Assembly: GCA_964356375.1 (NCBI GenBank)
Contig: CAYHGT010000003.1
Coordinates: 554 to 64,553 of the forward strand
Length of the DNA stretch: 64,000 nt
Direction of reading: 5' to 3'
Origin: an uncultured Candidatus Saccharibacteria bacterium
GTDB lineage: Bacteria; Patescibacteriota; Minisyncoccia; UBA6257; GWB1-50-10
Shown here: one piece after another, positions 1-64,000 of the stretch
How positions within the stretch are numbered: the stretch's first letter is position 1
Layout of the letters: every line of letters begins with the position of its first letter
Notes under the pieces: generated by a model
What the model was told of the DNA's origin: nothing
Database searches by the model: none
Seen by the model: only the letters and a program-made list of their open reading frames with translations
Program-made: the position numbers and the translations under genes

Positions 1-1335
1 TACGCGCCAGACGAAACAAAGGAAATTAGCGGACAAGTAAATATTGACAAGGATCGTCTTGCCGAGCTTTTTGAAAAAATTAAAACACTTGAGATATTGG
101 AACGCGAACTTGACGAGTTCAAGAGCCCACTTGTCTCGCAACTTTTGGAAATTGTGTTAAGTGGCGCTATGGCGCTTAAAGCATCCGATATCCACATGGA
201 ACCAGGGCAGGAGATGAGCGCCTTACGGTATCGCATTGACGGTATCCTCCACACCGCCTATTCAAAATTCAACGCGCACACCTATCGTTCGGTTGTGATG
301 CGCATCAAACTTCTTTCAAATTTAAAATTGAACGTGATGGACGAACCACAAGATGGTCGCTTCACGGTCGGCCTTGCAAATAGAGATATTGAAATCCGCA
401 CCTCTATCATTCCATCCGAATTCGGCGAGACAATCGTGATGCGTATCTTGGACCCGTTGGCGCTCAAAGTAAATCTTGAAGAGCTTGGTTGGCGTCCGGA
501 CGATTTAGAAATTGTAAAAAAAGAAATTGCAAAACCAAACGGACTCATTCTTACCACGGGCCCCACGGGTTCAGGTAAAACGACGACGCTCTACGCATTT
601 TTGAAAAAGGTGTATTCGCCAGAAATTAAAATAATCACCGTTGAAGATCCGATTGAATATCACATTGAGGGTATTTCGCAAACCCAAGTGAACCCCGATG
701 TGAGCTACACGTTTGCGAGCGGTCTTCGTTCTATTTTGCGCCAAGATCCAAACGTGATTCTTATCGGTGAAATCCGTGATAAGGAGACCGCGGAAATTTC
801 CGTGAACGCGGCGCTCACGGGTCACCTCGTGTTTTCAACCCTTCACACAAACGATGCAATCGGCGCAATTCCACGCTTCATAGATTTGGGTGCAAAACCA
901 AACACGCTCGCGCCATCATTGAATCTTGTGATTGCGCAACGTCTCGTGCGTGTACTGTGCAAAGTGTGCAAAGTAAAAAAAGAGCTTTCTCCAGAAATAC
1001 AAGAAAAAATTAAAAGGTTTGTTGTGGGGCTTCCCGCGCGCGTGGATAAAACTCCGTACGCGGACTTCGCAATCTATGAACATAAGGGTTGTGCGGAATG
1101 TGGCAACATTGGATATCGCGGGCGTGTTTCTGTTTTTGAACTTTTTGCAATTGATGACGAGATTAGGGAGGCGATTTACCACATTCCATCCGAAACAGAG
1201 TTATTCACATTGGCAAGAAAGCAAGGAATGGTTACAATGCAAGAAGACGGTCTGTTGAAGGTTATCTTGGGTGTGACGAGTGTTGCGGAAGTGGAACGCA
1301 CGACCGGGATTGTGGAGTGGCTTGCGAATGCCTAA
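1..1335 (+). CDS. pilB: Type II/IV secretion / type IV pilus assembly ATPase (GspE/PilB family), 5' end truncated by the window edge
   Basis: The reading frame is open from nt 1. Walker A GPTGSGKTT, the PilB/GspE-typical ILRQDPNVILIGEIRD, and a C-terminal tetracysteine CxxC...CxxC zinc motif are present. Confidence 0.85.
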   Translation, partial: YAPDETKEISGQVNIDKDRLAELFEKIKTLEILERELDEFKSPLVSQLLEIVLSGAMALKASDIHMEPGQEMSALRYRIDGILHTAYSKFNAHTYRSVVMRIKLLSNLKLNVMDEPQDGRFTVGLANRDIEIRTSIIPSEFGETIVMRILDPLALKVNLEELGWRPDDLEIVKKEIAKPNGLILTTGPTGSGKTTTLYAFLKKVYSPEIKIITVEDPIEYHIEGISQTQVNPDVSYTFASGLRSILRQDPNVILIGEIRDKETAEISVNAALTGHLVFSTLHTNDAIGAIPRFIDLGAKPNTLAPSLNLVIAQRLVRVLCKVCKVKKELSPEIQEKIKRFVVGLPARVDKTPYADFAIYEHKGCAECGNIGYRGRVSVFELFAIDDEIREAIYHIPSETELFTLARKQGMVTMQEDGLLKVILGVTSVAEVERTTGIVEWLANA

Positions 1336-1591
1336 AAGCTTTGAGTTACAAAGCTAAGCTGGGATAACAAAAAATCCCGAACTAAGTTCTGTGGGCAGGG
1401 CGCCCACAAAGGCATTTGTAAAACCTTTCTTAAATGTAGTTTAAGGAAGGAACGGATATTTCCGAGGAGTTATCCAGCCGAAGCCAAACAATCCTAAGGT
1501 CTAAGAAAGAATCCGAATACCCACAGAACCTAATTAAGGATTTCTGTTAGCTATTCTATCACTTAACTAACTATTTGTCAATGCCTTGTTT

Positions 1592-1616
1592 TTCCGCCTT
1601 TTTTAGGCGGTTTTTT
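1592..1616 (+). terminator. Rho-independent terminator hairpin (ccgccttttttaggcgg + T-run)
   Basis: GC stem-loop followed by a T tract, within the 520-bp pilB-ruvB spacer. Confidence 0.4.
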
Positions 1617-1854
1617 ATTGAATTCTATCTGCAAACCACCACCCGCTACACAAAATTCCCGTTTTTGACACGAAGAACATCTCGGAAGCCACTTCAGTGG
1701 CTGAGAGGGAAGAAATTGTTCAATAGAACAATATTTTGGTTCTGAGTGGTAAAAATGGGAATAGACAAAACACCTCACTTAGAAAATAAACCACGTCTTT
1801 CGAATGGACAAACACGAGTAATTCGCTCAAACTTAAATCATAAAGACAAAACCC

Positions 1855-2862
1855 ATGAAGAAAGCGGATATAAAAAAAGAAGACGTGGTTGAGGAGATAA
1901 ATTTTGATCTCTCGCTACGTCCCTCGCGCTGGGAAGATTATGTGGGCCAAGAAAACGTAAAAAATAATCTTCGCCTTATTGTTGACGCCGCAAAAGGGCG
2001 CGGTGAGACGTGCGATCACTTGCTCTTCTATGGACAACCGGGGCTTGGCAAGACAACGCTCGCCTATCTAGTTGGAAAAGAAATGGGTGCAAACATCAAA
2101 TCAACCTCAGGCCCCGCACTTGAAAAAACTGGTGATATTGCGGCGCTCCTCACTAATCTTGAGCCAAATGAGATTCTCTTTATTGACGAGGCGCATCGTG
2201 TGAACACGACGGTGGAGGAGATTCTCTACCCGGCAATGGAAAGTAGGAAGTTACACCTAATTGTCGGTAAAGGGCCGTCTGCGCGAACGTTTTCACTTGA
2301 TCTTCCCCCATTCACAATTATTGCGGCAACAACAAAAGCAAATCTTTTATCAGCTCCGCTTCGTTCACGTTTCGGTGCGACGTTTCGCTTGGACTACTAC
2401 ACACCAAAAGATTTGGAGCGTATTATTCTCCGCTCTGCAAAATTATTGAACGTATCTCTTCTTCCAGAGGCAACGAAACTTATTTCTGAGGCGTCGCGCT
2501 TTACCCCGCGTTCGGCGAATCGCCTTTTGAAACGCGCCCGCGATTATGCGCAAATTTATTTGAATAATGTTATTAATGAAGAAGCGGTTAGAAAAACTCT
2601 GGATCTTTTGGAAATTGATTCGCTTGGTTTGGACGAGACGGACAGACAACTTTTGACCGCGATAATTGATAAGTTTAATGGTGGACCCGTGGGCCTAAAA
2701 GCCCTTGGCGCTGCGCTAAACGAGGAGCCGGGCACCATAGAAGATGTGTACGAGCCATTCCTTATGAAGCTTGGGCTTTTAAATAGAACGTCTGGTGGAC
2801 GCACCGCGACAGAGCTTGCCTACGAACACTTGGGGTTCAAAAAGAAAGGTGGCTTAGTCTAA
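1855..2862 (+). CDS. ruvB: Holliday junction branch migration helicase RuvB
   Basis: GQPGLGKTTLA P-loop and RuvB-like AAA+ architecture; length 335 aa. Confidence 0.93.
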   Translation: MKKADIKKEDVVEEINFDLSLRPSRWEDYVGQENVKNNLRLIVDAAKGRGETCDHLLFYGQPGLGKTTLAYLVGKEMGANIKSTSGPALEKTGDIAALLTNLEPNEILFIDEAHRVNTTVEEILYPAMESRKLHLIVGKGPSARTFSLDLPPFTIIAATTKANLLSAPLRSRFGATFRLDYYTPKDLERIILRSAKLLNVSLLPEATKLISEASRFTPRSANRLLKRARDYAQIYLNNVINEEAVRKTLDLLEIDSLGLDETDRQLLTAIIDKFNGGPVGLKALGAALNEEPGTIEDVYEPFLMKLGLLNRTSGGRTATELAYEHLGFKKKGGLV

Positions 2863-2867
2863 TTGTT

Positions 2868-3320
2868 ATGATTCTTAAAAGTTCGTCTGCGTTAGAAACT
2901 AAAACGTTGGCCTCAACACTTGTTGCGAAAATTCTTCGCGCACCAAACAAAAAACACAAAGCATTCATCATAAAACTGACTGGTGAGCTTGGTGCAGGCA
3001 AGACCACATTCGCCCAAGGATTTGCAAAAGCACTTGGTGTCGCGCACCACATTACAAGCCCAACGTTTGTGATAATGCGCAGATACGCACTAAAGAAAAA
3101 TAAGAGGTATGAAAATTTGTACCATGTAGATGCGTACAGAATGAAGCAACTAAAAGAAATGCATCCGTTGAATATTAAGGAGATCCTCATAAATCCAAAA
3201 AATATTGTACTTATTGAATGGGCAAAAAATATTGAGGGCTCGCTTTTGCGCGGTGTCTCATCAATCAAGTTCGCACACGGGAAAAAAGAAAACGAGCGCA
3301 TTATTTCTACTACCCTATGA
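2868..3320 (+). CDS. tsaE: tRNA t6A37 threonylcarbamoyladenosine biosynthesis ATPase TsaE (YjeE)
   Basis: LTGELGAGKTTFAQG P-loop followed by SPTF motif; 150 aa. Confidence 0.8.
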   Translation: MILKSSSALETKTLASTLVAKILRAPNKKHKAFIIKLTGELGAGKTTFAQGFAKALGVAHHITSPTFVIMRRYALKKNKRYENLYHVDAYRMKQLKEMHPLNIKEILINPKNIVLIEWAKNIEGSLLRGVSSIKFAHGKKENERIISTTL

Positions 3321-5773
3321 AATCTTTACTCCTTATTGATGCGCACGCACTAATTCATCGCTCATTTCACGCAATCCCCCCACTCACCACACCAAATGGT
3401 GAACCGATTGGGGCAATTTATGGATTGACTCGCGCGCTTATGAAAACGATGCGCGAGCACGAGCCGGACTATGTCGCGGCCGCGTTTGATAGACCAGAAC
3501 CCACATTTCGCAAAGAAATGTTTGATGGATACAAGGCACAACGCCCGAAAGCACCCGACGAGCTCGTTTCACAACTTATAAAAGCGCGCGAACTTTTCCA
3601 AAAACTCAACATCCCTTGTTTTGAGCTTGCGGGGTTTGAGGGCGACGATATTATCGGCACACTCGCAGAAAAATTTGGAAAGTATGAAAATCTTCAAATC
3701 ACAATTTTGACGGGTGATATGGACACACTCCAGCTCGTAAAAGGAACACATATAGTGGTCCGCACACCGAAAAAAGGGGTAAGCGAAACAATAACATACG
3801 ACGACGAAGCAGTTCGTGCGCGTTACGAACTTGGCCCAGATCAGATGACTGATTACAAAGGATTGGTTGGCGATCCGTCGGACAATATTCCAGGCGTTCC
3901 TGGGGTGGGTCCAAAAACCGCACTGGAAGCACTCAAAGAATTCAGCACAATTGAAAACTTGTATGCGAAAATGGAGAGCACACACAAACTCGCAAAGAAG
4001 TTCCTTCCTTTCAAAGAAAATGCGTTCTTTTCCAAAAAACTGGCGACCATTCATACAGCGGTTCCCATAAAAGTTGTGCTCGCTGATTTAGAATATAAGA
4101 AGCCGGGTGATGTTGACATACAAGCATATTTTTTATCACTCGGGTTTGAAAGTATGGCGGGAGGAAAACCGAAAATTGAAAAAACAGAGAAACTGAGATT
4201 CGAAAAACCGCAAACGCTGGACCTCCATTTCAAAAAAGATAATTTTGTAGTTCTTGCGAACACAAAAGATGCGCAGCGCCTCGCATACAAACTACAGAAC
4301 ACAAAACCAAAAATTGCGTTTGATTGGAAACCGTTTCTCAAGAAACTTACGAAAGAAGACGTGGAGATTTGCGATCCGTTATTTGATATACATATTGCCT
4401 CGTGGCTTGTAAGTCCAGATAAAAAGGATGCCTCCTTCCATGAACTTGCCTTAGAAATAATGGGTATTGATATTGAAACCAGCCCAGATAAGACAGAGGA
4501 TGCGCTTGAAATACTCGCGGGAGTTTTTGAAGAAAAAATAAAAAAGAACAACCTGGAAAAAGTATTTTATGAGATAGAGATGCCCCTCATTCGCGTGCTT
4601 GCGGGCATGGAAACGCGCGGTATTACGATTGATGCGGAAACGCTGAAAGTGCTGGGAAAAGAAATGCGGAGCGAGCTCAGTTTATTAGAGAAACAAATCT
4701 ATGATGTTGCGAGCGGTCCATTCAACATCAATTCACCGCAACAGATAAGCGAGGTGTTATTTGAGCGATTGAAGATTGAAACACACACAAAAAAAAGGAC
4801 GGCGACGGGTCAGCGAAAAACCGGTAAAGATATCTTAACGGAGCTCGTGGGCGCGCACCCGATTGTACCCCTCATACTTCAATACAGAGAAACGTTCAAG
4901 GTGTTTTCTGGATTCTTAACACCGCTTAGTGAGATGAGCGCCTTGGATGGAAAGGTGCACACTACTTACCTACAAACTGGCGCTGGCACAGGTCGCCTTT
5001 CCTCGGAGAAACCAAACTTACAAAACATTCCAAACGGCGGAAAATGGGCAAAAGAATTACGCGATGCGTTTCTTCCAACAAAAGGATTTACGCTCGTCTC
5101 ACTTGATTACTCACAAATTGAGCTTCGTCTTTTAGCGCACGTGTCGCGCGATGAAACGCTTGTCTCGGCGTTTATGGCGGGCGAGGACATTCACGCGCTC
5201 ACCGCATCAAAAGTATTTGGCATTCCTCTCAAGGATGTAAACGTAAAACAACGACGCGTCGCCAAAACACTGAACTTTGGCATTGTGTATGGAATGGGTC
5301 CGCGTTCGTTTGCAAAAACAAGCGGTGTTTCAATAGATGAGGCAAAACGATTTATTGCGGAATACTTCCGCGCATTTCCAAAAGTAAGCGTGTGGCAGGA
5401 ACGAGTGAAAGCAGAAATGAAAAAAAATGGATTTGTAGAAAATGAAAATGGACGACGGCGTTGGTTTCCTAAAAGCGGGGCTCCCGGTGAATTTGAGCGC
5501 GCGGCAATTAATATGCCACTGCAAGGGCTCGGCGCAGATATTTTAAAAACAGCAATGATCCGTTCATCGCGCGAACTTTTGGAAAACAAGAACGCAAAAG
5601 ATGCGGCGTTTCTTCTCCTCTCAATACACGACGAGCTTCTTTTTGAGATACGCGATGATGTGGTTTCTACGCTTACGCCACACCTTAAATCAATTATGGA
5701 AGATGTATACCCGCTCTCCGTCCCGCTCGTTGCCGAAATGAAAATAGGGAAAAAATGGGGTACAATGGAATAA
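3317..5773 (+). CDS. polA: DNA polymerase I (5'-3' exonuclease + polymerase domains)
   Basis: N-terminal FEN-like domain (LLLIDAHALIHRSFHA), GVPGVGPKTA HhH, and Pol A motifs (DYSQIELRLLAH, RRRAKTLNFGIVYG, HDELLFE). Confidence 0.95.
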   Translation: MKSLLLIDAHALIHRSFHAIPPLTTPNGEPIGAIYGLTRALMKTMREHEPDYVAAAFDRPEPTFRKEMFDGYKAQRPKAPDELVSQLIKARELFQKLNIPCFELAGFEGDDIIGTLAEKFGKYENLQITILTGDMDTLQLVKGTHIVVRTPKKGVSETITYDDEAVRARYELGPDQMTDYKGLVGDPSDNIPGVPGVGPKTALEALKEFSTIENLYAKMESTHKLAKKFLPFKENAFFSKKLATIHTAVPIKVVLADLEYKKPGDVDIQAYFLSLGFESMAGGKPKIEKTEKLRFEKPQTLDLHFKKDNFVVLANTKDAQRLAYKLQNTKPKIAFDWKPFLKKLTKEDVEICDPLFDIHIASWLVSPDKKDASFHELALEIMGIDIETSPDKTEDALEILAGVFEEKIKKNNLEKVFYEIEMPLIRVLAGMETRGITIDAETLKVLGKEMRSELSLLEKQIYDVASGPFNINSPQQISEVLFERLKIETHTKKRTATGQRKTGKDILTELVGAHPIVPLILQYRETFKVFSGFLTPLSEMSALDGKVHTTYLQTGAGTGRLSSEKPNLQNIPNGGKWAKELRDAFLPTKGFTLVSLDYSQIELRLLAHVSRDETLVSAFMAGEDIHALTASKVFGIPLKDVNVKQRRVAKTLNFGIVYGMGPRSFAKTSGVSIDEAKRFIAEYFRAFPKVSVWQERVKAEMKKNGFVENENGRRRWFPKSGAPGEFERAAINMPLQGLGADILKTAMIRSSRELLENKNAKDAAFLLLSIHDELLFEIRDDVVSTLTPHLKSIMEDVYPLSVPLVAEMKIGKKWGTME

Positions 5774-5774
5774 T

Positions 5775-7115
5775 ATGGGACTAGACAAACCGACGTTAAA
5801 AACTTTTTTGCGTTTTTTGAGAAACGGGGAGATGCGCTCACTCTACATCGTGCTTGCGATTATTGCCGCAGTATTTATATTTGTTTCATTTCAATATTCT
5901 TTTTCTTTCAGCGTATTGTTGGTTATTTTATTCTCGTTTATTGTGGGACAACTTATCGGCACGTTTATGAAGCTCGCGCGCTTGAGCTCTGAGGAAAAAT
6001 TTAAAACCAAAGAGCGTGATGTGATTATCGCTTTCTTGGAAGACGGGGTAATCATGTATGACCTTAATTTTAGAGTGCTTACATTCAATGCCGCCGCCGA
6101 AACAATTTTTGGTCTTTCTTCAGCTGAGGTACTTGAAAAGCAATTTGACCCGGGCATCGCAAAAACACCGCACTATAGAGTTTTTGTACAAACACTTTTC
6201 CCCTCACTTGCACCATCAATGATACAGGTCTCTGAAACAGATAGGTGGCCTCAGGTTGTTGAGCTTTCGTTTGAAAACCCACGACTTGAGCTACTCATCA
6301 CGCTCCACCAAATAAAAGATGAGGCGGGACGACTTACTGGTTTTATTAAGCTTGTGCATGACATGACACGCGAAAAGGGATTGCTTCAGTCAAAAACTGA
6401 TTTTATCAGTGTTGCCGCGCATCAATTAAGAACGCCTCTTACTGCGCTTCATTGGGCAATTGAAAGTATTGTTAAGTTTTCAGAAAACAATCCGGAAATA
6501 AAGTCGCTTGCTGAAGAAGCGCTTGCTGTATCCGAGCGCTCGCTTAAAATAACAAACGATTTATTGGATGTGTCAAAAATTGAGGAAGGTAAATTTGGAT
6601 ACTCATTCCAACCAACAAACCTCGTTGATTTTGTTGCAAATATTACAAAAGAAACAAAGACACTCGCCGCACAATATGGTATCGCAGTTGAATTCACTCC
6701 CCCATCAACACAAATTCCAGAAGTGTCTATTGATCAAAATCGTCTAAGTTCAGTTCTATTTAACCTTATTGATAATGCAATCCGTTATAACGCAAAAAAC
6801 GGCAAGGTCACAATCTCAATCGGCGAAGAGTCGGGTGGTCGTTTTGCGCGCGTATCGGTTGTGGACACGGGCATCGGCATCTCCAAAGAAGATATTAAGA
6901 ATCTATTCCAGAAGCTATACCGCGGAACAAACGCAGCTCAAGTTGAGCCGAATGGAAGCGGTTTGGGGCTCTACATTGCAAAAAACATTGTGAAAAGGCA
7001 CGGTGGCACAATGGGAGTTGAGTCAGAACTTAACAGGGGCTCAACGTTCTGGTTCACCGTCCCGCTTGATCCAACGCTCGTTCCAAAAAACGAGGTGGTA
7101 ATTGGTGCATTCTAA
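5775..7115 (+). CDS. Two-component sensor histidine kinase (TM + PAS + HisKA + HATPase_c)
   Basis: N-terminal TM segments. H-box ISVAAHQLRTPLTAL. N/G boxes DNAIRYN, VVDTGIGI, GSGLGLYIAKNIVKRHGG. Confidence 0.8.
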   Translation: MGLDKPTLKTFLRFLRNGEMRSLYIVLAIIAAVFIFVSFQYSFSFSVLLVILFSFIVGQLIGTFMKLARLSSEEKFKTKERDVIIAFLEDGVIMYDLNFRVLTFNAAAETIFGLSSAEVLEKQFDPGIAKTPHYRVFVQTLFPSLAPSMIQVSETDRWPQVVELSFENPRLELLITLHQIKDEAGRLTGFIKLVHDMTREKGLLQSKTDFISVAAHQLRTPLTALHWAIESIVKFSENNPEIKSLAEEALAVSERSLKITNDLLDVSKIEEGKFGYSFQPTNLVDFVANITKETKTLAAQYGIAVEFTPPSTQIPEVSIDQNRLSSVLFNLIDNAIRYNAKNGKVTISIGEESGGRFARVSVVDTGIGISKEDIKNLFQKLYRGTNAAQVEPNGSGLGLYIAKNIVKRHGGTMGVESELNRGSTFWFTVPLDPTLVPKNEVVIGAF

Positions 7116-7593
7116 ATATATGATAGTTCTTGGTATAGACCCGGGCACCACAAGAATTGGGTATGGCGCAATTCGCGTATCAAGTAATTCTCTTACTCAT
7201 GTTGCGAGTGGCATTTTGGAAACCGAAACATACCAAAACGATGCGGAACGCCTGCGCGAGATAAGTATAGCGCTAGAAAAATTAATTGTGGATATTAATC
7301 CGGAAAAAGTTGGTGTAGAACGTTTATTTTTCTCAAAAAATAAAAAAACGGCGCTTGCGGTTGCAGAAGCGCGTGGAGTTATTCTTGGAATGGTTGCAAA
7401 AAAACACATTCTTCTTTACGAACTTACTCCGAATGAGGTGAAGCTCGCGGTCACAGGAAATGGGGACTCCTCAAAGCGCGCGGTAGCAAAAATGGTCTCT
7501 CTTTTGCTTCATATCAACGTAGATGGTTTTTTAGACGACGCGACCGACGCACTCGCAATAGCCATCGCATCTGCAAACACGCGACTTTCGTAA
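7102..7593 (+). CDS. ruvC: Crossover junction endodeoxyribonuclease RuvC
   Basis: MIVLGIDPGTTRIGYG start; C-terminal DDATDALAIAIA catalytic region. Confidence 0.9.
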   Translation: MVHSKYMIVLGIDPGTTRIGYGAIRVSSNSLTHVASGILETETYQNDAERLREISIALEKLIVDINPEKVGVERLFFSKNKKTALAVAEARGVILGMVAKKHILLYELTPNEVKLAVTGNGDSSKRAVAKMVSLLLHINVDGFLDDATDALAIAIASANTRLS

Positions 7594-7697
7594 CCGACGA
7601 CTTACGACCAACAACTAACAACGAGTGCTGAGTTAGTTGTTTTTTCGCTCTTTTGTTGTAGGTCGTGGGTTGTTAGTCGCAGGTTTTTGCCAGCATC

Positions 7698-7725
7698 TTG
7701 ACACGAAACCCGTTCGGGGTATACT
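7698..7725 (+). promoter_or_regulatory. Putative sigma70-type promoter (TTGACA-16-TATACT)
   Basis: Near-consensus -35/-10 hexamers with 16-nt spacing in the 640-bp ruvC-PBP1A spacer, upstream of a hairpin and a repeat unit. Confidence 0.3.
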
Positions 7726-7876
7726 TCTGCCATTCAGCTGTAAAAACAAGACAGCTGTACATAAAAGGCTAAGCATTTGTCGCTCTCCTCGGCTCGGAAA
7801 TAAGAAGGAGTACCTCCTTATTTCTCTCGCACTGCGTCAGCGATAAAACGGTCGAATAAAACAACGTTTTACTGGC

Positions 7877-8038
7877 ATGCAATCATTGAAAGACGACGGT
7901 ATTTTTACCAGCGGTGACGAGAATTTGAAGGAGGGTCTCGGTGAGGCGCTCTTTGACCCCTCTCTCCCAATTGAGGGGGAAGGAGAAGAAGAAGCTCCCG
8001 TAGTCGCGGACGAAGAAGAAACACCAGAAGAGTTCTAG
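7877..8038 (+). CDS. Small acidic protein (53 aa, MQSLKDDGIFTSGDENLKEGLGEALFDPSLPIEGEGEEEAPVVADEEETPEEF)
   Basis: ATG-initiated ORF not listed in the track (below 60 aa). Strongly acidic composition; it lies in an otherwise non-coding spacer. Confidence 0.2.
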   Translation: MQSLKDDGIFTSGDENLKEGLGEALFDPSLPIEGEGEEEAPVVADEEETPEEF

Positions 8039-8232
8039 TTCGCACAAGAAAAAATCCCTTTAGCGCAAAACGTGAAGGGGTTTTTTCTTTTCTGTTTGTT
8101 CACTTTGGTTTGCGAAGCACTCTTCCGGTGATTTTTCTTCTTGTTTTGGGCGAGGCCGTGGCTGAAACAAAAAGAAAGGGGCGGAAAGGAGTTTCATAAT
8201 TCAAGGTGCTAATATAAGATAAGACCTGTTAT

Positions 8233-10698
8233 ATGAAAAATACAAAGAGAAAAATGGGTGTGTTTGTGTTATCATCGTTTGCGGTGCTCGCTTTTTTATT
8301 AAGCGTACTTGCGGTTGGCGCGGTGTTTATAATTGTAACTTTGCGAGAATTGCCAGCCCCCGATCAATTTGGTAATCGCGAGGTAAGCCAGTCCACAAAA
8401 CTATATGATCGTACAGGACAAACCCTCATCTACGAAATATATGGAAATGAAAAGAGAACTATAGTTCCTTTCGCCGAAATACCAGACACTCTTAAAAACG
8501 CTGTACTTGCGGCGGAAGATTCTAATTTTTATAACGAACCTGCGTTTAACTGGCGTGGTATTTTGCGCGCATTTATTGCAAATCTTAAAAGTGGCGCGGT
8601 GACGCAGGGTGGCTCAACACTTTCTCAACAACTGGTGAAGAACACACTTCTCTCTCCCGAGCGTACTGTCACTAGAAAAATAAAAGAACTTATTCTTGCA
8701 ACGAAGCTTGAATCAAAATACTCCAAGCAAGATATTTTTAGTTTTTATTTGAATCAAATTCCTTTCGGCTCCAATGCATATGGTGTTGAGGCGGCGAGCC
8801 AGATTTATTTTGGAAAACCGGTAAAAAATTTGTCTCTTCGCGAATCAACTATTCTCGCAAGCATGTTAAAAGCACCAAGTTATTATTCGCCGTGGGGTAC
8901 ACACAAAAAGGAGCTGTACGAGCGTAGTGATTACGTGCTTGATAGAATGATGAGTCTCGGCTCAATATCCAAAAAAGATGGGGAGACCGCAAAAAAACAG
9001 AAGCTTGCGTTTTCTCTTCCCTCTCTTGGCTCAATATCCGCACCCCATTTCTCGCTCGCGGTTAAAGAATATCTTGTAAACAAGTATGGGGAGCGCGCGG
9101 TTTCAAGTGGAGGGTTAAAGGTTATCACCACACTTGATGTAAAACTCCAGGTTGCGGCAGAAAAGGCGGTACAAGAAGGCGTGGCGCGCAATGCGGATTT
9201 GTACAACGGGAGAAACGCCGCGTTGATAGCAGAAGACCCTAAAACAGGGCAAATTTTAGCAATGGTTGGGTCTAAGGATTACTTTGGCGATCCTGAACCA
9301 AAGGGGTGCACCTCCTCAGTTAATTGCCTTTTTGAGGGAAATTTTAATGTGGCCACACAGGCATTGCGTCAACCAGGTTCCGCGCTTAAGCCATTTGTGT
9401 ATATGACCGCGTTCCAAAAAGGATATTCACCAAAAACGGTTTTGTTTGATGTGCAAACAGAATTTGATACACGAAACGATCCGGCAACAAGTTATAAACC
9501 GGGAAATTTTGATAATTTATTTAGAGGACCTGTTCGCATGGAACAGGCGCTCGCACAATCATTAAATGTTCCTGCGGTAGAAACACTGTATCTCTCGGGA
9601 CTTGATGATGTATTAAAAAATTTAAGCATGTTTGGCGTATCTTCGCTTAAAGAAAGGTGGCGGTATGGACTCTCGCTTACGTTAGGTGGTGGCGAAATAA
9701 AACTTGTAGATTTAGTAAAGGCCTACTCTGTGCTTTCGCAAAACGGAACATTACACGAACAACAAATGGTACTAAAGGTTGAGAATAGTAAGGGCACTAC
9801 ATTGGAAGAATATACCGATCGGAGTTCTCGTGTAATAGATCCGCAATACCCAAAACTCATCACGCAAATTCTTTCCGATTCAGACCTTCGTTCAGCAGTA
9901 TTCCGCTCAAGCCTATCCCTCACTGTGTTTGATGGATATGAGGTCGCGCTCAAAACCGGAACAACTCAGGATTATCGCGATGCATGGACGTTCGGATACA
10001 CCCCTAACTTGGTTGTTGGCGTGTGGGCAGGCAACAACGACAATACCCCGATGAAAAGTCAGGGGAGTAGTATTTTAGCGGCGGTGCCTATGTGGAGCGC
10101 GTTTATGAAAGAAGCTCTTCCACAAACAAAAATGGAACTGTTTGAAAAACCGGATTCGTATTCGCTCCCCTCAAAACCAATGTTGAATGGAGAGCACATT
10201 TATTCACCTTTAGTGAACGGGATTCGCGTGCCGCAAGTGCACTCAATTCTTTATTATGTTGATAAATCAAATCCATTGGGAGGTATGCCGGACGACCCCG
10301 CAAGAGATTCACAATTTACAAATTGGGAAACCGCAGTAAGTGATTGGGTAAAGGAAAACCCTGGCGTGTTAGGTGTATATATAAAAACGAGCCCGCGGAG
10401 CACAACTCCGTCCGCGCCAGGCGCCTCTGCGTCTGTTGTAATTAACGAACCCAAAAACGCGGAATTCGCAAACGCGCCGTTACGCATAAAAGCGAGGCTG
10501 TCCGCGTCAAACGATTTATTAGAACGCGTTGAGTTGTATTTTGATCGTCGGCTTGTAGGAGCGGAGGATATAAGTGGTTCGGTGTACTACTATCAAAATG
10601 ATTTAAATATTCCGCTTGGAGCGCAAAATCTTGTTGAAATAAAAATAAAAACCCGCGGTGGCGCAACCGCGTCCCAGTCCGTAATTGTGTATCATTAA
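8233..10698 (+). CDS. mrcA: Class A penicillin-binding protein 1A (glycosyltransferase GT51 + transpeptidase)
   Basis: N-terminal TM anchor; GT51 motifs EDSNFY, GGSTLSQQL, RKIKE; transpeptidase SxxK-like region; 821 aa. Confidence 0.88.
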   Translation: MKNTKRKMGVFVLSSFAVLAFLLSVLAVGAVFIIVTLRELPAPDQFGNREVSQSTKLYDRTGQTLIYEIYGNEKRTIVPFAEIPDTLKNAVLAAEDSNFYNEPAFNWRGILRAFIANLKSGAVTQGGSTLSQQLVKNTLLSPERTVTRKIKELILATKLESKYSKQDIFSFYLNQIPFGSNAYGVEAASQIYFGKPVKNLSLRESTILASMLKAPSYYSPWGTHKKELYERSDYVLDRMMSLGSISKKDGETAKKQKLAFSLPSLGSISAPHFSLAVKEYLVNKYGERAVSSGGLKVITTLDVKLQVAAEKAVQEGVARNADLYNGRNAALIAEDPKTGQILAMVGSKDYFGDPEPKGCTSSVNCLFEGNFNVATQALRQPGSALKPFVYMTAFQKGYSPKTVLFDVQTEFDTRNDPATSYKPGNFDNLFRGPVRMEQALAQSLNVPAVETLYLSGLDDVLKNLSMFGVSSLKERWRYGLSLTLGGGEIKLVDLVKAYSVLSQNGTLHEQQMVLKVENSKGTTLEEYTDRSSRVIDPQYPKLITQILSDSDLRSAVFRSSLSLTVFDGYEVALKTGTTQDYRDAWTFGYTPNLVVGVWAGNNDNTPMKSQGSSILAAVPMWSAFMKEALPQTKMELFEKPDSYSLPSKPMLNGEHIYSPLVNGIRVPQVHSILYYVDKSNPLGGMPDDPARDSQFTNWETAVSDWVKENPGVLGVYIKTSPRSTTPSAPGASASVVINEPKNAEFANAPLRIKARLSASNDLLERVELYFDRRLVGAEDISGSVYYYQNDLNIPLGAQNLVEIKIKTRGGATASQSVIVYH

Positions 10699-10702
10699 TA
10701 GC

Positions 10703-10728
10703 AAAAAAACCCGCGTTAGCGGGTTTTT
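10703..10728 (+). terminator. Bidirectional Rho-independent terminator (aaaaaaacccgcgttagcgggttttt)
   Basis: Perfect GC stem flanked by A/T runs, between convergent PBP1A and dnaN. Confidence 0.6.
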
Positions 10729-10735
10729 AATACTA

Positions 10736-11842
10736 TTAGTTTTTTATAGGCATAACCACATACATAAGTCCTGTTTCTATTGGGTTTTTTAGCACTGCGG
10801 GTCGGTCGGAAGAATTCACGCCAAGTACTATATCTTCGGACGAATAAATTTTGAGTCCGTCTAATAAATACCTCCAGTTAAATACTATAGAAAACACATC
10901 GCCTTTGAATTTTATTGGAATTTTATAGTGATTTTCTCCAAGCGAGGAATCCGCAGAAGATAGCTCCAAAAACTTTTTGTTTTCCCCAATTGAAATGGTT
11001 ATGCTATTTCCTCTTCCTGAAAACGCGCTTGTGAGCTTTACTGCGTTTATAAATTCGTTACGGTTGAGTGTCGCTTCGTTTTGGGTTTGTTTTGGAATAA
11101 TGGCTTTGTATTCAGGGAATACCCCATCCACAAGACGAGAAATGAGTTGGCGCGACTGTGTTTTGAAAAGAACCTGGTTTTGTTCTATAAAAATCTCTAC
11201 ATCGCCTGTATTCCCTGTTAAAAAACGAACAAGTTCTTCGGCTGTTTTATATGGAACTATCATTGAAATATCGTTTTGCACATGGAGATTTTCTATTTTC
11301 ATAATTCTCTCTGCGAGACGAAAGCTATCGGTCGCAGCAAGGATAACTTCGTTATCAAACACACGGAAAAATACACCGCTAATTTCGGGTCGTATTTCCG
11401 AATATTGTGTAGCCACAATAACGTTTTGCAATGATTCCAAAAATCTAGAAATGGGAAATTTTACTACATTGTCTTTCTCATTAATATTTGGAATAATCGG
11501 AAAATCTTTCGCGCTTTGCGCCTGAATAGTTGCTTCGTAGTTATCTGTGATTATTTCAATTTGTTTATCTTTTACCTCAAGTGATACTCGCTCGGCATTT
11601 AGGTTTTTCGCAACTGGACCAAACACAGAAACAGGGATGGTTATTTCCCCGTCTTCCACTATTTTCCCAGGAACGACTTGAGTAATCGCGAGTTCAAGGT
11701 TTGTGCATGTAAACAAAATACGACCACCTTCGGTTTTAATAAGAATGTTTTTTAATATCGGAAGATTCGCGACAGTACTCACTGCCCGCTCAACCGCATT
11801 TAACCCTTCTATTATATTATTCTTTAGTATTATTAATTTCAT
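10736..11842 (-). CDS. dnaN: DNA polymerase III beta sliding clamp
   Basis: 368 aa, three-domain clamp pattern, N-terminal MKLIILKNNIIEGLNAVERAV; located immediately downstream of dnaA. Confidence 0.9.
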   Translation of the reverse strand: MKLIILKNNIIEGLNAVERAVSTVANLPILKNILIKTEGGRILFTCTNLELAITQVVPGKIVEDGEITIPVSVFGPVAKNLNAERVSLEVKDKQIEIITDNYEATIQAQSAKDFPIIPNINEKDNVVKFPISRFLESLQNVIVATQYSEIRPEISGVFFRVFDNEVILAATDSFRLAERIMKIENLHVQNDISMIVPYKTAEELVRFLTGNTGDVEIFIEQNQVLFKTQSRQLISRLVDGVFPEYKAIIPKQTQNEATLNRNEFINAVKLTSAFSGRGNSITISIGENKKFLELSSADSSLGENHYKIPIKFKGDVFSIVFNWRYLLDGLKIYSSEDIVLGVNSSDRPAVLKNPIETGLMYVVMPIKN

Positions 11843-11849
11843 AGATAGT

Positions 11850-12038
11850 GGTAGTAGTAGGTGTTGTGAATATGTGGATATACTTGTTTTTGTAAGCTTG
11901 TGTTTGGTTTTCTTTTTCCTATCCTGTGGAAAACAAACTAAGTGGTGTTGATGATTTCTTCTTTTTTATTTTTCTCATATTTTTATACAGCAACTATCAA
12001 CATACTTATCCATCGCCTTATCCACTTATTATCCCACA
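11850..12038. promoter_or_regulatory. oriC: DnaA-box cluster (oriC candidate) in the dnaA-dnaN intergenic spacer
   Basis: Several 7-8/9 matches to TTATCCACA (tgtggata at 11873; cttatccat, ttatccact and ttatcccaca at 12006-12037) in an AT-rich spacer. Context is the canonical dnaA-dnaN arrangement. Confidence 0.5.
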
Positions 12039-13421
12039 CTACACATTTTTGAATAAAAGCTCTTTTATAAGAAGTATTTTTTGGTTAAGCGCGGAATTTA
12101 CTGTTATTTCCTTCGCTATCTTCTCATATGCATGAATCACGGTTGTGTGGTCCCGTTTCCCCATTTTTTCTCCTATATTAGGATATGAGAGCTTCAAAAT
12201 CTCCCTCAAAAGATACATCGCGACCTGCCGCGGCTCCACAACCTCCTGTTTTCTTCCTCTGTCCGTCAAATCCGACTGCGAAACCTCATAAAACTCGGAA
12301 ACCGTTCTTACCACCTCATTTGCAGTGATGTTTTTTGGAGATACTTGCGCGGTTTCGTTAATGATGTAATCAAGCTTCTTCGTGTCAATTTTCTCGTGTT
12401 TATACTGCTCATAAAACAAAACCTTGTTTAAAACCCCCTCTACCTCTCTAATATTGCGTTGTATTTTGGTCGCGATGTATTCAAGTGTCTTTTCGTCTAT
12501 ATCAACATTAAGTGCGTGTGCCTTAGTTTTTAGAATCGCGAGGCGCATCTCATAATCAGGATATGCAACATCCGCTATCATACCACCTTCAAAACGAGAA
12601 CGGAGACGCTCTTCAAGGGTTGGAATTGCGGCTGGAGGCCTATCAGACGAGATGATGATTTGTTTGTTGTTTTCGTAAAGTGCATTAAATGTATAAAAAA
12701 ATTCCAATTCAGTTGCGGGTTTTCCTCCAATGAATTGAATGTCATCAATAATGAGCATATCAACACCCCTATATTTCTTTTTCATATCCTCCGCGCGTTT
12801 GTTGCGAAGCGCCCACACCACATCGTTTACAAATTTTTCAGACGTAACATAAAGAACACTCACCTTACCGCCATATTTTTCATTTACCGCGTTGCCGGCA
12901 GCTTGAAGCAAGTGAGTCTTCCCAAGCCCAACGCCTCCATAAATAAACAACGGATTATATTTTTTCCCAACACTATCAATAACTGCATTAATAGCGGCGC
13001 ACGCAAGTTCATTTGATGAACCAACCACAAACGTATCAAACGTGTATTTTGGATTGAGATTTGTTTTTGGATCAATCTTAAGCTCGGTAATCGGAATATT
13101 ATTATTTTCTTCCGTGAGTTCTGCTTCTTTTTGTTTGTGAGATTGTTTTGCGGGCTGAAGTGGCGTGTTGTGATTTACCACCACATAGTTCACATATTTA
13201 ATAGAGCCATCAATATTGCGGAGAGAGCCCAAAATAATCTTGTGATACCGATTTTTAATCCACTCCTTCGCAAAATTATTAGGAAGCCCCACTAACGCAA
13301 TCCCCTCCTTCTCATTTTTCTCTATAAGCTGACTGTTTTTGAACCACGTTAAGAAGTTTGGACGCGAAATCTGGAGTTCTATTTCGCCAAGCACAGTCTT
13401 CCAAAGTTCTTGATGGTCCAT
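12039..13421 (-). CDS. dnaA: Chromosomal replication initiator protein DnaA
   Basis: AAA+ Walker A GGVGLGKTHLLQA and the DnaA C-terminal DNA-binding domain; 460 aa. Confidence 0.95.
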   Translation of the reverse strand: MDHQELWKTVLGEIELQISRPNFLTWFKNSQLIEKNEKEGIALVGLPNNFAKEWIKNRYHKIILGSLRNIDGSIKYVNYVVVNHNTPLQPAKQSHKQKEAELTEENNNIPITELKIDPKTNLNPKYTFDTFVVGSSNELACAAINAVIDSVGKKYNPLFIYGGVGLGKTHLLQAAGNAVNEKYGGKVSVLYVTSEKFVNDVVWALRNKRAEDMKKKYRGVDMLIIDDIQFIGGKPATELEFFYTFNALYENNKQIIISSDRPPAAIPTLEERLRSRFEGGMIADVAYPDYEMRLAILKTKAHALNVDIDEKTLEYIATKIQRNIREVEGVLNKVLFYEQYKHEKIDTKKLDYIINETAQVSPKNITANEVVRTVSEFYEVSQSDLTDRGRKQEVVEPRQVAMYLLREILKLSYPNIGEKMGKRDHTTVIHAYEKIAKEITVNSALNQKILLIKELLFKNV

Positions 13422-13739
13422 GGTGTGTTTTTAAAAAATAAAGTAAAAAATCCAGAAAAGAAAAATAAAATTGCAAACTTCCCATCTATCATATAGGTAT
13501 TCTAAAAACTTTCAATATTGATTTGTGAACCCGTTTGTGCTTTAATTGTGCACTACTTGTTGATAACGCGTTTTTTCTACCTACGGGAGATTTCCCAAAA
13601 GGGAGAGAAGACGAAACAATGGAGTGATGGCACCCCACTCCGCCCTACGGGCTTTGAGGGGTTGTTATTCGCTTCGCGAATAACAAAAATTGTGTTTTAA
13701 AAAAACGTGTGGTACTATTCCATATAAGAAAACAAACAT

Positions 13740-13874
13740 ATGAGTCAAACATATCAACCAAAGAAAAAGAAAAGAAGGAATACGCACGGGTTTTTGAAAC
13801 GAAGCAGGTCTCCCGGAGGACGTGCCGTTCTTGCGCGCAGAAGACAAAAAGGGCGCAAAAAGCTCTCGGTTTAA
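13740..13874 (+). CDS. rpmH: 50S ribosomal protein L34
   Basis: Not in the ORF track (44 aa). Translation [44 protein letters not shown] matches the L34 consensus; it sits in the canonical position upstream of rnpA. Confidence 0.9.
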
Positions 13875-14140
13875 TGGCTTTGAGCACCAACATGCCAGAG
13901 AAACACGAAGCGCCGGTTATTATCAAAAAAAACAGAAGTGGCTTCCAAAAGAAGCCACTTCTTATTACAGTTGGCAAGGGAGTCGCAAAAAAAGCGACCG
14001 AGCGAAACCTTATTAAGAGACGCATTCGCGCGATTGTTCGCGAGTCAGGCATTTTGGAGAAAGGAGATGTGACAATTATTGCGCGTCCCGCTGTCGCCAA
14101 ACTCTCATTTGCGGAATTGAAAGCATTCATAGTACACTAA
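13874..14140 (+). CDS. rnpA: Ribonuclease P protein component
   Basis: C-terminal part of the track ORF 13709-14140 (KKNRSGFQKKPLLITVGKGVAKKATERNLIKRRIRAIV...) is RnpA-like. The ATG at 13874 overlaps the rpmH stop (taATGg). The true start could be a non-ATG codon slightly upstream. Confidence 0.75.
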   Translation: MALSTNMPEKHEAPVIIKKNRSGFQKKPLLITVGKGVAKKATERNLIKRRIRAIVRESGILEKGDVTIIARPAVAKLSFAELKAFIVH

Positions 14141-14145
14141 GCAAG

Positions 14146-14829
14146 ATGTTTGCATTCTTTAACACGTATCTTTACATGCCGACCGTGTCGGCGCTTTTGT
14201 TTATTTACAACACTATCACGTTCCAAGACCTCGGTCTCGCAATCGTATTTTTAACCATCGTAGTACGCGTGGTTCTTTTCCCTGTATTTTATAAAGGAGC
14301 GAAGGACCAGGCGCTTATGCAGCGTATTCAACCACATATTAAAAAAATCCAACTGGACCATAAGGACAACAAAGAGGCGCAGGCGCGCGCAATGCTGGAT
14401 TTGTACAAAAAATATAAACTTAATCCATTCGCGGGCATTTTTTTACTCATCCTGCAACTCCCCGTCTTTATAGTTCTCTTCCAAGTATTTTCAAAAGAAC
14501 TTTCAACCGGAATATTCGCAACCACCACACTTCTCGGCTTCATTGACCTCGGCGCCAAAGGGTATGTCTTGCCGATTATCGCGGCCGCGGCGCAATATTT
14601 TCAAACAAAGTTGATGATGGGACCGCAGGCAAAAAACGCATCGAACGAAAACGACAACCTAATGGCGAGAATGGCAAAAACAATGGCAGTTGTAGGTCCT
14701 GCGTTCACCTTCTTCATTCTTGTAAATCTTCCAGCGGCGCTCAGTGTCTATTGGACAGTGTCTGGCGTCTTTTCTATCTTCCAGCAGATATATATCAACA
14801 AAAGATTGCCAAAATTTGAGGATGAGTAG
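14146..14829 (+). CDS. yidC: Membrane protein insertase YidC (short Oxa1-like form)
   Basis: Five-TM core with conserved RVVLFPV...LNPFAG...LQLPVFI motifs; 227 aa; rpmH-rnpA-yidC synteny. Confidence 0.85.
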   Translation: MFAFFNTYLYMPTVSALLFIYNTITFQDLGLAIVFLTIVVRVVLFPVFYKGAKDQALMQRIQPHIKKIQLDHKDNKEAQARAMLDLYKKYKLNPFAGIFLLILQLPVFIVLFQVFSKELSTGIFATTTLLGFIDLGAKGYVLPIIAAAAQYFQTKLMMGPQAKNASNENDNLMARMAKTMAVVGPAFTFFILVNLPAALSVYWTVSGVFSIFQQIYINKRLPKFEDE

Positions 14830-14860
14830 TATACTGAAATCCTAAAATCAACCAAAACAA

Positions 14861-15313
14861 ATGGAAACAAATACTTCTAACGAGATGAACCCCATTATTG
14901 AAAAAACCAAGGAAATAATAGCGCTTTTGGGCTACCCGGAGGCAGAGGTTGCGGTAGACGAGGAGCGTCGGAAGATAATCATCCTTATTGATGACCGATT
15001 TGTGGTTGAGAATGTTGAGATTATCCTTCCAGCAGTTGACCACATAATAAACCTCGTTCTTAAAAAGGGTGGGCTTATTCCACACATTGTTGACCTTAAT
15101 TACTATAGAAAGGAGCGGGAGCGCCTTATTGTAGAGCTTGTGAAGGCCGCGGCACGCAAAGCAACAATTACCAAAGAAGAGGTTGAGCTTCCTGCGATGA
15201 ATGGCTATGAAAGGCGCTTGGTGCACATGGAAATCACCGCGCACCCCGATTTAAAAACAGAAAGCACAGGAATGGGAAAAGAGCGACGCGTAGTAATAAA
15301 ATTTGTTTCATAA
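14861..15313 (+). CDS. jag: Jag/KhpB-type R3H (KH-like) RNA-binding protein
   Basis: C-terminal R3H-like GYERRLVHMEI motif; conserved position after yidC. Confidence 0.7.
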   Translation: METNTSNEMNPIIEKTKEIIALLGYPEAEVAVDEERRKIIILIDDRFVVENVEIILPAVDHIINLVLKKGGLIPHIVDLNYYRKERERLIVELVKAAARKATITKEEVELPAMNGYERRLVHMEITAHPDLKTESTGMGKERRVVIKFVS

Positions 15314-15320
15314 GTAATAC

Positions 15321-15348
15321 AAAAATCCCCGTATATGCGGGGATTTTT
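15321..15348 (+). terminator. Bidirectional terminator (aaaaatccccgtatatgcggggattttt)
   Basis: Perfect hairpin with flanking A/T runs between convergent jag and the pilin-peptidase gene. Confidence 0.6.
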
Positions 15349-15368
15349 AGTACAGAATTAAATTAATT

Positions 15369-16868
15369 TTAGTATGCCAGCTCCACATGAATGTGAAGAT
15401 TTTGTGAGCCCATTGCCACTGCGTCGCAAGTTGGCTTAAGCTGAGTGTTGCCAGACGAATCCTTGTATTCGCATCTCGCAATATTGCCCGAGCCCGAACC
15501 ATTTAACAAGTCAATTACGTGATTATACGCACTTACACCACTATAAGTCGTTCCACTTATAGTATATGTGGTGGGCACAATATCAAAAGCTGCGCCTATA
15601 TAATGTTTTGAATTTGGGGCGTGATCGCCGCCAGTAAGAGATGTGACCGTGGCGATAACACCCGCATCACTCAATTGATCTATTTTGTAAAGAAGTGCGA
15701 GCGATGGAAAAACAGGAGGGTTTCTATCTCTTCTACACGCGATGCCGTTCGTACTACACCCACTACTGCACACATAAGGCGTTTCTCCGCGTTTCAACGA
15801 TTGTAGGACACCAGCCGCCGATGACTCGGACGGACTACAAGAGGCACCAGTACCAAATGTTATACCAAATGTTTGGAGCTGCCCCGCCAGCTCCTTTATA
15901 TTATCAGGAACAGTCCCAGGGGCGCCGTCTGGATTAATAATCCCACTACCGCCTAAATAGCCGGGTTCTTGTTTTGATCCGGGGCTTATGAGCGTACAGG
16001 GCTCAACATCCTTCGCAAGACCAACGTATGCAAACTTCCCAGCATCAGTTCCTGGTCCTCGGTATGCATATACAAGACAGCGCGCGGTTTCCACGCTTTG
16101 CCCAATCTTTTTGTAGGGATACACCCACACTATAGAGCCCATTGTGATATCCGGAAGAAACCCTAATGGTGTGTACGCAGCAACCCAACTGAGGTCATAA
16201 TATTCATCAACATCGCGGAATGTCATACCTCCACTACTAACATTAACACGAAGTCTACGATATCTGCATGTATTGTTAGCGGCTGGCGTAACACCAGTTA
16301 TTCTCGTAAAAGACGTACCCGGTATTGTTTTTGCTGGCCTACATTCCTCTGGGGGTTCTTGTAAAGCGGCTGGCGTAGAAGTATTTGTGGGAACAGTGCT
16401 CGTAGAGAGCATTTCTCCAAGCGAGACGATGCGCGGGTTTACTGTGCTAAGTATAAGGTAGGAACCAAGGAGAAGCACAATGCCAATAATTGCAGAGGTT
16501 ATCTTTTCTCTTCCCTCGCTTTTCTGGGTAATACTTTCTGTAAATAGAGATATTTGAATGGAGCCCCAGACAATCATGCCGACCGCGACAATACCTGAAA
16601 TGCCAACCGCAAATTGATAGAGGCGGATAAGATAGTCCTGAATTGTAGAGTTAGCCGTAAGAGGCGCGGCACACGTATCAAGTCCCAAAACTCCCGGTGA
16701 GGGAATACAAGGTGGCGCAAATTCAAGCCTTAATGGAACGGGGTCGGCCGCGAGTGTCGCCAACGGAAACAAAACCACAAAAGAGAGGAGTGCACAAAAA
16801 ACAATTTTTTTAATAGTCATAGATAGGAGGTTCATTTGATTGATGTTGTATGACATATATATAACCAT
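15369..16868 (-). CDS. Fusion protein: signal peptide + VirB2/TrbC-like pilin domain (two hydrophobic helices) + Cys-rich linker + C-terminal LAS/M15-type zinc D,D- or L,D-peptidase (peptidoglycan hydrolase) domain
   Basis: N-terminal region IQDYLIRLYQFAVGISGIVAVGMIVWGSIQISLF...EGREKITSAIIGIVLLLGSYLI parallels the three VirB2-like paralogs at 41.7-43.1 kb. C-terminus carries SKHYIGAAFD (SxHxxGxAxD, H-x6-D) and HIHVE (HxH), the metal ligands of VanY/VanX/M15 LAS peptidases. The probable true start is MTIKK at 16820. Confidence 0.5.
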   Translation of the reverse strand: MVIYMSYNINQMNLLSMTIKKIVFCALLSFVVLFPLATLAADPVPLRLEFAPPCIPSPGVLGLDTCAAPLTANSTIQDYLIRLYQFAVGISGIVAVGMIVWGSIQISLFTESITQKSEGREKITSAIIGIVLLLGSYLILSTVNPRIVSLGEMLSTSTVPTNTSTPAALQEPPEECRPAKTIPGTSFTRITGVTPAANNTCRYRRLRVNVSSGGMTFRDVDEYYDLSWVAAYTPLGFLPDITMGSIVWVYPYKKIGQSVETARCLVYAYRGPGTDAGKFAYVGLAKDVEPCTLISPGSKQEPGYLGGSGIINPDGAPGTVPDNIKELAGQLQTFGITFGTGASCSPSESSAAGVLQSLKRGETPYVCSSGCSTNGIACRRDRNPPVFPSLALLYKIDQLSDAGVIATVTSLTGGDHAPNSKHYIGAAFDIVPTTYTISGTTYSGVSAYNHVIDLLNGSGSGNIARCEYKDSSGNTQLKPTCDAVAMGSQNLHIHVELAY

Positions 16869-17985
16869 CGTATCTATTCACAAAATAAATAGAGTTGTTT
16901 ACCGACACCACATTATCCGCATCAAGCGAGGGAATTGGACCAGATTCTCCTACTACAACAGCAGAATCAGTTCCTGATTGTAAAACTATTTTGTAAAGGT
17001 CATCGCTTGTGTATAGTTTATTCATAAAATAATCATCAGGTATAGCATTTGTTCTTACAAACACACCCCTATCTTTTGGAACAAAGCAGTACACCACATC
17101 AGCCCCACCATCGCATTTTGTAGGAAGCGTAATTAGGACAAGTGGAACAAGCTCGCTGAATGTTCTGTCTAATATTGAAAACTTGTTTGGTGAAGAAAAG
17201 CGGAACAAGACATCTTTATTACTACCCCACCGCACAAATGAACCAAACGCGGGACTTATGACGAGCGTCACTATCCCGGTTTTTGTATCAATTTGCCACA
17301 CGCGCGAACTAGCGTATGAAGACGGTTTTTCGGAAATCAGTATTTCGGTTGCGGATTTTGCGTAAAACGAAATACCCCTCATAGAAAAATTGGAAACAAT
17401 AGTTTTAAACACATAAGGTTGTTTTGATATGTCTATAAACGAAAGCGAAGTTACTCCATTTTTTTGTACACTTCCAACTAATTGTGTTTCGGTACTCGCC
17501 CACGCCACACTTATAATTTCTTTAGGAAGTGGGCGCCACACCTTATCAATGGTGTCAAAAAGTGCCCACTGTGGAGATGAGGGATTGCCGTACGAGATAA
17601 GCGCTCTTTCACCCGAGGGAGATGGTTCAACACGTATTAATCCGGCTATGGTTTGTTTTGACGCGGGCACATCCCCGCTATCCTTTGCTTCTATTACTTC
17701 GCCATCGGCCGAGATGTAGAATACCGCTTTGGTTGTTTTGGAAACCCAAAACCCGAGCACGGGCTTATTTGAAAGCTTCCTAAACGTATAAGAATCTTCG
17801 GTTGAAGTGCTTGCAATTGCTCCTATCCTCGCATCTTGTGGTAATGGAACATTGATTGTCGCGTTTGGTTGTTCCTCTTGCGCAACAGGAGCAGGAACGA
17901 AAAATTTTGACCAAAGAAAATAAACAAAAAATACAGCAAGAAGTACAGAAACGGATATGATAATAATTTTATAAATCGGTTTCAT
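16810..17985 (-). CDS. Hypothetical membrane-anchored extracytoplasmic protein (T4SS-like cluster)
   Basis: Single N-terminal TM (IIIISVSVLLAVFFVYFLW) followed by a roughly 360-aa beta-rich domain; overlaps neighbouring genes (operon-like packing). Confidence 0.45.
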   Translation of the reverse strand: MKPIYKIIIISVSVLLAVFFVYFLWSKFFVPAPVAQEEQPNATINVPLPQDARIGAIASTSTEDSYTFRKLSNKPVLGFWVSKTTKAVFYISADGEVIEAKDSGDVPASKQTIAGLIRVEPSPSGERALISYGNPSSPQWALFDTIDKVWRPLPKEIISVAWASTETQLVGSVQKNGVTSLSFIDISKQPYVFKTIVSNFSMRGISFYAKSATEILISEKPSSYASSRVWQIDTKTGIVTLVISPAFGSFVRWGSNKDVLFRFSSPNKFSILDRTFSELVPLVLITLPTKCDGGADVVYCFVPKDRGVFVRTNAIPDDYFMNKLYTSDDLYKIVLQSGTDSAVVVGESGPIPSLDADNVVSVNNSIYFVNRYDGYIYVIQHQSNEPPIYDY

Positions 17986-17989
17986 ATAG

Positions 17990-18694
17990 TTATCGTATGA
18001 ATATATTGGTATCGGTCTTTATAATATTGGTCATATCATCCCTGCTTTGCACATAAGAAGAAACCGCCACGTTTTTCTGCGCCTCTGAAAAAGGGCTACT
18101 AATTTTGAGAGAAATAGAATTTTCGGCTCCCATGTTTTTCTTTATACTTCCCACCTGCCAATAGAAAATAAAGCGATTAAGTGATGCAACATTAAAGAAA
18201 TAAGGAACCGCACGCATGGTAACGTCGGAATTTGCGTTAATTATTGAATGAGGATATGGAATTTCTATCGCGACTACGGGCTGTGAGATTGGTATTAAAA
18301 TAGATTGTTCTGCGATTATGTTGCCAAGCGTGATTTCCGCGCGGACAAAAATACCATCTACGTCATTGGTATCAGGTTTCAGCGATGTTTGCTTTAATCC
18401 GATTCCAGAATCTATTTGATTTCCCGAGTTATACCACGCGATATTCGCTTGCGAAAGATCTGCAGATTTGCCATTTATGAGCATTTCAGTAGAAACGGTT
18501 ATCGGTGTGCCAATCGTTGGTAGTGCCCTTCCCCTATAATTAGAAGGATAAAAATTTTCAGCACTCCACGTGAGAATTATCTGTGGCGGAATTTGCGGAG
18601 CTGGCGCTGTTTTTGCCGCATGTGCGAAAAAAAAGGGCACAAAAAAACCTAGTATAGAAAACGATAGTATGGTTGTTTTGAAAAAACTTCTCAT
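17990..18694 (-). CDS. Hypothetical secreted protein (T4SS-like cluster)
   Basis: Signal peptide MRSFFKTTILSFSILGFFVPFFFAHAA; no recognisable motifs. Confidence 0.45.
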   Translation of the reverse strand: MRSFFKTTILSFSILGFFVPFFFAHAAKTAPAPQIPPQIILTWSAENFYPSNYRGRALPTIGTPITVSTEMLINGKSADLSQANIAWYNSGNQIDSGIGLKQTSLKPDTNDVDGIFVRAEITLGNIIAEQSILIPISQPVVAIEIPYPHSIINANSDVTMRAVPYFFNVASLNRFIFYWQVGSIKKNMGAENSISLKISSPFSEAQKNVAVSSYVQSRDDMTNIIKTDTNIFIR

Positions 18695-18699
18695 ATTTC

Positions 18700-19215
18700 T
18701 TATTTTTTGATAGGAACCTTGTTTGCTACTTTTTCTACCGCCTGCACCACCGCAAACTTTTCTGGATGATTTTCCATATATACCGTCACAAGGAATGTGA
18801 ATATCAGCGTTGGAATAAATGGGATTAATTGTACAAGAAAAGGAACAAGAAAACGTTTTGCTAAGCTTGATGTCACCTTACACCCCTTAATTGTAAACCA
18901 AAATGTGAAAATGAACCACGAGGTGAATTGTACAATAGTACCCAACAAACTGAAGGAGAAGAAATCTCCAATCGCGGCTAGTATATCAAGGATGATACAA
19001 ATCAAAGAGCCTAAAATTATCTCAATGGTTGAGAATTTTGGCCCCGTAGAAGATCCCAAATGCTTCCCCGCTTTTTCAAAAGCGCGCCCCTTTTCGTTAT
19101 TTTGTACTCGTATTGAAGCGGAGTGTCCTACGGTACTCACACCCTCCCCGACCGTCATCGTTCTTCTGCTTACAACACGTCTTGCTCCAGGCATAATTGG
19201 CGCATTTGTTGCCAT
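18700..19215 (-). CDS. Hypothetical polytopic membrane protein (T4SS-like cluster)
   Basis: Three to four predicted TM helices; directly downstream of the VirB4 gene. Confidence 0.45.
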   Translation of the reverse strand: MATNAPIMPGARRVVSRRTMTVGEGVSTVGHSASIRVQNNEKGRAFEKAGKHLGSSTGPKFSTIEIILGSLICIILDILAAIGDFFSFSLLGTIVQFTSWFIFTFWFTIKGCKVTSSLAKRFLVPFLVQLIPFIPTLIFTFLVTVYMENHPEKFAVVQAVEKVANKVPIKK

Positions 19216-19218
19216 ACG

Positions 19219-20970
19219 TTATTTTTTTAGTCCCTTAATTTCCAAGATCTGCTCGGGGTTTGTGGTGATAATCTGGTCCTCGGTGTAGGAAGCAACAATC
19301 TTAATCGCAACGTGCTTTGCGCCCGCAAAGAAAAGCGCCTCACCAATGTTTGCCTCAAGAAGGAATCCTTTCTCGCCCTCGGTTAAGCTGAACGCGCCCG
19401 CAACAACATCAATAGCCGCTGGCGACTGCTTCATAAGAATTTGCGTTGCCGAGTTAGTGATAATTGGTTTGCCATATTCTGATTTCAAGAAATCTTCCAC
19501 GTCTTGCGTGATAGTTGTAATGCCGAGGTAATATTTGCGGGCGCGCTTCACAAGCCCAAAAAGGAATGACGCGCTGTCCTTAAACTTCATCATAATCCAC
19601 GCCTCATCAACGACGAGCACGCGTTGGCGAAGCTCTGCGCGAATAAGATTCCACACGAAATTCAATACGATATACATCGCAATCGGGCGAAGTTCTTCGT
19701 CTAAATCACGAATTGAAAAAACAATGAGGCGGTTTTTAAAATCAACATTCGTGGGTGCGTTCGTAAAGCCCGCGTATGTGCCGTGTACAAATTTTTCAAG
19801 ACGTTGCGCGAGCTGAAGCCCTCCCTTTGTGTTTTGTAAAATAACCTGAAGATCCTCAAGAAGTGGAGGCTCCATTTCTTTTGTCTGGCCGAAATTGTCT
19901 GCGGTAATATCGCGCGACGCGTATGTATCAGAAAGCGCCTTATCAAGGAGAGCGTCTTCTTCGGGCGATATTACACCAAGCATCAGTTTTATAAGACCCG
20001 AGAGGTTCAAGATATGGGACTTAAATACATCCGCAGGTTCATCCCCTTCTGGAATAATAGGAATATCAAACGGATTGATATGGCTTTGCGATGTGAGCGA
20101 AATTTTGAAATAACTTCCGCCAATAGCATTGGAAAGATTTTGGTACTCATTTTCTGGATCTATTACAATCACATTTGTGCCAGTCATAAGCGAGCGCAAA
20201 ATGAGAAGTTTTGCGGTGTATGATTTACCAGCGCCAGCTTTTGCAAATACCACCTGGTTTGCATTTTCAAGCGAGAATCGGTCAAAAATAACTAAGCTAT
20301 TGTTGTGCATGTTTACGCCATACATCACACCCTTGTCGGATGTAAGGTCCGGAGAGACGAACGGAAAAAGCGAAGAGGCTGGCCCAGAATTAAGCGGTGT
20401 GTGTGTTTCAAGCTTATCTGTGCAGAGCGGAAGGACCGAATCAAATCCCTCCATCTGCTTGAAAAGCGCGGGCTTTATATAGACCAACTTACTCTGAAGC
20501 ATTGATTCTAATTGGGTTTCAAGTTTTGCGAGCGCATCCAAGCTTTGTCCATAAAGTGTGATATATACCCCAACTTTGAAAAGCTTTTCTCTCGCTTGCA
20601 TTAATGAATCGCGCAAGCTCTCAATGTCTTGGTAGGCGGTCTCAAGCAGTGGATCGCGCACCATACCCTTTGTTGCTTTTTCGTCCATTTCCGACTGGAC
20701 CTGCGCCACCTTTTTTTGGAGGTTGCGTAAAGCCCCCGCAGTTTCCATGGGATGTATGAAAATAGAGATATCCATCATCTCGGAAAGATTGATGATGGGC
20801 GAGAACCAGCCGGAAGAAACGAAGCGCGGGTATGTGAAAATGAAAACAGTTTTTACGAAATAATCACCGAGTTTCAGATAGTTCGGACTCACTTCAAGTC
20901 CCGAGGGCGCAACAATGTTTGGAAGGTCTCCAGGCGACGGCTTATATGTTTGTGGAATTTGTATCTTCAT
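19219..20970 (-). CDS. virB4: VirB4/TrbE/CagE-family type IV secretion ATPase, C-terminal two-thirds (ATPase domain)
   Basis: Walker A VVFAKAGAGKSYTAKL, the VirB4 signature DPENEY (DPKGEY-like), Walker B VLVVDEAW, and the upstream YPRFVSSGWFSPIINL VirB4 core. Its ATG is supplied by the terminal motif of a mini-element (cttctaacgggATG). Confidence 0.85.
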   Translation of the reverse strand: MKIQIPQTYKPSPGDLPNIVAPSGLEVSPNYLKLGDYFVKTVFIFTYPRFVSSGWFSPIINLSEMMDISIFIHPMETAGALRNLQKKVAQVQSEMDEKATKGMVRDPLLETAYQDIESLRDSLMQAREKLFKVGVYITLYGQSLDALAKLETQLESMLQSKLVYIKPALFKQMEGFDSVLPLCTDKLETHTPLNSGPASSLFPFVSPDLTSDKGVMYGVNMHNNSLVIFDRFSLENANQVVFAKAGAGKSYTAKLLILRSLMTGTNVIVIDPENEYQNLSNAIGGSYFKISLTSQSHINPFDIPIIPEGDEPADVFKSHILNLSGLIKLMLGVISPEEDALLDKALSDTYASRDITADNFGQTKEMEPPLLEDLQVILQNTKGGLQLAQRLEKFVHGTYAGFTNAPTNVDFKNRLIVFSIRDLDEELRPIAMYIVLNFVWNLIRAELRQRVLVVDEAWIMMKFKDSASFLFGLVKRARKYYLGITTITQDVEDFLKSEYGKPIITNSATQILMKQSPAAIDVVAGAFSLTEGEKGFLLEANIGEALFFAGAKHVAIKIVASYTEDQIITTNPEQILEIKGLKK

Positions 20971-21103
20971 CCCGTTAGAAGCGATTAACGCTTATTGTTT
21001 GTTTGTGCGACCAATCAACTGCTGTTTCCAATTTTGAAATTTTTGCCACGCGCACGACCACCGCAGGTGGTCGGCTTCTAACGGGATTCATCCCGTTAAT
21101 TAG
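20968..21103. mobile_element. Miniature inverted-repeat element (CATCCCGTTAGAAG ... CTTCTAACGGGAT, plus an adjacent truncated second terminus) inserted between the two VirB4 halves; contains a 38-aa read-through ORF (minus strand, 20975-21091)
   Basis: 14-bp terminal inverted repeats. Outward reading of each end gives TAA-CGGG-ATG. The interior is an uninterrupted ATG-to-TAA frame of 117 nt (MNPVRSRPPAVVVRVAKISKLETAVDWSHKQTISVNRF). Confidence 0.45.
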
Positions 21104-21139
21104 TGTGTCCACATTTTTTGTTATAGTTTGGTTCATTCT

Positions 21140-21778
21140 TTATAATTTTTTGGTAAGCTCCATACCCTTTTTCTCGGTGAGTTGTGGATTGTACATATTG
21201 TAGAATAGTTCCACGATTTCATCGGTATCTAATTGGGTCACATGGAGACCAACCTGCTCTAAGCCGTCAGTTACCTCGGAAACGCGATGTTCAAGTTGTT
21301 CAAGCGCGGCTTGTTCCGATTGGTTTGCCTCAACTTTTGTTTGTTTTTTAAACATATCAAGAAGATTGAATGACGATTTTTGGATAGACGATCCCTCGTA
21401 GGGCACAATTACAAAAAATGTCTTATTAATGATAGCGTTTTGGTCAACAAACGAGCGGATAAACTCCGCGTATTCGGCAATCTGAATCTTCAAAAGCGCA
21501 TTTTCTTCCTGTTCTTCACGCTGTTTCATTTTTGCAAGATATGCATCCACATTCACTTTTCGCGAGTGAATGAAAAGCTGGATTGAAAAATCAATCGTAT
21601 TCAAAAAATTCTGGAAACTATTAAGTATGGTCACCTGCTCGGCCTCCGATTTAAGATCAAAATTAACGCCACCCACAATGAGTATTTTACGAATACCGCC
21701 ACTCTTCAAATATGCGACACCGTCGCGCACCTCTTTTATATCAACGAATTGTTGTGTGGGAATGCTTACTTCTGCCAT
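21140..21778 (-). CDS. virB4: VirB4-family ATPase, N-terminal domain (separate ORF)
   Basis: FVDIKEVRDGVAYLKSGGIRKILIVGGVNFDLKSEAEQ resembles the N-terminal segment of Gram-positive-type VirB4 (TcpF/Orf16/PrgJ-like). 212 + 583 aa is about full VirB4 length; it lies directly upstream of the ATPase ORF on the same strand. Confidence 0.5.
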   Translation of the reverse strand: MAEVSIPTQQFVDIKEVRDGVAYLKSGGIRKILIVGGVNFDLKSEAEQVTILNSFQNFLNTIDFSIQLFIHSRKVNVDAYLAKMKQREEQEENALLKIQIAEYAEFIRSFVDQNAIINKTFFVIVPYEGSSIQKSSFNLLDMFKKQTKVEANQSEQAALEQLEHRVSEVTDGLEQVGLHVTQLDTDEIVELFYNMYNPQLTEKKGMELTKKL

Positions 21779-21857
21779 ATGTCATTAGTATACCGCATTT
21801 TTCTACCTACGGTAAATCTTCCATGTCCGCCGATAGGCAGGCGCAGGGGAGACAACC

Positions 21858-22343
21858 TTAATAATCAACTCTCTTCGCTACCTTATGCTCCCCCGTTAAA
21901 TATGTCACAGATTGATATCGAGCGCCGCTCGCACTCTTGTGTTTGAGGATTTCTCCCGTGGTGATGCTCTGCGCAAGTGATTTAATTTTGTCCTGGATAC
22001 TTATATTGTTGCGCAACGCCTGGATTTTTTCCAAATCAGAGGTATCAAGCGTGGTCTGCTCCATCGCGCGTTGCCATGTATATCTGCGAGGCTTCCATAT
22101 AAAGGAGACCGCAGAAACCAAAATTGTTGGAAAGTCCTGACCGTTTATTTTCACAAACGCAAGCGCAATCGCGATACTGGCCAAAATAACAGAGATAAAT
22201 AACCACAAGAAAAACGTAAGCACATAAAAACCGGCAATAGAAATACCTCCCGCAACCGCGAGATAAAAAAATTGCATCAGCGTAAACGGGCCGACTATTT
22301 TCGCCTTCTCCTCAATAAATTGTGGGACTTGGAATTCTGCCAT
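21858..22343 (-). CDS. VirB3/PrgI-like small two-TM membrane protein
   Basis: 161 aa with two TM helices (FFYLAVAGGISIAGFYVLTFFLWLFISVILASIAIALAFV), immediately upstream of virB4 in the conserved virB3-virB4 order. Confidence 0.35.
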   Translation of the reverse strand: MAEFQVPQFIEEKAKIVGPFTLMQFFYLAVAGGISIAGFYVLTFFLWLFISVILASIAIALAFVKINGQDFPTILVSAVSFIWKPRRYTWQRAMEQTTLDTSDLEKIQALRNNISIQDKIKSLAQSITTGEILKHKSASGARYQSVTYLTGEHKVAKRVDY

Positions 22344-22357
22344 GTGTAAAAAGAAAA

Positions 22358-23590
22358 CTACTTTAAATGAACCACATTTCCTTCTAGTGCCGGACCGTTT
22401 TCTTTTGGCGCGTATTCAGCCCCTTTTGTCTGGGTATTAGGAAGTTTAGCGGGTACAGCGCTTATTGTGATGGGAACGGGCTGACTCGTTGTGGGTTTTA
22501 GGTTGCCACCCTCCGGAAGATGTTCAGCGGGGACATAGATTTTAGGTTGTTTGTCTGCAACCGAAATCTTCTTTTCTTCCCTTTTTTTGTTGAATATGGA
22601 TTTTAGTGACCATCTCCTTCCCTCTTCTTTTACAGATTCATTTAGCGCTGACGTATCAACGACCGTAGGAGTGGAGGCCGTCTCTGGTGCTTTTGATTGC
22701 AATGCATCAATTGAGCCCGCGATACTCGGTGTGACAACAGGACTTATTTTTTCCGTCTCGTTGTCGTATGTTGTAGGTCGTTTGTCGTTGGTTGAGATAT
22801 TTTGCAACGCTTCCAAATGAATGAGACCCTCGGGAGTTTGCGAAAGCGGAGAAGACGATGAGCGGATTTCGCTATAATGCACAACTTTTTCCTCGTCTTT
22901 CTTCTTTTCAAATGGCCAACTGAACGCATGCGGGGTTTCAATTTTTACTTTCACAGCCGGCTTCGCCTCCGTTGATTCGGGAGAAGATGCAAACATATTG
23001 AACGGAATTGGCGACCTCCTCTTTTCTGTGCGCTCCGCAGGCTTCTCAAAGAATGAACCGCTCTTTTGGAGCACCATCGGACCACCTTCTTCATGGATAG
23101 GCAATGAGACAGGTTCTGTGTCCTCGGTTCCTATCGCGCTTACTTGTATTTTTTCGCCAATTAGCCCCACTGATTCTACCTTTGTTTCCGTCGCCACCTC
23201 TTCATTGTTCGGCTGTGTGGTTGTTTTTTCACTTTCTTCAGTTGCTTCCGTTTCGTCACCGTACGGATTATACGCCTCTTCAAGCTCCTCTTTTACCGAA
23301 TCAAAAATACGCGCATTAATTTCATTCGCAAGCGCGCGTGAATGTTCGTGGTTTAGAAATAGTCGTTCGCCTATCTCATGCGTAAGTTCGCTTTTTGCCA
23401 AGAAGCCCATAAGTACAAACGCAATGAGTGCTCCAAGTTCCCACTGTTTTTCCTCGTCAAGATAGTGTTCCCTACCGATGTTTTCCAACATCTTTTTTCC
23501 TTGTTGTGAATCAACCGCATCACGAAGTTCTTCGTGGAGCGCGGTATAACGATTAGTGAATGCTGTTTTTGTGGGGAATGTGAATGCCAT
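22358..23590 (-). CDS. Hypothetical acidic, low-complexity (E/T/P/K-rich) protein
   Basis: 410-aa ORF with a structured N-terminal part of about 90 aa, then a long disordered region; no motif recognised. Confidence 0.45.
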   Translation of the reverse strand: MAFTFPTKTAFTNRYTALHEELRDAVDSQQGKKMLENIGREHYLDEEKQWELGALIAFVLMGFLAKSELTHEIGERLFLNHEHSRALANEINARIFDSVKEELEEAYNPYGDETEATEESEKTTTQPNNEEVATETKVESVGLIGEKIQVSAIGTEDTEPVSLPIHEEGGPMVLQKSGSFFEKPAERTEKRRSPIPFNMFASSPESTEAKPAVKVKIETPHAFSWPFEKKKDEEKVVHYSEIRSSSSPLSQTPEGLIHLEALQNISTNDKRPTTYDNETEKISPVVTPSIAGSIDALQSKAPETASTPTVVDTSALNESVKEEGRRWSLKSIFNKKREEKKISVADKQPKIYVPAEHLPEGGNLKPTTSQPVPITISAVPAKLPNTQTKGAEYAPKENGPALEGNVVHLK

Positions 23591-23594
23591 TTTA

Positions 23595-25838
23595 TTATGT
23601 AATTATTTTTGGTCCTTGCGCATTCCGTTCAGCGTCTTCTTTCGCCCTGCGCGCGCGTTCTTCTTCTCTTGATTGCGCAGCCGCCTTAGCGCGAATATTC
23701 GCGATCGGGGTGTTTTCGGTGAATCCCTCAGTAATAATCGGACTTGTAGTTTTTTCTTTTGGAGTATTTGGTTGTTTTTTATTCTCTTTTTCTTTTTTCT
23801 CAGCTTCCGCGATTTCTTTTTTCGCGTCATTCCAAAGATCCGTGATTTTTTCTAGCGGGTTTTCAGAGAACCACCCGTCGTTCTTAGCATTCCTTGCCGC
23901 AATAGTAGCTTCCACAAGGTCTTTTGCGCGCTCCTCCCACTGCGCTTTTGTTTTTGGTTTCTGCCCCTCTATTTTCTGCCACTTCGCGGTCTGCTCCTTT
24001 GCGGCAGTAATTTTTGAATCCAAATCATGTTTCATTCCGGGCGCGGGTATATATGCTTTGTTTTTAATATCCTCGTCTTTCTTTGCGGTCATAGCCACAA
24101 GCTGTTTCTCCCATTCCGTTCTTGCTGGTGATGCTTCTGCCGAAGTCTTTCTCATCTTAGAGAGTTCTTTGTATGTAGCGTCTCGTTGCGCCTCAAAGAA
24201 CGAGGTCTTGAGACCTTTTGCGAGGAGCATTTCGCGTTTCAACTCAAACTCCTCAGCTTGTTTCATAAGACCCTCTTCGGTTTCCGGAAGTTTTGTTTTC
24301 TTTCTCATCTCGTCCTCCAATTTCTCAATATTTTTCTTCATGTCGCTTACATCAACGCCAGCCTTCTCAAGCTCTTCCAGTTTCTTAAGCTTCTTCTCAT
24401 GGTTTTTCTCATCTTCTTCTAACGATGTTGTTTCTTTCGCTTTCTTCGCTTCGCTAATCTTGGTTTCTACACCCTTTTCTCCGCCCGTAAGTACTGCCCA
24501 CGCGAGAGAGCCTAGCGAGTCCGGTTTCGTGGAGGCGCCATCCACCGTCTGGAGTCCTTGACCCGCAACACGTATCATGGCTTGTAGAGGTGCGCGCACT
24601 GGTGTCATTGCAAGCATTGCCGCCTTTCCAAACAGATTTTTTGGTTTGTACTCGCCCACCGTCTTTATACCCGTACCAAAACGAAGCGCTTGTCGCCCAA
24701 TTGCCCCCCCCACCCGAGATTGGGCAATTTTTTGACCAAATGTTTTTGCGCCCTTGCCTGCATAATTCTTCGCAATCGCGCCAAGTCCTTGAAGTCTATC
24801 AATACCCGCAGCTGCCGCGACGATGCCCATTTTTTGTGCAGCAATAAGTCCGCCAATCAAGATTCCGCTAAGAACAGTCATTTGTGAACCGATAACCATG
24901 ATGTTTTGCAATGCGCCCATTTTGAAAAACTCATTGGTCGTATTCACTTTACCAAGCGCCTCCGCGCTTCCAAGCGCAAGATAGAGAAAAAACATAAGTA
25001 TAGGGGCAAAGAATACCTGTTCCATGAACTTGCTCCACCATTTAGAGAACTTATCCGCCTGTCCTGGAATTACCCAAAAGAGCCACGTAATTGGCGCAAG
25101 GATGAGAAGAATGGAGAGCCACACAAACCGTACGAGAAGCATGATAGCAAAAATAAACATAATGATGGTAGCGATAAGATTAAATCCAGTGATAAAAAAG
25201 ATTTCCGCGATGGACGCCATAACCGCAGTTGAAAGACTCGTGCCCACACCGGCTTCATCCGCAGGATTTGGTGGTAAGGGGTCATTTCCACTATTTAACA
25301 TAAATTGTTGAGAATTAAATGCGCCCGCCAACTTGTTTACCACACCAAACATCCCCCCTTCGTTTATTTTGCTCATAAAGAAATTGGTGATTACATTGGA
25401 GAAATCAATAAATACCCCCCCAATAGCGAGGCTGAAGTTCACGAGGATTGCGGCTGCGATGAGTTTTGGAAGCAATTTTTTATACCCGTATTCTTCAGAG
25501 CCGACGATGGTGGCAAAAGCGATGATAATCATTGCGAGCACGAATCCAAGGTTCGCAAGGTCGCGCGTAATTGTCCAACCAACACCCACAAGCTGGTTTA
25601 CACCCGTGTTGGCAACTGTGGTATTGAGCGTCATCATAAATTCAACGAGCGCGCCCGCGAGCATAAACGCAAGTGAGATAAAGAAGTTATAGAGATAGAT
25701 AATAAATTTTGCGGAGTAGGATACTATATCAGCAAGCATCTGATCCGCGAATGCCGCGTGCGCAAATTGAGGCACAATAAGTCCCACGAGGATAAGCGCG
25801 CCGAGACCCGAAAGCATTTTTTTATTGCGTAGCTTCAT
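23595..25838 (-). CDS. Large polytopic membrane protein, VirB6/TrbL-like, with a lysine/glutamate-rich C-terminal tail
   Basis: Signal-like N-terminus, at least eight hydrophobic helices over about 400 aa, then a roughly 300-aa charged coiled-coil-like tail. The position within the T4SS-like gene block fits the enlarged VirB6 homologs of Gram-positive systems. Confidence 0.45.
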   Translation of the reverse strand: MKLRNKKMLSGLGALILVGLIVPQFAHAAFADQMLADIVSYSAKFIIYLYNFFISLAFMLAGALVEFMMTLNTTVANTGVNQLVGVGWTITRDLANLGFVLAMIIIAFATIVGSEEYGYKKLLPKLIAAAILVNFSLAIGGVFIDFSNVITNFFMSKINEGGMFGVVNKLAGAFNSQQFMLNSGNDPLPPNPADEAGVGTSLSTAVMASIAEIFFITGFNLIATIIMFIFAIMLLVRFVWLSILLILAPITWLFWVIPGQADKFSKWWSKFMEQVFFAPILMFFLYLALGSAEALGKVNTTNEFFKMGALQNIMVIGSQMTVLSGILIGGLIAAQKMGIVAAAAGIDRLQGLGAIAKNYAGKGAKTFGQKIAQSRVGGAIGRQALRFGTGIKTVGEYKPKNLFGKAAMLAMTPVRAPLQAMIRVAGQGLQTVDGASTKPDSLGSLAWAVLTGGEKGVETKISEAKKAKETTSLEEDEKNHEKKLKKLEELEKAGVDVSDMKKNIEKLEDEMRKKTKLPETEEGLMKQAEEFELKREMLLAKGLKTSFFEAQRDATYKELSKMRKTSAEASPARTEWEKQLVAMTAKKDEDIKNKAYIPAPGMKHDLDSKITAAKEQTAKWQKIEGQKPKTKAQWEERAKDLVEATIAARNAKNDGWFSENPLEKITDLWNDAKKEIAEAEKKEKENKKQPNTPKEKTTSPIITEGFTENTPIANIRAKAAAQSREEERARRAKEDAERNAQGPKIIT

Positions 25839-25846
25839 TATGCGAT

Positions 25847-27958
25847 TTAATACTGCACGCGTAGTCTACCCGTTGTCGTCACATTCACTGTTTTTGATAC
25901 AACCCCACCAGCACCATAACAAGAGAGCGTGTAGGTAGATAATGAACCGGGGTCGCTAAAAAGGCGAACATTCTCAGAGCCCGAAGTTGCTCTCAGTCCA
26001 TCCCAATCGCCAGATGCGGTACATGAACTTGCGCCCGTGGTAGACCAAGTAATTTTCACAAGTCCTCCAACATGTACACGTGCGGGAGTCCGAGTGAGCG
26101 TAAGTGTTGGAATTGTAGATGTGCTGGTCCCACCACCAACTGGCACCGCCGGACACATATATGGGGCGGGTGCCACGGTGCTGGTGCACGCATTAAGTTG
26201 TGAGGTTACGTCAGTCGATGCGAATGCGGTTTTATCAGCGGTGAGCTTATTTATCATATCGTTTATTGCGGTTGCATATTGTTGAACCTCCGTATAAAGA
26301 GCGAATACATCTTCTGGGGTAGTTTCGGGATCGTTTAGTGTCGCAATCATGTCAATCAGTCGTTGTTTGAGGGTATTAAGCAGTGAATTTGCGCCAGTAA
26401 TATCCGAGGAAAGTGATATGATAGCGGAGAACAAATTCGCGGTTGTAGGACACTGCGCCTTTTGTGCGGTCTTTTGCGCCTCGCACGCCGAAAGAAGCGA
26501 CAGGTCTGACTGAGACACAGACGGCAAGGCCGTAACATCGGCAACCAAAGGAGCAAGCACATCATTTAACGCGGCGAGTGCGCTTTCAGCAAGACTAAGC
26601 GCGGTTGAGGTAGAAACAAGTGCTGGATTCGTTGAAGTGGTGGTCGTGTCTAAAAGTTCCGAGCCATACTCAAGATAAATCATATCGCGTTTGCACTTTT
26701 CAGTTTGTGCGGTGGTTACGTTTGGACCTGTTGGCATGCTTGTGCAATATGGTTCGGGTGCTTTGTTTGTAGAACTATTACTGAATATGTTTTTGGATGC
26801 GTCACTAAGACCCTTTACACCTTCTTTTGCGAGGCGATTAAAGGCCGCATCAAATATTGCGGAAAGATAAGGAGTAAGGTCGTCGGCGCTTACGAGCGCG
26901 TCCTTGTCATTGCTACCAAGCGAATTGCCGAGTATTGTGCCAAGTGTTTCTCCTGGTGTTGTAATTTTCTGGCCTTCTGCCTTACATACAATTTTTGTGA
27001 TTATGTCTTCAAGTGGTAATGCTGGCACTATTTTTCCTCGCGCGACCGATTCGGATGGTGGCTCGCTCGGGTCTATAAGAGAGTTATCATTACCAGCGAG
27101 GAATGTTGCAATAACCGTTTCGGGGCCAAGGTCATTATCAGCATCTCCAAGTGAGCTCCTTCCGATGACGGACCACGTGATACACATTTTTGTAGACAAA
27201 AATCCTTTAGTGCCAGCCGTCTCAGTTTTTAACGCATCAGTTTTTGCACCCTTCCTACGCGAAAGATCATCAATTGCCAAAAGTTGAAGTCCATATTTAT
27301 TATTTTGGAGGCTATTCACTTCTTGATATGCAAGCCAACTCCCATTTTCAAAATTATCAGCAAATGCGCGTACATTACCTATCACTTTTGAGAGTGTGCA
27401 ACTTGCGGCCTTGGAAAGTTTAGGCGGTGTTTGCAGGTTTAGTTGTAATTGAATGCCGAGTTTTGCGTCACACAGTTGTCCCGCACCGATTTCTTGGAGC
27501 GTATCTCCGAGCGCGGCGTCTGCGCTATCCCTAAGCACCGAGTTGAAATTAGTAACGAATTTAGGGTTCCCTCCCGTTCCACTTATCCAAGCGACTACAT
27601 CATCGGTGAGCCTATCAAGTAGGTGCTTTTTAAACTTATTAAATGCAATTTTAATGAGCATCTTCCAGAGAGCTTTTAAACATTCTTCTACGTTATCCCA
27701 AAACTTTTGCCAAGAAGTCCTGTGATCAAGCGCCGCAACCGCTGGATCTGGCGCTAAGGAGCTCAGTTTGCCAGAAACTAGTGCGGCAAGCCATTTAGCC
27801 GCCTTTGTTATTCCACATTTTTTGAATACCTCCTGCGCCCCCCCATCCGCGCTTGCAGCGGCCGCGTTCGCTCTATCTGGGAGCACAAAATACAACGAAT
27901 TCGCAAGAATTATTATAGAAAGAAGCGAGGCGATAGTTTTTGTTGTAGATGGACGCAT
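25847..27958 (-). CDS. Large secreted protein with C-terminal Ig/PKD-like beta-sandwich domain
   Basis: Signal peptide (IASLLSIIILANSLYFV...ANA); Cys-containing; C-terminal roughly 100 aa rich in T/S/G beta-strand pattern. Confidence 0.45.
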   Translation of the reverse strand: MRPSTTKTIASLLSIIILANSLYFVLPDRANAAAASADGGAQEVFKKCGITKAAKWLAALVSGKLSSLAPDPAVAALDHRTSWQKFWDNVEECLKALWKMLIKIAFNKFKKHLLDRLTDDVVAWISGTGGNPKFVTNFNSVLRDSADAALGDTLQEIGAGQLCDAKLGIQLQLNLQTPPKLSKAASCTLSKVIGNVRAFADNFENGSWLAYQEVNSLQNNKYGLQLLAIDDLSRRKGAKTDALKTETAGTKGFLSTKMCITWSVIGRSSLGDADNDLGPETVIATFLAGNDNSLIDPSEPPSESVARGKIVPALPLEDIITKIVCKAEGQKITTPGETLGTILGNSLGSNDKDALVSADDLTPYLSAIFDAAFNRLAKEGVKGLSDASKNIFSNSSTNKAPEPYCTSMPTGPNVTTAQTEKCKRDMIYLEYGSELLDTTTTSTNPALVSTSTALSLAESALAALNDVLAPLVADVTALPSVSQSDLSLLSACEAQKTAQKAQCPTTANLFSAIISLSSDITGANSLLNTLKQRLIDMIATLNDPETTPEDVFALYTEVQQYATAINDMINKLTADKTAFASTDVTSQLNACTSTVAPAPYMCPAVPVGGGTSTSTIPTLTLTRTPARVHVGGLVKITWSTTGASSCTASGDWDGLRATSGSENVRLFSDPGSLSTYTLSCYGAGGVVSKTVNVTTTGRLRVQY

Positions 27959-27960
27959 GT

Positions 27961-28719
27961 TTAAAATATGATTCCGCGTGAACGGTTTATAAAATCAAGC
28001 TGAATGCCTTTTTCTTGGCTAAGCAACGCGGAAAGACTTTGAGATGCGGTTGCCGCATACAAAGGGTCATTCTCTTTATTCAAAAATGCTTGCGCGTAGG
28101 TAAGTTTCGCTTGCCAGAAATTAAGCAAGGTCAAATGAAAATCCGCCAAACTTTTCGGAACGGGCATTGCAAGAAGTATGGAAATATACGAAGAAATAGA
28201 ATTCGTTATATTAACCAATCTTTGCGAGTCCCCACCCGTAACGAAGTTTCCGAGCACTTCGTAAAAATCGGAAATTGCTGTCATGTTTTTTTCATCCGCA
28301 GAGGTAAGCGTCCTAAGATATGTTTTTACGGCACTATTGGAGGAGACGTTTAAAATTTTTATATCTTTTTCTGTAAAGTATGAAACCGGAATTGGTTTAC
28401 TGGTTGCCTTTTTTACGATGTCATTCAAAACCACATCGCTTGGAACCGCGACCTGCTTATCCGTTCCCATTCCTTGTGGATTAAGTTTTAATATTTCAAG
28501 CCCATATGCCCTTGCCGCGTCATCGGTTACATTGCGAGATGTATTGTTGTCCGCAACTGAATTTGTTAAATCTGCAAACCGAGCATCATTGCCTCCGCTC
28601 ACGCCGGAAATAGATATATCAATACTCCCTGTGTTCGTTTTATTTCCGAACACAAGCCAAGATGCACCCACAACTCCTACGAGAAGGATGCCTACCGCGA
28701 TAATCGTTCTTTTCCACAT
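27961..28719 (-). CDS. Bitopic membrane protein (N-terminal TM + periplasmic domain), possibly VirB8-like
   Basis: Single N-terminal TM (IIAVGILLVGVVGASWLVF) and about 220 aa of extracytoplasmic domain. The VirB8 analogy rests on topology and size only. Confidence 0.3.
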   Translation of the reverse strand: MWKRTIIAVGILLVGVVGASWLVFGNKTNTGSIDISISGVSGGNDARFADLTNSVADNNTSRNVTDDAARAYGLEILKLNPQGMGTDKQVAVPSDVVLNDIVKKATSKPIPVSYFTEKDIKILNVSSNSAVKTYLRTLTSADEKNMTAISDFYEVLGNFVTGGDSQRLVNITNSISSYISILLAMPVPKSLADFHLTLLNFWQAKLTYAQAFLNKENDPLYAATASQSLSALLSQEKGIQLDFINRSRGIIF

Positions 28720-28725
28720 AGGTAC

Positions 28726-29544
28726 TCATTTATTATACAACACAAACGCTAATTGTTTTATAGCGTTTATGTGCATATGTTGCGGTCTCGCAGTTCCAGA
28801 AACGTCCAAATCCGCAAACAGTTTCTGACGTTCTGTTTCCGAGAGTTTTGCAAACGAAGGACACGTTTTTAGGTTGTTCAAAATCGTTTTTCTCGGTTGT
28901 TTGAAGAGCGCTTTTATGAGTGGGTAATAAAATTCAGGAGGCGTTATATCGGGTTTTTCGTGCGTTACGAGTCGAATGACCGCCGAATCTACCTTTGGTG
29001 GTGGCAAAAACAGTTTTTTCGGCAACGTCATTAACATTTCAACGTCCGCAAAGTATTGTACGCTTGAAGCAAGAAGGTTCATCTCCCCCGCACCCGCGGA
29101 TACGCGTTCCGCCACCTCTTTTTGAGTGGTAAACACTGACACGGTTGGTTTTTGAGCGAGCCCCTCAATCACGCGGAAAAGGAATCCCGTGATGTAATAA
29201 GGAATATTGCCTATAAGTTTGTAGGATTGGCCAGAAATTTTCTTGCTTTCCACGAGCTTCGGCAATTCAATGAGCGCATCGCCCTCAATAATATGCAATC
29301 TTCCTTCTGCAATAAGCAAGGAGAATTTTGCTTGAAGTCCTGGAATAAGCATTGCGTCGCGCTCAAGAAGAAAAAGGCGCGCGTGTTTTAGATTGCGCAC
29401 CTTGTCCACAAGAAACGAAGTAAGTTCACCGTGTCCAGGGCCTATCTCAATAATCGTGTCGTTTTCTTTGATATGGACCGCATTTGCAATCGCGTCAAGT
29501 TTTTCTCTGCTATTTAAAAAATGTTGGCCAAGTTTCTGTCGCAT
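28726..29544 (-). CDS. rsmA: 16S rRNA (adenine1518/1519-N6)-dimethyltransferase RsmA/KsgA
   Basis: MRQKLGQHFL start, SAM-binding IIEIGPGHGELT, 272 aa. Confidence 0.9.
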   Translation of the reverse strand: MRQKLGQHFLNSREKLDAIANAVHIKENDTIIEIGPGHGELTSFLVDKVRNLKHARLFLLERDAMLIPGLQAKFSLLIAEGRLHIIEGDALIELPKLVESKKISGQSYKLIGNIPYYITGFLFRVIEGLAQKPTVSVFTTQKEVAERVSAGAGEMNLLASSVQYFADVEMLMTLPKKLFLPPPKVDSAVIRLVTHEKPDITPPEFYYPLIKALFKQPRKTILNNLKTCPSFAKLSETERQKLFADLDVSGTARPQHMHINAIKQLAFVLYNK

Positions 29545-29553
29545 TTTTATTTT

Positions 29554-29991
29554 CTATGGCGCAAGACCCGTGCCGATGGATGTAAGCAATCCCCTGTTTC
29601 CGAGCATAGTACAAATATATCCCGCTTGCATCCAACATGCCTGTACTCCTGGGATGTATGTGGCGAGCATACCGGATCCTGGACGAACCATGTAATTTGA
29701 ATGAGTCTCGGTAAGAAGTCTCGAGTAGGTATATGTGCCAGACTTTGTTAAGTCCTTTCCCTTAATGTAAACATACATAGCAGCCAACCAAGAGGTGTAT
29801 GCGCAAGTACACGCCGTCATTGACATAAGTGTTCCTCCAACCGCAAGACCGCCAGGATTTACTCCCGCAACCGCCTCAGCTGATTTTATGTGCACGCCGA
29901 AAGAGGCGCCCACAATCGCGACAAAAATAATAATAGAAAATAAAACCCTATGTATATTTATGTAAGAAAAAATCTTCATATATGACTTCAT
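29554..29991 (-). CDS. Hypothetical Cys-rich membrane or secreted protein
   Basis: Probable start MKSYMK at 29991; one N-terminal TM/signal (VLFSIIIFVAIVGASFGV). Confidence 0.4.
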   Translation of the reverse strand: MKSYMKIFSYINIHRVLFSIIIFVAIVGASFGVHIKSAEAVAGVNPGGLAVGGTLMSMTACTCAYTSWLAAMYVYIKGKDLTKSGTYTYSRLLTETHSNYMVRPGSGMLATYIPGVQACWMQAGYICTMLGNRGLLTSIGTGLAP

Positions 29992-30245
29992 TCTATCACA
30001 AGGATTGATCCGTGACCACGCACAAACCAAAAAAGTGGTGCTGTAATTAATTACAGCACCAGATTGTGTTGCGAGTTGAGATGGGAATAATAAGCATTGA
30101 ACGATTGACCGTCTAGATTGAAAAAAATACTAAAATTTGTTATCATATACATATTCCTACAATATATAGGTTCGGAAAAATAATAGAGCCACTCATTAGC
30201 GAAGTATCTAAAACGACCAGTATATGGTCGCTGATTTTCGTAATT

Positions 30246-31217
30246 ATGGCTCTTTTCCTCAACTTTCTCCCCCAGTCGCACTCAAATGCGATTTTTTATT
30301 ACGCGGGTAATGAAACTGCTAGTTTTGAGAATAAGGGTGGCCCAGCGGTATCCCTAAACGACCCCGCGGTACAATCCAACCTCAATGTGTCTCCGTCGTA
30401 CGCCGTGGACGCAAGGCAGGTTGTGACAGATAGCGAGAGCGGTTCGGCGATTGCGGCGTCTAATCCAGTACCCGACTTTGCAATCTCTGACAACGGCTTG
30501 AGGCAGTATACGGTGCAAATGGGCGATACTATCGTGAAGATTGCTAAGAAATTTAATATTTCGGACGATACGATAAAATTTGCGAATCGCGGAATAAAGT
30601 CTGTGCGAGTTGGCGCAACACTTACCATTCTTCCCGTGTCAGGTGTGCTTTACTTTGTAAAAGAGGGTGACGCATTGGAATTGATAGCACAAAAATATAC
30701 AACCGAGGTAGACGCGATAAAGCGATATAACCCGAATTATCAAAAAATACTTGCAGATGGAAACGGCCGACTCATTTTACCGTTCGTGAAGCCGTCCGAA
30801 AAAACAATGGCACAGAATTCCGACAAACTCCCCGAATTTAAAAACTTTTTCACACTTCCACTCGCGGGTCTGAATTTCGGTGAGTTGCACGCGAATAACG
30901 CGGTGGACATTGGAAATAAATGTGGAGTTGCGGTAAAAGCTTCTGCGGGAGGAACGGTAATTGAAGACAGCATATTGAAAAGCGACGGTTCAAGCGGATG
31001 GAATAATGGCTATGGATTATTTGTACTCATTGAACACTCAAATGGTGTAAAGACGCGCTATGCGCACCTCAACAAAGTTTTGGTAAAAGTTGGCGATTCT
31101 GTAAATCAAGGAGACCAGATTGGATTGGTTGGTAATACTGGAAATGCGGATGGACCGACGGGTTGTCATTTGCACTTTGAGATCATTGGCGCAAGAAATC
31201 CGTTTGCTACCAAGTAA
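30246..31217 (+). CDS. Peptidoglycan hydrolase: two LysM domains + M23 (LytM) metallopeptidase
   Basis: LysM repeats (YTVQMGDTIVKIAKKFNISDDTIKFAN; YFVKEGDALELIAQKYTTEVDAIKRYNP). M23 catalytic HxxxD...HLHFEI motif at the C-terminus. Confidence 0.85.
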   Translation: MALFLNFLPQSHSNAIFYYAGNETASFENKGGPAVSLNDPAVQSNLNVSPSYAVDARQVVTDSESGSAIAASNPVPDFAISDNGLRQYTVQMGDTIVKIAKKFNISDDTIKFANRGIKSVRVGATLTILPVSGVLYFVKEGDALELIAQKYTTEVDAIKRYNPNYQKILADGNGRLILPFVKPSEKTMAQNSDKLPEFKNFFTLPLAGLNFGELHANNAVDIGNKCGVAVKASAGGTVIEDSILKSDGSSGWNNGYGLFVLIEHSNGVKTRYAHLNKVLVKVGDSVNQGDQIGLVGNTGNADGPTGCHLHFEIIGARNPFATK

Positions 31218-31345
31218 GAATTTTTGTGTTCCACGAAAATTCTTGCTCTTGGTTCACTCGGACGAAATGAAAACTGGCTCTCATTTCGCTTCTCGCTGCC
31301 AAGAGTAGGGCTTGGGGGAAAGGGATTAGGGAATAGCGCGGAACA

Positions 31346-31684
31346 TCACGAGGCGGGGACCCTCAATTTTTTTATTATAACGCTTAAAATTTTAAGAATC
31401 TCAACAATAAGTATTTCGGCGTTTTTCAATTCGTTTTTTTGGCCTAATCCAAGCTCTTTTGCAATAATCAATTGCGTTTCAAGTTCTGCCGCCGAACCAA
31501 GGGCGATACCCAAAAACCGCACGTACTCTCGTCTGCCCCCACGCAAATACCCCTCAGCAATATTTGAAGGAACAGATACCGCCGCTCTTCGCATCTGATT
31601 TGAGAGCGAAAACACTTCCGATTTTGGAAACGTTTCGGTGAGTACATAAATTGTTTTCACCAACCCGATTCCTTTCTGCCACAC
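31346..31684 (-). CDS. Four-helix-bundle protein (TIGR02436-like, '23S rRNA intervening-sequence protein' family)
   Basis: 112 aa with the family-typical ...PKSEVFSLSNQMRRAAVSVPSNIAEG...AELETQL... pattern. Confidence 0.65.
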   Translation of the reverse strand: MWQKGIGLVKTIYVLTETFPKSEVFSLSNQMRRAAVSVPSNIAEGYLRGGRREYVRFLGIALGSAAELETQLIIAKELGLGQKNELKNAEILIVEILKILSVIIKKLRVPAS

Positions 31685-31748
31685 GATTAGTTTTTTGTGT
31701 GATTGCGTGTCTCCTTTTGTTAATCCCTTTTCCCTCCGTCCCTAACCC

Positions 31749-33290
31749 CTATTCCCTAAGTCTATATTGGAACGCCTCAGCAAGGTGTTCTTTTTTTACA
31801 TTTTCCGATTCGGCAAGATCCGCGATGGTTCGCCCCACTTTTAAGACGCGATAATATCCGCGTGTAGAAAGTACCTGTTTTTCTAAAATCTGTTTTAGGA
31901 ATTCTTCAGCGTCCGCATCCGATATAGCATATTTTTCCGTTTGGCGAGAGTTCATTTCGGCATTCGTATGAATGCGTGGAGAGATGTCTTTGAATCGTAT
32001 TCGTTGCATTTCTCGCGCAGTAGCAATTTGTGATTTAAGCGATTGCTCATCACTCATCTCCTTTTCCTCACGTGGTTTTTGTAAATCCTCTATTGGAATT
32101 TTCTTGACCTCAATCTGAATATCAAAGCGATCAAGTAGGGGTCCCGAAAGTTTTTTCTGATAGCGCAGTATTTCGTGCGCGCTACATTTACATTCTTTGT
32201 CACCCGATTCGTAGTGACCGCATGGACATGGATTCATTGCGGCTGCCAAAATAAATCGCGCGGGAAATATAAGCGTTTTTTTTGCGCGCGCAATGTGCAC
32301 CTTCCCGTCTTCAAGCGGCTGGCGGAGTCCTTCCAAAATGTCTCTATGAAATTCAGGAAGTTCATCCAAAAATAATACACCCCTGTGCGACAAACTTATT
32401 TCTCCCGGGCGTGGATTAGTACCTCCGCCCAAAATTGAAACTAAAGAAGCGCTGTGGTGTGGCGCGCGAAATGGGCGCCACTCAATAAATGACGCGCGTT
32501 GTGTAAGTCCCGCAGCGCTGTAAATTCTAGTAATCTCAATACTTTCTTCAAGTGAGGGAAGTGGAAGAATAGAAGGAATCGCTTGAGCGAGCATTGTCTT
32601 TCCAGTGCCTGGAGGTCCGGACATTAAAATATTGTGTCCACCCGCTGCCGCAATCGCGAGGGCGCGTTTCGCCGCCACGTGTCCGCGAATATCGTGGAGC
32701 GCGACTTGTAAGGGCGCATAGCCCGGAACGAATTCCGTGCGCGGTTGTGGTTTTAGAAGTGTTGTGCCTTCAAGATGATCTATAAGCTCTTTCATGGTAT
32801 GCACAGGAATAACTTCTATTCCTTCAACAACCGCAGCTTCTGCCGCATTTTGTGCGGGAAGAAAAAGTTGTGCGAGCCCGCGCGCACGCACAAGAAGTGC
32901 GATGTTTAAGGCGCCGCTAATTGGACGAAGCGCGCCATCAAGCGAAAGCTCTCCCACAAATAACTTGTCGTGCGCGGGAAATGTTTTTAACTGATTACTC
33001 GCAAGCATATACGCGACCGCGATAGGAAGATCAAAACGGGCACCCGCTTTTTTCGTGTCTGCGGGCGCAAGATTTATGGTGATTTTTCTATTTTCGCGCG
33101 TAGGCGGTTTTACGCCCGAATTTTTAAGCGCGGAATTTACACGTTCTTTTGCTTCGCTCACCGCCTTATCTGCAAGTCCCACAATATTAAAAGAGTGGAG
33201 ACCTACATTTAAATCGGCCTCCACCTCTATGAGTTCAGCATCAATTCCCTCAAGTTCCGCCGAGAAAAGTTTCGGAACGGAGCTAATCAT
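31749..33290 (-). CDS. comM: Mg-chelatase-like AAA+ ATPase YifB/ComM (competence-associated)
   Basis: N-terminal Lon-like domain, Walker [14 protein letters not shown], ChlI-type domain, C-terminal Mg_chelatase_C; 513 aa. Confidence 0.85.
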   Translation of the reverse strand: MISSVPKLFSAELEGIDAELIEVEADLNVGLHSFNIVGLADKAVSEAKERVNSALKNSGVKPPTRENRKITINLAPADTKKAGARFDLPIAVAYMLASNQLKTFPAHDKLFVGELSLDGALRPISGALNIALLVRARGLAQLFLPAQNAAEAAVVEGIEVIPVHTMKELIDHLEGTTLLKPQPRTEFVPGYAPLQVALHDIRGHVAAKRALAIAAAGGHNILMSGPPGTGKTMLAQAIPSILPLPSLEESIEITRIYSAAGLTQRASFIEWRPFRAPHHSASLVSILGGGTNPRPGEISLSHRGVLFLDELPEFHRDILEGLRQPLEDGKVHIARAKKTLIFPARFILAAAMNPCPCGHYESGDKECKCSAHEILRYQKKLSGPLLDRFDIQIEVKKIPIEDLQKPREEKEMSDEQSLKSQIATAREMQRIRFKDISPRIHTNAEMNSRQTEKYAISDADAEEFLKQILEKQVLSTRGYYRVLKVGRTIADLAESENVKKEHLAEAFQYRLRE

Positions 33291-33305
33291 CGTTTAGAAG
33301 AGGCA

Positions 33306-33632
33306 CTATTTTAGTTTGCAGGATTTGCAGAGGCGTGACTCCGGTTCGGCCGTGAGTACCTCAAGCGAAATGGGATTGTGACATTCTTCGCACACGCCAT
33401 ACTCGCCCACCACGATGCGCTCAAGCGCGCCATTCACGTCGCGCAAGTGTTCTTTTGTGACTACTTGTATACCGAGTTTATTCGCAAATTCCTCCGCTTC
33501 GTCGGTTTCTTCATCAAGCGCATCTACATCGCTTCCGAAGTCGGTATGTGGATCCTCTAGCTCGTGAGTGAGCTTGATCTTATCCTCAAGCAATTTTTCT
33601 TTGAGTGTTTCCAACTCCTCTTTTGTAATCAT
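33306..33632 (-). CDS. DksA/TraR-family C4-type zinc-finger protein
   Basis: Coiled-coil N-terminus and C-terminal CEEC-x17-CKSC zinc finger. Confidence 0.7.
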   Translation of the reverse strand: MITKEELETLKEKLLEDKIKLTHELEDPHTDFGSDVDALDEETDEAEEFANKLGIQVVTKEHLRDVNGALERIVVGEYGVCEECHNPISLEVLTAEPESRLCKSCKLK

Positions 33633-33664
33633 AGTTTAAAAAATAGTGCAGTGCGCGCGTAGTG

Positions 33665-33771
33665 TCAATCCCGTTAGAGGCAACTGACCCCACCAGTTTC
33701 ATCTATTGTGCCAGCAGGAGCTGTGTGTTGATATCCCAGAAGCGTGGTAGACTCAAGCCTCTAACGGGATC
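33665..33771. repeat. Inverted-repeat mini-element copy A (TCAATCCCGTTAGAGG ... GCCTCTAACGGGATC, about 107 bp)
   Basis: 13-15-bp perfect terminal inverted repeats around a non-conserved spacer of about 80 bp; homologous termini occur at 48436-48537 and 59366-59469. Confidence 0.55.
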
Positions 33772-33789
33772 AAACGCAACAGGATTATT

Positions 33790-34548
33790 CTACCACATCC
33801 GTATTTTTTCCGCGCGGACTATAAGGAACATCGGAATCTCGGTCAAAAGTTTTGCTGCGCTACCCTTATTCATCACGGTATGCATGCTGAACACAGGTTC
33901 ACGAATATCAGTAATACAAAATCCAGCGGTGTGAAGAACACGCGAATAATATTCAAGCGGGCGATGATATACTTCTGTTTCGCGCGACACGCCCTGTAGA
34001 TGCCAATCTTTTCTAAATGGAGTTGTGTATTGGCTTAACTCGTAATGAGGGAGTTGTCCCTGTAGAAGCTCAGAAAAATTTTTACGCACCGCACCGCTTA
34101 CAAAAAATGGATGAAGAATAGAAAAAATAAAAAACCCACCAGTTTTTGTGACGCGTCCTAATTCACTCACCGCGCAATCAATCGGGTCAAAATCCATAAG
34201 CACCATATTTGAAATAACACCATCAAATGACCCACTAAAAAATGTAAGCGGTTTTTTTAAATCGTGCACAAAAAATGTAAGCGAATCGGATTCTGGATAA
34301 CGTTCTTTTGCAATTTCAATCAGGTTTTCTGAAGCATCAACGCCAATTACAGTGGCACCCTTTGTATGCATATCAGCGGAAAAATATCCCTGTCCGCATC
34401 CCGCATCAAGGATTCGTTTCCCATTCAAATAGGGCAAGAGCGCATTCACTGCTGGATTCAATAATTGTTCACGAAAAAAATCGCCACGCATAATGAGTGC
34501 ATCATATTCGTGCGCGATTATGTTCCAACTTTTTATATTGTCATCCAT
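33790..34548 (-). CDS. Class I SAM-dependent methyltransferase
   Basis: Motif I ILDAGCGQGYFS and motif post-I VIGVDASENLIEIAK; 252 aa. Confidence 0.8.
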   Translation of the reverse strand: MDDNIKSWNIIAHEYDALIMRGDFFREQLLNPAVNALLPYLNGKRILDAGCGQGYFSADMHTKGATVIGVDASENLIEIAKERYPESDSLTFFVHDLKKPLTFFSGSFDGVISNMVLMDFDPIDCAVSELGRVTKTGGFFIFSILHPFFVSGAVRKNFSELLQGQLPHYELSQYTTPFRKDWHLQGVSRETEVYHRPLEYYSRVLHTAGFCITDIREPVFSMHTVMNKGSAAKLLTEIPMFLIVRAEKIRMW

Positions 34549-34555
34549 CGGAAAA

Positions 34556-35605
34556 CTACAGTCCGAGTTTTACGGCTGCGGCCTGCGCGCCCGCGTAGCT
34601 CGTGCTAATCACAAGATTATCGTTAAGCCACGCATAGCTAAACGCGACATTCTTTGTTGAATATGAAATGTAGCGCGCAATAAATGTGCTTACTTTTCCA
34701 TCTTTCCAGCGCCCAGCGGTTCCCGGATTCGCAAGGAACATTGACGCAAATTCGTTGTTCGTTTCAAGTTTTTTAATCTCTGTTTGTGCGGTTACAACAT
34801 CCGCGCCCGATGCGAGTTTCAAAACCATACCCGGCCACGCGCCTGTTTTATCAACATAGGTAAAGAACGAGGCGTCTGGTTGGAATAACAACATCGTACT
34901 TGAGGTGAATACACTCGGCACAAAAAGAGGAGCAATCGCGGATAGCGCATATGTTTTTCCGACACTGTTTTTGAAGACAATTTCTTTCAGTAATGGTACG
35001 TCCACGGTGTTTGATTGGATTGCGCTTTTTACTGCATCAAGTGTTACGGACGCGAGCGTTGCTTCGGATATCGTATCGGCAGATGTTTTAAATAACGATG
35101 TATGCATCACGACAGTTTCAAACGGTGATTCGGTGATTGTGCTCGTTGCTTCTATGGGAAGTTCTGGGGGGGGTACCTCTTGATTCACAACGGGTGGTTG
35201 TTCTGTGACTGGCGCTATTACAGGAGCCACTGCAAAGAAGCGAGGGTATATGAAAAAGTAGCCGAGTGCAATAAGCGCACCAACACCAACGAGTACTGCG
35301 AGAAGCATGAACCAATTTGTTTTTGATTTTGGCATTTGCATTTCCGGAATAGCAGATGCGGGATTCGCGTTTCCAAAATCTGTTTGCGGTGGAATTACTG
35401 AAGACGGAGCCGGAATATTTCCGGTGGGATTATATGGCTTCGGTTCGCCACCGCCCGTTTCTTTTATTGAGGCAATGTCGGAAGACATTGTTCTCATTGC
35501 TACTTCTGCTATGGGCGTGTTTGCGAGCGGAACCTCGCCCTCGCCCGCTCCGATCACTGGGTTTTTTTCCGACCAATTTTGACCCGGGGTTTGAAAGTCT
35601 GTCAT
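34556..35605 (-). CDS. Hypothetical single-pass membrane protein with Pro-rich N-terminal region
   Basis: TM WFMLLAVLVGVGALIALGYFFIY; no catalytic motifs. Confidence 0.45.
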   Translation of the reverse strand: MTDFQTPGQNWSEKNPVIGAGEGEVPLANTPIAEVAMRTMSSDIASIKETGGGEPKPYNPTGNIPAPSSVIPPQTDFGNANPASAIPEMQMPKSKTNWFMLLAVLVGVGALIALGYFFIYPRFFAVAPVIAPVTEQPPVVNQEVPPPELPIEATSTITESPFETVVMHTSLFKTSADTISEATLASVTLDAVKSAIQSNTVDVPLLKEIVFKNSVGKTYALSAIAPLFVPSVFTSSTMLLFQPDASFFTYVDKTGAWPGMVLKLASGADVVTAQTEIKKLETNNEFASMFLANPGTAGRWKDGKVSTFIARYISYSTKNVAFSYAWLNDNLVISTSYAGAQAAAVKLGL

Positions 35606-35628
35606 TGCCTTTATTATACACTATCGTA

Positions 35629-35790
35629 TAGGGGTTAGGGATAAGGGGCAAGGGGATAGTCCATGGAAGGGGGGCGAGGGTGTATAGTAATGGAATGTGG
35701 GGGGAACGAAACAAAAAACCGCATGTGCGGTTTTTTGTTCCTAATCCCTAATCCCTAACCCCTTTCCCCTAATCACTATACCCTACTCTT
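35629..35790. repeat. G-rich arm / terminator hairpin / C-rich arm composite (GGGGTTAGGGATAAGGGG ... aaaaaaccgcatgtgcggtttttt ... CCTAATCCCTAATCCCTAACCCC)
   Basis: TTAGGG(A)-like heptamer repeats on one side of a canonical intrinsic terminator, and their reverse complement on the other side. Located between convergent genes. Related copies at 31725-31760, 41646-41711, 44717-44868 and 49857-49936. Confidence 0.6.
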
Positions 35791-37834
35791 TTTGAGCAAT
35801 TGCTTTAAGTGAGAGCGAGGTCTTTCCGTGTTCAGATCTCACAATCTTCGCGGTTACCACCTGTCCCATATGAACTACATCCTCAACTTTTTTCACAAAA
35901 CCTTCCTTTAGTTCAGATACATGAATCATGCCGTCTTGTCCGCCACCCAAATCAACAATGGCGCCGAATTCAAGAATTTTTATGATGGGACCCGTCACAA
36001 TATCACCCACGCTGTATTCGTGTGTAAGTGAGCGTACGATTTCCAACGCTTTGGTAACCATTGCAGAATCGGTTCCCGACACGAATACCGTGCCGTCCTC
36101 ATCAATATCAATTGAGATGTCACCACCGCAATCCTCAATAATTCCGTTAATCGTTTTTCCTCCAGGACCAATAACCAAACCAATCTGGTCCTGATGAATT
36201 GTGAGCTTCATAATTAATGGCGCGTACTTTGAAATTGTCTCGCGTGGCGCGGAAAGTGTCTTATTCATTACACCAAGAATTGTTGCGCGCGCTTTTTCTC
36301 CTGCTCGCAACGCCTCCACAAAAATTTCTTTTGTGATGCCACCAATCTTTACATCCATCTGAATTGCCGCGATGCCTTCGCTTGTGCCCGCAACTTTGAA
36401 ATCCATATCGCCATAGTGGTCCTCGGGACCCTGAATGTCTGTCAAAATTTTATATTCACCGTTCTCACCCGTCATAAGTCCGATTGCGATTCCCGCAACG
36501 GGTTTTTTAATCGGCACACCCGCATCCATAAGCGAGAGCGATGTCCCGCAAATCGTCGCCTGTGATGATGAGCCGTTTGAAGAAAGTGTTTCCGCAACCA
36601 CACGAATTGTGTAGGGAAATTTATCTTTGTCGGGAAGCACCTGCGCAATTGCTTTCTGCGCCAAGGCACCATGTCCAATCTCACGCCTTCCCGGTCCGCG
36701 TGAACGTCCCGTCTCGCCCGTTGAGAAGCTTGGGAAGTTGTAGTGAAGCATAAATCGCTTTTTTGTCGTACCCTCAATATTTTCCACAAGTTGTTCGTCT
36801 GCGGGTGAACCAAGCGTCGTGACAGCGAGCACCTGTGTATCTCCGCGCATAAATACTGCCGAGCCGTGGAGGCGCTCAAACATATGCACTTCTGCATACA
36901 AATCGCGCACCTCATCAAATCCGCGCCCATCAACGCGCTTACCGTCCTTCAATACATGGGTATGTACGAATTCATCAACAATCGTCTCAAATATATGCTC
37001 GCCGTGTTTCAATGCGGTTTCTGCTTGCTCTGTTGTTTTTAAGTATTCAAACAACGCATCTTTTACAGTTGAGAGCGTGTCATTCTTCAACGCCCCTTCC
37101 AATTTTCCATTCAAGAAACGCACAAAAAGTTCTTTTACTGCGGGAGCGGTTTCTGGCTCCATTACATTCTGTTTCTTTTTGCCGAGCTCCTTAATAATGT
37201 TTTGCTGGAACGTGATAAGTTTCTTTATCTCTTCATGTGTAGACACAAACACGTCCGTCGCAATTTTTTCTGAGATTTCTTTTCCTTCAAGTTCAATCAT
37301 ATTAATGAATGAGTCCATGCCCGCAAAAAATGCGGAATATGTCTTGCCGTCCGCGGCCTCCGTAATTCCTGCGCGCACACCAGCAACCGGACCCCCCCAT
37401 GGAATATCCGAAATGCCGAGCGCGAGCGATGCGCCAAGAAGCGCCACCACATCAGGGCTGTGAATTCCGTCGTATGAAATTATTGTGAGCACCACCTGCA
37501 CCTCTCGGCGCAAGCGTTGGTCAAAAAGCGGACGAATAGTTCTATCAATTAATCTTCCAGACAAGACCGCATTTTCTGTAGGTCGGTTTTCGCGACGCAC
37601 GAACCGGCTACCCAAAATCTTACCCGCTGCATAAAACCTTTCCTCGTAATCCACCGTAAGCGGGAAATAATCCAAATTTGTTTCCTTGTGTCCCATTACT
37701 ACCGCCACGAGGACGACCGTCTCGCCATGTTTTACCAAAAGCGCAGCGTTCGCCTGATGCGCGAGCTCCGAAACCTCCACCTCCAACTTTGCGTCCCCCA
37801 ACACCGTCTCAAACTTCTTTCTATTTAATGTCAT
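35783..37834 (-). CDS. pnp: Polyribonucleotide nucleotidyltransferase (PNPase)
   Basis: Two RNase PH domains, KH and S1 domains; 683 aa. Confidence 0.95.
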   Translation of the reverse strand: MTLNRKKFETVLGDAKLEVEVSELAHQANAALLVKHGETVVLVAVVMGHKETNLDYFPLTVDYEERFYAAGKILGSRFVRRENRPTENAVLSGRLIDRTIRPLFDQRLRREVQVVLTIISYDGIHSPDVVALLGASLALGISDIPWGGPVAGVRAGITEAADGKTYSAFFAGMDSFINMIELEGKEISEKIATDVFVSTHEEIKKLITFQQNIIKELGKKKQNVMEPETAPAVKELFVRFLNGKLEGALKNDTLSTVKDALFEYLKTTEQAETALKHGEHIFETIVDEFVHTHVLKDGKRVDGRGFDEVRDLYAEVHMFERLHGSAVFMRGDTQVLAVTTLGSPADEQLVENIEGTTKKRFMLHYNFPSFSTGETGRSRGPGRREIGHGALAQKAIAQVLPDKDKFPYTIRVVAETLSSNGSSSQATICGTSLSLMDAGVPIKKPVAGIAIGLMTGENGEYKILTDIQGPEDHYGDMDFKVAGTSEGIAAIQMDVKIGGITKEIFVEALRAGEKARATILGVMNKTLSAPRETISKYAPLIMKLTIHQDQIGLVIGPGGKTINGIIEDCGGDISIDIDEDGTVFVSGTDSAMVTKALEIVRSLTHEYSVGDIVTGPIIKILEFGAIVDLGGGQDGMIHVSELKEGFVKKVEDVVHMGQVVTAKIVRSEHGKTSLSLKAIAQKE

Positions 37835-38050
37835 TTTGTGTTGTGTCCCATTATGTCAAACGGGACTTGATTTATGTTTTTTTTCGCCTTTATTTGTTTG
37901 CTCATCCTAACCCGTATTTTGATTTTTTGCTAGTTGAGCGCCCTAAGGACGCGAAACCCCGCAGGAAGCGGGGCGGAAGTGAGCGGAGTCCCGCCGAGCG
38001 GCGTGAAGGAGCGCCTCTCAATAAAAAATCCCCGAATAATTCTCGGGGAC

Positions 38051-38377
38051 TCATTGTTTTTCGCGCTTTATGAATTTTGCTCGTTTGTAACCAAGACATG
38101 GGTCCCAGTAGGTGGTGATGCTACGCTCAAGCTCTCCAAGAAATTCTCGGTAGAGTTTTTCGTAGGGCATTCTTTTTGTGACGAAGGAATTTTTGCGCCA
38201 CCTGCTTAAGATGCTACGGATGGTCGCCTTATCAAGGCAGATAAGTCGGCACGCACCACAACCAAAAAGCGGAAGTTCGAGACGATATATTGAATATCGT
38301 ATGAATTGCGCCATAAATTTAATCGCTTTCATCTTGCATCGCGGACAATACAAATCATATTCGGCCATTGTCGGCAT
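38051..38377 (-). CDS. Hypothetical zinc-ribbon protein (CPRC ... CGAC)
   Basis: 108-aa ORF with CxxC-x23-CxxC; bidirectional terminator hairpin just downstream at about 38020-38050. Confidence 0.35.
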   Translation of the reverse strand: MPTMAEYDLYCPRCKMKAIKFMAQFIRYSIYRLELPLFGCGACRLICLDKATIRSILSRWRKNSFVTKRMPYEKLYREFLGELERSITTYWDPCLGYKRAKFIKREKQ

Positions 38378-38457
38378 ACGCGCCCTCCTTTCAATTTACT
38401 TCTTGCACGTTAGCACGATCTCTTTTATACTACAACCAGTAACTAAGAGGAGTCGAG

Positions 38458-38832
38458 ATGCCCGTCTATATATATGACAAGGATGCGTTTGAAAAAATGG
38501 TTCTTGTGGAAGGCGAGGAATACCGAAGGTGTAAATCAAAGAAAGTATTTGATAATTGTTCATTTGATGCATTTATTGAAGAGTGGCGAAGGACGCACAC
38601 GCGACCGCTCTGGTGGTATCGCTTGCGAAAATGGCTGGGTGTTCCGTATGACGGGCATTATTTATACCAGTATGGTAGCGTTCGTATGACAGGCACCGCA
38701 TCTATCTACGGTTCCGGCGGTTGGAATCGGTATGGAGTAGATGAAAACGGGGAGATTAGGTTTTTAAGATTTTTTGCTATTGAGAAAGACGAAAAGACGG
38801 CGCAAAAGATTGGCTTCCGACTTAATGGGTAA
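38458..38832 (+). CDS. Hypothetical protein (124 aa)
   Basis: ATG ORF followed by a strong terminator (gaaccgagcacgtagctcggtttttttt, 38840-38868); no recognised motif. Confidence 0.35.
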   Translation: MPVYIYDKDAFEKMVLVEGEEYRRCKSKKVFDNCSFDAFIEEWRRTHTRPLWWYRLRKWLGVPYDGHYLYQYGSVRMTGTASIYGSGGWNRYGVDENGEIRFLRFFAIEKDEKTAQKIGFRLNG

Positions 38833-38896
38833 TAACTGAACCGAGCACGTAGCTCGGTTTTTTTTGTAAACAAAAAACACTCGTAGTAGCGAGTGT

Positions 38897-39541
38897 TTAT
38901 CTGTTTCGTATACCCATCAGAATTTTTGGAATTTTCTCTATTTCTATAAACGGATCCGCAATCTCTTTCAACTTTCCCGATGATGTTTTTGAAAAGCCCG
39001 CAACCTCCACATGTTTTCCCAAACCAACCTTAAGATATTCCACGAGCGGAATATGGTCCCCGTCACCCGTCACAAGGATAACGGTATCAAGTGAACCAGA
39101 AAGCCGAATCGCATCAACTGCCATGCCGACATCCCAGTCCGCTTTCTTTGAGCCATCGGGGTAAATTTGTAAGTCCTTTGAGCGAAGTTCAAAACCGGTT
39201 TTGCGAAGCGCATCAAAAAATGATTCCTCGCCTGCCGCGGTGTCGCTCTTTACCACGTAGGCAATCGCCTGCACGAGCACGCGGTCTTTTACGAGTGAGT
39301 TCACGAGTTCCTGAAAATTAATGCGCGAATTAAAGAGATGTTTTGCGGAGTGATAAATGTTTTGAATGTCCAAAAAAATCCCAACGCGCTGATTTTTGTA
39401 CGCGCTTGGGATTTCTTTTTTTACTGTCGGTTGAGTTCTTGGTAAGGTTGCCCGTGGGCCCGCTCCAGTAGAGGTGGGGCCTGTAGCGGAGGTTGTCCTT
39501 GGGCTACGCCTCGATATCGAGTTTTTTGACCAACTTGTCAT
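38897..39541 (-). CDS. NYN-domain (LabA/PIN-like) protein
   Basis: GIFLDIQNIY...VILVTGDGDHIPLVEYLK core typical of LabA/NYN nucleases. The N-terminal 60 aa of the track ORF overlaps rpsO and is probably not translated, so the true start is likely internal or non-ATG. Confidence 0.6.
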   Translation of the reverse strand: MTSWSKNSISRRSPRTTSATGPTSTGAGPRATLPRTQPTVKKEIPSAYKNQRVGIFLDIQNIYHSAKHLFNSRINFQELVNSLVKDRVLVQAIAYVVKSDTAAGEESFFDALRKTGFELRSKDLQIYPDGSKKADWDVGMAVDAIRLSGSLDTVILVTGDGDHIPLVEYLKVGLGKHVEVAGFSKTSSGKLKEIADPFIEIEKIPKILMGIRNR

Positions 39542-39770
39542 ATTTCTTTTCGTCTTCGCGTTTCAAATACTGCAAGAACCTTCGGCGCTTTCCTACCATC
39601 ATAAGAAGTCCTCGGCGTGAGTGATGATCTTTTGCGTGTTTTTTCAAATGGTCGGCAAGCGACTTAATTTGCTTCGTCAAAAGACCTACTTGTACTTCGG
39701 CAGAGCCGGTATCGGTCGCGTGGGTCTGAAAATCTTTGACCACGGCCTGTTTCTTTCGCTTCGTAAGCAT
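39504..39770 (-). CDS. rpsO: 30S ribosomal protein S15
   Basis: MLTKRKKQAVVKDFQTHATDTGSAEVQVGLLT...HHSRRGLLMMVGKRRRFL matches S15. Start taken at the MLTKRKK methionine rather than the longer track ORF. Confidence 0.9.
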   Translation of the reverse strand: MLTKRKKQAVVKDFQTHATDTGSAEVQVGLLTKQIKSLADHLKKHAKDHHSRRGLLMMVGKRRRFLQYLKREDEKKYDKLVKKLDIEA

Positions 39771-39868
39771 GTGGGTAATCTTACTATGAATCGCTAGAAT
39801 TGTCAAAAACATGAGCAATAATCACGTATTCACCTGTCGCACAATATTTTCATGCTACAATTGGGGTA

Positions 39869-40765
39869 ATGACCGATGTTGAGAAGTATTTTCACGAATA
39901 TCTGGATTATTTAGAGATTGAGAAGAATCGCTCGCTTAAAACGCGCGAGAACTACGCGCACTATTTGGAGGTTTTTCTAAAAGAAACGGGTGTGAAAAAA
40001 CCGAGCGATATCACGGACGCGGTGGTTCGTTCGTTCCGTATTACGCTCGCCCGACGCGAGATGAAAAAAATTACACAGAACTATTACGTAATCGCCCTCC
40101 GCAATTTTTTGAAATATTTAGTGCGACGCAGGATAAGGTCCTTGGCACCCGAGACCATAGAACTTCCGAAGGTTGCGCGTCGCGATATTGAGGTGCTGGA
40201 CTATAAGGAGCTTGAGCGCTTACTCGTGGCTCCCAAGGGCGACTCGCTTCGCGTGCTCCGCGACAGGGCTATACTTGAAGTTTTATTTTCCACGGGCCTC
40301 CGCGTTTCGGAAATCTGTAAACTTCCCCGCTATCTTGATTTAGCGCGCGGAGAAATGTCTGTGCGCGGGAAGGGTGAGAAGATTCGCGTGGTTTTCTTAT
40401 CCGATAGTTCAAAAACAGCCATAAAAGAATATTTAAAAAAACGGACCGATGCGGACGAGGCGCTTTTCATCGGTGTCGCAAAAAGCGGAAAACCGCTGGG
40501 AAAAATAGATTCACGCACAATTCAGCGTCTCGTAGATTCCTACGCACGAAAAGCAGGTATCGCAAAGCGCGTGCATCCCCACGAACTGCGCCACTCGTTT
40601 GCGACCGACCTCTTAATAAATGGTGCCGACCTCCGTTCTGTCCAAGAGCTTTTGGGCCACGCAAATATTTCTACCACGCAGGTTTACACGCATCTTACAA
40701 ATAAAGAGCTTCATGAGGTTCATGAAGCGTTCCACGGAAGGCGCAGGAAAAAAGATGACGAATAA
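39869..40765 (+). CDS. xerC: Tyrosine site-specific recombinase XerC/XerD family
   Basis: R...HxxR...Y catalytic pattern (HELRHSFATDLL, LLGHANISTTQVYTHL); 298 aa. Confidence 0.88.
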   Translation: MTDVEKYFHEYLDYLEIEKNRSLKTRENYAHYLEVFLKETGVKKPSDITDAVVRSFRITLARREMKKITQNYYVIALRNFLKYLVRRRIRSLAPETIELPKVARRDIEVLDYKELERLLVAPKGDSLRVLRDRAILEVLFSTGLRVSEICKLPRYLDLARGEMSVRGKGEKIRVVFLSDSSKTAIKEYLKKRTDADEALFIGVAKSGKPLGKIDSRTIQRLVDSYARKAGIAKRVHPHELRHSFATDLLINGADLRSVQELLGHANISTTQVYTHLTNKELHEVHEAFHGRRRKKDDE

Positions 40766-40852
40766 TTTTCCCCTTCTTTTTTTTCACCGCTTACATTGCG
40801 CGAAACATTGATTAATCTACCCTTGTGTAATGGGTAGATTAATCAAACGTAA

Positions 40853-41296
40853 TTAATCGGCTGTATGGGTGTGGAGGGTTGCAATTAGTTTACGCACAAG
40901 CCCTTCAATTTCGTTATATTTGGCGGTCATATTTTCAAGTGTAGTATCGCCTCCGTCCTTTACATCCCACCAGATTACCCGTGTATCATTTTTTAAGAAG
41001 TCGGGAATGTATGGTTCCTCAGCCATTGAGACAACCACATCGTATTGGTTAAGCATTTTGGGTAATAATTTTTTTGTACGATTATCGCGTATATTCAATC
41101 CGTGAGCCTCCAGAACAGTAAAAAAGAACGACGTGTCGTTGAATAAATTGGATAAGACCTGTCCTTCAGGCTCATCTTTTGTGCCCACGAACGTACCTAC
41201 GGACGATGCGTCATGGCTGTGCGTCAACTGATTATAAATCGCCTCCGCTATTTGGCTTCGATACCAATTTCCTTTGCAAATAAATAAAACTTTCAT
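40853..41296 (-). CDS. Low-molecular-weight protein-tyrosine phosphatase / ArsC-family protein
   Basis: N-terminal CX5R P-loop VLFICKGNWYRSQIAEAI. Confidence 0.7.
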   Translation of the reverse strand: MKVLFICKGNWYRSQIAEAIYNQLTHSHDASSVGTFVGTKDEPEGQVLSNLFNDTSFFFTVLEAHGLNIRDNRTKKLLPKMLNQYDVVVSMAEEPYIPDFLKNDTRVIWWDVKDGGDTTLENMTAKYNEIEGLVRKLIATLHTHTAD

Positions 41297-41462
41297 AAAT
41301 TATTTCGCTTTGTTTACGCCGAGCTTGTCGAGGCGTGCTCCCGAGAGGGAGTTGAACTACATTCGGTCTGCTGACCTCAGTACTTCCTCGCTCGCGCTCG
41401 GTCGTCGCTCCGGTGTTCCAATCCTCTCGGAAAAACAAATTCGTTTGAATTTGTTTTTCATG

Positions 41463-41544
41463 TGCTCCCGAGAGGATTTGAACCTCTAACCCTTGCGGGA
41501 CAGCGTCCTAAGCGCTGCGCGTATGCCAGTTCCGCCACGGGAGC
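41463..41544 (-). tRNA. tRNA-Leu (anticodon UAG), class II with long variable arm
   Basis: Hand-folded cloverleaf: acceptor GCTCCCG/CGGGAGC, anticodon loop CTTAGGA, variable arm TCCCGCAAGGGTT, T-loop TTCAAAT. No encoded CCA. Confidence 0.75.
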
Positions 41545-41728
41545 ATACTACAAAAATCCGAATCACTTCGAAAAATTATACGCCAATTTTGCATTTTTTC
41601 CACACATCGCACCCATTTGCTTTTCATCTATTCCTTCAGCTCCGCCTAACCCCCTATCCCCACCCAAAATAACCAAAAACCTCCGAAACATGAAAGTTCG
41701 GAGGTTTTTATTTTAAGAGAGCGATGCG

Positions 41729-42085
41729 TTAGAGCGCGCCACCACCTGCGGGGGCAGTGAGTGTCACACCCAAGAAGCTCCTGACAATCTCCGGAATTGC
41801 AAACGCCAAGAGGCCAACCGCGATACCGACAATTGCGTAGGTAAGCATATGCTTTGCCTCATCAATTTTTGCAGTGTCACCTCCCGCGGTTAAATATTTG
41901 AATCCAGCCATAAGGATAAATATTGTTGCCACGAGGAAGAAGATAGCCATGACCCACTGCATAAAAAGCGTAACTTTTTGCCAAATGCCAGCAAGATCGG
42001 TCGGCGCGTTGCCTACAACAGCAGCAGACGCAAGCATGGGAATTAACACAAGTCCGATTATTGCGTATTTCGTAAGGTTTTTCAT
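41729..42085 (-). CDS. VirB2/TrbC-like pilin (paralog 1)
   Basis: Signal peptide followed by two hydrophobic helices separated by a short G..D.AK loop (FILMAGFKYLTAGGDTAKIDEAKHMLTYAIVGIAVGLL); 118 aa. Confidence 0.55.
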   Translation of the reverse strand: MKNLTKYAIIGLVLIPMLASAAVVGNAPTDLAGIWQKVTLFMQWVMAIFFLVATIFILMAGFKYLTAGGDTAKIDEAKHMLTYAIVGIAVGLLAFAIPEIVRSFLGVTLTAPAGGGAL

Positions 42086-42127
42086 AAGATAATTATTGAA
42101 TAAATAAAAGTATCAAACATCCGACCT

Positions 42128-42532
42128 TTACTGACTAAGGAAATTCGTAATAATCAGTCCGATTCCTTTAGCAAGTAAAAGTATAGCATACCCCACAACC
42201 GTCCACAATAATGCGCTCCTCGCCGTGGTGAGTTTTTCTGGCTCTCCCGCAGACGTCATAAAGAGATATGCCGCCCAGATAACCATCGCGGCTGCAACGG
42301 GTGTTGCAAACACAATAAGTCCATCAATAATTTTTCCAATGAGGTCGTTTATGTTGCTCACGCCAAGTGGATTCGGCAGGGTGACCGATGTGACCGCACC
42401 CACTGGCAATGTTTGTGCGCTTGCATGTACCGCAACGAAAAGCATCGCTAGCATAAGCACAAAGAAGATTTTTTTTGTATTATTTTTCATCCCATTAGAA
42501 GTATAAGTTTTCATCCCGTTAAAGTTTTTCAT
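42128..42532 (-). CDS. VirB2/TrbC-like pilin (paralog 2)
   Basis: Same architecture (MVIWAAYLFMTSAGEPEKLTTARSALLWTVVGYAILLL). N-terminus MKNFNGMKTYTSNGMKNN has two ATGs, each formed by a CATCCC(A/G)TTA(G/A)A element terminus. Confidence 0.55.
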   Translation of the reverse strand: MKNFNGMKTYTSNGMKNNTKKIFFVLMLAMLFVAVHASAQTLPVGAVTSVTLPNPLGVSNINDLIGKIIDGLIVFATPVAAAMVIWAAYLFMTSAGEPEKLTTARSALLWTVVGYAILLLAKGIGLIITNFLSQ

Positions 42533-42586
42533 ATGTTGATAATTTGTTTTCTACTATTGTTTATTTTTACTATAATTTTCATTATA

Positions 42587-42676
42587 CAAGTTTGTCTTCC
42601 TTCGGTAGATGTCTCATACCTTTGGTAGATCTACCGTAGGTATGACCGTAGGGACATAAAACTCTAACGGGACTTC
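42587..42676. repeat. Roughly 90-bp direct repeat copy 1 (...tttgtcttccttcggtagatgtctcatacctttggtagatctaccgtaggtatgaccgtagggacataaaactctaacgggactt)
   Basis: Near-identical copy at 43180-43269. Ends with the CTCTAACGGGA mini-element terminus; contains the GGTAGATCTACC palindrome. Confidence 0.7.
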
Positions 42677-42682
42677 GTTTTT

Positions 42683-43144
42683 TTATGTACACGTAATAGT
42701 TGCCCACGGGGCCGACACGCCCGATTGCACGAATACAGAGAGTACAGTATTCACGATTGTCCACGCGGCAACTGCAATCGCAATGCCTATAATAGCACTT
42801 GTCATAATACTCTTTGCATCAGTTAGGGTTTTCTCATTTCCTCCCGCAGCCATCATACGAATTGCACCCCACGCAATCATACCCGTTCCGATGGAGAAAG
42901 CGAGCTGAAATCCGAATGTAATGATGTTGCGCATTACAATCATTGCATCACATAAACTACACGGACCAATTGGTCCGCCGTCTGGACCAATTGCATCACC
43001 ACTACACTTGGCGCCTTCCCAAATATTTATTGCCTGCGCCTGATGCATTGGCACAAAAAGCGCGAGACCTATAAAGATAAGAAGCGAGAGCGCGACGATT
43101 TGTTTCGTCCCGTTAAAGTTTTTATAAATTAGTTTTTTTATCAT
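42683..43144 (-). CDS. VirB2/TrbC-like pilin (paralog 3)
   Basis: Same architecture (MIAWGAIRMMAAGGNEKTLTDAKSIMTSAIIGIAIAVAA) plus a Cys-rich insert. N-terminus ...KNFNGTKQ retains the element-derived motif with ATG changed to ACG. Confidence 0.55.
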   Translation of the reverse strand: MIKKLIYKNFNGTKQIVALSLLIFIGLALFVPMHQAQAINIWEGAKCSGDAIGPDGGPIGPCSLCDAMIVMRNIITFGFQLAFSIGTGMIAWGAIRMMAAGGNEKTLTDAKSIMTSAIIGIAIAVAAWTIVNTVLSVFVQSGVSAPWATITCT

Positions 43145-43179
43145 TGATGATTTCTTATTTTTCTACGATTTCCGCCCTA

Positions 43180-43269
43180 CAAATTTGTCTTCCTTCGGTA
43201 GATGTCTCATACCTTTGGTAGATCTACCGTAGGTATGACCGTAGGGACATAAAACTCTAACGGGACTTA
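43180..43269. repeat. Roughly 90-bp direct repeat copy 2
   Basis: See copy 1 (42587-42676). Confidence 0.7.
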
Positions 43270-43277
43270 TGCCTTTA

Positions 43278-44597
43278 TTATAAACTTTTTTGTCTAAAGA
43301 TGTCATTTACCTCGCTTACCGCCTGCTGGGCTGATTCATAGACGGAAAGTTTTTTGGAAACCGCATTGTCTATCATACGCGAAAAAATATCTCGTACGGT
43401 TCTATCGTCTGGCTTCGGCCACGAGCGCGCAATGAGCGCGGAACGCGCGAAGACGCTCATCACGGGGTCATTCAAATTTTGGTTGATGAGCGAGAGAAGC
43501 GCGGGTGGCGTGTTCATTACCCCGAGATACATATTGGCAATCGTTAGATTTGTGGTGAGCGCTAAGATGAGTTTTTTTGCCGCGTCATTTTGTTTCGTCT
43601 GTATGGAAACCGCGAGACCGTAGTAGAATGGATGAGTAACGGCGAATTTTTTGGCTAATGTTTCTGGTTGCGGCATCGCCGTCACACCGAAATTCAAAAA
43701 CGAATTTTTTGTACGAATCGCATTTACGTCCGAAAGATAGCCGAAAATCATTGCAACTTTTTCCTGGCTAAATGCATCAATAGAATATTGCATCGCATCA
43801 TTCCAGGAGTAGGTGCTATTTGTTGAATCTCCAAACTGTGTATAGAATGCAAGCGCGTTTCTTCCTTCTTCGGACGAGAATAGGGCACCAGAAAATCCAG
43901 GATCTACCATCTTAGTACCTGTCTGGAGCATAAGTGTGCCAAGTATATCGGATGCATTTTTCACATTTTTTTCTGAACCACCAAGCGTGCTCGCTGCAAT
44001 AAGAACCGTGCTTGTGCTCGTCTTATTTTTTACATCTCTCTTCACGAGTTTGGGCGTAATATTTTTAAACTCCTCCCATGTAGTAGGTGGAAATGGAATG
44101 CTAGCGGCATTCAGCATGTCTTTGTTATAGATGAGTACAAGCGTATCAATAGAGAGTGGAAGCGCATATACCTGCTCTTTCTGCACAAATGTCTGTGTGA
44201 CGGTCTGTGGGAAAAGCTGGTCAACTTGTGCCAAGGAGATTGCGCTAGCCGAAAAAGGTATTATTTTATTCGCGAAGCGCGGAAAGCTTTCATTCGCGAC
44301 CATAAAGATGTCCGGACTATTTCCAGAGGCAAATGCTTCAAGGAGTTTTGATTCATAATCTTCTTGCGTATCAAACCCGCGATACGCCATTTGGATATTT
44401 GGATACGTTTTTTTAAATTCAGCGAGCGCATCGCTCCATTGTCCTATGTCGCGTCCCACGCCCCACATTTTAAGATTTGCCTGAATAGCGGTTAGTTCCG
44501 CTTTTTGGAATCCAGGGAGCATGCCGAAAGCCATAAGAATAAAAACAAGCACCAAAAAGCCGCCAACGCCGATAATAATTAATTGGTTCCGAGTCAT
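43278..44597 (-). CDS. ABC-transporter extracellular solute-binding protein (family 1-like)
   Basis: N-terminal TM/signal anchor; about 410-aa periplasmic-binding-protein-like region. Its ATG start codon is formed by the terminal CAT of a mini-element end (CATCCTGTTAGAAG). Confidence 0.6.
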   Translation of the reverse strand: MTRNQLIIIGVGGFLVLVFILMAFGMLPGFQKAELTAIQANLKMWGVGRDIGQWSDALAEFKKTYPNIQMAYRGFDTQEDYESKLLEAFASGNSPDIFMVANESFPRFANKIIPFSASAISLAQVDQLFPQTVTQTFVQKEQVYALPLSIDTLVLIYNKDMLNAASIPFPPTTWEEFKNITPKLVKRDVKNKTSTSTVLIAASTLGGSEKNVKNASDILGTLMLQTGTKMVDPGFSGALFSSEEGRNALAFYTQFGDSTNSTYSWNDAMQYSIDAFSQEKVAMIFGYLSDVNAIRTKNSFLNFGVTAMPQPETLAKKFAVTHPFYYGLAVSIQTKQNDAAKKLILALTTNLTIANMYLGVMNTPPALLSLINQNLNDPVMSVFARSALIARSWPKPDDRTVRDIFSRMIDNAVSKKLSVYESAQQAVSEVNDIFRQKSL

Positions 44598-44697
44598 CCT
44601 GTTAGAAGTATAAGTTTAATTTATTTTCGACTGATTTGTGCTGTGTGTGTTCTTGCGTTTTATTCATATTTCTCGTTTTGAGACCTCTAACGGGACG
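44595..44697. repeat. Inverted-repeat mini-element copy D (CATCCTGTTAGAAG ... CCTCTAACGGGACG)
   Basis: Terminal inverted repeats; interior start (TATAAGTTT) shared with the copy at 42488. Confidence 0.5.
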
Positions 44698-44780
44698 GGT
44701 CTCATTTATTATAACAGGGAATGGGGGTAGGGCATAGGGGTTGAGTGGGGCTTAGGGAAAAGGGCTTAGGGGTTAGAAAG

Positions 44781-44805
44781 AAAAAAACCGCATACGCGGT
44801 TTTTG
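44781..44805. terminator. Bidirectional intrinsic terminator (aaaaaaaccgcatacgcggttttt) embedded in a G-arm/C-arm composite repeat
   Basis: Near-identical to the hairpin at 35714-35738; between the solute-binding protein region and the gyrA 3' end. Confidence 0.6.
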
Positions 44806-44862
44806 TCTACGCTTATTTTGCCACACAGCTACTTTTTTTCCCTAAACCCTTACCCCTATTCC

Positions 44863-54960: not shown

Positions 54961-54970
54961 GGGGGGGGGG
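54961..54970. repeat. Homopolymeric G tract (G10) about 20 bp upstream of the pilin-LamG gene ATG
   Basis: A run of ten consecutive G at 54961-54970 in a genome otherwise devoid of long homopolymers. It lies in the promoter/5' leader of a surface-adhesin-type gene. Confidence 0.8.
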
Positions 54971-54989
54971 TATCCCCTCAAAAGCTCCC

Positions 54990-56312
54990 ATGCATGATAT
55001 GGCTTTCTTACGCACCTCTCCACATAGTTTCACGCATGCAAAAGGCTTCCCCCTTCGACTTTGCTCAGGGTTAACCCTTCGACAGTTCAATAAACTCACC
55101 ACAAGCAACGCTCAGGGTAAAACCCTAGAGAAGGGTTTTACCCTCGTAGAGCTCCTTATCGTCATAGGCATCCTCGCCATCCTCTCTGTGGCTGTCGTAG
55201 TAGTCCTAAACCCTGCAGAGCTCATCAAACAATCAAGAGATTCAAGTAGAATGTCTGACTTTGCAGCCATCTCTACCGCAATGAGCCTCTATACCATAGA
55301 TCAACCAGGAGGCTTCACAGGTTCTTCAAGCATAGTATATGTCTCTATCCCTGATACCTCAAACACATGTGCGAATCTAGGTCTCCCTACCCTCCCCACA
55401 GGATACTCCTATGCATGCTCCTCTACCTCCACATACAGGAAGGTAGATGGCACAGGCTGGATGCCTCTCTCCCTAAGTAGTATGGCAACAGGAGCTCCCT
55501 TCTCTGTCCTCCCCATTGACCCCGTAAATACCACCTCATCAGGCAACTACTATACATATACCCCGAGTGGTCAGAAATATGAGGTTGCTACCCCTTTTGA
55601 ATCAGCAAAATACAAGCTAGGAGGCTCTGCAGACAGAGCATCTATGGATGGAGGCATCTATACAGGTCTCTATGAATCAGGCTCCTCCCTCACGCTTGCC
55701 CCCATTGATTATGGAGACCCATCTCTAGTGGGATATTGGACATTCAATGAAGGAACGGGAACCAAGGTCTATGATTACTCGGGCCACAACGCGAGTGGGA
55801 CGTGGCAGGGAACCCTCGGTTCCCAATGGACGGGAGGCAAGGTGGGGGCATACGCGGGGAATTTTAATGGGACAGATAATAGTGTGGCTATTCAGTACAG
55901 AAATATTGGGGAAACTTTGACATATTCACTTTGGACAAATGTAGCTACTACATCAGTGCAGATAGTTTTTAGTTTTATGAACACAGCGCTTCGAATAAAT
56001 TCTGGTAATTTAGCGACGACATTTTTTCCAAATGTTACGGCAGGCACCACATATAGTGCAAATTATACGTTTACTATCGGAACCTGGTATCACATTGTGG
56101 TTACTCAAACCGGTTCTACTATCGCAACATATATCAATGGAACAAGCTTAGGAAGCCAAACTGTGCAGCCGGTTAGTACGGGAAGCACCTCAAATGCTAT
56201 TGGCTCTTACGCCAATGCGTCGTTTGCTAATGATATCATTGACGATGTCCGCATCTACAATCGCGCACTCTCCGCTTCCGAAATCCTCGCGCTCTACAAC
56301 GCCACGAAATAA
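54990..56312 (+). CDS. Type IV pilin-like protein (class III prepilin signal) fused to a C-terminal LamG / concanavalin-A-like lectin domain
   Basis: Prepilin peptidase site KG|FTLVELLIVIGILAILSVAVV with Glu+5. C-terminal ...GTWYHIVVTQ...DDVRIYNRALSASEILALYN is characteristic of LamG-type jelly-roll domains. The 47-aa leader implied by the 54990 ATG is atypically long, so the true start is uncertain. Confidence 0.65.
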   Translation: MHDMAFLRTSPHSFTHAKGFPLRLCSGLTLRQFNKLTTSNAQGKTLEKGFTLVELLIVIGILAILSVAVVVVLNPAELIKQSRDSSRMSDFAAISTAMSLYTIDQPGGFTGSSSIVYVSIPDTSNTCANLGLPTLPTGYSYACSSTSTYRKVDGTGWMPLSLSSMATGAPFSVLPIDPVNTTSSGNYYTYTPSGQKYEVATPFESAKYKLGGSADRASMDGGIYTGLYESGSSLTLAPIDYGDPSLVGYWTFNEGTGTKVYDYSGHNASGTWQGTLGSQWTGGKVGAYAGNFNGTDNSVAIQYRNIGETLTYSLWTNVATTSVQIVFSFMNTALRINSGNLATTFFPNVTAGTTYSANYTFTIGTWYHIVVTQTGSTIATYINGTSLGSQTVQPVSTGSTSNAIGSYANASFANDIIDDVRIYNRALSASEILALYNATK

Positions 56313-56367
56313 GACCGATTCTCTGCGGTGTTCGCCATTCTCGCATTCGAAATGTATAATTGGATAT

Positions 56368-57048
56368 ATGGCAAAAGCAGTAATTATTTACGGACCTCCG
56401 GGGTCGGGAAAGGGGACTCAAGCAGATTTGTTGGCAAGAAAATTTAATTTTATCCATCTTGATACGGGACGATATCTTGAGGGTCTTTTTCGTTCACCAA
56501 AAGCAAAGACGGATCCAACATTAAAACGCGAAAAGGCTAATTTTGATTCTGGAAGATTGTGTACGCCAGAATGGGTTTTGAAAATTACGCGAGAAGAAAC
56601 GGAGCGCATCGCAAAAGCGGGATATAATCTGGTTTTTAGTGGTTCGCCGCGCACACTCTTTGAGGCGTTTGGTGACAAAAAAACCAAAGGACTTTCGGAT
56701 ACGCTTATAAAGTCATTCGGAAAAAACAATGTGTCTGTGGTATTGCTTGAGGTGCGTGATGCAACATCCGTGAAACGCAATAGTCATCGCGTAGTGTGTT
56801 CGCAGTGCGGACTTCCAAAATTGGAAAGTGTAAAAATTCCGCACTGTCCGTTATGTGCGGGACCTATGCGCACGCGTTCTTTGGATAATCCCGAGATTAT
56901 AAAAGTACGCCTCAAGGAATACAGAGACCGAACCTATCCGATTGTGGCGCAAATGAAAAAGAAAGGATTTTCAATATCAAAAATTGATGGAGAGCCGTTG
57001 CCATACAAAGTTTCGGATAAAGTAGTGAAGGCATTAAAGCTTGGATAA
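56368..57048 (+). CDS. adk: Adenylate kinase (long form with zinc-ribbon LID)
   Basis: AVIIYGPPGSGKGTQA P-loop; LID domain CSQCG...CPLC. Start set at MAKAV (56368) rather than the overlapping upstream ATG of the track ORF. Confidence 0.88.
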   Translation: MAKAVIIYGPPGSGKGTQADLLARKFNFIHLDTGRYLEGLFRSPKAKTDPTLKREKANFDSGRLCTPEWVLKITREETERIAKAGYNLVFSGSPRTLFEAFGDKKTKGLSDTLIKSFGKNNVSVVLLEVRDATSVKRNSHRVVCSQCGLPKLESVKIPHCPLCAGPMRTRSLDNPEIIKVRLKEYRDRTYPIVAQMKKKGFSISKIDGEPLPYKVSDKVVKALKLG

Positions 57049-57054
57049 TAAAAA

Positions 57055-57819
57055 ATGAAAGTACGGCTTAAAGACGAAAACGACATAAAATTAATGCGCG
57101 TGTCGGGCAAGATTCTCGCACATACAATTGCGGAACTTGTGATTGCATCAAAAGAAGGTGTGCAACTTTCTGTGCTTGATGCACTTGCGCGCAAACTTAT
57201 TTCTGAAGCGGGCGCGACACCGACATTTTTGGGTTATACCCCAGAGGGCGCAACAAAGCCGTATCCTGTGGCGCTCTGCGCGTCAGTCAATGCTCAAATT
57301 GTGCACGGCATTCCCGGAAACTATATTTTGAAAAGTGGTGACTTATTTTCCATTGATTTGGGCGTGACATATAAGGGTCGGATAACTGATTCGGCTGTCA
57401 CAATTGGTATTGGAAAAATAAGCGATGAGGCCAAGTTGCTTATGAGAACAACGGAGCTTTCTTTGGAGAGAGCCATCAAAGAATGTGTGCCCGGGAAGCA
57501 TCTGGGGGATATTGGCTATGTGATAGGAAACACCGCTAAAAATGCCAATTTTCGCGTAATTCAAGGCCTTACTGGACATGGTGTGGGCTTCGAGCTCCAT
57601 GAGGACCCTAGCGTTTTTAACTATGGAACGAGGGGCGAGGGGTTGAAGCTTGTACCTGGACTTGTAATAGCAATTGAGCCAATGTTCTCTGTGGGCTCAC
57701 AATATGCGGTAGCTATGCGCGATGGAAGTTACGAAACGAAAGATGGAAGTTTAAGCGCTCATTTTGAACACACAATAGCCATTACGGAACACGGACACGA
57801 GGTACTCACGGAACGATAA
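57055..57819 (+). CDS. map: Methionine aminopeptidase type I
   Basis: Pita-bread fold metal ligands (D..D..H..E..E pattern: FSIDLGV, TGHGVG, HEDP, AIEPM, EHTI); 254 aa; adk-map synteny. Confidence 0.9.
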   Translation: MKVRLKDENDIKLMRVSGKILAHTIAELVIASKEGVQLSVLDALARKLISEAGATPTFLGYTPEGATKPYPVALCASVNAQIVHGIPGNYILKSGDLFSIDLGVTYKGRITDSAVTIGIGKISDEAKLLMRTTELSLERAIKECVPGKHLGDIGYVIGNTAKNANFRVIQGLTGHGVGFELHEDPSVFNYGTRGEGLKLVPGLVIAIEPMFSVGSQYAVAMRDGSYETKDGSLSAHFEHTIAITEHGHEVLTER

Positions 57820-57860
57820 ATAAAAAAATAATAAACCCCCGCATAGCGGGGGCTTTTCAT

Positions 57861-58169
57861 TTATGGCGTGAGCGGTTTTCCGTCCAGGTCCTTTCCGACA
57901 AGCGTTCGAGCGATGCCGCCGAAGGTCAGCCAGACGAACCAGCACAGAATTGAAATTGCGAATGCTAATGGCCAAATAAAGCCAAGGGAAAATGTTTCCC
58001 AATCAGTCAACACATTCGGTTTTTTGCCGAAAAAGTGAAGGAAATCAGAAAACCAATTCTTCTTTCGCAGTATATAGATGTACATCCACGCGATATTCCC
58101 ATAGACGATGATGCCCACGAGAATCGCGAGTGTAAGAAGAACGGGATGGTGCAAAAGCGAGTTCATCAA
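57861..58169 (-). CDS. Small two-to-three-TM membrane protein (paralog A)
   Basis: MMNSLLHHPVLLTLAILVGIIVYG... C-terminal ...GKDLDGKPLTP; paralogous to the next gene. Confidence 0.4.
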   Translation of the reverse strand: MMNSLLHHPVLLTLAILVGIIVYGNIAWMYIYILRKKNWFSDFLHFFGKKPNVLTDWETFSLGFIWPLAFAISILCWFVWLTFGGIARTLVGKDLDGKPLTP

Positions 58170-58175
58170 ATCCTC

Positions 58176-58607
58176 CTATTTATCCGACGGTGTTAGCGTC
58201 TTACCCGTGATGAGCTTGAAGAGTCCACCGCAGAAGATGAGCTTGTAAGCCCACTTGAGAAGTAACCACGCATGGTCCAAAATCCATACAATGGCAAAGC
58301 AGACGCAAAACCCAATACCGAGGAGAATGATGACAATCAAAATGGTGACCGCGCCAGTCAAAAAGATTGGCCAGAGCGCACCGATAATAAATGGTTTCCC
58401 ATCGTTCTCCCAAACACCACACATAAAACAGCAAAGGAGTTTTGGAAAGTCAGAGTCGATATCAGGGTCATCATACATTTTAACGAGAGCGAAATATACG
58501 TAGACTTGTCCAATGAATGCATAGATGAGAATCGCAAGAATTGCGAAGATTGGAAAAAGAACGTGATGATGCGACGGATGGAGCAGAATGTCCAATAGCG
58601 AGTTCAT
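58176..58607 (-). CDS. Small three-to-four-TM membrane protein (paralog B)
   Basis: MNSLLDILLHPSHHHVLFPIFAILAILIYAF... C-terminal ...GKTLTPSDK. Shares the N-terminal (MxNSLL..H..VL..I.AIL) and C-terminal (GK.LTP) motifs with paralog A. Confidence 0.4.
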   Translation of the reverse strand: MNSLLDILLHPSHHHVLFPIFAILAILIYAFIGQVYVYFALVKMYDDPDIDSDFPKLLCCFMCGVWENDGKPFIIGALWPIFLTGAVTILIVIILLGIGFCVCFAIVWILDHAWLLLKWAYKLIFCGGLFKLITGKTLTPSDK

Positions 58608-59350
58608 TGAATCCTCCTAATGAATGAGCGACCCATCAGTGGGTCTTTTGCATTTTTTGATTTCTTTTCTGGTGCGAGAACAATGAGACGATGTGTAAAG
58701 CTCGTGTACCATCTCCGCGCACTCCAGAGGCCGTAGGTATAGACCGCGAATTTATCAGTTGAGTTATCCACATCAAAGCAGAATTCAACGAGCCCAACCT
58801 TTCCATTCGCGTAAAGGAACGGGAATAGGGTAGAGCATCCGTCGGAACTCATAAGCAATGATTTGTGCGTTCGCACAAGCTCAACAATTTGATGTTCGCT
58901 CAAGCAAAGTACGCGCGGATTTTTGTGCTTCTTCTTGCACAAAATCTGCGTAAACATTTGTCTGAACGTGGCATCGCACTTCAATTCGTATACATTGGCG
59001 AGCGCAGTTTTGGTAGGCTTTTTACTCGGTGTGTCAGACAGCAACTTGATGTCGCCGTATTTGATATCGAGCAGACTCTTCTTGATGAAAATGTCGTCCG
59101 CGTCTTTGATGACCACGCTACCATCGCAGGCCGGAATGGCCAGCTCCGATAATGAGATGAGCGAGAGCAGTTCAATCTTTTTCACGGCTTTCTCAGCGCG
59201 TGATTGTAGGAGCTTGCCAATCGTGGCAGACAAAGCGACTCGTAAGACGTTCATAGTGCTCCTCCTAAATGATGAAAGTATGTTGTTCTCGTTCCTCGCA
59301 CGATGCGGGGTCTCGAGATGTTTTTTAAAATTCTGCACACATTTTAGCAC
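58604..59350 (-). CDS. Hypothetical protein (248 aa), translationally coupled (ATGA overlap) to the membrane-protein pair
   Basis: ORF with 4-nt overlap to the downstream gene; no recognised domain. Confidence 0.35.
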   Translation of the reverse strand: MLKCVQNFKKHLETPHRARNENNILSSFRRSTMNVLRVALSATIGKLLQSRAEKAVKKIELLSLISLSELAIPACDGSVVIKDADDIFIKKSLLDIKYGDIKLLSDTPSKKPTKTALANVYELKCDATFRQMFTQILCKKKHKNPRVLCLSEHQIVELVRTHKSLLMSSDGCSTLFPFLYANGKVGLVEFCFDVDNSTDKFAVYTYGLWSARRWYTSFTHRLIVLAPEKKSKNAKDPLMGRSFIRRIQ

Positions 59351-59365
59351 AGAAAATTTGCTTCG

Positions 59366-59469
59366 TCAATCCCGTTAGAGATGTCAGAATATCAAAATAC
59401 AAAAGATGCGGTCATCTCAAGCTGTGTTAATAAATGAATGTCTAAAAGACTAATATCTCTAACGGGATC
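59366..59469. repeat. Inverted-repeat mini-element copy C (TCAATCCCGTTAGAGATG ... ATCTCTAACGGGATCAA)
   Basis: Perfect 14-bp terminal inverted repeats; 104 bp; located in the promoter region of the 58604-59350 operon. Confidence 0.55.
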
Positions 59470-59685
59470 AACCCTACTTTTTAAGCTTGTGTGGGTTGTG
59501 ATTCGGACATGCCCACCCACCAACCCGAGTAATACCAAACAAACATTGCGTTTTCATTTTAAGTAGCGCGTTAATAATTTCAAATGATTAGGTTGGTGGG
59601 TGGGCACGCTTTGTTTGAACAGCGTTCGGGAATAGTCTTTGTACCCTCTCCTCCTTCGCTCACACGAGCTTCGGAAGGACTGCGG

Positions 59686-61863
59686 TTATTTTTCTAACGT
59701 ATGAGGATTATGCATTTTACACGCTTTATTACTGCATCTTTCTGGTATTGTCTTTGTGCCCTCCATCATGAGCGAACCGCAGAGCTCGCACTTCTTTCCT
59801 GTGGGACGCGATTTAATAATGAATCTGCATTTCGGATAATTCGCACAACTAAAGAATGGCCCAAAGCGTCCACGGCGCTCTACTATCTCGCCACCACAAT
59901 CGGGACATTTCACACCCGTCTTCCTCTTCTCTTCTTCTTCTGGACTTTGCTTTATATAATGACAGCCATTTTTACCACGCTTCCAATTACTGCACGCAAT
60001 AAATTTTCCGAATTTTCCCTCGCGCTCAAGAAGTTTTCCTCCGCATTCTGGACACAATTCTCCCGTTTCCTTTGGGCCTTCCATAATTGAGCCATCAAGC
60101 TTGCGGGCGCCGAGGCAGGCAGGGAAAAGACGACAACTCAAAAACTTTCCTGCGCGCCCAAGTTTGATAAGCATTGTGCCGTGACTCTCGTCCAATGGGC
60201 ACTTGAATCGCGGGTCCTCGCCAAGCACGGTTACCTTTTCAAGTTTATTTTTTTCCTTTATTTCTTTTGTAAACGGTCCGTAAAACGCTTTTAGAATTTT
60301 GGCGTACTCCTTTTTACCGTTTGCAATATCATCCAGGTCATTTTCCATTTCCGCAGTAAACGAATCACTGATATAGCTTGCAAAATTCTTTTCAAGAAAA
60401 TCACTTACTACTTCACCGGTATCGGTAGGGAAGAGCGCTTTATTTTGTTTTTCAACATATCCACGATCTTGCAGTGTTTTAATAATAGATGCATAGGTAC
60501 TTGGTCGGCCAATATCGCGTTTCTCAAGTTCTTTCACGAGTCCTGCTTCGGTATAGCGCGGTGGTGGTTCGGTCTCTTTACCTTCTGCTTCAATTGATAC
60601 AAGTGTAAGTGGTTCACCTTCCTTGAGCGGAGGTAACTCCACATCTTCACCTTTGGCGCCCGTGTCCGCCAAAAGCCAGCCGGGAAAAAGAACAACATTT
60701 CCATTGATTGAAAAATTTGGAATAGCATCTTTTTCACCAATATTTGCGCTTACTTTGGTGCGCAATACTTTTGCATCTGTCATTTGAGATGCAACGGTAC
60801 GTTGCCAAATTAAATCATAAAGGTGTTTCTGCTCATCAGTCGTTCCCGCACGCTTCGCAGACGGTTTTGTAATACGAATCGCTTCGTGCGCTTCTTGCGC
60901 ATTCTTGCTTCTCGTCACATATTTTCTCGGTGATAAAAACTCCGCACCGTATTGTTTTTCAATAACCGCATAAATATCCGCAAGTGCGAGCTCACTTAAG
61001 TTCACGCTATCGGTGCGCATATAGGTAATATGTCCTGCCTCATACAATTTTTGCGCAATGCCCATTGTACGCGAAGGTGAGAAGCCGAGACGTGAGCTTG
61101 CGGTCTGTTGGAGGGTTGAGGTGATGAATGGCGGTTTTGGCGAACGTTTTGCTTCTGTTTGTTTTATAGATATGATAGACCACGCGCCTTTCTTTGCCTC
61201 AGCAAGAATTGTATTGGTTTCCACCTCATCGCGCGGTTCTTTGTCACACCGAAGTGTAAGTTCTTGATTTTTTTTAGTTTTGAATTGTCCCTCAATTGTC
61301 CAAAAATGTTCTGAAACAAACGCACGAATCTCGCGTTCCTTTTCCATAACAATACGGAGCGCGGGGGATTGTACGCGTCCTGCGGAAAGTCCATAGCGCA
61401 CCTTCTTCCAAATGAGTCCAGATAAATCATATCCAACCAACCTATCAAGCACACGACGCGCTTCTTGCGCCATTCTCAAATTTTCATCAATATCGCGCGG
61501 ATGCTTTATCGCTTCTTGTACCGCGGGTTCCGTGATTTCGTAGAATACCACGCGTTTCGGTTTTTTAAGTCCCACGGCCTCCTTGATATGCCACGCAATT
61601 GCCTCACCTTCACGGTCAGGGTCAGTTGCGAGTAAGACCTCACTCGCTTTTTTCGCGAGCTCCTGGATTTCATGGACTACTTTCTCCTTTCCTTTTGAAA
61701 TTTCGTAGTGAGGAATAAAACCGTTGGCCACGTCAATGGCCTTTTTGTTGCTTTTCGGAAGGTCGCGAATATGTCCTACGCTTGCGACTACTTTGTAATC
61801 GCCCTTCAGGTATTTTTCAATTGTTTTGGCCTTTGCGGGGCTCTCTACAATAACAAGTTTCAT
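59686..61863 (-). CDS. topA: DNA topoisomerase I with C-terminal zinc ribbons
   Basis: MKLVIVESPAKAKTIEKYL Toprim start; active-site Tyr region; three C4 zinc-ribbon repeats at the C-terminus; 725 aa. Confidence 0.95.
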   Translation of the reverse strand: MKLVIVESPAKAKTIEKYLKGDYKVVASVGHIRDLPKSNKKAIDVANGFIPHYEISKGKEKVVHEIQELAKKASEVLLATDPDREGEAIAWHIKEAVGLKKPKRVVFYEITEPAVQEAIKHPRDIDENLRMAQEARRVLDRLVGYDLSGLIWKKVRYGLSAGRVQSPALRIVMEKEREIRAFVSEHFWTIEGQFKTKKNQELTLRCDKEPRDEVETNTILAEAKKGAWSIISIKQTEAKRSPKPPFITSTLQQTASSRLGFSPSRTMGIAQKLYEAGHITYMRTDSVNLSELALADIYAVIEKQYGAEFLSPRKYVTRSKNAQEAHEAIRITKPSAKRAGTTDEQKHLYDLIWQRTVASQMTDAKVLRTKVSANIGEKDAIPNFSINGNVVLFPGWLLADTGAKGEDVELPPLKEGEPLTLVSIEAEGKETEPPPRYTEAGLVKELEKRDIGRPSTYASIIKTLQDRGYVEKQNKALFPTDTGEVVSDFLEKNFASYISDSFTAEMENDLDDIANGKKEYAKILKAFYGPFTKEIKEKNKLEKVTVLGEDPRFKCPLDESHGTMLIKLGRAGKFLSCRLFPACLGARKLDGSIMEGPKETGELCPECGGKLLEREGKFGKFIACSNWKRGKNGCHYIKQSPEEEEKRKTGVKCPDCGGEIVERRGRFGPFFSCANYPKCRFIIKSRPTGKKCELCGSLMMEGTKTIPERCSNKACKMHNPHTLEK

Positions 61864-61882
61864 GAGCGTCTATATATATATA

Positions 61883-62764
61883 TTATGAACGGATTCTAAA
61901 CAAACCACTCTCATCCAATACAATACCATCAAATATAAGCAACGTGAGTTTCTCACTAACGATATGTGGCGGAAGTATAGTGAGTTCAATTATTTTGTCA
62001 ATTGTGAGTGGATCGGGGGATTCTAAAAGGCAACGCGCAATCGCAATTTCATTTTCATCCGTGAGTTCGGTGATACGCGCAACACTTTGTTCTTTTTGTG
62101 GCACATCACTCATCCCTAAGTCCTCCAAAATATCTAAGAAACCAGTGACTAAGCGCGCTCCATCACGAATAAGTCGGTGTGAACCTCGATAGTTTGTATG
62201 GTTCACATTGCCAGGGAAAATGAAGACCTCGCGCCCCTGCTCAACAGCATTGCGCGCGGTTGCAAGCGACCCAGAGCGCTCAGGTGCTTCTATAACTACT
62301 GTGGCGACAGAAAGTCCGCTCACGATTCTATTTCGTTCTAGAAACTGATTCGGATAAGAGGGCGTGCCGTCGGGATATTCCGAAATGATGCATCCACCGT
62401 TTTCCACAATAAGTTTTGCCAGGTGTTCGTGCTGTTTCGGATATACTGAATCAAGCCCATTTGCGAGTATTGCAATTGTCCTTCCTTTTCCCGCGAGCGC
62501 GCCCTCGTGAGCCGATCCATCAATGCCGAGCGCGAGTCCGCTTACGATAGTAAATCCTCGTTTTGCCAATTCTTTTGCGGTTTCATGTGCAATCGCCAAC
62601 CCTTCACGCGTTGCTTTACGCGTGCCTACGATAGAAATACAAATCTCGTCGCGCGCGGGCAACTCTCCGATGTAATGAAGTTGTTCAGGAAAACCAACCG
62701 TTTCTTTGAGAAGTGCGGGGTACTTATTATCATCCGACTGCAACATAAATATACGCGGTTCCAT
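61883..62764 (-). CDS. dprA: DNA-processing protein DprA (Smf)
   Basis: Rossmann-like DprA core (IVSGLALGIDGSAHEGAL...GRTIAILANGLD); 293 aa. Confidence 0.85.
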   Translation of the reverse strand: MEPRIFMLQSDDNKYPALLKETVGFPEQLHYIGELPARDEICISIVGTRKATREGLAIAHETAKELAKRGFTIVSGLALGIDGSAHEGALAGKGRTIAILANGLDSVYPKQHEHLAKLIVENGGCIISEYPDGTPSYPNQFLERNRIVSGLSVATVVIEAPERSGSLATARNAVEQGREVFIFPGNVNHTNYRGSHRLIRDGARLVTGFLDILEDLGMSDVPQKEQSVARITELTDENEIAIARCLLESPDPLTIDKIIELTILPPHIVSEKLTLLIFDGIVLDESGLFRIRS

Positions 62765-63000
62765 TATATATAACCTTGAATTACGAAACTCCTTTTCTGC
62801 TATTTTCCTTCTGTTTCGGCTACAGCCCTGCCTACCGGCAGGCAGGTTTGTGAAAATTCCTCACCAGATTCTGCTTGAATATGCCTCGGAATTTTTACTT
62901 CGCCTCGCCTGAAACAAGAAGAAAAATCATCGGAAGTGAGTTTTGTAAATCAAGGTGTGATAAAATAAGTATACACTACGATTTGTGTGCACACATTCCT

Positions 63001-63531
63001 ATGGACCCGTTTAAAAAAACATTACTGATTGAAAGCGGTATTACAATCGCCATACTCGCGGTTCTTTTATTTAGCATAATGTTTCTTGGCAAAACGATTA
63101 CTGAGTACGGAATCCAGATTGTTTCATTGCGAAATCAGTTTGCCGCACGATCAGGTTCATTGAATGCACTCGCATCACTTCGTTCCCAATATTCTTTGGC
63201 AGTGAGCAAAGATCTACAAATCATGAATAACGCGGTGCCGATTAAAGACCAACTTATTAATCTTACGAAGGAATTTCAATTGCTCTCGTCGCGAAGCGGA
63301 CTCTCATCTTCATTTGCATTTTTGAGCGAATCACCAGCGAGTGGCGCAACGTTTGGCACTATACGGTTTAAGCTTGATGTGAGCGGTAACTTTGGAAAAT
63401 TACTTTCTTTTGTAACAGAACTTCAAAATTTCAAATATCTTTCATCGTTTGATAATTATTCCATTACGCGGACGACTGGCGAAAACGGTCAGCTAAACAC
63501 AAGCGGGCAGATTTATTATAGACATCAATAA
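63001..63531 (+). CDS. PilO-like type IV pilus assembly membrane protein (putative)
   Basis: Start chosen at MDPFKK (63001). N-terminal TM (LIESGITIAILAVLLFSIMFL), coiled-coil segment, C-terminal alpha/beta region. Topology fits PilN/PilO-class proteins; sequence evidence is weak. Confidence 0.3.
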   Translation: MDPFKKTLLIESGITIAILAVLLFSIMFLGKTITEYGIQIVSLRNQFAARSGSLNALASLRSQYSLAVSKDLQIMNNAVPIKDQLINLTKEFQLLSSRSGLSSSFAFLSESPASGATFGTIRFKLDVSGNFGKLLSFVTELQNFKYLSSFDNYSITRTTGENGQLNTSGQIYYRHQ

Positions 63532-63533
63532 CC

Positions 63534-63761
63534 ATGTCTATGGCGCTATTCAAAAAATTACAATCACATATAATGTCGCGGAGGGTATTATTTTCAATAC
63601 TCGCAATTGCGATGATTGTAGGGCTTGGTTTTTTTGTTGTGTATGCAGTCACGTTTCTTGGCGAAAACTTGAATGCAGCGCTTACCGCGGGAACAGCAAA
63701 TACCGCAACAGAAAAGTTTGACATCAAAGGGTTTGAGGCATTAAAGTTACAAAGGCCGTAA
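63534..63761 (+). CDS. Small single-TM protein (75 aa), possibly pilus-assembly associated
   Basis: TM VLFSILAIAMIVGLGFFVVYAV; immediately follows the PilO-like gene. Confidence 0.3.
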   Translation: MSMALFKKLQSHIMSRRVLFSILAIAMIVGLGFFVVYAVTFLGENLNAALTAGTANTATEKFDIKGFEALKLQRP

Positions 63762-63915
63762 TTTCTCGGCATTTTTTGAGACATCGGGCTTGTAGCACTA
63801 AGAAGCGCGCACGCCCATCGTTCGAAGTTTCGCTTCGGGCTTGTAGTGCGAAGACGCACTCACGCCCGTCACTCGGAGAAAATGAATATTGGTATATTCA
63901 TTTTCCTCCTCGCTA

Positions 63916-63987
63916 GGGCGTGTAGTTCAGTGGTAGAACGCTGTCCTGATAAGACAGAGGTCGAAGGTTCGATCCCTTCCACGCCCA
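63916..63987 (+). tRNA. tRNA-Ile (anticodon GAU)
   Basis: Acceptor GGGCGTG/CACGCCC, anticodon stem CTGTC/GACAG with loop CTGATAA, T-loop TTCGATC. Confidence 0.8.
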
Positions 63988-64000
63988 CCCACCAACCTAA

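Follow-up and report, generated by a model that had tools for sequence, protein, structure and literature searches.

A VirB2-type pilin hairpin fused to a predicted LAS-fold zinc-peptidase-like domain closes a type IV secretion operon in Patescibacteria

Introduction

The muralytic proteins PrgK (pCF10), TraG (pIP501), TcpG and VirB1 are thought to open the cell wall locally for assembly of the type IV secretion system (T4SS) machine. They are encoded in T4SS operons downstream of VirB4 and place membrane-anchored muralytic domains outside the membrane (PMC12102498). The domains are of the SLT/lysozyme, CHAP or LytM (M23) type and the anchor is an ordinary N-terminal transmembrane segment. HMM surveys find no detectable VirB1 in most Patescibacteria genomes that have VirB2, and in Southlakia the "peptidase and lysozyme homologues" directly downstream of virB4 are essential and are a possible substitute for VirB1 (PMC12102498). 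SEML1_0007 of Candidatus Southlakia epibionticum ML1, a protein of 1113 aa, is listed as essential when the cells grow as epibionts (Wang et al. 2023, Cell, PMC10633639, Table S2). Its gene lies in the T4SS cluster beside the replication origin, immediately after virB4 and ahead of the gene for a lysozyme/CHAP protein. The last ~155 aa of SEML1_0007 are placed, on Shh as template, in the ECOD group "Hedgehog/DD-peptidase" (PMC10633639 Table S2).

Here we describe a protein in which a VirB2-like pilin hairpin is followed by a C-terminal domain with the predicted fold of the LAS peptidases. It is encoded in a 64,000-nt stretch of DNA from an uncultured Candidatus Saccharibacteria bacterium (contig CAYHGT010000003.1), which was analysed as a whole and is referred to below as the window. 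With PrgK, TraG, TcpG and VirB1 the fusion has in common a T4SS-operon gene downstream of VirB4 and a location outside the membrane, which for the fusion is predicted from its signal peptide plus membrane hairpin and its disulfide-type cysteines, but its anchor is a pilin-family hairpin and its putative catalytic domain is LAS/Hedgehog-like. Its closest precedent is the essential Southlakia protein, with which it shares the Hedgehog/DD-peptidase type of C-terminal domain and a position downstream of virB4 in a Patescibacteria T4SS cluster beside the replication origin; SEML1_0007 differs in its length, its immediate neighbours and the absence of an annotated PF18895 pilin domain, and the two are likened here by their descriptions. 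The initial annotation knew of no description of such a fusion, and our literature search likewise found no published account of one; an AFESM preprint names PF18895, Patescibacteria and DD-peptidase together, and this fusion is not described there.

Results

Gene structure and export signal

The fusion gene occupies 15369..16868 on the minus strand and encodes, in the ORF list, 499 aa from the first ATG or 483 aa from M17. The latter codon (ATG 16820-16818, MTIKK...) is likely to be the true start; the homolog P0005 begins with MTIKK. The ATG of M17 overlaps the stop codon of the upstream ORF, o391, by 11 nt, an overlap that suggests translational coupling of the fusion to that ORF. From its N- to its C-terminus the protein comprises a Sec signal peptide, a VirB2-type hairpin, a cysteine-containing middle domain of ~145 aa and a C-terminal domain of 180 aa. 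M17 and the signal peptide, MTIKKIVFCALLSFVVLFPLATLA, span 16749..16820 (minus strand), with cleavage predicted before ADP, and the hydrophobic segments of the protein fall at residues 13-46, 80-106 and 121-145. A database protein of 495 aa from a source given as Patescibacteria group bacterium is 100% identical to the fusion and carries the NCBI name "pilin".

Beyond the gene, a consensus scan returned a terminator-like hairpin at 15320..15349 (minus strand), a pattern match only, with a 12-bp stem and a T-rich tail. It begins 20 nt past the fusion stop codon, inside the 55-nt gap that precedes a convergent R3H gene, and probably marks the end of the T4SS operon.

The N-terminal region is a VirB2-like pilin hairpin

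Residues 74-145 (16434..16649, minus strand) form a VirB2-like T4SS pilin hairpin, as judged from Pfam, an AF2 model and homolog alignments. Residues 74-135 match PF18895 (T4SS_pilin) with an E-value of 3.5e-8 and 33.8 bits, above the cut-off of 26.6, and NCBIfam returns a weak match to a pilin-like conjugal transfer family. The AF2 model contains two long helices (75-108 and 113-143) separated by a short charged loop, so that the layout reads hydrophobic helix, loop FTESITQKSEGREK, hydrophobic helix, with a conserved N-P motif at the end. PF18895 is also matched by 16 of 17 close homologs of the fusion, and 14 hairpin positions are invariant across 17 homologs. The VirB2 character given to the N-terminus in the initial annotation is thus borne out, and both the Pfam HMM and the AF2 model speak against the helices being just a generic signal anchor.

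Elsewhere in the window, downstream of a solute-binding-protein (SBP) gene, lie three tandem small VirB2-like pilin paralogs of 118, 134 and 153 aa (41729..43144, minus strand), all of which match PF18895 and one of which also matches TrbC. The proposal that they share the architecture of the fusion holds: they are 21-26% identical to its hairpin and have the same layout, and their AGG..K..EAK loop aligns with FTESITQKSEGREK. From their sequences, these three paralogs are candidate major pilins. Small pilins measure ~100-150 aa, whereas the fusion has 499 aa, of which ~350 aa are globular and lie beyond the hairpin; we therefore regard it as a pilin-domain protein rather than a canonical major pilin. 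It is also unlinked to the three paralogs, which are 25 kb away. In one related locus, L029, a 316-aa homolog of the fusion heads a five-gene pilin array that mirrors the SBP and three-pilin array of the window.

The window also encodes a protein of another pilus class, a type IV pilin (N_methyl) joined to a lectin-like Laminin_G_3 domain (54990-56312). Here too a globular domain with a function of its own is grafted to the C-terminal end of a pilin module, although the type IV pilus class is unrelated to the VirB2-like one and the graft is adhesive, not hydrolytic. Streptococcus sanguinis PilB and PilC are similar cases: modular type IV pilins with C-terminal functional grafts that are adhesive.

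A conserved middle domain

The initial annotation described a Cys-rich linker of about 250 aa behind the hairpin. This stretch is not a linker: it comprises a conserved domain (residues 174-319; 15912..16349, minus strand) and the first half of the peptidase domain, which contains four cysteines (residues 320-400). In homolog alignments the middle domain, ~145 aa long, has invariant C176, C201, C264 and C291 and a W-x-Y-P-Y / C-x-x-Y-A motif. Its fold was not recognised: it has no Pfam match, its matches in the PDB are sub-significant (E 0.18-0.43) and all to pertussis-like toxin (PltB-like) B subunits, and pLDDT is low for this region of the full-length model.

The C-terminal domain is predicted to be a LAS-fold zinc peptidase

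Residues 320-499 (15372..15911, minus strand), with six conserved cysteines, are predicted to form a zinc-peptidase-like domain of the LAS, or Hedgehog/DD-peptidase, fold in which the putative zinc ligands are conserved; the cysteines would fit an extracytoplasmic location. The first motif, H416-APNS-K-H422-Y-I-G425-AAF-D429 (15582..15623, minus strand), contains the putative ligands H422 and D429 and, upstream, the putative active-site H416, with SKHYIGAAFD corresponding to residues 420-429. A strand with C466-E467-Y468 (15465..15473, minus strand) would place an acidic residue at the position of the Shh catalytic Glu. On the last beta-strand, H492-I-H494 (15387..15395, minus strand; HIHVE, residues 492-496) occupies the place of the catalytic His and third zinc ligand of LAS enzymes.

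An alignment of 145 diverse relatives shows how strictly these positions are kept: H422, G425 and D429 are present in all 145, H416 and H492 in 144 each, H494 in 138, E or D at position 467 in 140 and C466 in 135. The pattern S-x-H-x-x-G-x-A-x-D, the signature of peptidase family M15, fits residues S420-K-H-Y-I-G-A-A-F-D429, its S, H, G, A and D being found in 135, 145, 145, 109 and 145 of the 145 sequences respectively. Re-predicted in isolation, the domain reaches a pLDDT of 93.4 and has the central antiparallel sheet packed on helices that characterises the LAS fold, with the H-x-H motif on strand 170-177 of the domain model. Given 95-100% conservation among the 145 relatives and a LAS fold in the model, a coincidental spacing of H-x6-D and H-x-H can be excluded.

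Both sequence and structural model point to the Hedgehog N-terminal, or Hh/DD-peptidase, branch as the closest. A Foldseek search with the domain model returned Hedgehog N-domains as its top 17 matches, and the next-best structures are proven murein peptidases; the same search with the full-length model (pLDDT 65), in which the long helices dominate, gave nothing significant. A profile of the domain family run against PDB sequences found only Hedgehog N-domains (E 0.016-0.12), aligned on the zinc motif, whereas a phmmer search of PDB sequences with the C-terminal 349 aa of the fusion found no match. In hhalign the comparison with ShhN gave E 1.7e-4 over just 33 columns around H-x6-D, where H422 and D429 align to the zinc ligands of Shh GHHSEESLHYEGRAVD. 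The G-x-H-x4-S-x-H-Y-x-G-x-A-x-D spacing of Shh is identical in the fusion, and strands and helices follow one another in the same order up to and including the final H-I-H strand; the pairing of E467 and H-x-H with Shh E177 (the "YYES" Glu), H181 and H183 was made by eye from secondary-structure order and not from a computed residue alignment. Unlike ShhN, the fusion does not reach the PF01085 threshold, has a pilin hairpin attached and belongs to another cellular context. No Hint domain is found in it by Pfam, and the autoprocessing domain is absent, since just 5 residues follow H-x-H.

The assignment to M15 itself was not supported, while the LAS fold and the conserved H-x6-D/H-x-H set claimed with it did. 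No Pfam M15 family matches the full-length fusion; the isolated domain gives E 0.25 and 12.4 bits against Peptidase_M15_4, below the cut-off of 25, and the best values among relatives are E 0.0052 (M15_4) and 0.0066 (M15_3). PF01085 (HH_signal) has no match in the window protein and matches 9 of 120 relatives below threshold, at best with E 3.9e-4, so that weak HH_signal and Peptidase_M15_3/_4 matches recur among members of the domain family. Pfam likewise detects no SLT, lysozyme-like, CHAP or M23 domain in the fusion. Compared with the LAS peptidases T5 L-alanoyl-D-glutamate peptidase, Ply500, LysB4, the S. albus DD-carboxypeptidase (1lbu), MepA, VanX/VanY/VanXY and VldE, the domain has an extra N-terminal four-cysteine subdomain and, ahead of H-x-H, an insertion of 20-25 residues bridged by a disulfide; VanX has E-x-x-H where the fusion has H-x-H, and none of these enzymes is fused to a pilin domain.

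The fusion is widespread and its putative enzymatic module is exchanged in some relatives

The C-terminal domain defines an unannotated family, its nearest solved structures being Hedgehog signalling domains, that comprises about 750 clusters at 50% identity. PF18895 is present in 99 of 120 sampled representatives (83%). The fusion, whose conservation in related genomes had been left to be checked, is thus a widespread Patescibacteria architecture and not a one-off. In some members the peptidase domain is repeated in tandem (2-3 copies), or spacers of the Ig-like, PKD or TIG type are present.

Two homologs, P0015 and P0016, share the hairpin and the middle domain with the fusion and have an SLT_3-like lysozyme domain in place of the peptidase, a swap that supports a muralytic role. 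The profile of their C-terminal region found no match in the PDB, and the lysozyme-like call rests on SLT_3/SLT Pfam matches in relatives and on E-S...GLFQIN...AY motifs. Proteins that combine the pilin domain with SLT_3 (PF18895 plus PF18896) are common and follow the same logic, a VirB2-like hairpin anchoring a muralytic enzyme; their module is a lysozyme- or lytic-transglycosylase-like glycosidase for which a Pfam model exists, in contrast to the peptidase module of the fusion. The hairpin is also found fused to subtilisin (Peptidase_S8) and could therefore be a general anchor.

The fusion closes a conserved T4SS operon

A T4SS operon next to oriC ends with the fusion gene, whose terminal place is fixed in the lineage. 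The operon runs o703, VirB6-like, o410, PrgI, TraC-like, VirB4, o171, o234, o391, fusion, all on the minus strand. Its upstream part, o410, o747 and o703 (22358..27958), was assigned by synteny; o747 is the VirB6/TrbL_3 equivalent, with at least 7 hydrophobic segments and 43% identity over 356 aa to a PF19590 TrbL_3 protein of locus L024. The next two genes (21140..22343) encode a PrgI/VirB3-like protein (PrgI E 3.3e-8) and o212, identified by homology, which is 63-79% identical to L001 and L003 genes annotated as TraC-like (PF26593). The VirB4-type ATPase (19219..20970; PF19044 P-loop_TraG E 1.2e-25, AAA_10, DUF87) is followed by o171 and o234 (17990..19215), small membrane or exported proteins by their hydrophobic segments, whose order is kept in at least 8 genomes, and by o391 (16810..17985), a 391-aa exported or anchored protein that adjoins the fusion in the window and in loci L001-L010, L023-L025, L028 and L030. 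No Pfam match was obtained for o391, o234 or o171.

At least 8 genomes share exactly this gene order, even though their fusion proteins have only 31-45% identity. These loci were found by alignment of close homologs, a search that reaches the close subfamily; divergent members of 313, 558 and 629 aa are also encoded 2-4 genes downstream of VirB4. Other members lie apart from it, with no VirB4 within 9 kb of P0068 and P0118 or within 8 kb of P0053 and P0212. Pfam recognises no other wall hydrolase in the T4SS operon of the window. The window contains a PBP1-type gene (8233-10698), from which we conclude that the organism makes peptidoglycan.

Discussion

We lean, by a modest degree, towards reading the fusion as a T4SS-dedicated, pilin-anchored, zinc-dependent peptidoglycan peptidase. 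After cleavage of the signal peptide the hairpin would insert with its charged loop toward the cytoplasm, as in VirB2/TraA, an orientation that would put both the middle domain and the peptidase, with its many disulfides, on the outer side of the membrane. On that side the enzyme would bind Zn2+ via H422, D429 and H494 and cut a peptide bond in a murein stem or cross-link beside the secretion machine, and the resulting opening would let the channel or a VirB2-like pilus through. The fusion would then be a functional analogue of VirB1 or PrgK, recruited by its pilin-type anchor to an assembly platform shared with the small pilins. The coupling of a pilin-like anchor to a wall hydrolase, as first proposed, finds support for both domains in sequence and model, but the linkage is to the VirB4 operon and not to the three pilin paralogs. 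Against an enzyme stand the curated peptidase models, none of which reaches threshold for the fusion, and the best structural match, Hedgehog, which acts mainly as a ligand; against a dedication to the T4SS stand the members encoded away from VirB4. We rejected a classical T4SS-translocated effector of the Xanthomonas X-Tfe toxin type: such a toxin is a precursor made in the cytoplasm with its secretion signal at the C-terminus, whereas the fusion carries a Sec signal peptide and a membrane hairpin.

Both termini of VirB2/TraA-type pilins face the filament exterior, so a C-terminal module on such a subunit would be displayed. The fusion might accordingly be a minor or tip pilin, co-polymerised with the small VirB2-like pilins, whose displayed peptidase cuts the wall of the host at the contact site, with a middle domain that possibly binds glycans carried along on the filament and the epibiont gaining host material. 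This is a serious alternative, if on balance an improbable one. Several observations agree with it: the 14 invariant hairpin residues exceed the needs of a plain anchor, the L029 homolog stands first in a pilin array like that of the window, tandem peptidase domains and Ig-like, PKD or TIG spacers fit a need for reach, Southlakia cannot grow as an epibiont without its T4SS and its pilin array, and the type IV pilin with a lectin-like graft in the same genome indicates that modular pilins recur here. A 350-aa appendage on each subunit is, however, sterically incompatible with a tight VirB2 filament, which leaves a minor subunit at best; that Patescibacteria T4SSs produce pili is still an assumption; and the end of a VirB4 operon is where monoderm T4SSs place the hydrolases for their own wall, as with PrgK and TraG. 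In its fullest form, with the fusion built into a T4SS pilus as a genuine minor or tip subunit, an enzymatic drill through the host wall, and PF18895 a general scaffold for displaying hydrolases, the idea strikes us as distinctly doubtful. If true, it would account for the "missing VirB1" as well as for the essentiality of T4SS and pilins for the epibiotic lifestyle, and would make PF18895 the display scaffold of peptidase, lysozyme and subtilisin alike.

It is unlikely that the fusion is a generic membrane-anchored murein peptidase of growth or division, for which the hairpin would be a mere two-helix anchor and the T4SS neighbourhood incidental or lineage-specific. The LAS enzymes MepA, VanY and LdcB do have housekeeping roles at the wall, long members of the family are encoded away from VirB4, and the hairpin recurs on Peptidase_S8 and SLT_3 proteins in the manner of a reusable anchor. 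Yet the place in the operon is strict across the divergent close subfamily, the T4SS linkage extends to three more distant members, and the start of the fusion overlaps an upstream gene of the T4SS operon. The anchor, moreover, belongs to a T4SS pilin family in particular and is no random pair of transmembrane helices, and the Southlakia counterpart past virB4 is annotated within the T4SS cluster.

A non-catalytic adhesin or ligand, in which the Hedgehog-like domain would bind a host surface molecule around a purely structural zinc site and leave peptidoglycan uncut, is very improbable: its nearest sequence and structural matches are indeed Hedgehog signalling domains rather than enzymes, and all enzyme family models stay below threshold, but the full catalytic set (three ligands, H416, E/D467 and H492) is 95-100% conserved across very divergent sequences in the pattern of an active LAS enzyme, its replacement by a lysozyme-like catalytic module in relatives speaks for a corresponding enzymatic role, and the next-best structural matches are proven murein peptidases.

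In the single species studied in this respect, the T4SS of Patescibacteria is essential to growth as an epibiont, and surveys of this group report abundant VirB2-like "pilins" but mostly no VirB1-type hydrolase. Read as a pilin-anchored zinc peptidase, the fusion suggests that part of the annotated "pilin" count is a pilin-anchored muralytic enzyme. The delineation of a large unannotated domain family aids annotation and bears on the bacterial ancestry of the Hedgehog/DD-peptidase fold. For the organisms themselves, the fusion may be the wall-opening enzyme so far "missing" from Patescibacteria T4SSs, and it provides a testable hypothesis on how Patescibacteria cells breach their own wall or that of their host.

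A pilin-like hairpin is the probable anchor of an exported protein

The gene for the fusion (15369..16868, reverse strand) encodes 499 aa when read from the first ATG, from which its residues are numbered here, and a 495-aa public protein from a "Patescibacteria group bacterium", named only "pilin", is 100% identical to it. Translation probably begins at M17 (MTIKK...) rather than at the first ATG, and homolog P0005 starts at the equivalent position; the longest ORF (499 aa) and the gene called in the database (495 aa) each start upstream of M17. The candidate ATG (16820-16818, reverse strand) creates an 11-nt overlap with the stop of the upstream ORF o391 (ORFs of the operon are named by their length in aa), whose TAA occupies 16812-16810 within the string ATGACTATTAA (16810-16820), and this overlap suggests translational coupling. 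From M17 the protein has a signal peptide of textbook type, MTIKKIVFCALLSFVVLFPLATLA, with predicted cleavage before ADP. A terminator-like hairpin (15349-15320, reverse strand) lies 3' of the stop codon, ahead of a convergent R3H gene.

Residues 74-135 match Pfam PF18895 (T4SS_pilin) with an E-value of 3.5e-8, exceeding the gathering cut-off, and NCBIfam returns a weak match to a pilin-like conjugal transfer family. The AF2 model contains two long helices (75-108 and 113-143) that coincide with two hydrophobic segments and are connected by the loop FTESITQKSEGREK. Three small ORFs at 41729-43144 all carry PF18895, one of them also TrbC, and align to this hairpin at 21-26% identity with the same layout, which confirms the VirB2-like N-terminus, resembling these paralogs, that the initial annotation had proposed. 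In VirB2 and TraA the charged loop points toward the cytoplasm and both termini lie outside. By analogy, the loop of the fusion would face the cytoplasm, and we infer that all of the protein C-terminal to residue 145 is extracytoplasmic.

The C-terminal domain resembles Hedgehog-type LAS enzymes

Single-sequence searches with the C-terminal part of the fusion gave no match, and neither NCBIfam nor Pfam has a model for this domain. A first homolog search recovered 17 full-length homologs from Parcubacteria/Paceibacterota/Gracilibacteria-type genomes, in whose alignment the proposed zinc ligands are conserved. When a profile built from the C-terminal 180 aa was compared with all PDB sequences, only Hedgehog N-terminal domains were matched (23 matches, E 0.016-0.12), with the motif GxHxxxSxHYxGxAxD aligned to Shh GHHSEESLHYEGRAVD. 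The same 33 columns were aligned by hhalign to ShhN (E 1.7e-4), using a ShhN query whose central segment is consistent with the PDB match. Structure prediction, a check proposed at the outset, yielded a confident AF2 model of the isolated domain (pLDDT 93.4, pTM 0.89), for which Foldseek placed Hedgehog N-domains in the first 17 positions (probability up to 0.96).

An exhaustive search with the domain profile over 1.84 billion representatives identified 753 clusters at E <= 1e-3, of which 200 reach E <= 1e-10. In the best 145 of the 753 clusters, H422, G425 and D429 are conserved in 145/145, H416 and H492 in 144/145, Y423 in 143/145, E or D at 467 in 140/145, H494 in 138/145 and S420 in 135/145, while each of six cysteines is retained in 135-144/145. 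As read from sequence, this pattern is that of a catalytically competent LAS enzyme outside the cytoplasm, a putative function. The earlier assignment of H-x6-D and H-x-H as zinc ligands of a LAS-type domain thus agrees with both the conservation and the predicted Hedgehog-type fold. Its M15 label is not supported: no Pfam M15 or HH_signal model scored above threshold for the fusion or its relatives, and we therefore place the domain in the LAS superfamily outside family M15, with the Hedgehog-like branch as its nearest neighbour.

A conserved domain replaces the proposed linker

Where a Cys-rich linker of about 250 aa had been described, the alignments instead reveal a conserved domain of ~145 aa (aa 174-319; 15912-16349, reverse strand), with invariant C176, C201, C264 and C291 and a W-x-Y-P-Y motif. 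The domain has no match in Pfam, and the full-length AF2 model is poor across it. Against PDB sequences it gave six sub-significant matches (E 0.18-0.43), all to B subunits of pertussis-like toxins, namely glycan-binding OB folds of the PltB/ArtB type aligned over a YY...IW.YPYF motif. As a lead only, it is possible that this domain is a carbohydrate-binding module.

The hairpin is joined to exchangeable modules

Conservation of the fusion extends well into its relatives, with PF18895 found in 99/120 representatives carrying the peptidase domain and TrbC in 11/120. An HMM built from this family's own hairpin matches 119/145, most of the others being fragments or retaining three hydrophobic segments. 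A typical member (~310 aa) consists of a signal peptide, hairpin, short linker and peptidase, while the extra middle domain is a feature of the subfamily found in the window. Several homologs of ~580-640 aa (P0024, P0025, P0027, P0029, P0041, P0044, P0072 and P0132) have a single hairpin followed by two to three tandem peptidase domains.

The homologs P0015 and P0016 have the hairpin and middle domain of the window's subfamily (69% identity with P0013 across 65% of the length) and a different C-terminus with E-S...GLFQIN...AY motifs. Relatives of this C-terminus are proteins of 270-430 aa with N-terminal PF18895 and C-terminal PF18896 (SLT_3), one also with PF01464 (SLT). Exchange of a putative murein peptidase for a lysozyme-like module on the same scaffold provides strong circumstantial evidence that the job of the module is to cut peptidoglycan.

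Other arrangements were also observed. At one related locus (L027), a 1268-aa PF18895 + Peptidase_S8 (subtilisin) protein (11289-15095) lies beside the family member P0118 (9001-11280). In a sister genome group (L011-L016), o234 and o391 flank a gene that matches the fusion in its pilin part alone (aa 20-150), and P0019 (309 aa) joins PF18895 to a C-terminal region unlike the peptidase, possibly yet another swapped module. The window also encodes a modular type IV pilin of 440 aa (54990-56312), in which an N_methyl prepilin motif is combined with a Laminin_G_3/concanavalin-like lectin domain, and a T2SSE-family pilus ATPase (97-1335).

The fusion closes an origin-proximal T4SS operon

The fusion is the last gene of a co-directional block ordered o703, o747, o410, PrgI/VirB3-like, o212, VirB4, o171, o234, o391 and fusion, in which o747 is polytopic with 43% identity to a TrbL_3/VirB6-family protein and o212 is a homolog of TraC-like genes. 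Beyond it lie convergent R3H-YidC-RnpA genes and then DnaA-DnaN; in the region 10736-28719, the whole block adjoins this origin gene set, and also a PBP1-type gene (8233-10698). This placement matches the origin-proximal T4SS of Patescibacteria (Quinonero-Coronel et al. 2025), and the window agrees with the published origin-proximal, monoderm-type gene set (PMC12102498). The window ORFs scanned showed neither a relaxase nor a VirD4-type coupling protein.

Identical gene order occurs in at least 8 Jorgensenbacteria/Paceibacterota/Parcubacteria genomes in which the fusion has diverged to 31-45% identity, and more distant family members, of 313, 558 and 629 aa (the last with two peptidase domains), also lie 2-4 genes 3' of VirB4. 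The most faithful neighbour is o391 (16810-17985), an exported or anchored protein with no Pfam family and a faint Tricorn_2nd (beta-propeller) hint in one homolog; at L023 and L025 the o391 and fusion genes stand in swapped order. Linkage to VirB4 does not hold throughout the family. At L029 (8001-11242), a solute-binding-protein gene is followed directly by a PF18895 pilin array of five genes, the first of which encodes a 316-aa fusion; the window counterpart of this layout (SBP, 43278-44597; three-pilin array, 41729-43144) lacks a fusion gene. Two family members (L028, L030) have an o391 homolog next to them but show no VirB4 within 8 kb, and two long members (P0068, P0118) are isolated, with no VirB4 within 9 kb.

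Within the T4SS operon, no wall hydrolase besides the fusion is recognisable. A LysM + Peptidase_M23 protein (30246-31217), encoded on the opposite strand ~1.5 kb past the upstream end of the block, is another wall hydrolase that could serve the machine too.

A dedicated wall-opening enzyme is the favoured role

Judged from sequence, predicted structure and context, the fusion is on balance probably a T4SS-dedicated, pilin-anchored zinc murein peptidase, which would make a local opening in the wall to let the channel or pilus through, as a functional analogue of VirB1/PrgK. This reading fits the operon position, topology, fold, conserved active site and module swap. It also fits the reports that most Patescibacteria with VirB2 homologs have no detectable VirB1 and that in Southlakia the "peptidase and lysozyme homologues" encoded right after virB4 are essential (PMC12102498). 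Residues 951-1105 of SEML1_0007, the gene downstream of virB4 in Candidatus Southlakia epibionticum ML1, have been assigned to ECOD Hedgehog/DD-peptidase (Wang et al. 2023, Table S2, PMC10633639).

Alternatively, the fusion could be a minor pilin or a tip pilin, carrying its enzyme on a filament to attack a host wall. The pilin-array context at L029 favours this reading, as does the strongly conserved hairpin; it is rather unlikely on steric grounds and because Patescibacteria T4SSs are not known to make pili. We consider it improbable that the fusion is a housekeeping enzyme of the wall whose hairpin is a reusable anchor. That the protein is a non-catalytic, Hedgehog-like adhesin seems very improbable.

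PF18895 pilins, T4SS-associated hydrolases, the Hedgehog/DD-peptidase domain of the Southlakia cluster and the Pfam pilin + SLT_3 pair are already known. A literature search found no description of a pilin-peptidase fusion, in line with the initial annotation. Considered together, the LAS, SLT_3 and Peptidase_S8 fusions suggest that in Patescibacteria the VirB2-like hairpin is a scaffold reused to carry different extracellular hydrolases.

What the first reader, a model, noticed from the sequence alone, without database searches (positions are those of the whole stretch)
15369..28719. Roughly 13-kb type-IV-secretion-like gene block embedded among housekeeping genes next to the replication origin
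Gene content on one strand: pilin-peptidase fusion, membrane-anchored and secreted unknowns, VirB4 ATPase (two ORFs), VirB3-like two-TM protein, disordered acidic protein, giant VirB6-like polytopic protein with a K/E-rich tail, large secreted Ig-like protein, bitopic VirB8-like candidate. Genes overlap by a few nt (operon-like). There is no relaxase, no VirD4 coupling protein, no VirB11 and no integrase nearby. This argues against a conjugative element and for a chromosomal T4SS-like apparatus of the kind reported in ultra-small epibiotic bacteria, where it has been linked to host interaction or DNA uptake.
Basis: partly seen in the sequence, partly recalled or inferred. Interest (0 to 1): 0.65.

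Follow-up and report, generated by a model that had tools for sequence, protein, structure and literature searches.

The report
Chromosomal type IV secretion locus, Patescibacteria type
The block is a real but already described kind of system: the vertically inherited type IV secretion apparatus that ultra-small Patescibacteria (here a Paceibacteria/Jorgensenbacteria-like genome) carry next to dnaA, not a conjugative element.

Summary
The genes are there as described. On the minus strand, 15369-28719 encodes a VirB2-like pilin domain protein, a VirB4 ATPase with intact Walker motifs, a separate TrsD-like VirB4 N-domain gene, PrgI/VirB3, a VirB6/TrbL-like polytopic protein and six lineage-specific envelope proteins. 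The window holds no relaxase, VirD4 or VirB11. In about 80 other Paceibacteria species the same gene order sits between ksgA and jag-yidC-rnpA-dnaA-dnaN, so the locus is inherited vertically.

Corrections:
- The two VirB4 ORFs are the normal TrsD + VirB4 arrangement. They are pushed apart here by a recent 117-nt inverted-repeat insertion at the virB4 start codon.
- The 252-aa "VirB8-like" protein is predicted all-helical, not NTF2-like.
- The pilin's C-terminal "peptidase" is a remote LAS/Hedgehog-type zinc domain. The motif is conserved, the HMM support is weak and no fold match was found.

The more interesting by-product is that insertion's family. It is widespread in metagenomes, and its last base is the A of the downstream gene's ATG in 88% of evaluable copies.

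The parts
27961..28719 (-). 252-aa bitopic protein (N-terminal TM, then a helical ectodomain); first gene of the T4SS block; lineage-specific accessory protein, not VirB8-like
   Evidence: TM at 4-27. The AF2 model is all-helical, with pLDDT 72 overall and 80-95 for residues 60-250. No Foldseek match in the PDB has E below 1. No Pfam, NCBIfam or PDB sequence hit. Syntenic orthologues were found in only 8 near relatives, and only 8 homologues exist among 5.8 billion proteins.
25847..27958 (-). 703-aa secreted or anchored, Cys-rich (14 Cys), Ser/Thr-rich protein; conserved T4SS-associated envelope protein of unknown fold
   Evidence: N-terminal hydrophobic segment at 7-28 and composition. Syntenic orthologues in 29 loci at 24-40% identity. 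No family or PDB hit. The Ig-like C-terminus was not tested.
23595..25838 (-). 747-aa VirB6/TrbL-like polytopic membrane protein with a roughly 300-aa K/E-rich C-terminal tail
   Evidence: About 6-7 hydrophobic segments in residues 1-345; the tail has K+R 21% and D+E 20%. NCBIfam CD3337/EF1877 mobilome membrane protein, E 7e-4. Of 43 syntenic orthologues, 5 hit TrbL PF04610 (best E 1.9e-7) and 2 hit TrbL_4. The orthologue in L202 carries a faint TrbL_3 hit.
22358..23590 (-). 410-aa acidic, low-complexity protein with a conserved roughly 100-aa N-terminal part; function unknown
   Evidence: D+E 16.3%, net charge -18. Orthologues in 24 loci align mainly over about 100 residues. No family hit.
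21858..22343 (-). 161-aa PrgI family (VirB3-like) membrane protein
   Evidence: Pfam PrgI PF12666, E 3.3e-8, above the cut-off. Hydrophobic hairpin at 16-69. Present in 76 of 80 loci directly upstream of the TrsD-like gene.
21140..21778 (-). 212-aa TrsD-like protein (free-standing VirB4 N-terminal / TraC-like domain)
   Evidence: NCBIfam TrsD/TraD, E 3.9e-9, covering 29-200 of 201 profile positions; also the N-terminus of CD1110. Full-length 780-800-aa VirB4 relatives align across both ORFs. The gene is separate in 73 of 79 related loci. The L202 orthologue carries PF26593 TraC-like.
20970..21134 (-). Insertion at the virB4 start codon: an intact 117-nt inverted-repeat element (20970-21086) plus a roughly 45-nt relic of an earlier copy (21087-21134), each followed by a TGAA duplication. 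The element's last A rebuilds the ATG of virB4.
   Evidence: Sequence and fold: 13-bp terminal stem, MFE -49 kcal/mol, z -4.4. Absent from the closest relative L202 (VirB4 89% identical), where trsD overlaps virB4, and absent from L001, L002 and L004-L009. An unrelated copy of the same family sits at the same site in L003. No Rfam match.
19219..20970 (-). 583-aa VirB4-family ATPase (the motor of the system)
   Evidence: conju_CD1110 E 3.9e-103 (346 bits against a cut-off of 325), VirB4_plasma E 2e-86, TraG P-loop, AAA_10 and DUF87. Walker A at 243-250 and Walker B at 451-456. It is 56-80% identical across 79 species, the most conserved gene of the neighbourhood.
18700..19215 (-). 171-aa basic membrane protein (2-3 TM segments); unknown accessory component
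   Evidence: Hydropathy and net charge +10. Orthologues directly downstream of virB4 in 12 loci. No family hit.
17990..18694 (-). 234-aa secreted protein; unknown accessory component
   Evidence: N-terminal signal-like segment at 4-27. Syntenic orthologues in 30 loci. No family hit.
16810..17985 (-). 391-aa bitopic protein with a large ectodomain (possibly a beta-propeller; weak)
   Evidence: TM at 1-34. Orthologues in 34 loci. The only hints are single weak beta-propeller hits among the mixed set of accessory-protein orthologues (eIF2A, THOC3; E about 1e-3).
15369..16868 (-). 499-aa protein: signal/anchor, VirB2-like T4SS pilin hairpin (about 74-148), a Cys-rich middle part, and a C-terminal LAS/Hedgehog-N-type zinc-hydrolase-like domain (about 320-499). 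The true start is probably a later ATG (M5 or M17).
   Evidence: T4SS_pilin PF18895, E 3.5e-8. The model shows a helical hairpin, and its best fold hint is the Aeropyrum conjugative pilin 8dfu (probability 0.72, not significant). Motifs SKHYIGAAFD at 420 and HIH at 492; H, S, H, Y, G, D and H-x-H are at least 90% conserved in 88 homologues. A profile search against PDB sequences returns only Hedgehog N-domains, aligned on the zinc motif, E 0.2-2. Of 88 proteins with this domain, 72 also carry T4SS_pilin, 7 TrbC/VirB2, 7 HH_signal (best E 3.7e-4), 1 Peptidase_M15_3 and 2 SLT. No Foldseek match for the domain in the PDB or BFVD.
15320..15349 (-). Terminator-like hairpin 20 nt after the last gene; probable 3' end of the transcription unit
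   Evidence: 12-bp stem, the strongest hit of the consensus scan; a pattern match only.
28726..30030 (-). ksgA/rsmA (28726-29544) and a small non-conserved secreted ORF (29554-30030), 6 and 9 nt upstream of the block on the same strand; probably co-transcribed and not T4SS parts
   Evidence: RrnaAD E 2e-43. Gaps. ksgA lies upstream of the cluster in 39 of 51 loci with enough sequence. The 158-aa ORF has no orthologue in any locus.
30246..31217 (+). M23 peptidase with two LysM domains, divergent from the operon; a possible VirB1-type cell-wall hydrolase partner
   Evidence: Peptidase_M23 E 2e-24 and LysM E 5e-14. A conserved neighbour in the closest relatives: L001-L004, L007, L010 and L202. 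PMC12102498 reports VirB1-like proteins with M23/LysM domains near virB4 in Paceibacteria. The association here rests on position only.

Best explanation
[quoted passage not shown] The system is related to the conjugation machinery of monoderm bacteria (MPF-FATA).

Shown here:
- A catalytically intact VirB4 ATPase is encoded with its free-standing N-domain homologue (TrsD-like), PrgI/VirB3, a VirB6/TrbL-like channel protein and a VirB2-like pilin domain protein.
- Six lineage-specific membrane or secreted proteins accompany them.
- The genes form one co-oriented, tightly packed unit between ksgA and jag-yidC-rnpA-dnaA.

Inferred:
- VirB4 with TrsD docks on PrgI and VirB6 in the single membrane and powers assembly of a pilin-based tube or fibre through the wall.
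- The pilin-domain protein carries a LAS-type zinc hydrolase domain that would cut peptidoglycan locally, either its own or the host's.
- The secreted and bitopic proteins would form the wall-spanning and contact parts.
- With no relaxase or coupling protein at the locus, the machine does not conjugate. It most likely mediates contact-dependent traffic of macromolecules between the epibiont and its host cell. Direction and substrate are unknown. I put about 0.4 on export of proteins into or onto the host, and about 0.3 on import of host nucleic acids or other material.
For: Identity of the core parts:
- HMM matches for VirB4, TrsD, PrgI and T4SS_pilin.
- Transitive matches to TrbL/VirB6 through orthologues.
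- The best VirB4 models are monoderm types: CD1110 at 346 bits and Mycoplasma ICE VirB4 at 290 bits, against 106 bits for VirB4_CagE.
- Walker A and B motifs are intact.

Vertical inheritance:
- Gene order is conserved across 80 species.
- dnaA lies within 8.5 kb in 49 of 51 loci that extend far enough, and ksgA lies upstream in 39 of 51.
- The gene order is identical in the closest relative, L202.
- GC content equals that of the flanks.
- There are no att-like repeats.
- No relaxase, T4CP, VirB11 or adjacent integrase was found.

Purifying selection:
- Median identity is 58% for VirB4, against 44% for DnaA and 31% for DnaN in the same loci.

Literature:
- The same component set, the lack of a relaxase and the dnaA/dnaN/rnpA/ksgA neighbourhood are described in PMC12102498.
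- The T4SS is essential in Southlakia epibionticum (PMC10633639; PMC12857230).
- Tubular structures were seen at the host interface of a cultivated Minisyncoccota parasite (bioRxiv 10.64898/2026.06.21.733656).
Against: - Function is not shown for any Paceibacteria system; essentiality data exist only for a Saccharibacterium.
- A coupling protein or relaxase could be encoded elsewhere in this genome. Only 64 kb was seen, and the 2025 survey finds VirD4-like genes far from virB4 in many Patescibacteria.
- No VirB8-like protein was found, and the one candidate failed.
- The hydrolase assignment of the pilin's C-terminal domain rests on a conserved motif and sub-threshold HMM hits, with no fold match.
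- A pilin with a 350-aa C-terminal extension may not polymerise like VirB2.
- The 80 loci were chosen by VirB4 similarity, which inflates the apparent conservation of VirB4 relative to its neighbours.
Confidence: 0.87

Rival explanations
1. It is an integrated conjugative or mobilisable element (ICE), or a decayed remnant of one, that happened to land near dnaA.
For: The core genes are homologous to conjugation genes of Gram-positive ICEs and plasmids: CD1110, the Mycoplasma ICE VirB4, TrsD and PrgI.
Against: The position and gene order are the same in about 80 species and in the closest relative. There is no relaxase, T4CP, adjacent integrase, tRNA or att-like repeats. GC content equals the flanks. 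VirB4 is more conserved than DnaA, and all ORFs are intact.
Confidence: 0.03
2. It is a DNA-uptake (competence) machine, analogous to the Helicobacter ComB T4SS or the archaeal Ced system, that imports host or environmental DNA as a source of nucleotides.
For: These organisms lack nucleotide synthesis, and this role has been proposed in the literature (PMC11665869). VirB4 gives weak hits to the archaeal DNA-import ATPases CedB and CedD (E 2e-9 and 2e-7). Competence-linked genes lie in the same window: comM, dprA, a PilB-type ATPase and a type IV pilin.
Against: The CedB/CedD scores are far below their cut-offs (36 bits against 700). In S. epibionticum, comEC is dispensable while the T4SS is essential, so the essential role there is not ComEC-dependent transformation. 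No DNA-binding or translocase partner is present in the block.
Confidence: 0.12
3. The locus is non-functional in this genome, because VirB4 is broken into two ORFs by an insertion.
For: A 169-nt gap containing an inserted repeat element separates the two VirB4-related ORFs. In relatives they abut or overlap.
Against: The two-gene arrangement is the norm (73 of 79 loci) and is known as TrsD + VirB4. The insertion lies between the genes and rebuilds the ATG. Both ORFs are full length with intact motifs. Elements of the same family precede ftsH in this window and dnaA in L029, both essential genes, so the element is compatible with expression.
Confidence: 0.03
4. It only builds an adhesive pilus or surface fibre for attachment to the host, and nothing is translocated.
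For: A VirB2-like pilin gene is present, with large secreted or surface proteins and no coupling protein. VirB4 is the ATPase needed for pilus biogenesis in canonical systems (established knowledge of T4SS).
Against: The window also encodes type IV pilus components that already serve attachment in Saccharibacteria. A VirB6-type channel protein is retained and conserved. The pilin here is fused to an enzyme-like domain rather than to an adhesin.
Confidence: 0.15

Closest known systems
Patescibacteria-clade T4SS as surveyed by Quinonero-Coronel et al. 2025 (PMC12102498), Paceibacteria arrangement
   Same: VirB4 of monoderm type. TrsD-like gene next to virB4. PrgI/VirB3. VirB6. VirB2-like pilin (PF18895). 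No relaxase or T4CP at the locus. Neighbourhood of dnaA, dnaN, rnpA and ksgA. An M23/LysM hydrolase nearby.
   Different: Nothing essential differs. Details not reported there: the pilin domain is fused to a LAS/Hedgehog-type zinc domain in this sub-lineage; six conserved accessory genes have no family assignment; and a small inverted-repeat element is inserted at the virB4 start codon.
T4SS of Southlakia epibionticum ML1 (SEML1_0006-0019; Wang et al. 2023, PMC10633639)
   Same: A chromosomal, origin-proximal cluster resembling Gram-positive conjugative T4SSs, with pilin genes and no recognisable relaxase or coupling protein. It is essential for epibiotic growth.
   Different: It belongs to a different class (Saccharimonadia). 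It has an array of six separate small pilins rather than one pilin-enzyme fusion, and its peptidase and lysozyme genes are separate. Essentiality has not been tested for any Paceibacteria system.
MPF-FATA conjugative T4SSs of Gram-positive plasmids and ICEs (pGO1/pSK41 Trs, pCF10 Prg, C. difficile CTn2 CD1110)
   Same: Homologous VirB4, TrsD, PrgI and VirB6-type proteins; a single-membrane architecture with no VirB7, VirB9 or VirB10.
   Different: Those systems sit on mobile elements with a relaxase, a coupling protein and oriT. They use adhesins rather than VirB2-like pilins, have NTF2-like VirB8 homologues (TraM, PrgL, TcpC), and use VirB1-type transglycosylase/CHAP hydrolases.
Helicobacter pylori ComB DNA-uptake T4SS and the archaeal Ced system
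   Same: T4SS-derived machines that lack a relaxase and work in import rather than conjugation. They set a functional precedent.
   Different: ComB is a diderm VirB2-4/6-10 system. The similarity to Ced is marginal. No evidence here bears on direction of transport.

Membership tests
Patescibacteria-clade (MPF-FATA-derived) chromosomal T4SS | VirB4 ATPase, closest to monoderm-type VirB4, with an intact P-loop | tested here: met
   conju_CD1110 at 346 bits (cut-off 325) and VirB4_plasma at 290 bits, against 106 bits for VirB4_CagE. Walker A and B motifs present. All 120 listed best homologues that carry a source name are from Patescibacteria.
Patescibacteria-clade (MPF-FATA-derived) chromosomal T4SS | TrsD-like gene (VirB4 N-domain homologue) adjacent to virB4 | tested here: met
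   NF041427 TrsD, E 3.9e-9 over the whole profile. It is a separate gene in 73 of 79 related loci.
Patescibacteria-clade (MPF-FATA-derived) chromosomal T4SS | VirB3 (PrgI) and VirB6 (TrbL) membrane components near virB4 | tested here: met
   PrgI E 3.3e-8. VirB6 is supported only transitively: the window protein gives E 7e-4 to CD3337/EF1877, and 5 + 2 of 43 orthologues hit TrbL / TrbL_4.
Patescibacteria-clade (MPF-FATA-derived) chromosomal T4SS | VirB2-like pilin (PF18895 or PF04956) encoded near virB4 | tested here: met
   PF18895 E 3.5e-8, above the cut-off. Pilin-domain orthologues lie at the same position in 50 loci.
Patescibacteria-clade (MPF-FATA-derived) chromosomal T4SS | No relaxase or coupling protein at the locus; chromosomal site near dnaA, dnaN, rnpA and ksgA | tested here: met
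   Pfam and NCBIfam scans of 48 ORFs of the window, including all 21 of 300 aa or longer. Synteny across loci. The rest of the genome was not available.
Patescibacteria-clade (MPF-FATA-derived) chromosomal T4SS | VirB4 falls inside the monophyletic Patescibacteria clade in a phylogeny | not tested
   No tree was built. Only nearest-neighbour evidence is available.
Patescibacteria-clade (MPF-FATA-derived) chromosomal T4SS | Required for epibiotic growth | not testable with these tools
   Known only for S. epibionticum.
Conjugative T4SS / integrative conjugative element | Relaxase (MOB) and type IV coupling protein (VirD4/TcpA) | tested here: not met
   None among the scanned ORFs of the window.
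Conjugative T4SS / integrative conjugative element | Integrase and flanking att repeats; variable insertion site | tested here: not met
   The only recombinase is a Xer-type enzyme 11 kb away. There are no flanking repeats beyond chance. The site is the same in about 80 species.
VirB8 / NTF2-like T4SS component (claimed for the 252-aa protein) | Bitopic protein whose ectodomain has the NTF2-like alpha+beta fold | tested here: not met
   It is bitopic, but the AF2 model is all-helical with pLDDT 80-95 in the ectodomain. No PDB fold match has E below 1. The alignment is shallow (8 sequences), so the model is moderately reliable.
LAS zinc hydrolases (peptidase M15 / Hedgehog-N / lysostaphin-type), claimed for the C-terminus of the 499-aa protein | Zinc ligands H-x6-D plus H-x-H in the right order | tested here: met
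   SKHYIGAAFD at 420 and HIH at 492. These residues are at least 90% conserved in 88 homologues.
LAS zinc hydrolases (peptidase M15 / Hedgehog-N / lysostaphin-type), claimed for the C-terminus of the 499-aa protein | Significant profile or fold similarity to a LAS family member | tested here: inconclusive

The most novel reading that the evidence does not exclude
In this Paceibacteria sub-lineage the 'missing' VirB1 function is built into the pilin. A VirB2-like membrane hairpin carries a Hedgehog/M15-type zinc peptidase that is displayed on, or released from, the T4SS fibre. It opens the host cell wall, making the apparatus a feeding conduit for host macromolecules rather than an exporter. 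The conserved but family-less partners (the 703-, 391-, 234-, 252-, 171- and 410-aa proteins) would then form a wall-spanning structure with no counterpart in known T4SSs.
Probability: 0.15. Interest if true: 0.7.

Novelty: already known. Interest (0 to 1): 0.3.

Why it matters
The T4SS of Patescibacteria is one of the few machines thought to link these host-dependent bacteria to their hosts, and its substrate and direction of transport are unknown. This locus adds no new kind of system. It does give a clean Paceibacteria example of several points:
- strict synteny across about 80 species;
- a VirB4 that is more conserved than DnaA;
- a set of conserved accessory proteins that still have no family;
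- a negative result for a VirB8 candidate;
- a recurrent pilin-LAS-domain fusion (72 of 88 cluster representatives) that may explain why VirB1 homologues are rarely found.

These points are useful to anyone planning structural or genetic work on the system.

Tried and rejected
- The VirB4 spacer as an intron or a gene-60-like translational bypass. This was suggested by the repeated TAACGGGATGAA and the strong fold. I rejected it in favour of a DNA insertion. Relatives lack the spacer, it belongs to a dispersed repeat family with 4-nt flanking duplications, and the downstream ATG is a normal start.
- Rfam: no match for the spacer or for any copy of the element.
- Sequence searches of the PDB with the 499-, 252- and 703-aa proteins: nothing.
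- A VirB6 profile against the PDB: only coiled-coil noise from the K/E-rich tail.
- Foldseek with the 252-aa and 499-aa models against the PDB and BFVD: no significant match.
- Pfam scans of mixed accessory-protein orthologues: only scattered weak hits.
- att-like direct repeats around the block: only short AT-rich chance matches.
- DnaA-box clustering to locate oriC: not found with TTWTNCACA. 'Next to the origin' therefore rests on dnaA/dnaN adjacency alone.
- The sigma-70 promoter scan was no better than shuffled sequence.
- A long autonomous parent of the small element: none in the window.

Full report
**What is in the sequence**

On the minus strand, twelve ORFs run from 28719 down to 15369. 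Most are separated by only 2-14 nt. There is one overlap, a 79-nt gap, and a 169-nt gap between the two VirB4-related ORFs.

Upstream on the same strand, 6 and 9 nt away, lie ksgA/rsmA and a small non-conserved ORF. A strong terminator-like hairpin follows the last gene. To the left of the block are jag, yidC, rnpA, dnaA, dnaN and a class A PBP. Block GC (0.444) equals the rest of the window (0.446).

**Core components**

- The 583-aa ORF is a VirB4-family ATPase. NCBIfam conju_CD1110 gives E 3.9e-103 at 346 bits against a cut-off of 325. The Mycoplasma ICE VirB4 model scores 290 bits and the diderm VirB4_CagE model only 106. Pfam finds TraG P-loop, AAA_10 and DUF87. Walker A (AKAGAGKS, 243) and Walker B (VLVVDE, 451) are intact.
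- The 212-aa ORF upstream matches TrsD/TraD over the whole profile (E 3.9e-9) and the N-terminus of CD1110.
- The 161-aa protein is PrgI (VirB3-like), E 3.3e-8.
- The 499-aa protein carries T4SS_pilin PF18895 at residues 74-135 (E 3.5e-8).
- The 747-aa polytopic protein is itself only marginally similar to the CD3337/EF1877 mobilome membrane family (E 7e-4). Among 43 syntenic orthologues, 5 hit TrbL/VirB6 (best E 1.9e-7) and 2 hit TrbL_4. I therefore accept it as VirB6-like.

**The two VirB4 ORFs**

A search with the conceptually joined protein found two classes of relatives. One class is 780-804 aa and covers both ORFs at 57-60% identity. The other is 582-595 aa and covers only the C-terminal ORF at 75-89% identity. 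In 73 of 79 related loci the ATPase gene is the short form, preceded by a separate N-domain gene that abuts or overlaps it. This is the TrsD + VirB4 arrangement. The 2025 survey reports TrsD as the most abundant T4SS component of Patescibacteria. It is not a broken gene.

What is peculiar to this genome is the 169-nt spacer. It contains an intact 117-nt element (20970-21086) with a 13-bp terminal inverted repeat, plus a 45-nt relic of an earlier copy. Each is followed by TGAA, and the last A of the element rebuilds the ATG of virB4. The closest relative (VirB4 89% identical) has no insertion.

**Absences**

Pfam and NCBIfam scans of 48 ORFs of the window, including all 21 of 300 aa or longer, found no relaxase, no VirD4/TcpA-type coupling protein and no VirB11. 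The one T2SSE ATPase (97-1335) is PilB/GspE-type (E 1e-137, against 4e-11 for VirB11). The one tyrosine recombinase (39869-40765) is XerC/D-type and lies 11 kb away. tRNAs are distant, and there are no att-like repeats. The rest of the genome could not be surveyed.

**Synteny**

A scan of one genome per species found 593 relatives of the ATPase, of which the best 80 loci were fetched. tblastn and blastp of all window proteins against them show one recurring order:

ksgA - (252) - 703 - VirB6 - acidic protein - PrgI - TrsD - VirB4 - (171) - 234 - 391/pilin - jag - yidC - dnaA - dnaN - PBP

The organisms are labelled Jorgensen-, Harrison-, Kaiser-, Vogel-, Taylor- and Nomurabacteria and Paceibacterota. 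dnaA is present within 8.5 kb in 49 of 51 loci long enough to show it. ksgA is upstream in 39 of 51. Median identity is 58% for VirB4, against 44% for DnaA, 31% for DnaN and 35% for KsgA. One caveat applies: the loci were selected by VirB4 similarity.

The DnaA 90% cluster includes Candidatus Jorgensenbacteria, and the window's proteins are deposited as 'Patescibacteria group bacterium'. This pattern excludes an integrated conjugative element and indicates strong purifying selection.

**Tests of the two doubtful assignments**

1. The 252-aa 'VirB8-like' protein. It has only 8 homologues among 5.8 billion proteins. The AlphaFold model (pLDDT 72 overall, 80-95 in the ectodomain) is entirely helical and has no PDB match with E below 1. 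VirB8 proteins have an NTF2-like alpha+beta fold, so the assignment is not supported. This agrees with the literature, which also fails to find VirB8 in most Patescibacteria.
2. The C-terminal 'peptidase' of the pilin protein.
   - The window protein has no HMM hit there.
   - It carries S-x-H-x-x-G-x-A-x-D and H-x-H. These residues are at least 90% conserved in 88 homologues found by an exhaustive search.
   - A profile of the family retrieves only Hedgehog N-terminal domains from the PDB, aligned on their zinc site, with E 0.2-2.
   - Among the 88 homologues, 72 also have T4SS_pilin, 7 TrbC/VirB2, 7 HH_signal (best E 3.7e-4), 1 Peptidase_M15_3 and 2 an SLT transglycosylase domain.
   - I read this as a probable LAS-type zinc hydrolase domain recurrently fused to VirB2-like pilins. 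It is suggestive, not established.

**Comparison with what is known**

Wang et al. 2023 described an essential, origin-proximal T4SS (SEML1_0006-0019) in a Saccharibacterium. It has pilins but no relaxase or coupling protein. Quinonero-Coronel et al. 2025 surveyed 3,035 Patescibacteria genomes and reported:
- VirB4 in 2,417 genomes, forming a clade nested in MPF-FATA;
- TrsD, PrgI, VirB6 and VirB2-like pilins near virB4;
- VirB8 almost undetectable;
- relaxases in only 103 genomes;
- in Paceibacteria, dnaA, dnaN, rnpA, rpmH and ksgA as the commonest neighbours.

A 2025 review lists these systems as a new T4SS type. The function is stated to be unknown, with effector delivery and nucleic-acid import as the proposals. 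The present locus is an ordinary member of this described system.

**Mechanism**

The composition, the conservation and the non-mobile context are shown. Inferred from established T4SS biology:
- VirB4 (with TrsD) is anchored by PrgI/VirB3 to a VirB6 channel.
- It energises extraction and assembly of the pilin-domain protein.
- The secreted and bitopic partners build the wall-crossing and contact part.
- The LAS-like domain and the neighbouring M23/LysM enzyme (30246-31217) would provide wall remodelling.

Without a relaxase or coupling protein the machine does not conjugate. Whether it exports proteins, imports host nucleic acids or only builds a fibre cannot be decided from sequence.

**By-product: the start-codon element**

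The element inserted at virB4 belongs to a family with the form TCCCGTTAGAnnn ... nnnTCTAACGGGA, 68-156 nt long.
- Abundance: eight intact copies lie in this 64-kb window. Copies occur in several related loci.
- Flanking duplication: among 144 copies, 93 have an identical 4-nt flanking duplication, usually TGAA and otherwise TGNN.
- Link to start codons: 130 element ends form A|TG, of which 121 could be evaluated. From exactly that ATG, 107 (88%) open an ORF of at least 80 codons, against 5 of 257 control frames. The genes include dnaA, ftsH, virB4 and prgI.
- Upstream copy of the start: 82 of 107 have ATGNN directly upstream, so the start codon plus two bases is duplicated.
- Polarity: the interior is not conserved but is oriented relative to the gene (24:0 and 18:1 for two structural features).
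- Stem: positions 11-13 covary.
- Translation signals: these genomes show no Shine-Dalgarno enrichment. A -10-like hexamer peaks 12-15 nt before the ATG, which suggests widespread leaderless genes.
- Literature: I found no description of such an element.

This is outside the finding I was given, but it is the most unusual thing in the region.

**Verdict**

Novelty is low because the system is already described, and interest is modest (0.3).

Noticed in passing
window 20970-21086, 33669-33769, 42514-42672, 43108-43265, 44597-44695, 48439-48534, 51518-51616, 59370-59467; also L003 9882-10001, L006 2135-2535, L017 3392-3497 and 7456-7562, L029 2098-2165, 15042-15137 and 16475-16590; L081-L201: A family of 68-156-nt elements bounded by a 13-bp perfect inverted repeat (TCCCGTTAGAnnn ... 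nnnTCTAACGGGA), usually with a 4-nt TGNN flanking duplication. The element's last A is the A of the downstream gene's ATG. Of 121 evaluable element ends, 107 open an ORF of at least 80 codons from that ATG, against 5 of 257 control frames. 82 of 107 have ATGNN just upstream. The interior varies but is oriented relative to the gene (24:0 and 18:1). At least 120 metagenome contigs and one viral contig carry copies. There is no Rfam match and I found no paper. It may be a mobile element specialised for the start of leaderless genes, or an RNA-processing or regulatory cassette.
   Followed up: partly
window and loci L001-L201 (long ORFs): SD-like motifs are no more frequent upstream of long ORFs than at random positions (14% in both). 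A TAnnnT hexamer peaks 12-15 nt before the ATG: 28% of long ORFs and 43% of element-bearing genes, against a baseline of about 10%. This suggests that many genes of these Paceibacteria are transcribed as leaderless mRNAs.
   Followed up: partly
window 14861-14889 (start of jag) and 42486-42522: Solo, slightly degenerate 3' ends of the same element (CTAACGAGATGAA, CTAATGGGATGAA) lie inside annotated N-termini. The true starts of jag and of ORF 42128-42532 may be the ATG within these relics.
   Followed up: no
window 19219-20970 versus 12039-13421, across L001-L080: VirB4 is more conserved than DnaA, DnaN, YidC or KsgA in the same loci (median identity 58%, against 44, 31, 34 and 35%). This is unusual for a secretion ATPase, though the loci were selected by VirB4 similarity.
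   Followed up: partly
window 97-1335, 31749-33290, 54990-56312, 61883-62764: Type IV pilus and competence genes are scattered in the same window: a PilB/GspE-type ATPase, ComM, a prepilin with a Laminin_G_3 (ConA-like) domain, and DprA.
   Followed up: no
window 53504-53576: A tRNA-Ile with anticodon TAT (UAU), in addition to tRNA-Ile GAT at 63916. This implies AUA decoding without a lysidine-modified CAU tRNA.
   Followed up: no
window 13572-13597 and 21798-21823: A 26-nt direct repeat (TTTTTCTACCTACGGGAGATTTCCCA, 85% identical). One copy lies in the dnaA-rpmH intergenic region and the other just upstream of the TrsD-like gene. A related CTACGG/CTACC-rich sequence occurs inside the element at 42514-42672. 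Its meaning is unknown.
   Followed up: no
window 39869-40765 and 53884-54552: The Xer-type tyrosine recombinase also passes the NCBIfam cut-off for 'XerA/integron integrase' (230 bits against 220). A 222-aa HTH-only transposase-like ORF sits next to two tRNA genes. Neither was linked to the small element.
   Followed up: no

Follow-up and report, generated by a model that had tools for sequence, protein, structure and literature searches.

A probable gene-less miniature of a Patescibacterial GIY-YIG element at the start codon of virB4-C

The junction between the two virB4 genes studied here is probably occupied by two copies of a Patescibacterial mobile element, a 119-bp non-autonomous miniature and the decayed 41-bp remnant of an earlier one, both located on the ATGA of virB4-C. 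Its ends indicate that the 119-bp element is a gene-less member of a large Patescibacterial family, of which the full-length copies encode a small nuclease. Here, we will describe the junction, the family and its relationship to host start codons, and then compare it with known systems. 'The window' refers to the whole 64-kb stretch of DNA that was analysed, and a slash in a sequence marks the boundary between element and flank.

The junction between virB4-N and virB4-C

The features of the junction are as follows:

21778..21140, minus strand: virB4-N, the N-terminal-domain gene (212 aa), from the ORF list; stop TAA at 21142-21140
21133..21136, minus strand: first ATGA, the ATG of which opens a 53-codon ORF 3 nt past the virB4-N TAA
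21092..21132, minus strand: degenerate remnant of an earlier copy (41 bp), ACCAAAC...CTAATTAACGGG, with ATGA on either side
20969..21087, plus strand (canonical orientation, antisense to virB4): ORF-less miniature element (119 bp) with a perfect 14-nt inverted repeat and family ends
21055..21073, plus strand: P2-like hairpin CGACCACC-GCA-GGTGGTCG, directly 5' of the right inverted repeat and preceded by CACG
20975..21136, minus strand: 53-codon ORF across remnant and miniature, in the same frame as virB4-N and starting 3 nt past its TAA
20970..19219, minus strand: virB4-C, the ATPase part (583 aa; Pfam P-loop_TraG/AAA_10/DUF87), with 583-aa orthologues at 75-89% identity

A Pfam search with a product identical to virB4-N gave a TraC-like match (PF26593). 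The DNA of the locus is present in four independent assemblies (the contig occurs in samples ERR3858112, ERR3858111, SRR32696695 and ERR3654040) and is therefore not an assembly artefact. An earlier sequence-only reading had proposed a multi-copy, MITE-like inverted-repeat element between the two genes, and this proposal is borne out: the 119-bp element is short and without a mobility gene, belongs to a multi-copy set, has a perfect 14-nt terminal inverted repeat (ATCCCGTTAGAAGC and GCTTCTAACGGGAT at 20969-20982 and 21074-21087) and shows a target-site duplication, with the dinucleotide GA on both flanks (21089-21088 and 20968-20967 on the minus strand). It is assigned to the plus orientation because of the position of its P2 hairpin (21055-21073), which corresponds to the covarying helix P2 in full-length copies, described below, and to the hairpins in the L007, L010, L097, L123 and L140 miniatures (L numbers are our handles for related loci). 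The element folds as P1 plus P2, both as DNA (-26.5 kcal/mol, z -4.68) and as RNA (-51.4 kcal/mol, z -4.13).

On the virB4-C side, the first two bases of the ATG double as the last two bases of the inverted repeat, and the termini do read as stop, 4 nt and start, as had been noted (TAA-CGGG-ATG at 20977-20968). The truncated terminus described in the same reading is also real (TAACGGGAT-ga-ATCCCGTTA, 21079-21098). The remnant (21092-21132) is bounded by ATGA at 21136-21133 and ATGA at 21091-21088, and its right end agrees with the family right end, CTCTAACGGG/ATGA; this second copy is degenerate, and the virB4 junction is a tandem of remnant and miniature. A precise empty site at virB4-C would read ...AAAGAATGA/AGATAC.

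The 38-aa frame from the ATG at 21091, which had been taken as the translated element, is present, but is only the distal part of the 53-aa ORF (21136..20975, minus strand), the stop of which (TAA, 20977-20975) is followed by CGGG and, after this 4-nt gap, by the virB4-C ATG. No Pfam family was found for the 53-codon ORF, which appears to be a candidate translational relay and not a conserved protein. The idea that the 38-aa ORF (MNPVRS...) is the relic of a GIY-YIG frame was rejected, as the miniature runs antisense to virB4, and repeat symmetry is enough to produce the MNPVR codons.

A family of full-length copies with a GIY-YIG nuclease gene

A partner with identical ends was found in many related genomes. 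Full copies are ~285 bp long and have the form ATGA/ATCCCGTTAGAG...CTCTAACGGG/ATGA (the ends are also written ATGA/ATCCCGTTAGAGAY ... RTCTCTAACGGG/ATGA), and their sole product is a single-domain GIY-YIG nuclease of 85-95 aa (PF01541 only), the first (MNPVRD) and last (SLTG-stop) codons of which are formed by the terminal 14-nt inverted repeats. In L010, a GIY-YIG ORF (PF01541, E 1.2e-15) lies inside the same repeats, beside a miniature. In more than 4600 related protein clusters, the MNPVRD and SLTG ends are conserved, and 80 metagenome loci contain 72 left/right end pairs of one architecture. The solved chains closest to the nuclease are the UPF0213 proteins 1zg2 and 1ywl, and the closest plasmid match is yazA-type. 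The DNA of the termini is nearly invariant, while synonymous sites of the interior vary; interiors are unrelated between copies, and an nhmmer profile of miniatures against full elements gave nothing significant outside the termini. In viral contigs, the paired-end pattern had 0 matches and the left-end 16-mer had 2, both due to chance and accompanied by neither a right end nor a nuclease. No description of the element came up in literature searches that paired GIY-YIG with Patescibacteria, CPR, MITE or terminal inverted repeats, and a search on YhbQ found nothing.

Two helices are conserved in the family. P1 is formed by the termini (14 pairs, 99.4% paired, 4 pairs compensatory), and P2 by an RKRF-coding segment paired with the LKRF-coding segment beside the right end (13 pairs, 96.5% paired, 7 pairs compensatory). 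The observed values were reached by 0 of 500 shuffles, and the covariation in both helices falls at synonymous sites. Mismatches comprise 22 G.U and 22 A.C, with no sense-strand signal, and these equal counts weakly favour DNA over RNA pairing. Miniatures lack the gene and keep P1, a shortened, covarying P2 hairpin and the TACGG motif. An Rfam gathering-score search of the window returned tRNAs only, and an Rfam E-value search (E up to 1) of the L007, L010 and L097 loci returned no element matches.

With up to 3 mismatches allowed, the 14-mer of the ends occurs 16 times in the window, compared with 4.4 expected, a number reached in 0 of 100 shuffles; the motif is therefore in excess beyond chance. 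Most of these matches are inverted pairs ~100 nt apart, and the window holds at least eight element copies in addition to lone ends. Besides the virB4 junction, the following were recorded:

14874..14887, plus strand: lone right end CTTCTAACGAG/ATGA where the R3H (jag) gene starts, left over from an insert that L165 does not have
33668..33770, no strand assigned: 103-bp intergenic miniature, flanks TCA/A...T/CA
42488..42673, minus strand: 161-bp copy (42513-42673) with a further right end at 42488-42501, preceding a T4SS pilin gene
43107..43266, minus strand: 160-bp copy preceding the next paralogous pilin gene, with an interior matching the 42513-42673 copy
44596..44696, minus strand: 101-bp miniature, right end CTTCTAACAGG/ATGA supplying the start of a solute-binding-protein gene
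48438..48535, no strand assigned: 98-bp miniature in a divergent intergenic region
51517..51617, plus strand: 101-bp miniature, right end CTTCTAACGGG/ATGA supplying the ftsH start
59369..59468, no strand assigned: 100-bp intergenic miniature, flanks TCA/A...T/CA

Integron attC sites, the RYYYAAC/GTTRRRY core sites of which resemble the end motif, were considered and rejected on spacing, context and end pairing: in contrast to an attC array, in which each cassette has one attC and an integrase is adjacent, the window copies lie 3-13 kb apart among housekeeping genes, and each pair forms the two termini of a single element. The remaining miniatures in the window have diverged, mostly without a strong P2, and much of the family there may be fossil. 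No GIY-YIG gene was found within the 64-kb window, and trans-mobilisation of miniatures in this genome is hypothetical.

Several observations bear on mobility. The 2-nt flanks are identical in 19 of 57 informative pairs, compared with 5.8 expected (P<1e-4), and use varied dinucleotides; many other copies have no flank duplication. Tandem copies lie exactly 2 nt apart, full copies are found upstream of many unrelated host genes, and copies are present or absent between close relatives, including an insertion polymorphism at 89% identity. At the virB4 junction itself, L007 has an oppositely oriented miniature, and in closer relatives the site is empty. In the proposed model, the nuclease would recognise the ends when folded into P1/P2, probably in DNA that is single-stranded or extruded (as for Ssn nucleases and their hairpin repeats), and would cut at the repeat-flank boundary, with full copies moving in cis and miniatures in trans. 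It is possible, although we stop short of calling it probable, that the family represents an unrecognised class of minimal DNA transposon, with a bare ~85-aa GIY-YIG domain, folded P1/P2 ends within the nuclease coding sequence, a start-codon habitat with three-frame-safe termini and relay ORFs, and Ssn/NTS-type systems as domesticated relatives. If mobile as proposed, these transposon-like elements of ~285 bp would rank with the smallest known autonomous DNA elements and would be run by a GIY-YIG domain alone, and selfish spread would give a rationale for Ssn-type pairs of nuclease and repeat.

An alternative, which we regard as unlikely, is that nuclease and repeats form a domesticated system and not an active transposon, with the virB4 copy being a passive old repeat; such a system might restrict single-stranded DNA that arrives by transformation or conjugation, or serve as a signal for RNA processing or structure. 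Elements near T4SS and pilin genes, and the divergence of most window copies, are in line with this, as is the Ssn/NTS system, which modulates natural transformation in Neisseria and is proposed, as the NTS/SsnA pair, to serve the host. In addition, the full copy encoding the nuclease P0200 is fixed at a single locus, upstream of ruvX, in many samples and in every contig read, and the identical nuclease was not found at several loci in any contig read; full copies can therefore be stably inherited, and are perhaps domesticated. However, the insertion polymorphism among relatives, the independent, oppositely oriented copies at the same junction, the 2-bp duplications of varied dinucleotides, the tandem arrays and the sites at many unrelated genes count against this alternative. 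All of these require past mobility, and domestication could be layered over it.

Start codons, translation and the age of the virB4 split

A different proposal, made in the sequence-only reading, was that the element had inserted into an intact virB4 coding region and converted it into two translationally coupled genes, and an alignment of virB4 orthologues over the junction was suggested as a check. In that comparison (tblastn), 69 of 76 related species genomes encode virB4-N and virB4-C as separate ORFs, divided at precisely the same position, and these usually overlap or adjoin within a few nucleotides (stop/start). The nearest relatives are split without any insert (L165, 89% identity; L005, 80%; L006, 78%), and junctions are empty in these three and in L009-L013, with both ORFs overlapping or 1-28 nt apart. 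The element therefore did not divide one virB4 gene. The position of the insert, exactly at the boundary of the two parts, and the existence of fused virB4 genes at ~60% identity speak for an origin of the split by insertion, but such an origin is very improbable and is refuted by junctions that are empty but split. These comparisons, together with a fused homologue that aligns contiguously over the junction, indicate that virB4 is anciently split, with the split older than the insert and the junction a natural gene boundary, and that the element was placed at this pre-existing boundary, on the ATGA start of virB4-C, and not within a coding region.

Full copies also adjoin start codons: among the 53 with enough sequence, 47 adjoin the start codon of a co-oriented host ORF, and the start codon at the right end opens an ORF of at least 60 codons in 47/53, compared with 31.5% for all ATGA. 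Depending on the frame, the right end TCTCTAACGGGATGA provides a TGA overlapping the host ATG, provides a TAA 4 nt before it or reads in frame with the host ORF, and the left end ATGAATCCCGTTAG stops two frames and leaves the third open, so that ribosomes from the upstream gene or from a captured start codon would be handed to the host ATG by termination-reinitiation. The relay proposed at virB4 would run from the virB4-N TAA across 3 nt to the 53-codon ORF, and from its TAA across 4 nt to the virB4-C ATG. Element-spanning ORFs are present in 5/6 miniatures (1.28 expected; a set of six only, some of which are related), and a translational relay across the element is plausible. Of the earlier coupling claim, this part stands, while the creation of the split by insertion does not. 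From the frames of the ends we infer that host genes can stay translated.

Ultra-compact Patescibacterial genomes would thereby tolerate repeats that nest on start codons and stop/start overlaps and have ends that preserve translational coupling. When such genomes are annotated, these elements should be considered wherever a short MNPVR...-type ORF or a 'split' gene is encountered, and each element variant is a candidate pair of nuclease and DNA structure for single-stranded DNA tools.

Equally improbable as an origin of the split by insertion is an invertible promoter (inverton), in which a recombinase would flip the ~90-bp segment and thereby switch virB4-C and other genes. The 14-nt inverted repeats do surround a short segment upstream of several genes, and its internal orientation differs between the window and L007; against this, a search for promoter-like sites inside the insert found none on the minus strand (the virB4 strand), interiors are unrelated among copies, and the same repeats also enclose a nuclease gene and have duplications at their flanks. 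Least probable of all, and rejected, are a decaying virB4 and a generic ribosome-binding leader, CTTCTAACGGGATG, both raised as alternatives in the sequence-only reading: the motif adjoins five start codons in the window, but these are 5 of 111 ORFs of at least 90 aa, the orthologous L165 starts are without it, and both virB4 ORFs are intact, highly conserved and identical in four assemblies.

Comparison with known systems

MITEs, such as the Correia elements of Neisseria, are short, ORF-less, multi-copy sequences with terminal inverted repeats and a short flanking duplication, located near gene starts. The Patescibacterial miniatures resemble them in all these respects, and have ends in common with a coding partner found in many related genomes. 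Unlike in Correia elements, this partner encodes a GIY-YIG nuclease instead of a DDE transposase, compensatory changes show that the two ends are under constraint to pair, and insertion is exactly on start codons. Rickettsia palindromic elements are reportedly inserted in frame within protein-coding genes and translated as a segment of the product. The miniatures are likewise palindromic, ~100-150 bp long, tolerated in compact genomes and putatively translated, but the virB4 insert lies between ORFs that are separate genes in relatives, with stop/start junctions.

IS200/IS605 elements and REP/RAYT systems use HUH Y1 transposases and subterminal hairpins, and have no terminal inverted repeats and no duplication. 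They share with the Patescibacterial family small size, folded hairpin DNA recognised by an enzyme (as proposed here) and abundant ORF-less palindromic derivatives, and differ from it in that the Patescibacterial enzyme is of the GIY-YIG and not the HUH Y1 type, with terminal repeats and 2-bp duplications. Free-standing GIY-YIG homing endonucleases, such as the Seg proteins of phage T4, have DNA-binding domains and one cognate target locus. Both they and the Patescibacterial family are intergenic, selfish GIY-YIG genes; however, the latter consists of a bare catalytic domain and is found at many unrelated loci.

The closest known system is that of the Ssn nucleases with their NTS/SRM hairpin repeats. 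In the Patescibacterial family, unlike in Ssn systems, the end codons of the nuclease are formed by repeats of the long-range, terminal inverted type, and a second internal helix is present. The solved or annotated proteins nearest to its nuclease are of the UPF0213/YazA type. Neither the window nor any of the 63 full elements contains a match to the published degenerate SRM motif. Flanking duplications, empty sites, miniatures and start-codon placement, all found in the Patescibacterial family, are unreported for Ssn in the accessible text of PMC11893778. As described there, Ssn proteins are single-domain GIY-YIG nucleases that act site-specifically on single-stranded DNA and whose genes lie between multi-copy hairpin repeats (Chenal et al., Nat Commun 2025, PMC11893778). 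The likeness is close: the Patescibacterial nuclease is also a single GIY-YIG domain (85-95 aa, compared with about 90-94 aa for Ssn), and hairpin-forming, multi-copy, gene-proximal repeats lie to either side of its gene, an architecture of nuclease and repeat that the Ssn authors themselves liken to an insertion sequence.

The virB4 junction and its insert

The insert between the two virB4 parts of the window is a miniature member of a family of start-codon-nesting elements encoding a GIY-YIG nuclease, and it inserted into the gap that an already split virB4 offered. Its termini form a perfect 14-nt inverted repeat (20969-20982 and 21074-21087) that encloses 91 nt, and a tight palindrome at 21079-21098, TAACGGGAT-ga-ATCCCGTTA, marks an extra truncated terminus. 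The reading frames at the junction are:

21778..21140, minus strand: virB4-N ORF, 212 aa, ending in TAA
ATG 21136 to TAA 20977-20975, minus strand: 53-codon ORF in the same frame as virB4-N, opening 3 bases past its TAA
ATG at 20970, minus strand: virB4-C ORF, 583 aa; CGGG separates the TAA of the 53-codon ORF from this ATG

The sequence-only reading had described an inverted-repeat element between the virB4 parts with a TAA-CGGG-ATG junction, and this is borne out: allowing up to 3 mismatches, the terminal 14-mer has 16 matches in the window, mostly arranged as inverted pairs ~100 nt apart, versus 4.4 expected (0/100 shuffles reach 16), and four independent assemblies carry the insert without any difference in sequence. 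Window copies are mostly diverged. Pfam places the junction among T4SS genes (PrgI, TraC-like N domain, VirB4 ATPase and pilins), and this cluster adjoins dnaN, dnaA, rnpA, yidC and jag (10736-15313), that is, it lies beside the presumed replication origin. Elsewhere in the window, a tRNA-Ile with anticodon TAT (53504-53576), an unusual bacterial isoleucine decoder, adjoins tRNA-Val(TAC).

The same reading had the element splitting virB4, which comparison with relatives contradicts. A joined N+C protein query returned many 582-595-aa matches spanning the C part alone (75-89% identity) and a second class of fused 780-807-aa proteins (~58-62% identity). Among 76 species-representative, Paceibacteria-type genomes holding both parts (L005-L084), the ORFs are separate in 69, as a ~210-aa N-domain gene and a ~583-aa ATPase gene, and fused in 7; the usual junctions are an ATGA overlap, which is frequent, or a gap of 1-35 nt. 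The closest relatives are split and insert-free, with a 29-nt overlap in locus L165 (89% identity; ...CATCATCAA ATGA AAATACAAATCCC) and gaps of 10 nt in L005 (80%) and 2 nt in L006 (78%), and a fused homologue aligns without interruption over the junction, the break lying in a variable linker; the insert therefore entered a pre-existing gene boundary. The split itself looks like an ancient gene fission that has been conserved. In the window, inserts are found at the starts of both jag (R3H) and virB4-C, and L165 lacks both.

Other elements occupy this junction in further relatives. A 119-126-aa 23S_rRNA_IVP (PF05635) gene with its own inverted repeats is present in three loci (L018:9563-9995, L037:9555-9983 and L064:9465-9971), and palindromic spacers of 70-140 nt are found in L029, L052, L054, L055, L058, L059 and L063, the L052 repeat resembling that of the L037 element. 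These spacers look like ORF-less miniatures of the 23S_rRNA_IVP-type element, and elements bounded by inverted repeats appear to have a hotspot at the virB4 junction.

The full element and its nesting at start codons

In the related locus L007 (76% identity), the same termini lie exactly between the virB4-N TGA and the virB4-C ATG. In L010, they bound a 94-codon ORF for a GIY-YIG nuclease (PF01541, E 1.2e-15), with a miniature in tandem behind it whose right end provides the PrgI start codon. The nuclease family comprises >4600 protein clusters at E<1e-5, all named for Patescibacteria-type lineages, with conserved protein ends (MNPVRD... and ...RLKRFLSLTG) encoded by the repeats themselves (ATG AAT CCC GTT AGA GAY and TCT CTA ACG GGA TGA). 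The 80 loci of a metagenome scan gave 72 left/right end pairs arranged as ATGA-ATCCCGTTAGAGAY...RTCTCTAACGGG-ATGA, ~285 bp in total, and in 63 distinct aligned copies the termini are near-invariant in DNA and interior synonymous sites variable. No GIY-YIG nuclease gene was found within the 64-kb window, and no genuine element copies in viral contigs. In many full copies (L085-L164), the ATG AAT CCC GTT AGA GAT frame meets a stop (TAA/TAG/TGA) directly after the left repeat and the nuclease ATG follows 6-10 nt on, giving a six-codon upstream ORF rather than an N-terminal extension. One full copy, encoding nuclease variant P0200, is fixed at a single locus across samples: in every contig read (L168-L173) it precedes ruvX, which it overlaps by 4 nt (ATGA), and a pilM/pilN cluster follows.

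Signs of mobility are found at the flanks. The flanking dinucleotides are identical in 71/109 end pairs; with GA/GA pairs set aside, 19 of the 57 informative ones match, versus 5.8 expected (P<1e-4), the matches being diverse (CA, TG, AG, TT, CT, AA, GG), and tandem copies are spaced by exactly 2 nt. The right end creates an ATG or GTG in 56 of 74 distinct full copies, and this start opens an ORF of 60 codons or more in 47/53 copies with enough sequence, versus 31.5% for all ATGA; in 11 of the 74, an upstream ORF terminates at the left-ATGA TGA. In L085-L164, SD-like sequences upstream of the left ATG are rare (6/44) and a -10-like TAnnnT hexamer starts 12-14 nt before it in about one third, which hints that many captured host genes are leaderless. 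Two 160-nt window copies (42513-42673 and 43107-43266) have ~80-90 nt of interior in common, unlike other copies, and each precedes a member of a tandem trio of T4SS pilin paralogues (41729-42085, 42128-42532 and 42683-43144); the copies and the pilin genes may have duplicated as one unit.

Conserved helices and reading frames

Two helices, P1 and P2, are maintained through compensatory changes at synonymous positions. P1, formed by the terminal repeats, has 14 bp (99.4% of cells paired, both-side changes in 4 pairs), and P2, formed by GGAAACGCTTTAA with TTAAAGCGTTTCC and abutting the right repeat, has 13 bp (96.5%, 7 pairs); 0/500 shuffles reach these values, and slid controls drop to 28-48% paired. 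Miniatures in L007, L010, L097, L123 and L140 retain TACGG and a short hairpin directly 5' of the right repeat, whose stems covary (GGAAGCG/CGCTTCC, GGATGCC/GGCATCC, GGTCGCC/GGCGACC, GTCCCGC/GCGGGAC), and are therefore internal-deletion derivatives retaining P1 and P2. The equivalent window hairpin (21055-21073) lies beside the 21074-21087 repeat, and thus the canonical orientation of this copy is the plus strand: it runs antisense to virB4 and in the reverse direction to the L007 copy. This opposed orientation and the empty junctions of closer relatives indicate that the element inserted independently at one site. The window element folds as P1+P2 both as DNA (-26.5 kcal/mol, z -4.68) and as RNA (-51.4 kcal/mol, z -4.13). 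G.U and A.C mismatches are equal (22 each), so that a sense-RNA signal is absent and DNA-level pairing is mildly favoured; no Rfam family matches the element.

The right end, TCTCTAACGGGATGA, can be read in three ways: in the nuclease frame (TCT CTA ACG GGA TGA) the stop and the host ATG overlap, in the second (CTC TAA CGGG ATG) the stop lies 4 nt ahead of that ATG, and the third (AAC GGG ATG) runs in frame into the host ORF. Of the frames of the left end, ATGAATCCCGTTAG, one has TGA, another TAG, and the third is open from ATG. Among the six miniatures in which both ends carry a start codon, five (window, L007, L010, L091 and L097) have a candidate relay ORF from the left ATG to the right-repeat TAA, versus 1.28 from interior shuffles; that of the window crosses the remnant, a 41-bp degenerate second copy (21092-21132), by the in-frame option and ends in the miniature by the TAA option. 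There is no promoter-like site inside the insert on the virB4 strand. The earlier idea that stop/start termini couple translation therefore gains comparative support. That bacterial ribosomes can terminate and reinitiate where stop and start codons lie close together is established; the use of this mechanism at the virB4 junction, where ribosomes finishing the candidate relay ORF would restart at the virB4-C ATG, is what we infer.

Comparison with known systems

Literature on GIY-YIG with Patescibacteria, CPR, MITE or terminal inverted repeats gave no description of this family, which is apparently undescribed. A 2024 survey (PMC11270868) reported GIY-YIG ORFs in CPR rRNA genes, within insertions that are not introns, and these may represent elements of this kind. 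Among described systems, the Ssn family (PMC11893778) comes closest: single-domain GIY-YIG proteins of ~94 aa that cut only ssDNA, and do so beside a hairpin repeat (NTS/SRM) that also flanks their genes and occurs in hundreds of copies. The authors remark on the IS-like architecture and propose domestication. Two differences are that the published SRM pattern has no match in the Patescibacterial element, in the window or in 63 full copies, and that among solved or annotated proteins those nearest its nuclease are UPF0213/YazA-type. The Patescibacterial element is also characterized by start-codon nesting, flank duplications, empty sites and miniatures, which are not reported for Ssn in the consulted sections of that paper. 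Both families have a single-domain GIY-YIG gene flanked by repeats; unlike in Ssn as described there, the repeats of the Patescibacterial element are the coding ends of its nuclease gene, and it has a second long-range helix.

Follow-up and report, generated by a model that had tools for sequence, protein, structure and literature searches.

The short inverted-repeat elements found upstream of genes in the window (the whole 64-kb stretch of DNA analysed here) most probably belong to a family of miniature, non-autonomous DNA transposons (MITE-like). Their matched ends, flanking duplications, presence or absence at the same site in relatives, and movement as whole elements are observed directly, as is their position at start codons and -35 boxes. 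On the combined evidence of duplication, polymorphism, matched ends and mobility, the elements fit the published definition of MITEs (PMC3184786). The general plan is Y-CCCGTTAGA-nnn ... nnn-TCTAACGGG-R, a terminal inverted repeat of 13–14 bp around a core of 70–130 nt, with a total size of 90–160 bp. According to the ORF lists, no element contains an ORF of 60 aa or more, as expected of small, transposase-free MITEs. Such elements are widespread in uncultivated groundwater bacteria, and the cross-phylum family is apparently undescribed. Literature searches with the arm sequence returned only unrelated primers and shRNAs, and those on MITEs or insertion sequences in Patescibacteria found nothing relevant to these elements.

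The motif CCCGTTAGAG occurs 16 times in the window with at most one mismatch (2.2 expected; none of 100 shuffles reaches 16), and these matches form eight convergent arm pairs spaced 94–157 bp apart (Table 1). The original prediction had described three copies, at 33665-33771, 48436-48537 and 59366-59469, and a separate subfamily at gene starts; all three are present at those places and all copies are intergenic as proposed, but they belong to a single set of eight pairs. GAG versus GAAG fails as a subfamily marker because arm positions 10–12 vary freely and covary with the opposite arm. The predicted perfect inverted repeat of 13–15 bp holds at 14 bp for the 33665 copy (33668-33681/33757-33770) and the 59366 copy, whereas the 48436 copy has 11 bp, and the outer TCAA that had been counted into the repeat is in fact a 4-bp direct repeat. 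Interiors described as unrelated are so in the window, except for the cores of the 42515 and 43109 elements, which are 91% identical over 97 nt, and the 3' halves of 44598 and 51519; the core of the 33670 copy is not AT-rich as had been stated. Two solo arms accompany the pairs: a remnant, CCCGTTAAT, at 21092-21100 just past the VirB4 element, and a variant, CCCATTAGAA, at 42491-42500 near the likely true start of the pilin gene behind the 42515 element.

Table 1. Inverted-repeat elements of the window and the duplications that flank them.
Feature	Position	Strand	Details
Element upstream of DksA/TraR-like gene, T-CCCGTTAGAGGC ... GCCTCTAACGGG-A	33669..33769, arm pair 33670-33768	-	14-bp perfect inverted repeat
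Duplication copy 1, DksA site	33665..33668		TCAA on +, TTGA on gene strand; first four bases of -35 TTGACA
Duplication copy 2, DksA site	33770..33773		TCAA
Element between divergent MBL-fold (Lactamase_B_3) and S1-domain genes	48439..48534, arm pair 48440-48533	-	11-bp repeat
Element upstream of ORF 58604-59350	59370..59467, arm pair 59371-59466	-	TCAA at 59366-59369 and 59468-59471
Element abutting VirB4/TraC-like ATPase start codon	20970..21086, arm pair 20971-21085	-	TTCA at 20966-20969 and 21087-21090
157-bp element upstream of T4SS-pilin gene	42515..42671	-	arm pair
156-bp element upstream of next pilin gene	43109..43264	-	arm pair
Element abutting solute-binding protein (SBP) gene start codon	44598..44694	-	proximal arm degenerate: CCTGTTAGAA
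Element abutting FtsH start codon (CTTCTAACGGG then ATG)	51519..51615	+	arm pair

In gene content the window is typical of Patescibacteria (CPR): it encodes PNPase, GyrA, FtsH, TopA, DprA, a YifB/ComM-like ATPase, a T4SS-like VirB4/PrgI/pilin set and an Xer-type recombinase, and genes identical to those of the window were found in Hainich groundwater assemblies. The T4SS-like genes (VirB4/TraC-like ATPase, TraC-like, PrgI and TrbL-like, with three VirB2/TrbC-type pilin genes) lie at 19219-27958 and 41729-43144; several of them have elements in front, and in lineage L176 the elements have other arms. The window also holds repeats of other kinds. Intrinsic-terminator hairpins (AAAAACCGC...GCGGTTTTT) at 35630-35763 and 44700-44870, 3' of pnp and of gyrA, lie between telomere-like tracts, with GGGTTAGGG / GGGGTAAGGG upstream and CCCTAA / CCCTAACCCC downstream, and these tracts make up another, long-range inverted repeat around the terminator. 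A perfect 16-bp inverted repeat with a 65-nt loop, TGCCCACCCACCAACC ... GGTTGGTGGGTGGGCA, at 59510-59606 between topA and the 59370-59467 element belongs to a different sequence family from the studied elements, and a 24-nt imperfect inverted repeat (AAATCCCGAACTAAGTTCTGTGGG / CCCACAGAACCTAATTAAGGATTT) around 124 nt at 1372-1543 shares only ATCCCG with them. A tRNA-Ile with the anticodon TAT (UAU), unusual for bacteria, is encoded at 53504-53576 and adjoins tRNA-Val(TAC).

Each element end begins with a Y/R pair, continues with the invariant CCCGTTAGA/TCTAACGGG and closes with three variable, matched pairs. These three positions beyond the 9-nt core are variable in sequence and complementary in 85–92% of elements, with background levels from position 13. 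Among 140 elements, terminal pairs 2–14 are complementary in 85–100%, the terminal repeat expected of a MITE, and a formal count detects covariation at arm pairs 2, 12, 13 and 14 (none of 500 shuffles reaches the observed score). G.U pairs in the arms are no commoner than other mismatches, and this, together with the covarying pairs, indicates that the constraint is the identity of two DNA ends, not RNA pairing.

A search for the exact pattern in one genome per species gave at least 120 loci, and nearly all of them, among the matches listed, lie in MAGs of Patescibacteria, Omnitrophota, Planctomycetota and Desulfobacterota. The chance level for 18 fixed bases and 31 spacings is about 270 matches in 596 Gb; most of the matches are considered real because almost all fall in a few uncultivated phyla and have a common flank structure. 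Arms in these other genomes nearly always form convergent pairs, with a continuous spacing of 20–270 nt. A relaxed metagenome scan, which fixed only ATGAAT-CCCG...CGGG-ATGAA, gave canonical arms in 63 of 121 matches and revealed further, mutually matched arm families (CCCGTACGAA, CCCGCACCTTCT, CCCGCTAGAC and CCCGATAGTGAC). The same CCCG termini and ATGAAT flanks in other arm families, for example CCCGTACGAA and CCCGCACCTTCT, count in favour of the transposon reading. Termini are YCCCG in all arm families, and subterminal repeats are asymmetric, as in the GCCGCGGTC subfamily, where one side is offset by 4 nt. Viral contigs gave only 10 matches, mostly from one phage locus without the typical flanks.

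Several loci in this collection depart from the simple plan. Nested or tandem insertions, which have one 6-bp junction in common, support the transposon reading; at L038 5893-6284, three tandem elements are joined by common ATGAAT junctions, and the middle one carries compensated variant arms, CCCGTAGTAG / CACTACGGG. Canonical arms directly enclose a tRNA-Thr CGT (L074 4972-5126) and a tRNA-Val GAC (L101 432-538), and these two loci with a tRNA gene as core weigh against the MITE-like interpretation; after the tRNA-Thr element, the tRNA 3' part is partially duplicated, together with the arm, at L074 5060-5126. Two identical 92-bp elements in opposite orientation surround a 2.7-kb segment encoding one 686-aa secreted protein at L027 2167-5033 (also in L021 and L106). 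The repeated unit runs past the arms there and thus belongs to a larger repeat.

The elements are flanked by a short target duplication. Both flanks read R-T-n-n-A-Y in 142 non-redundant elements of the unbiased genome set, where the arm-adjoining base belongs to the inverted repeat (Y...R), and the central dinucleotide of the flanking 6-mers is repeated directly in 95 of the 142 and inverted in 10. In a pooled set of 218 elements, which includes metagenome loci chosen for their ATGAAT flanks, an exact 4-bp repeat flanks the element, taken as Y-CCCG...CGGG-R, in 157 cases, compared with 30 of 218 in a control that matches each flank with one from another element. The duplicated tetranucleotide of this set is TNNA, mostly TGAA (TGAA 104, TAAA 15, TGGA 11, TGAG 7 and TTGA 6), a flanking duplication as expected of MITEs. 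Two of the three originally predicted copies have the TCAA duplication, and the third (48439..48534) lacks it; the window copies without a duplication (42515, 43109, 44598, 48440 and 51519) count against the transposon reading.

Bacterial MITEs have been inferred to be mobile from filled and empty sites in relatives (PMC3184786), and the same pattern was found here in syntenic relatives retrieved through FtsH and ComM homologues. The DksA site is filled in the window and in L263, where the element sits between xTTGAT and ATTGACA, and empty in L264 and L265, each with a single TTGACA -35 box (ComM identity to the window: 91% in L263, 88% in L264 and 80% in L265). L134, with an FtsH 95% identical in amino acids, has an empty FtsH site reading TATAGT-N19-ATGAAAAC, and the element is also absent in L132, L133 and L135. 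L131 carries at that place a 94-bp element that differs from the window's, in the arrangement TATAGT-N19-ATGAAAT[94-bp element]ATGAAATC, with the 7-bp repeat ATGAAAT; one duplication of 5 bp also occurs in L131. The SBP site, filled in the window, reads TATAAT-N7-ATG without an element in L131, L132 and L133, and L264 and L265 have no element at the VirB4 site (AAAAA then ATGAAGATAC). The SBP and MBL/S1 sites together are empty in L131–L133 and L135; the MBL/S1 element itself is absent in L132, L133 and L135 and present in L134 with a decaying right arm. Likewise, the syntenic regions of L131, L132, L133 and L135 have no arms at the position of the pilin-upstream 42515 element, and L132, L133, L135 and L264 are entirely free of arms over 17–22 kb each. 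Empty sites (DksA, FtsH, SBP, VirB4 and MBL/S1) carry a single copy of the duplicated tetranucleotide. The original prediction had suggested a search for empty sites in relatives and named a lack of insertion polymorphism as the outcome that would speak against a mobile element; since polymorphism is seen at these five sites, that outcome did not occur.

Mobility is also evident from the cores. Twelve element pairs, including L063 3752/6471 on one contig, have cores 73–88% identical between unrelated flanks, which shows that the whole element moves. Such core sharing between loci is expected of MITEs; in the window it is seen only for 42515/43109 and partly for 44598/51519. Most window cores are unrelated, unlike those of a recently amplified MITE family, and this counts against the transposon reading. 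So do two orthologous filled sites (window/L263 and window/L134), where arms and outer flanks are conserved while cores are unalignable and four-fold degenerate sites are only ~50% identical. Stem pairs 11–12 have changed on both sides between the window and L263. Either the stem is selected in place, or the sites were refilled independently.

Insertions are registered on the expression signals of the neighbouring gene. One flank, and never both, coincides exactly with the start of an ORF of at least 50 aa in 69 of the 142 elements. The typical gene-oriented structure is [-10 box]-N5-7-ATGRAY, then CCCGTTAGA...TCTAACGGG, then RTGRAn-ORF. The upstream flank copy occupies the position expected of a leaderless start, and many elements lie in ATGA overlaps, with the TGA of the upstream copy serving as the stop codon of the preceding gene. 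Where the terminal pair is C...G the rebuilt start codon is GTG, so the last base of the element provides the first base of the start codon. The 33669-33769 and 59370-59467 copies used TTGA instead, and the duplicated TTGA plus CA or CG forms the -35 hexamer at the element edge. Consensus scans place promoter-like TTGACA-17-TATTTT at 33668-33640 (minus strand) beside the DksA-upstream element and TTGACG-17-TAAAAT at 59369-59341, where the -35 TTGACG adjoins the edge of the 59370..59467 element. The gene-proximal end of the 48439..48534 element, which has no recognisable duplication, adjoins the -35 box of TTGAAA-17-TATACT (48438-48410). The SBP gene in L131 2835-2935, L132 5225-5285 and L133 5151-5212 has TATAAT exactly 7 nt 5' of its ATG and no Shine-Dalgarno sequence, which suggests that leaderless mRNAs are common in the lineage.

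On the transposon reading, an element inserts at a TNNA tetranucleotide and duplicates it. The usual target in Patescibacteria is the TGAA of ATGAA, at a leaderless start codon or an ATGA stop/start overlap, and that of the originally predicted copies the TTGA of a -35 box. The terminal purine together with the duplicated TGAA or TTGA rebuilds ATG/GTG or TTGACA at the element edge, so that the downstream gene regains its start codon or -35 box, and the upstream duplication copy retains the old stop or start. Movement would be by cut-and-paste through a trans-acting DDE-type transposase; piggyBac/IS1380-type elements likewise have a 4-bp TNNA duplication and CCC termini. Only insertions that leave the neighbouring gene expressible or translatable would survive; candidate routes are looping-out of the insert by the hairpin, and coupling through a short bridging frame from the old ATG to the distal-arm TAA, 4 nt before the rebuilt ATG.

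The strongest competitor to the transposon reading is that the arms form an RNA element, a long-range stem in the 5' leader or intercistronic RNA that masks the start codon and could serve as an RNase III-type processing or stabilising site, with the DNA features secondary; we regard this as unlikely. All copies fold to a closed stem (z-scores of -2.4 to -5.6), and the elements are polar, with the subterminal motif YCTRYY beside the gene-proximal arm in 29 oriented elements versus 3 reversed. Element length is 1 modulo 3 in 36 of 69 oriented elements, and in 15 of 49 the reading frame opened by the upstream ATG continues as far as the distal-arm TAA, which precedes the real ATG by 4 nt. The arms retained at orthologous sites where neutral sites are saturated also favour an RNA function. 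Against it stand the missing excess of G.U pairs, the flanking direct repeats and empty sites, which an RNA element leaves unexplained, and the three originally predicted copies, which lie upstream of the predicted -35 box and would therefore not be in the transcript of the downstream gene. Rfam scans at gathering thresholds of the window and 18 element-bearing loci matched only tRNAs and no structured-RNA family. A translated leader peptide or an SD-like arm motif was considered and set aside as not general, as the open frame occurs in a subset only. The RNA reading thus probably describes what filters or exapts insertions, not their nature.

The suggestion that the termini are operator half-sites is not supported as the primary explanation, since duplications and presence/absence polymorphism do not fit a regulator site. 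In its fullest form, a regulon of promoters bracketed by inverted half-sites for a DNA-looping transcription factor, it draws on the promoter-proximal location of all copies, on spacings of 94–99, 115 and 156–157 bp that approximate 9, 11 and 15 helical turns, and on the strict Watson-Crick identity of both ends, which fits dimeric DNA recognition. Such a factor, however, predicts no duplication, no filled/empty polymorphism, no tandem insertions and no conserved cores at unrelated loci. The spacing in other genomes is continuous from ~20 to 270 nt, and the genes downstream have no function in common (FtsH, pilins, SBP, DksA and VirB4), making this a very improbable account.

Equally little can be said for folded single-strand recombination sites, either attC-like or REP/REPIN sequences moved by an HUH (RAYT) enzyme. 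Integron attC sites resemble the elements in their short inverted GTT/AAC cores, variable centre, length of 60–160 bp and covarying stem pairs, but the elements read GTTAGAG ... CTCTAAC on both strands, opposite to the attC order R'' (RYYYAAC) ... R' (GTTRRRY). The original prediction was therefore right that these are not classical integron sites. There is no integron integrase, attI or cassette array at these loci, the elements are separated by syntenic housekeeping genes that element-free relatives carry too, and no GTAG-type REP head was found. Neither attC x attI recombination nor HUH transposition is known to make a 4-bp flanking duplication.

Invertible promoters (invertons) flipped by a site-specific recombinase are the least credible alternative. 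Inverted repeats do bracket ~100 bp in front of genes, the window encodes a tyrosine recombinase (39869-40765) and some cores contain -10-like boxes. However, the DksA locus in 10 independent assemblies and the FtsH locus in 6, of which 3 span the MBL/S1 element too, unchanged, show a single orientation with zero differences, although a rare inversion could escape these 16 consensus assemblies, which cover three elements. The promoter-like -35/-10 boxes lie outside the 33669-33769, 48439-48534 and 59370-59467 elements in consensus scans, and the recombinase gene is present in element-free relatives.

That recombinase, which matches Phage_integrase domains and is the only tyrosine recombinase of the window, had been named as an example of a possible cognate recombinase (the nearby XerC/D); its place beside the S15 gene also in element-free relatives argues otherwise. 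Matching arms that enclose a transposase were found nowhere in 1.8 Mb of element-bearing DNA, which counts against the MITE-like interpretation. The search covered matching 12-mers 0.4–4 kb apart with a matching duplication in all retrieved loci; the only candidates for an autonomous partner, L162 and L176, each proved to be two separate small elements. No piggyBac- or IS1380-like transposase adjoins or lies near any element in the retrieved loci, and tblastn with the ISEcp1 (IS1380) transposase, a distant query for a small sample, gave no match at E<=1 in the retrieved loci and the window. We also rejected as the enzyme the 222-aa HTH protein encoded at 53884-54552, which has only an HTH match in Pfam, returned nothing in a PDB sequence search and has single-copy, syntenic homologues; no elements adjoin those homologues in other genomes. 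Its N-terminus carries the HTH, and its C-terminus is LAGLIDADG-like by eye only. LAGLIDADG enzymes leave 4-nt overhangs. The protein has 248 homologues in Patescibacteria, its counterpart in the close relative L134 is just 33% identical, and direct repeats of ~100 bp (53588-53709 and 54650-54737, within 53588-54737) surround the tRNA-Val and this ORF.

Among bacterial MITE-like repeats, Correia/CREE (Neisseria), Nezha (cyanobacteria), RUP and ERIC resemble the elements in a size of ~100–160 bp, terminal inverted repeats, a duplication and the lack of a transposase gene. These MITEs also form a long hairpin, are found mainly 5' of genes and in some cases contribute promoter parts (PMC3184786). 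In contrast, the duplication of the elements studied here is TNNA (4 bp) rather than TA, the same termini occur in several phyla with highly diverse cores, insertion is registered on a start codon, stop/start overlap or -35 box with the signal rebuilt, and no cognate insertion sequence is known. The piggyBac transposons target TTAA, with the rare variants TAAA, TCAA and GTAA, and have short terminal repeats with a conserved CCC start that otherwise diverge between families; their prokaryotic relatives are the IS1380 family (PMC10813416). The 4-bp T-N-N-A duplication, the CCC ends and the asymmetric subterminal repeats of our elements are similar, and the combination that marks IS1380/piggyBac-type elements, a 4–5 bp AT-rich T..A duplication with CC(C)-starting termini, was found. 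The left end of ISEcp1 is CCTAGATTCTACG, compared with CCCGTTAGAAG in the elements. Their target is TGAA/TAAA/TTGA and not TTAA, and we draw the link to piggyBac/IS1380 as an analogy of end architecture only, with no claim of membership. Mycobacterial MIRUs are intercistronic repeats whose small ORFs overlap the stop and start codons of their neighbours. They share with the elements a position between operon genes and a short frame bridging the upstream stop/start to the downstream start, which by analogy may keep translational coupling; unlike the elements, MIRUs repeat directly in tandem and have neither terminal inverted repeats nor target duplications.

A broader interpretation is possible, if doubtful: that the elements form a previously undescribed, cross-phylum superfamily of signal-regenerating hairpin transposons, spanning Patescibacteria, Omnitrophota, Planctomycetota, Desulfobacterota and others, which has a joined-end palindrome with a 4-nt stagger and reshapes initiation regions. 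Joined ends would make the 24-bp palindrome TCTAACGGGR-TNNA-YCCCGTTAGA, which has the architecture of a 4-nt-stagger cut site and would permit piggyBac-like seamless excision and reinsertion. The cutter might be a prokaryotic piggyBac/IS1380-like enzyme or a nuclease leaving 4-nt overhangs. If this holds, homing to ATGA overlaps and leaderless starts would repeatedly turn leaderless or coupled genes into structured-leader genes, and the elements would have a major part in shaping where translation starts in streamlined genomes.

If the transposon reading is confirmed, it would explain many intergenic palindromes of Patescibacteria and neighbouring uncultivated phyla, of which this window alone has 8 in 64 kb. 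The elements would supply an annotation rule for true start codons, which lie directly after ...TCTAACGGG, and point to a transposition enzyme with a TNNA, start-codon-registered target. They are also a possible marker of horizontal transfer among groundwater lineages. The filled and empty sites would offer a natural experiment, in which one version of a gene has a 100-nt hairpin between its promoter, or the upstream stop codon, and its start codon, and another version of the same gene lacks it.
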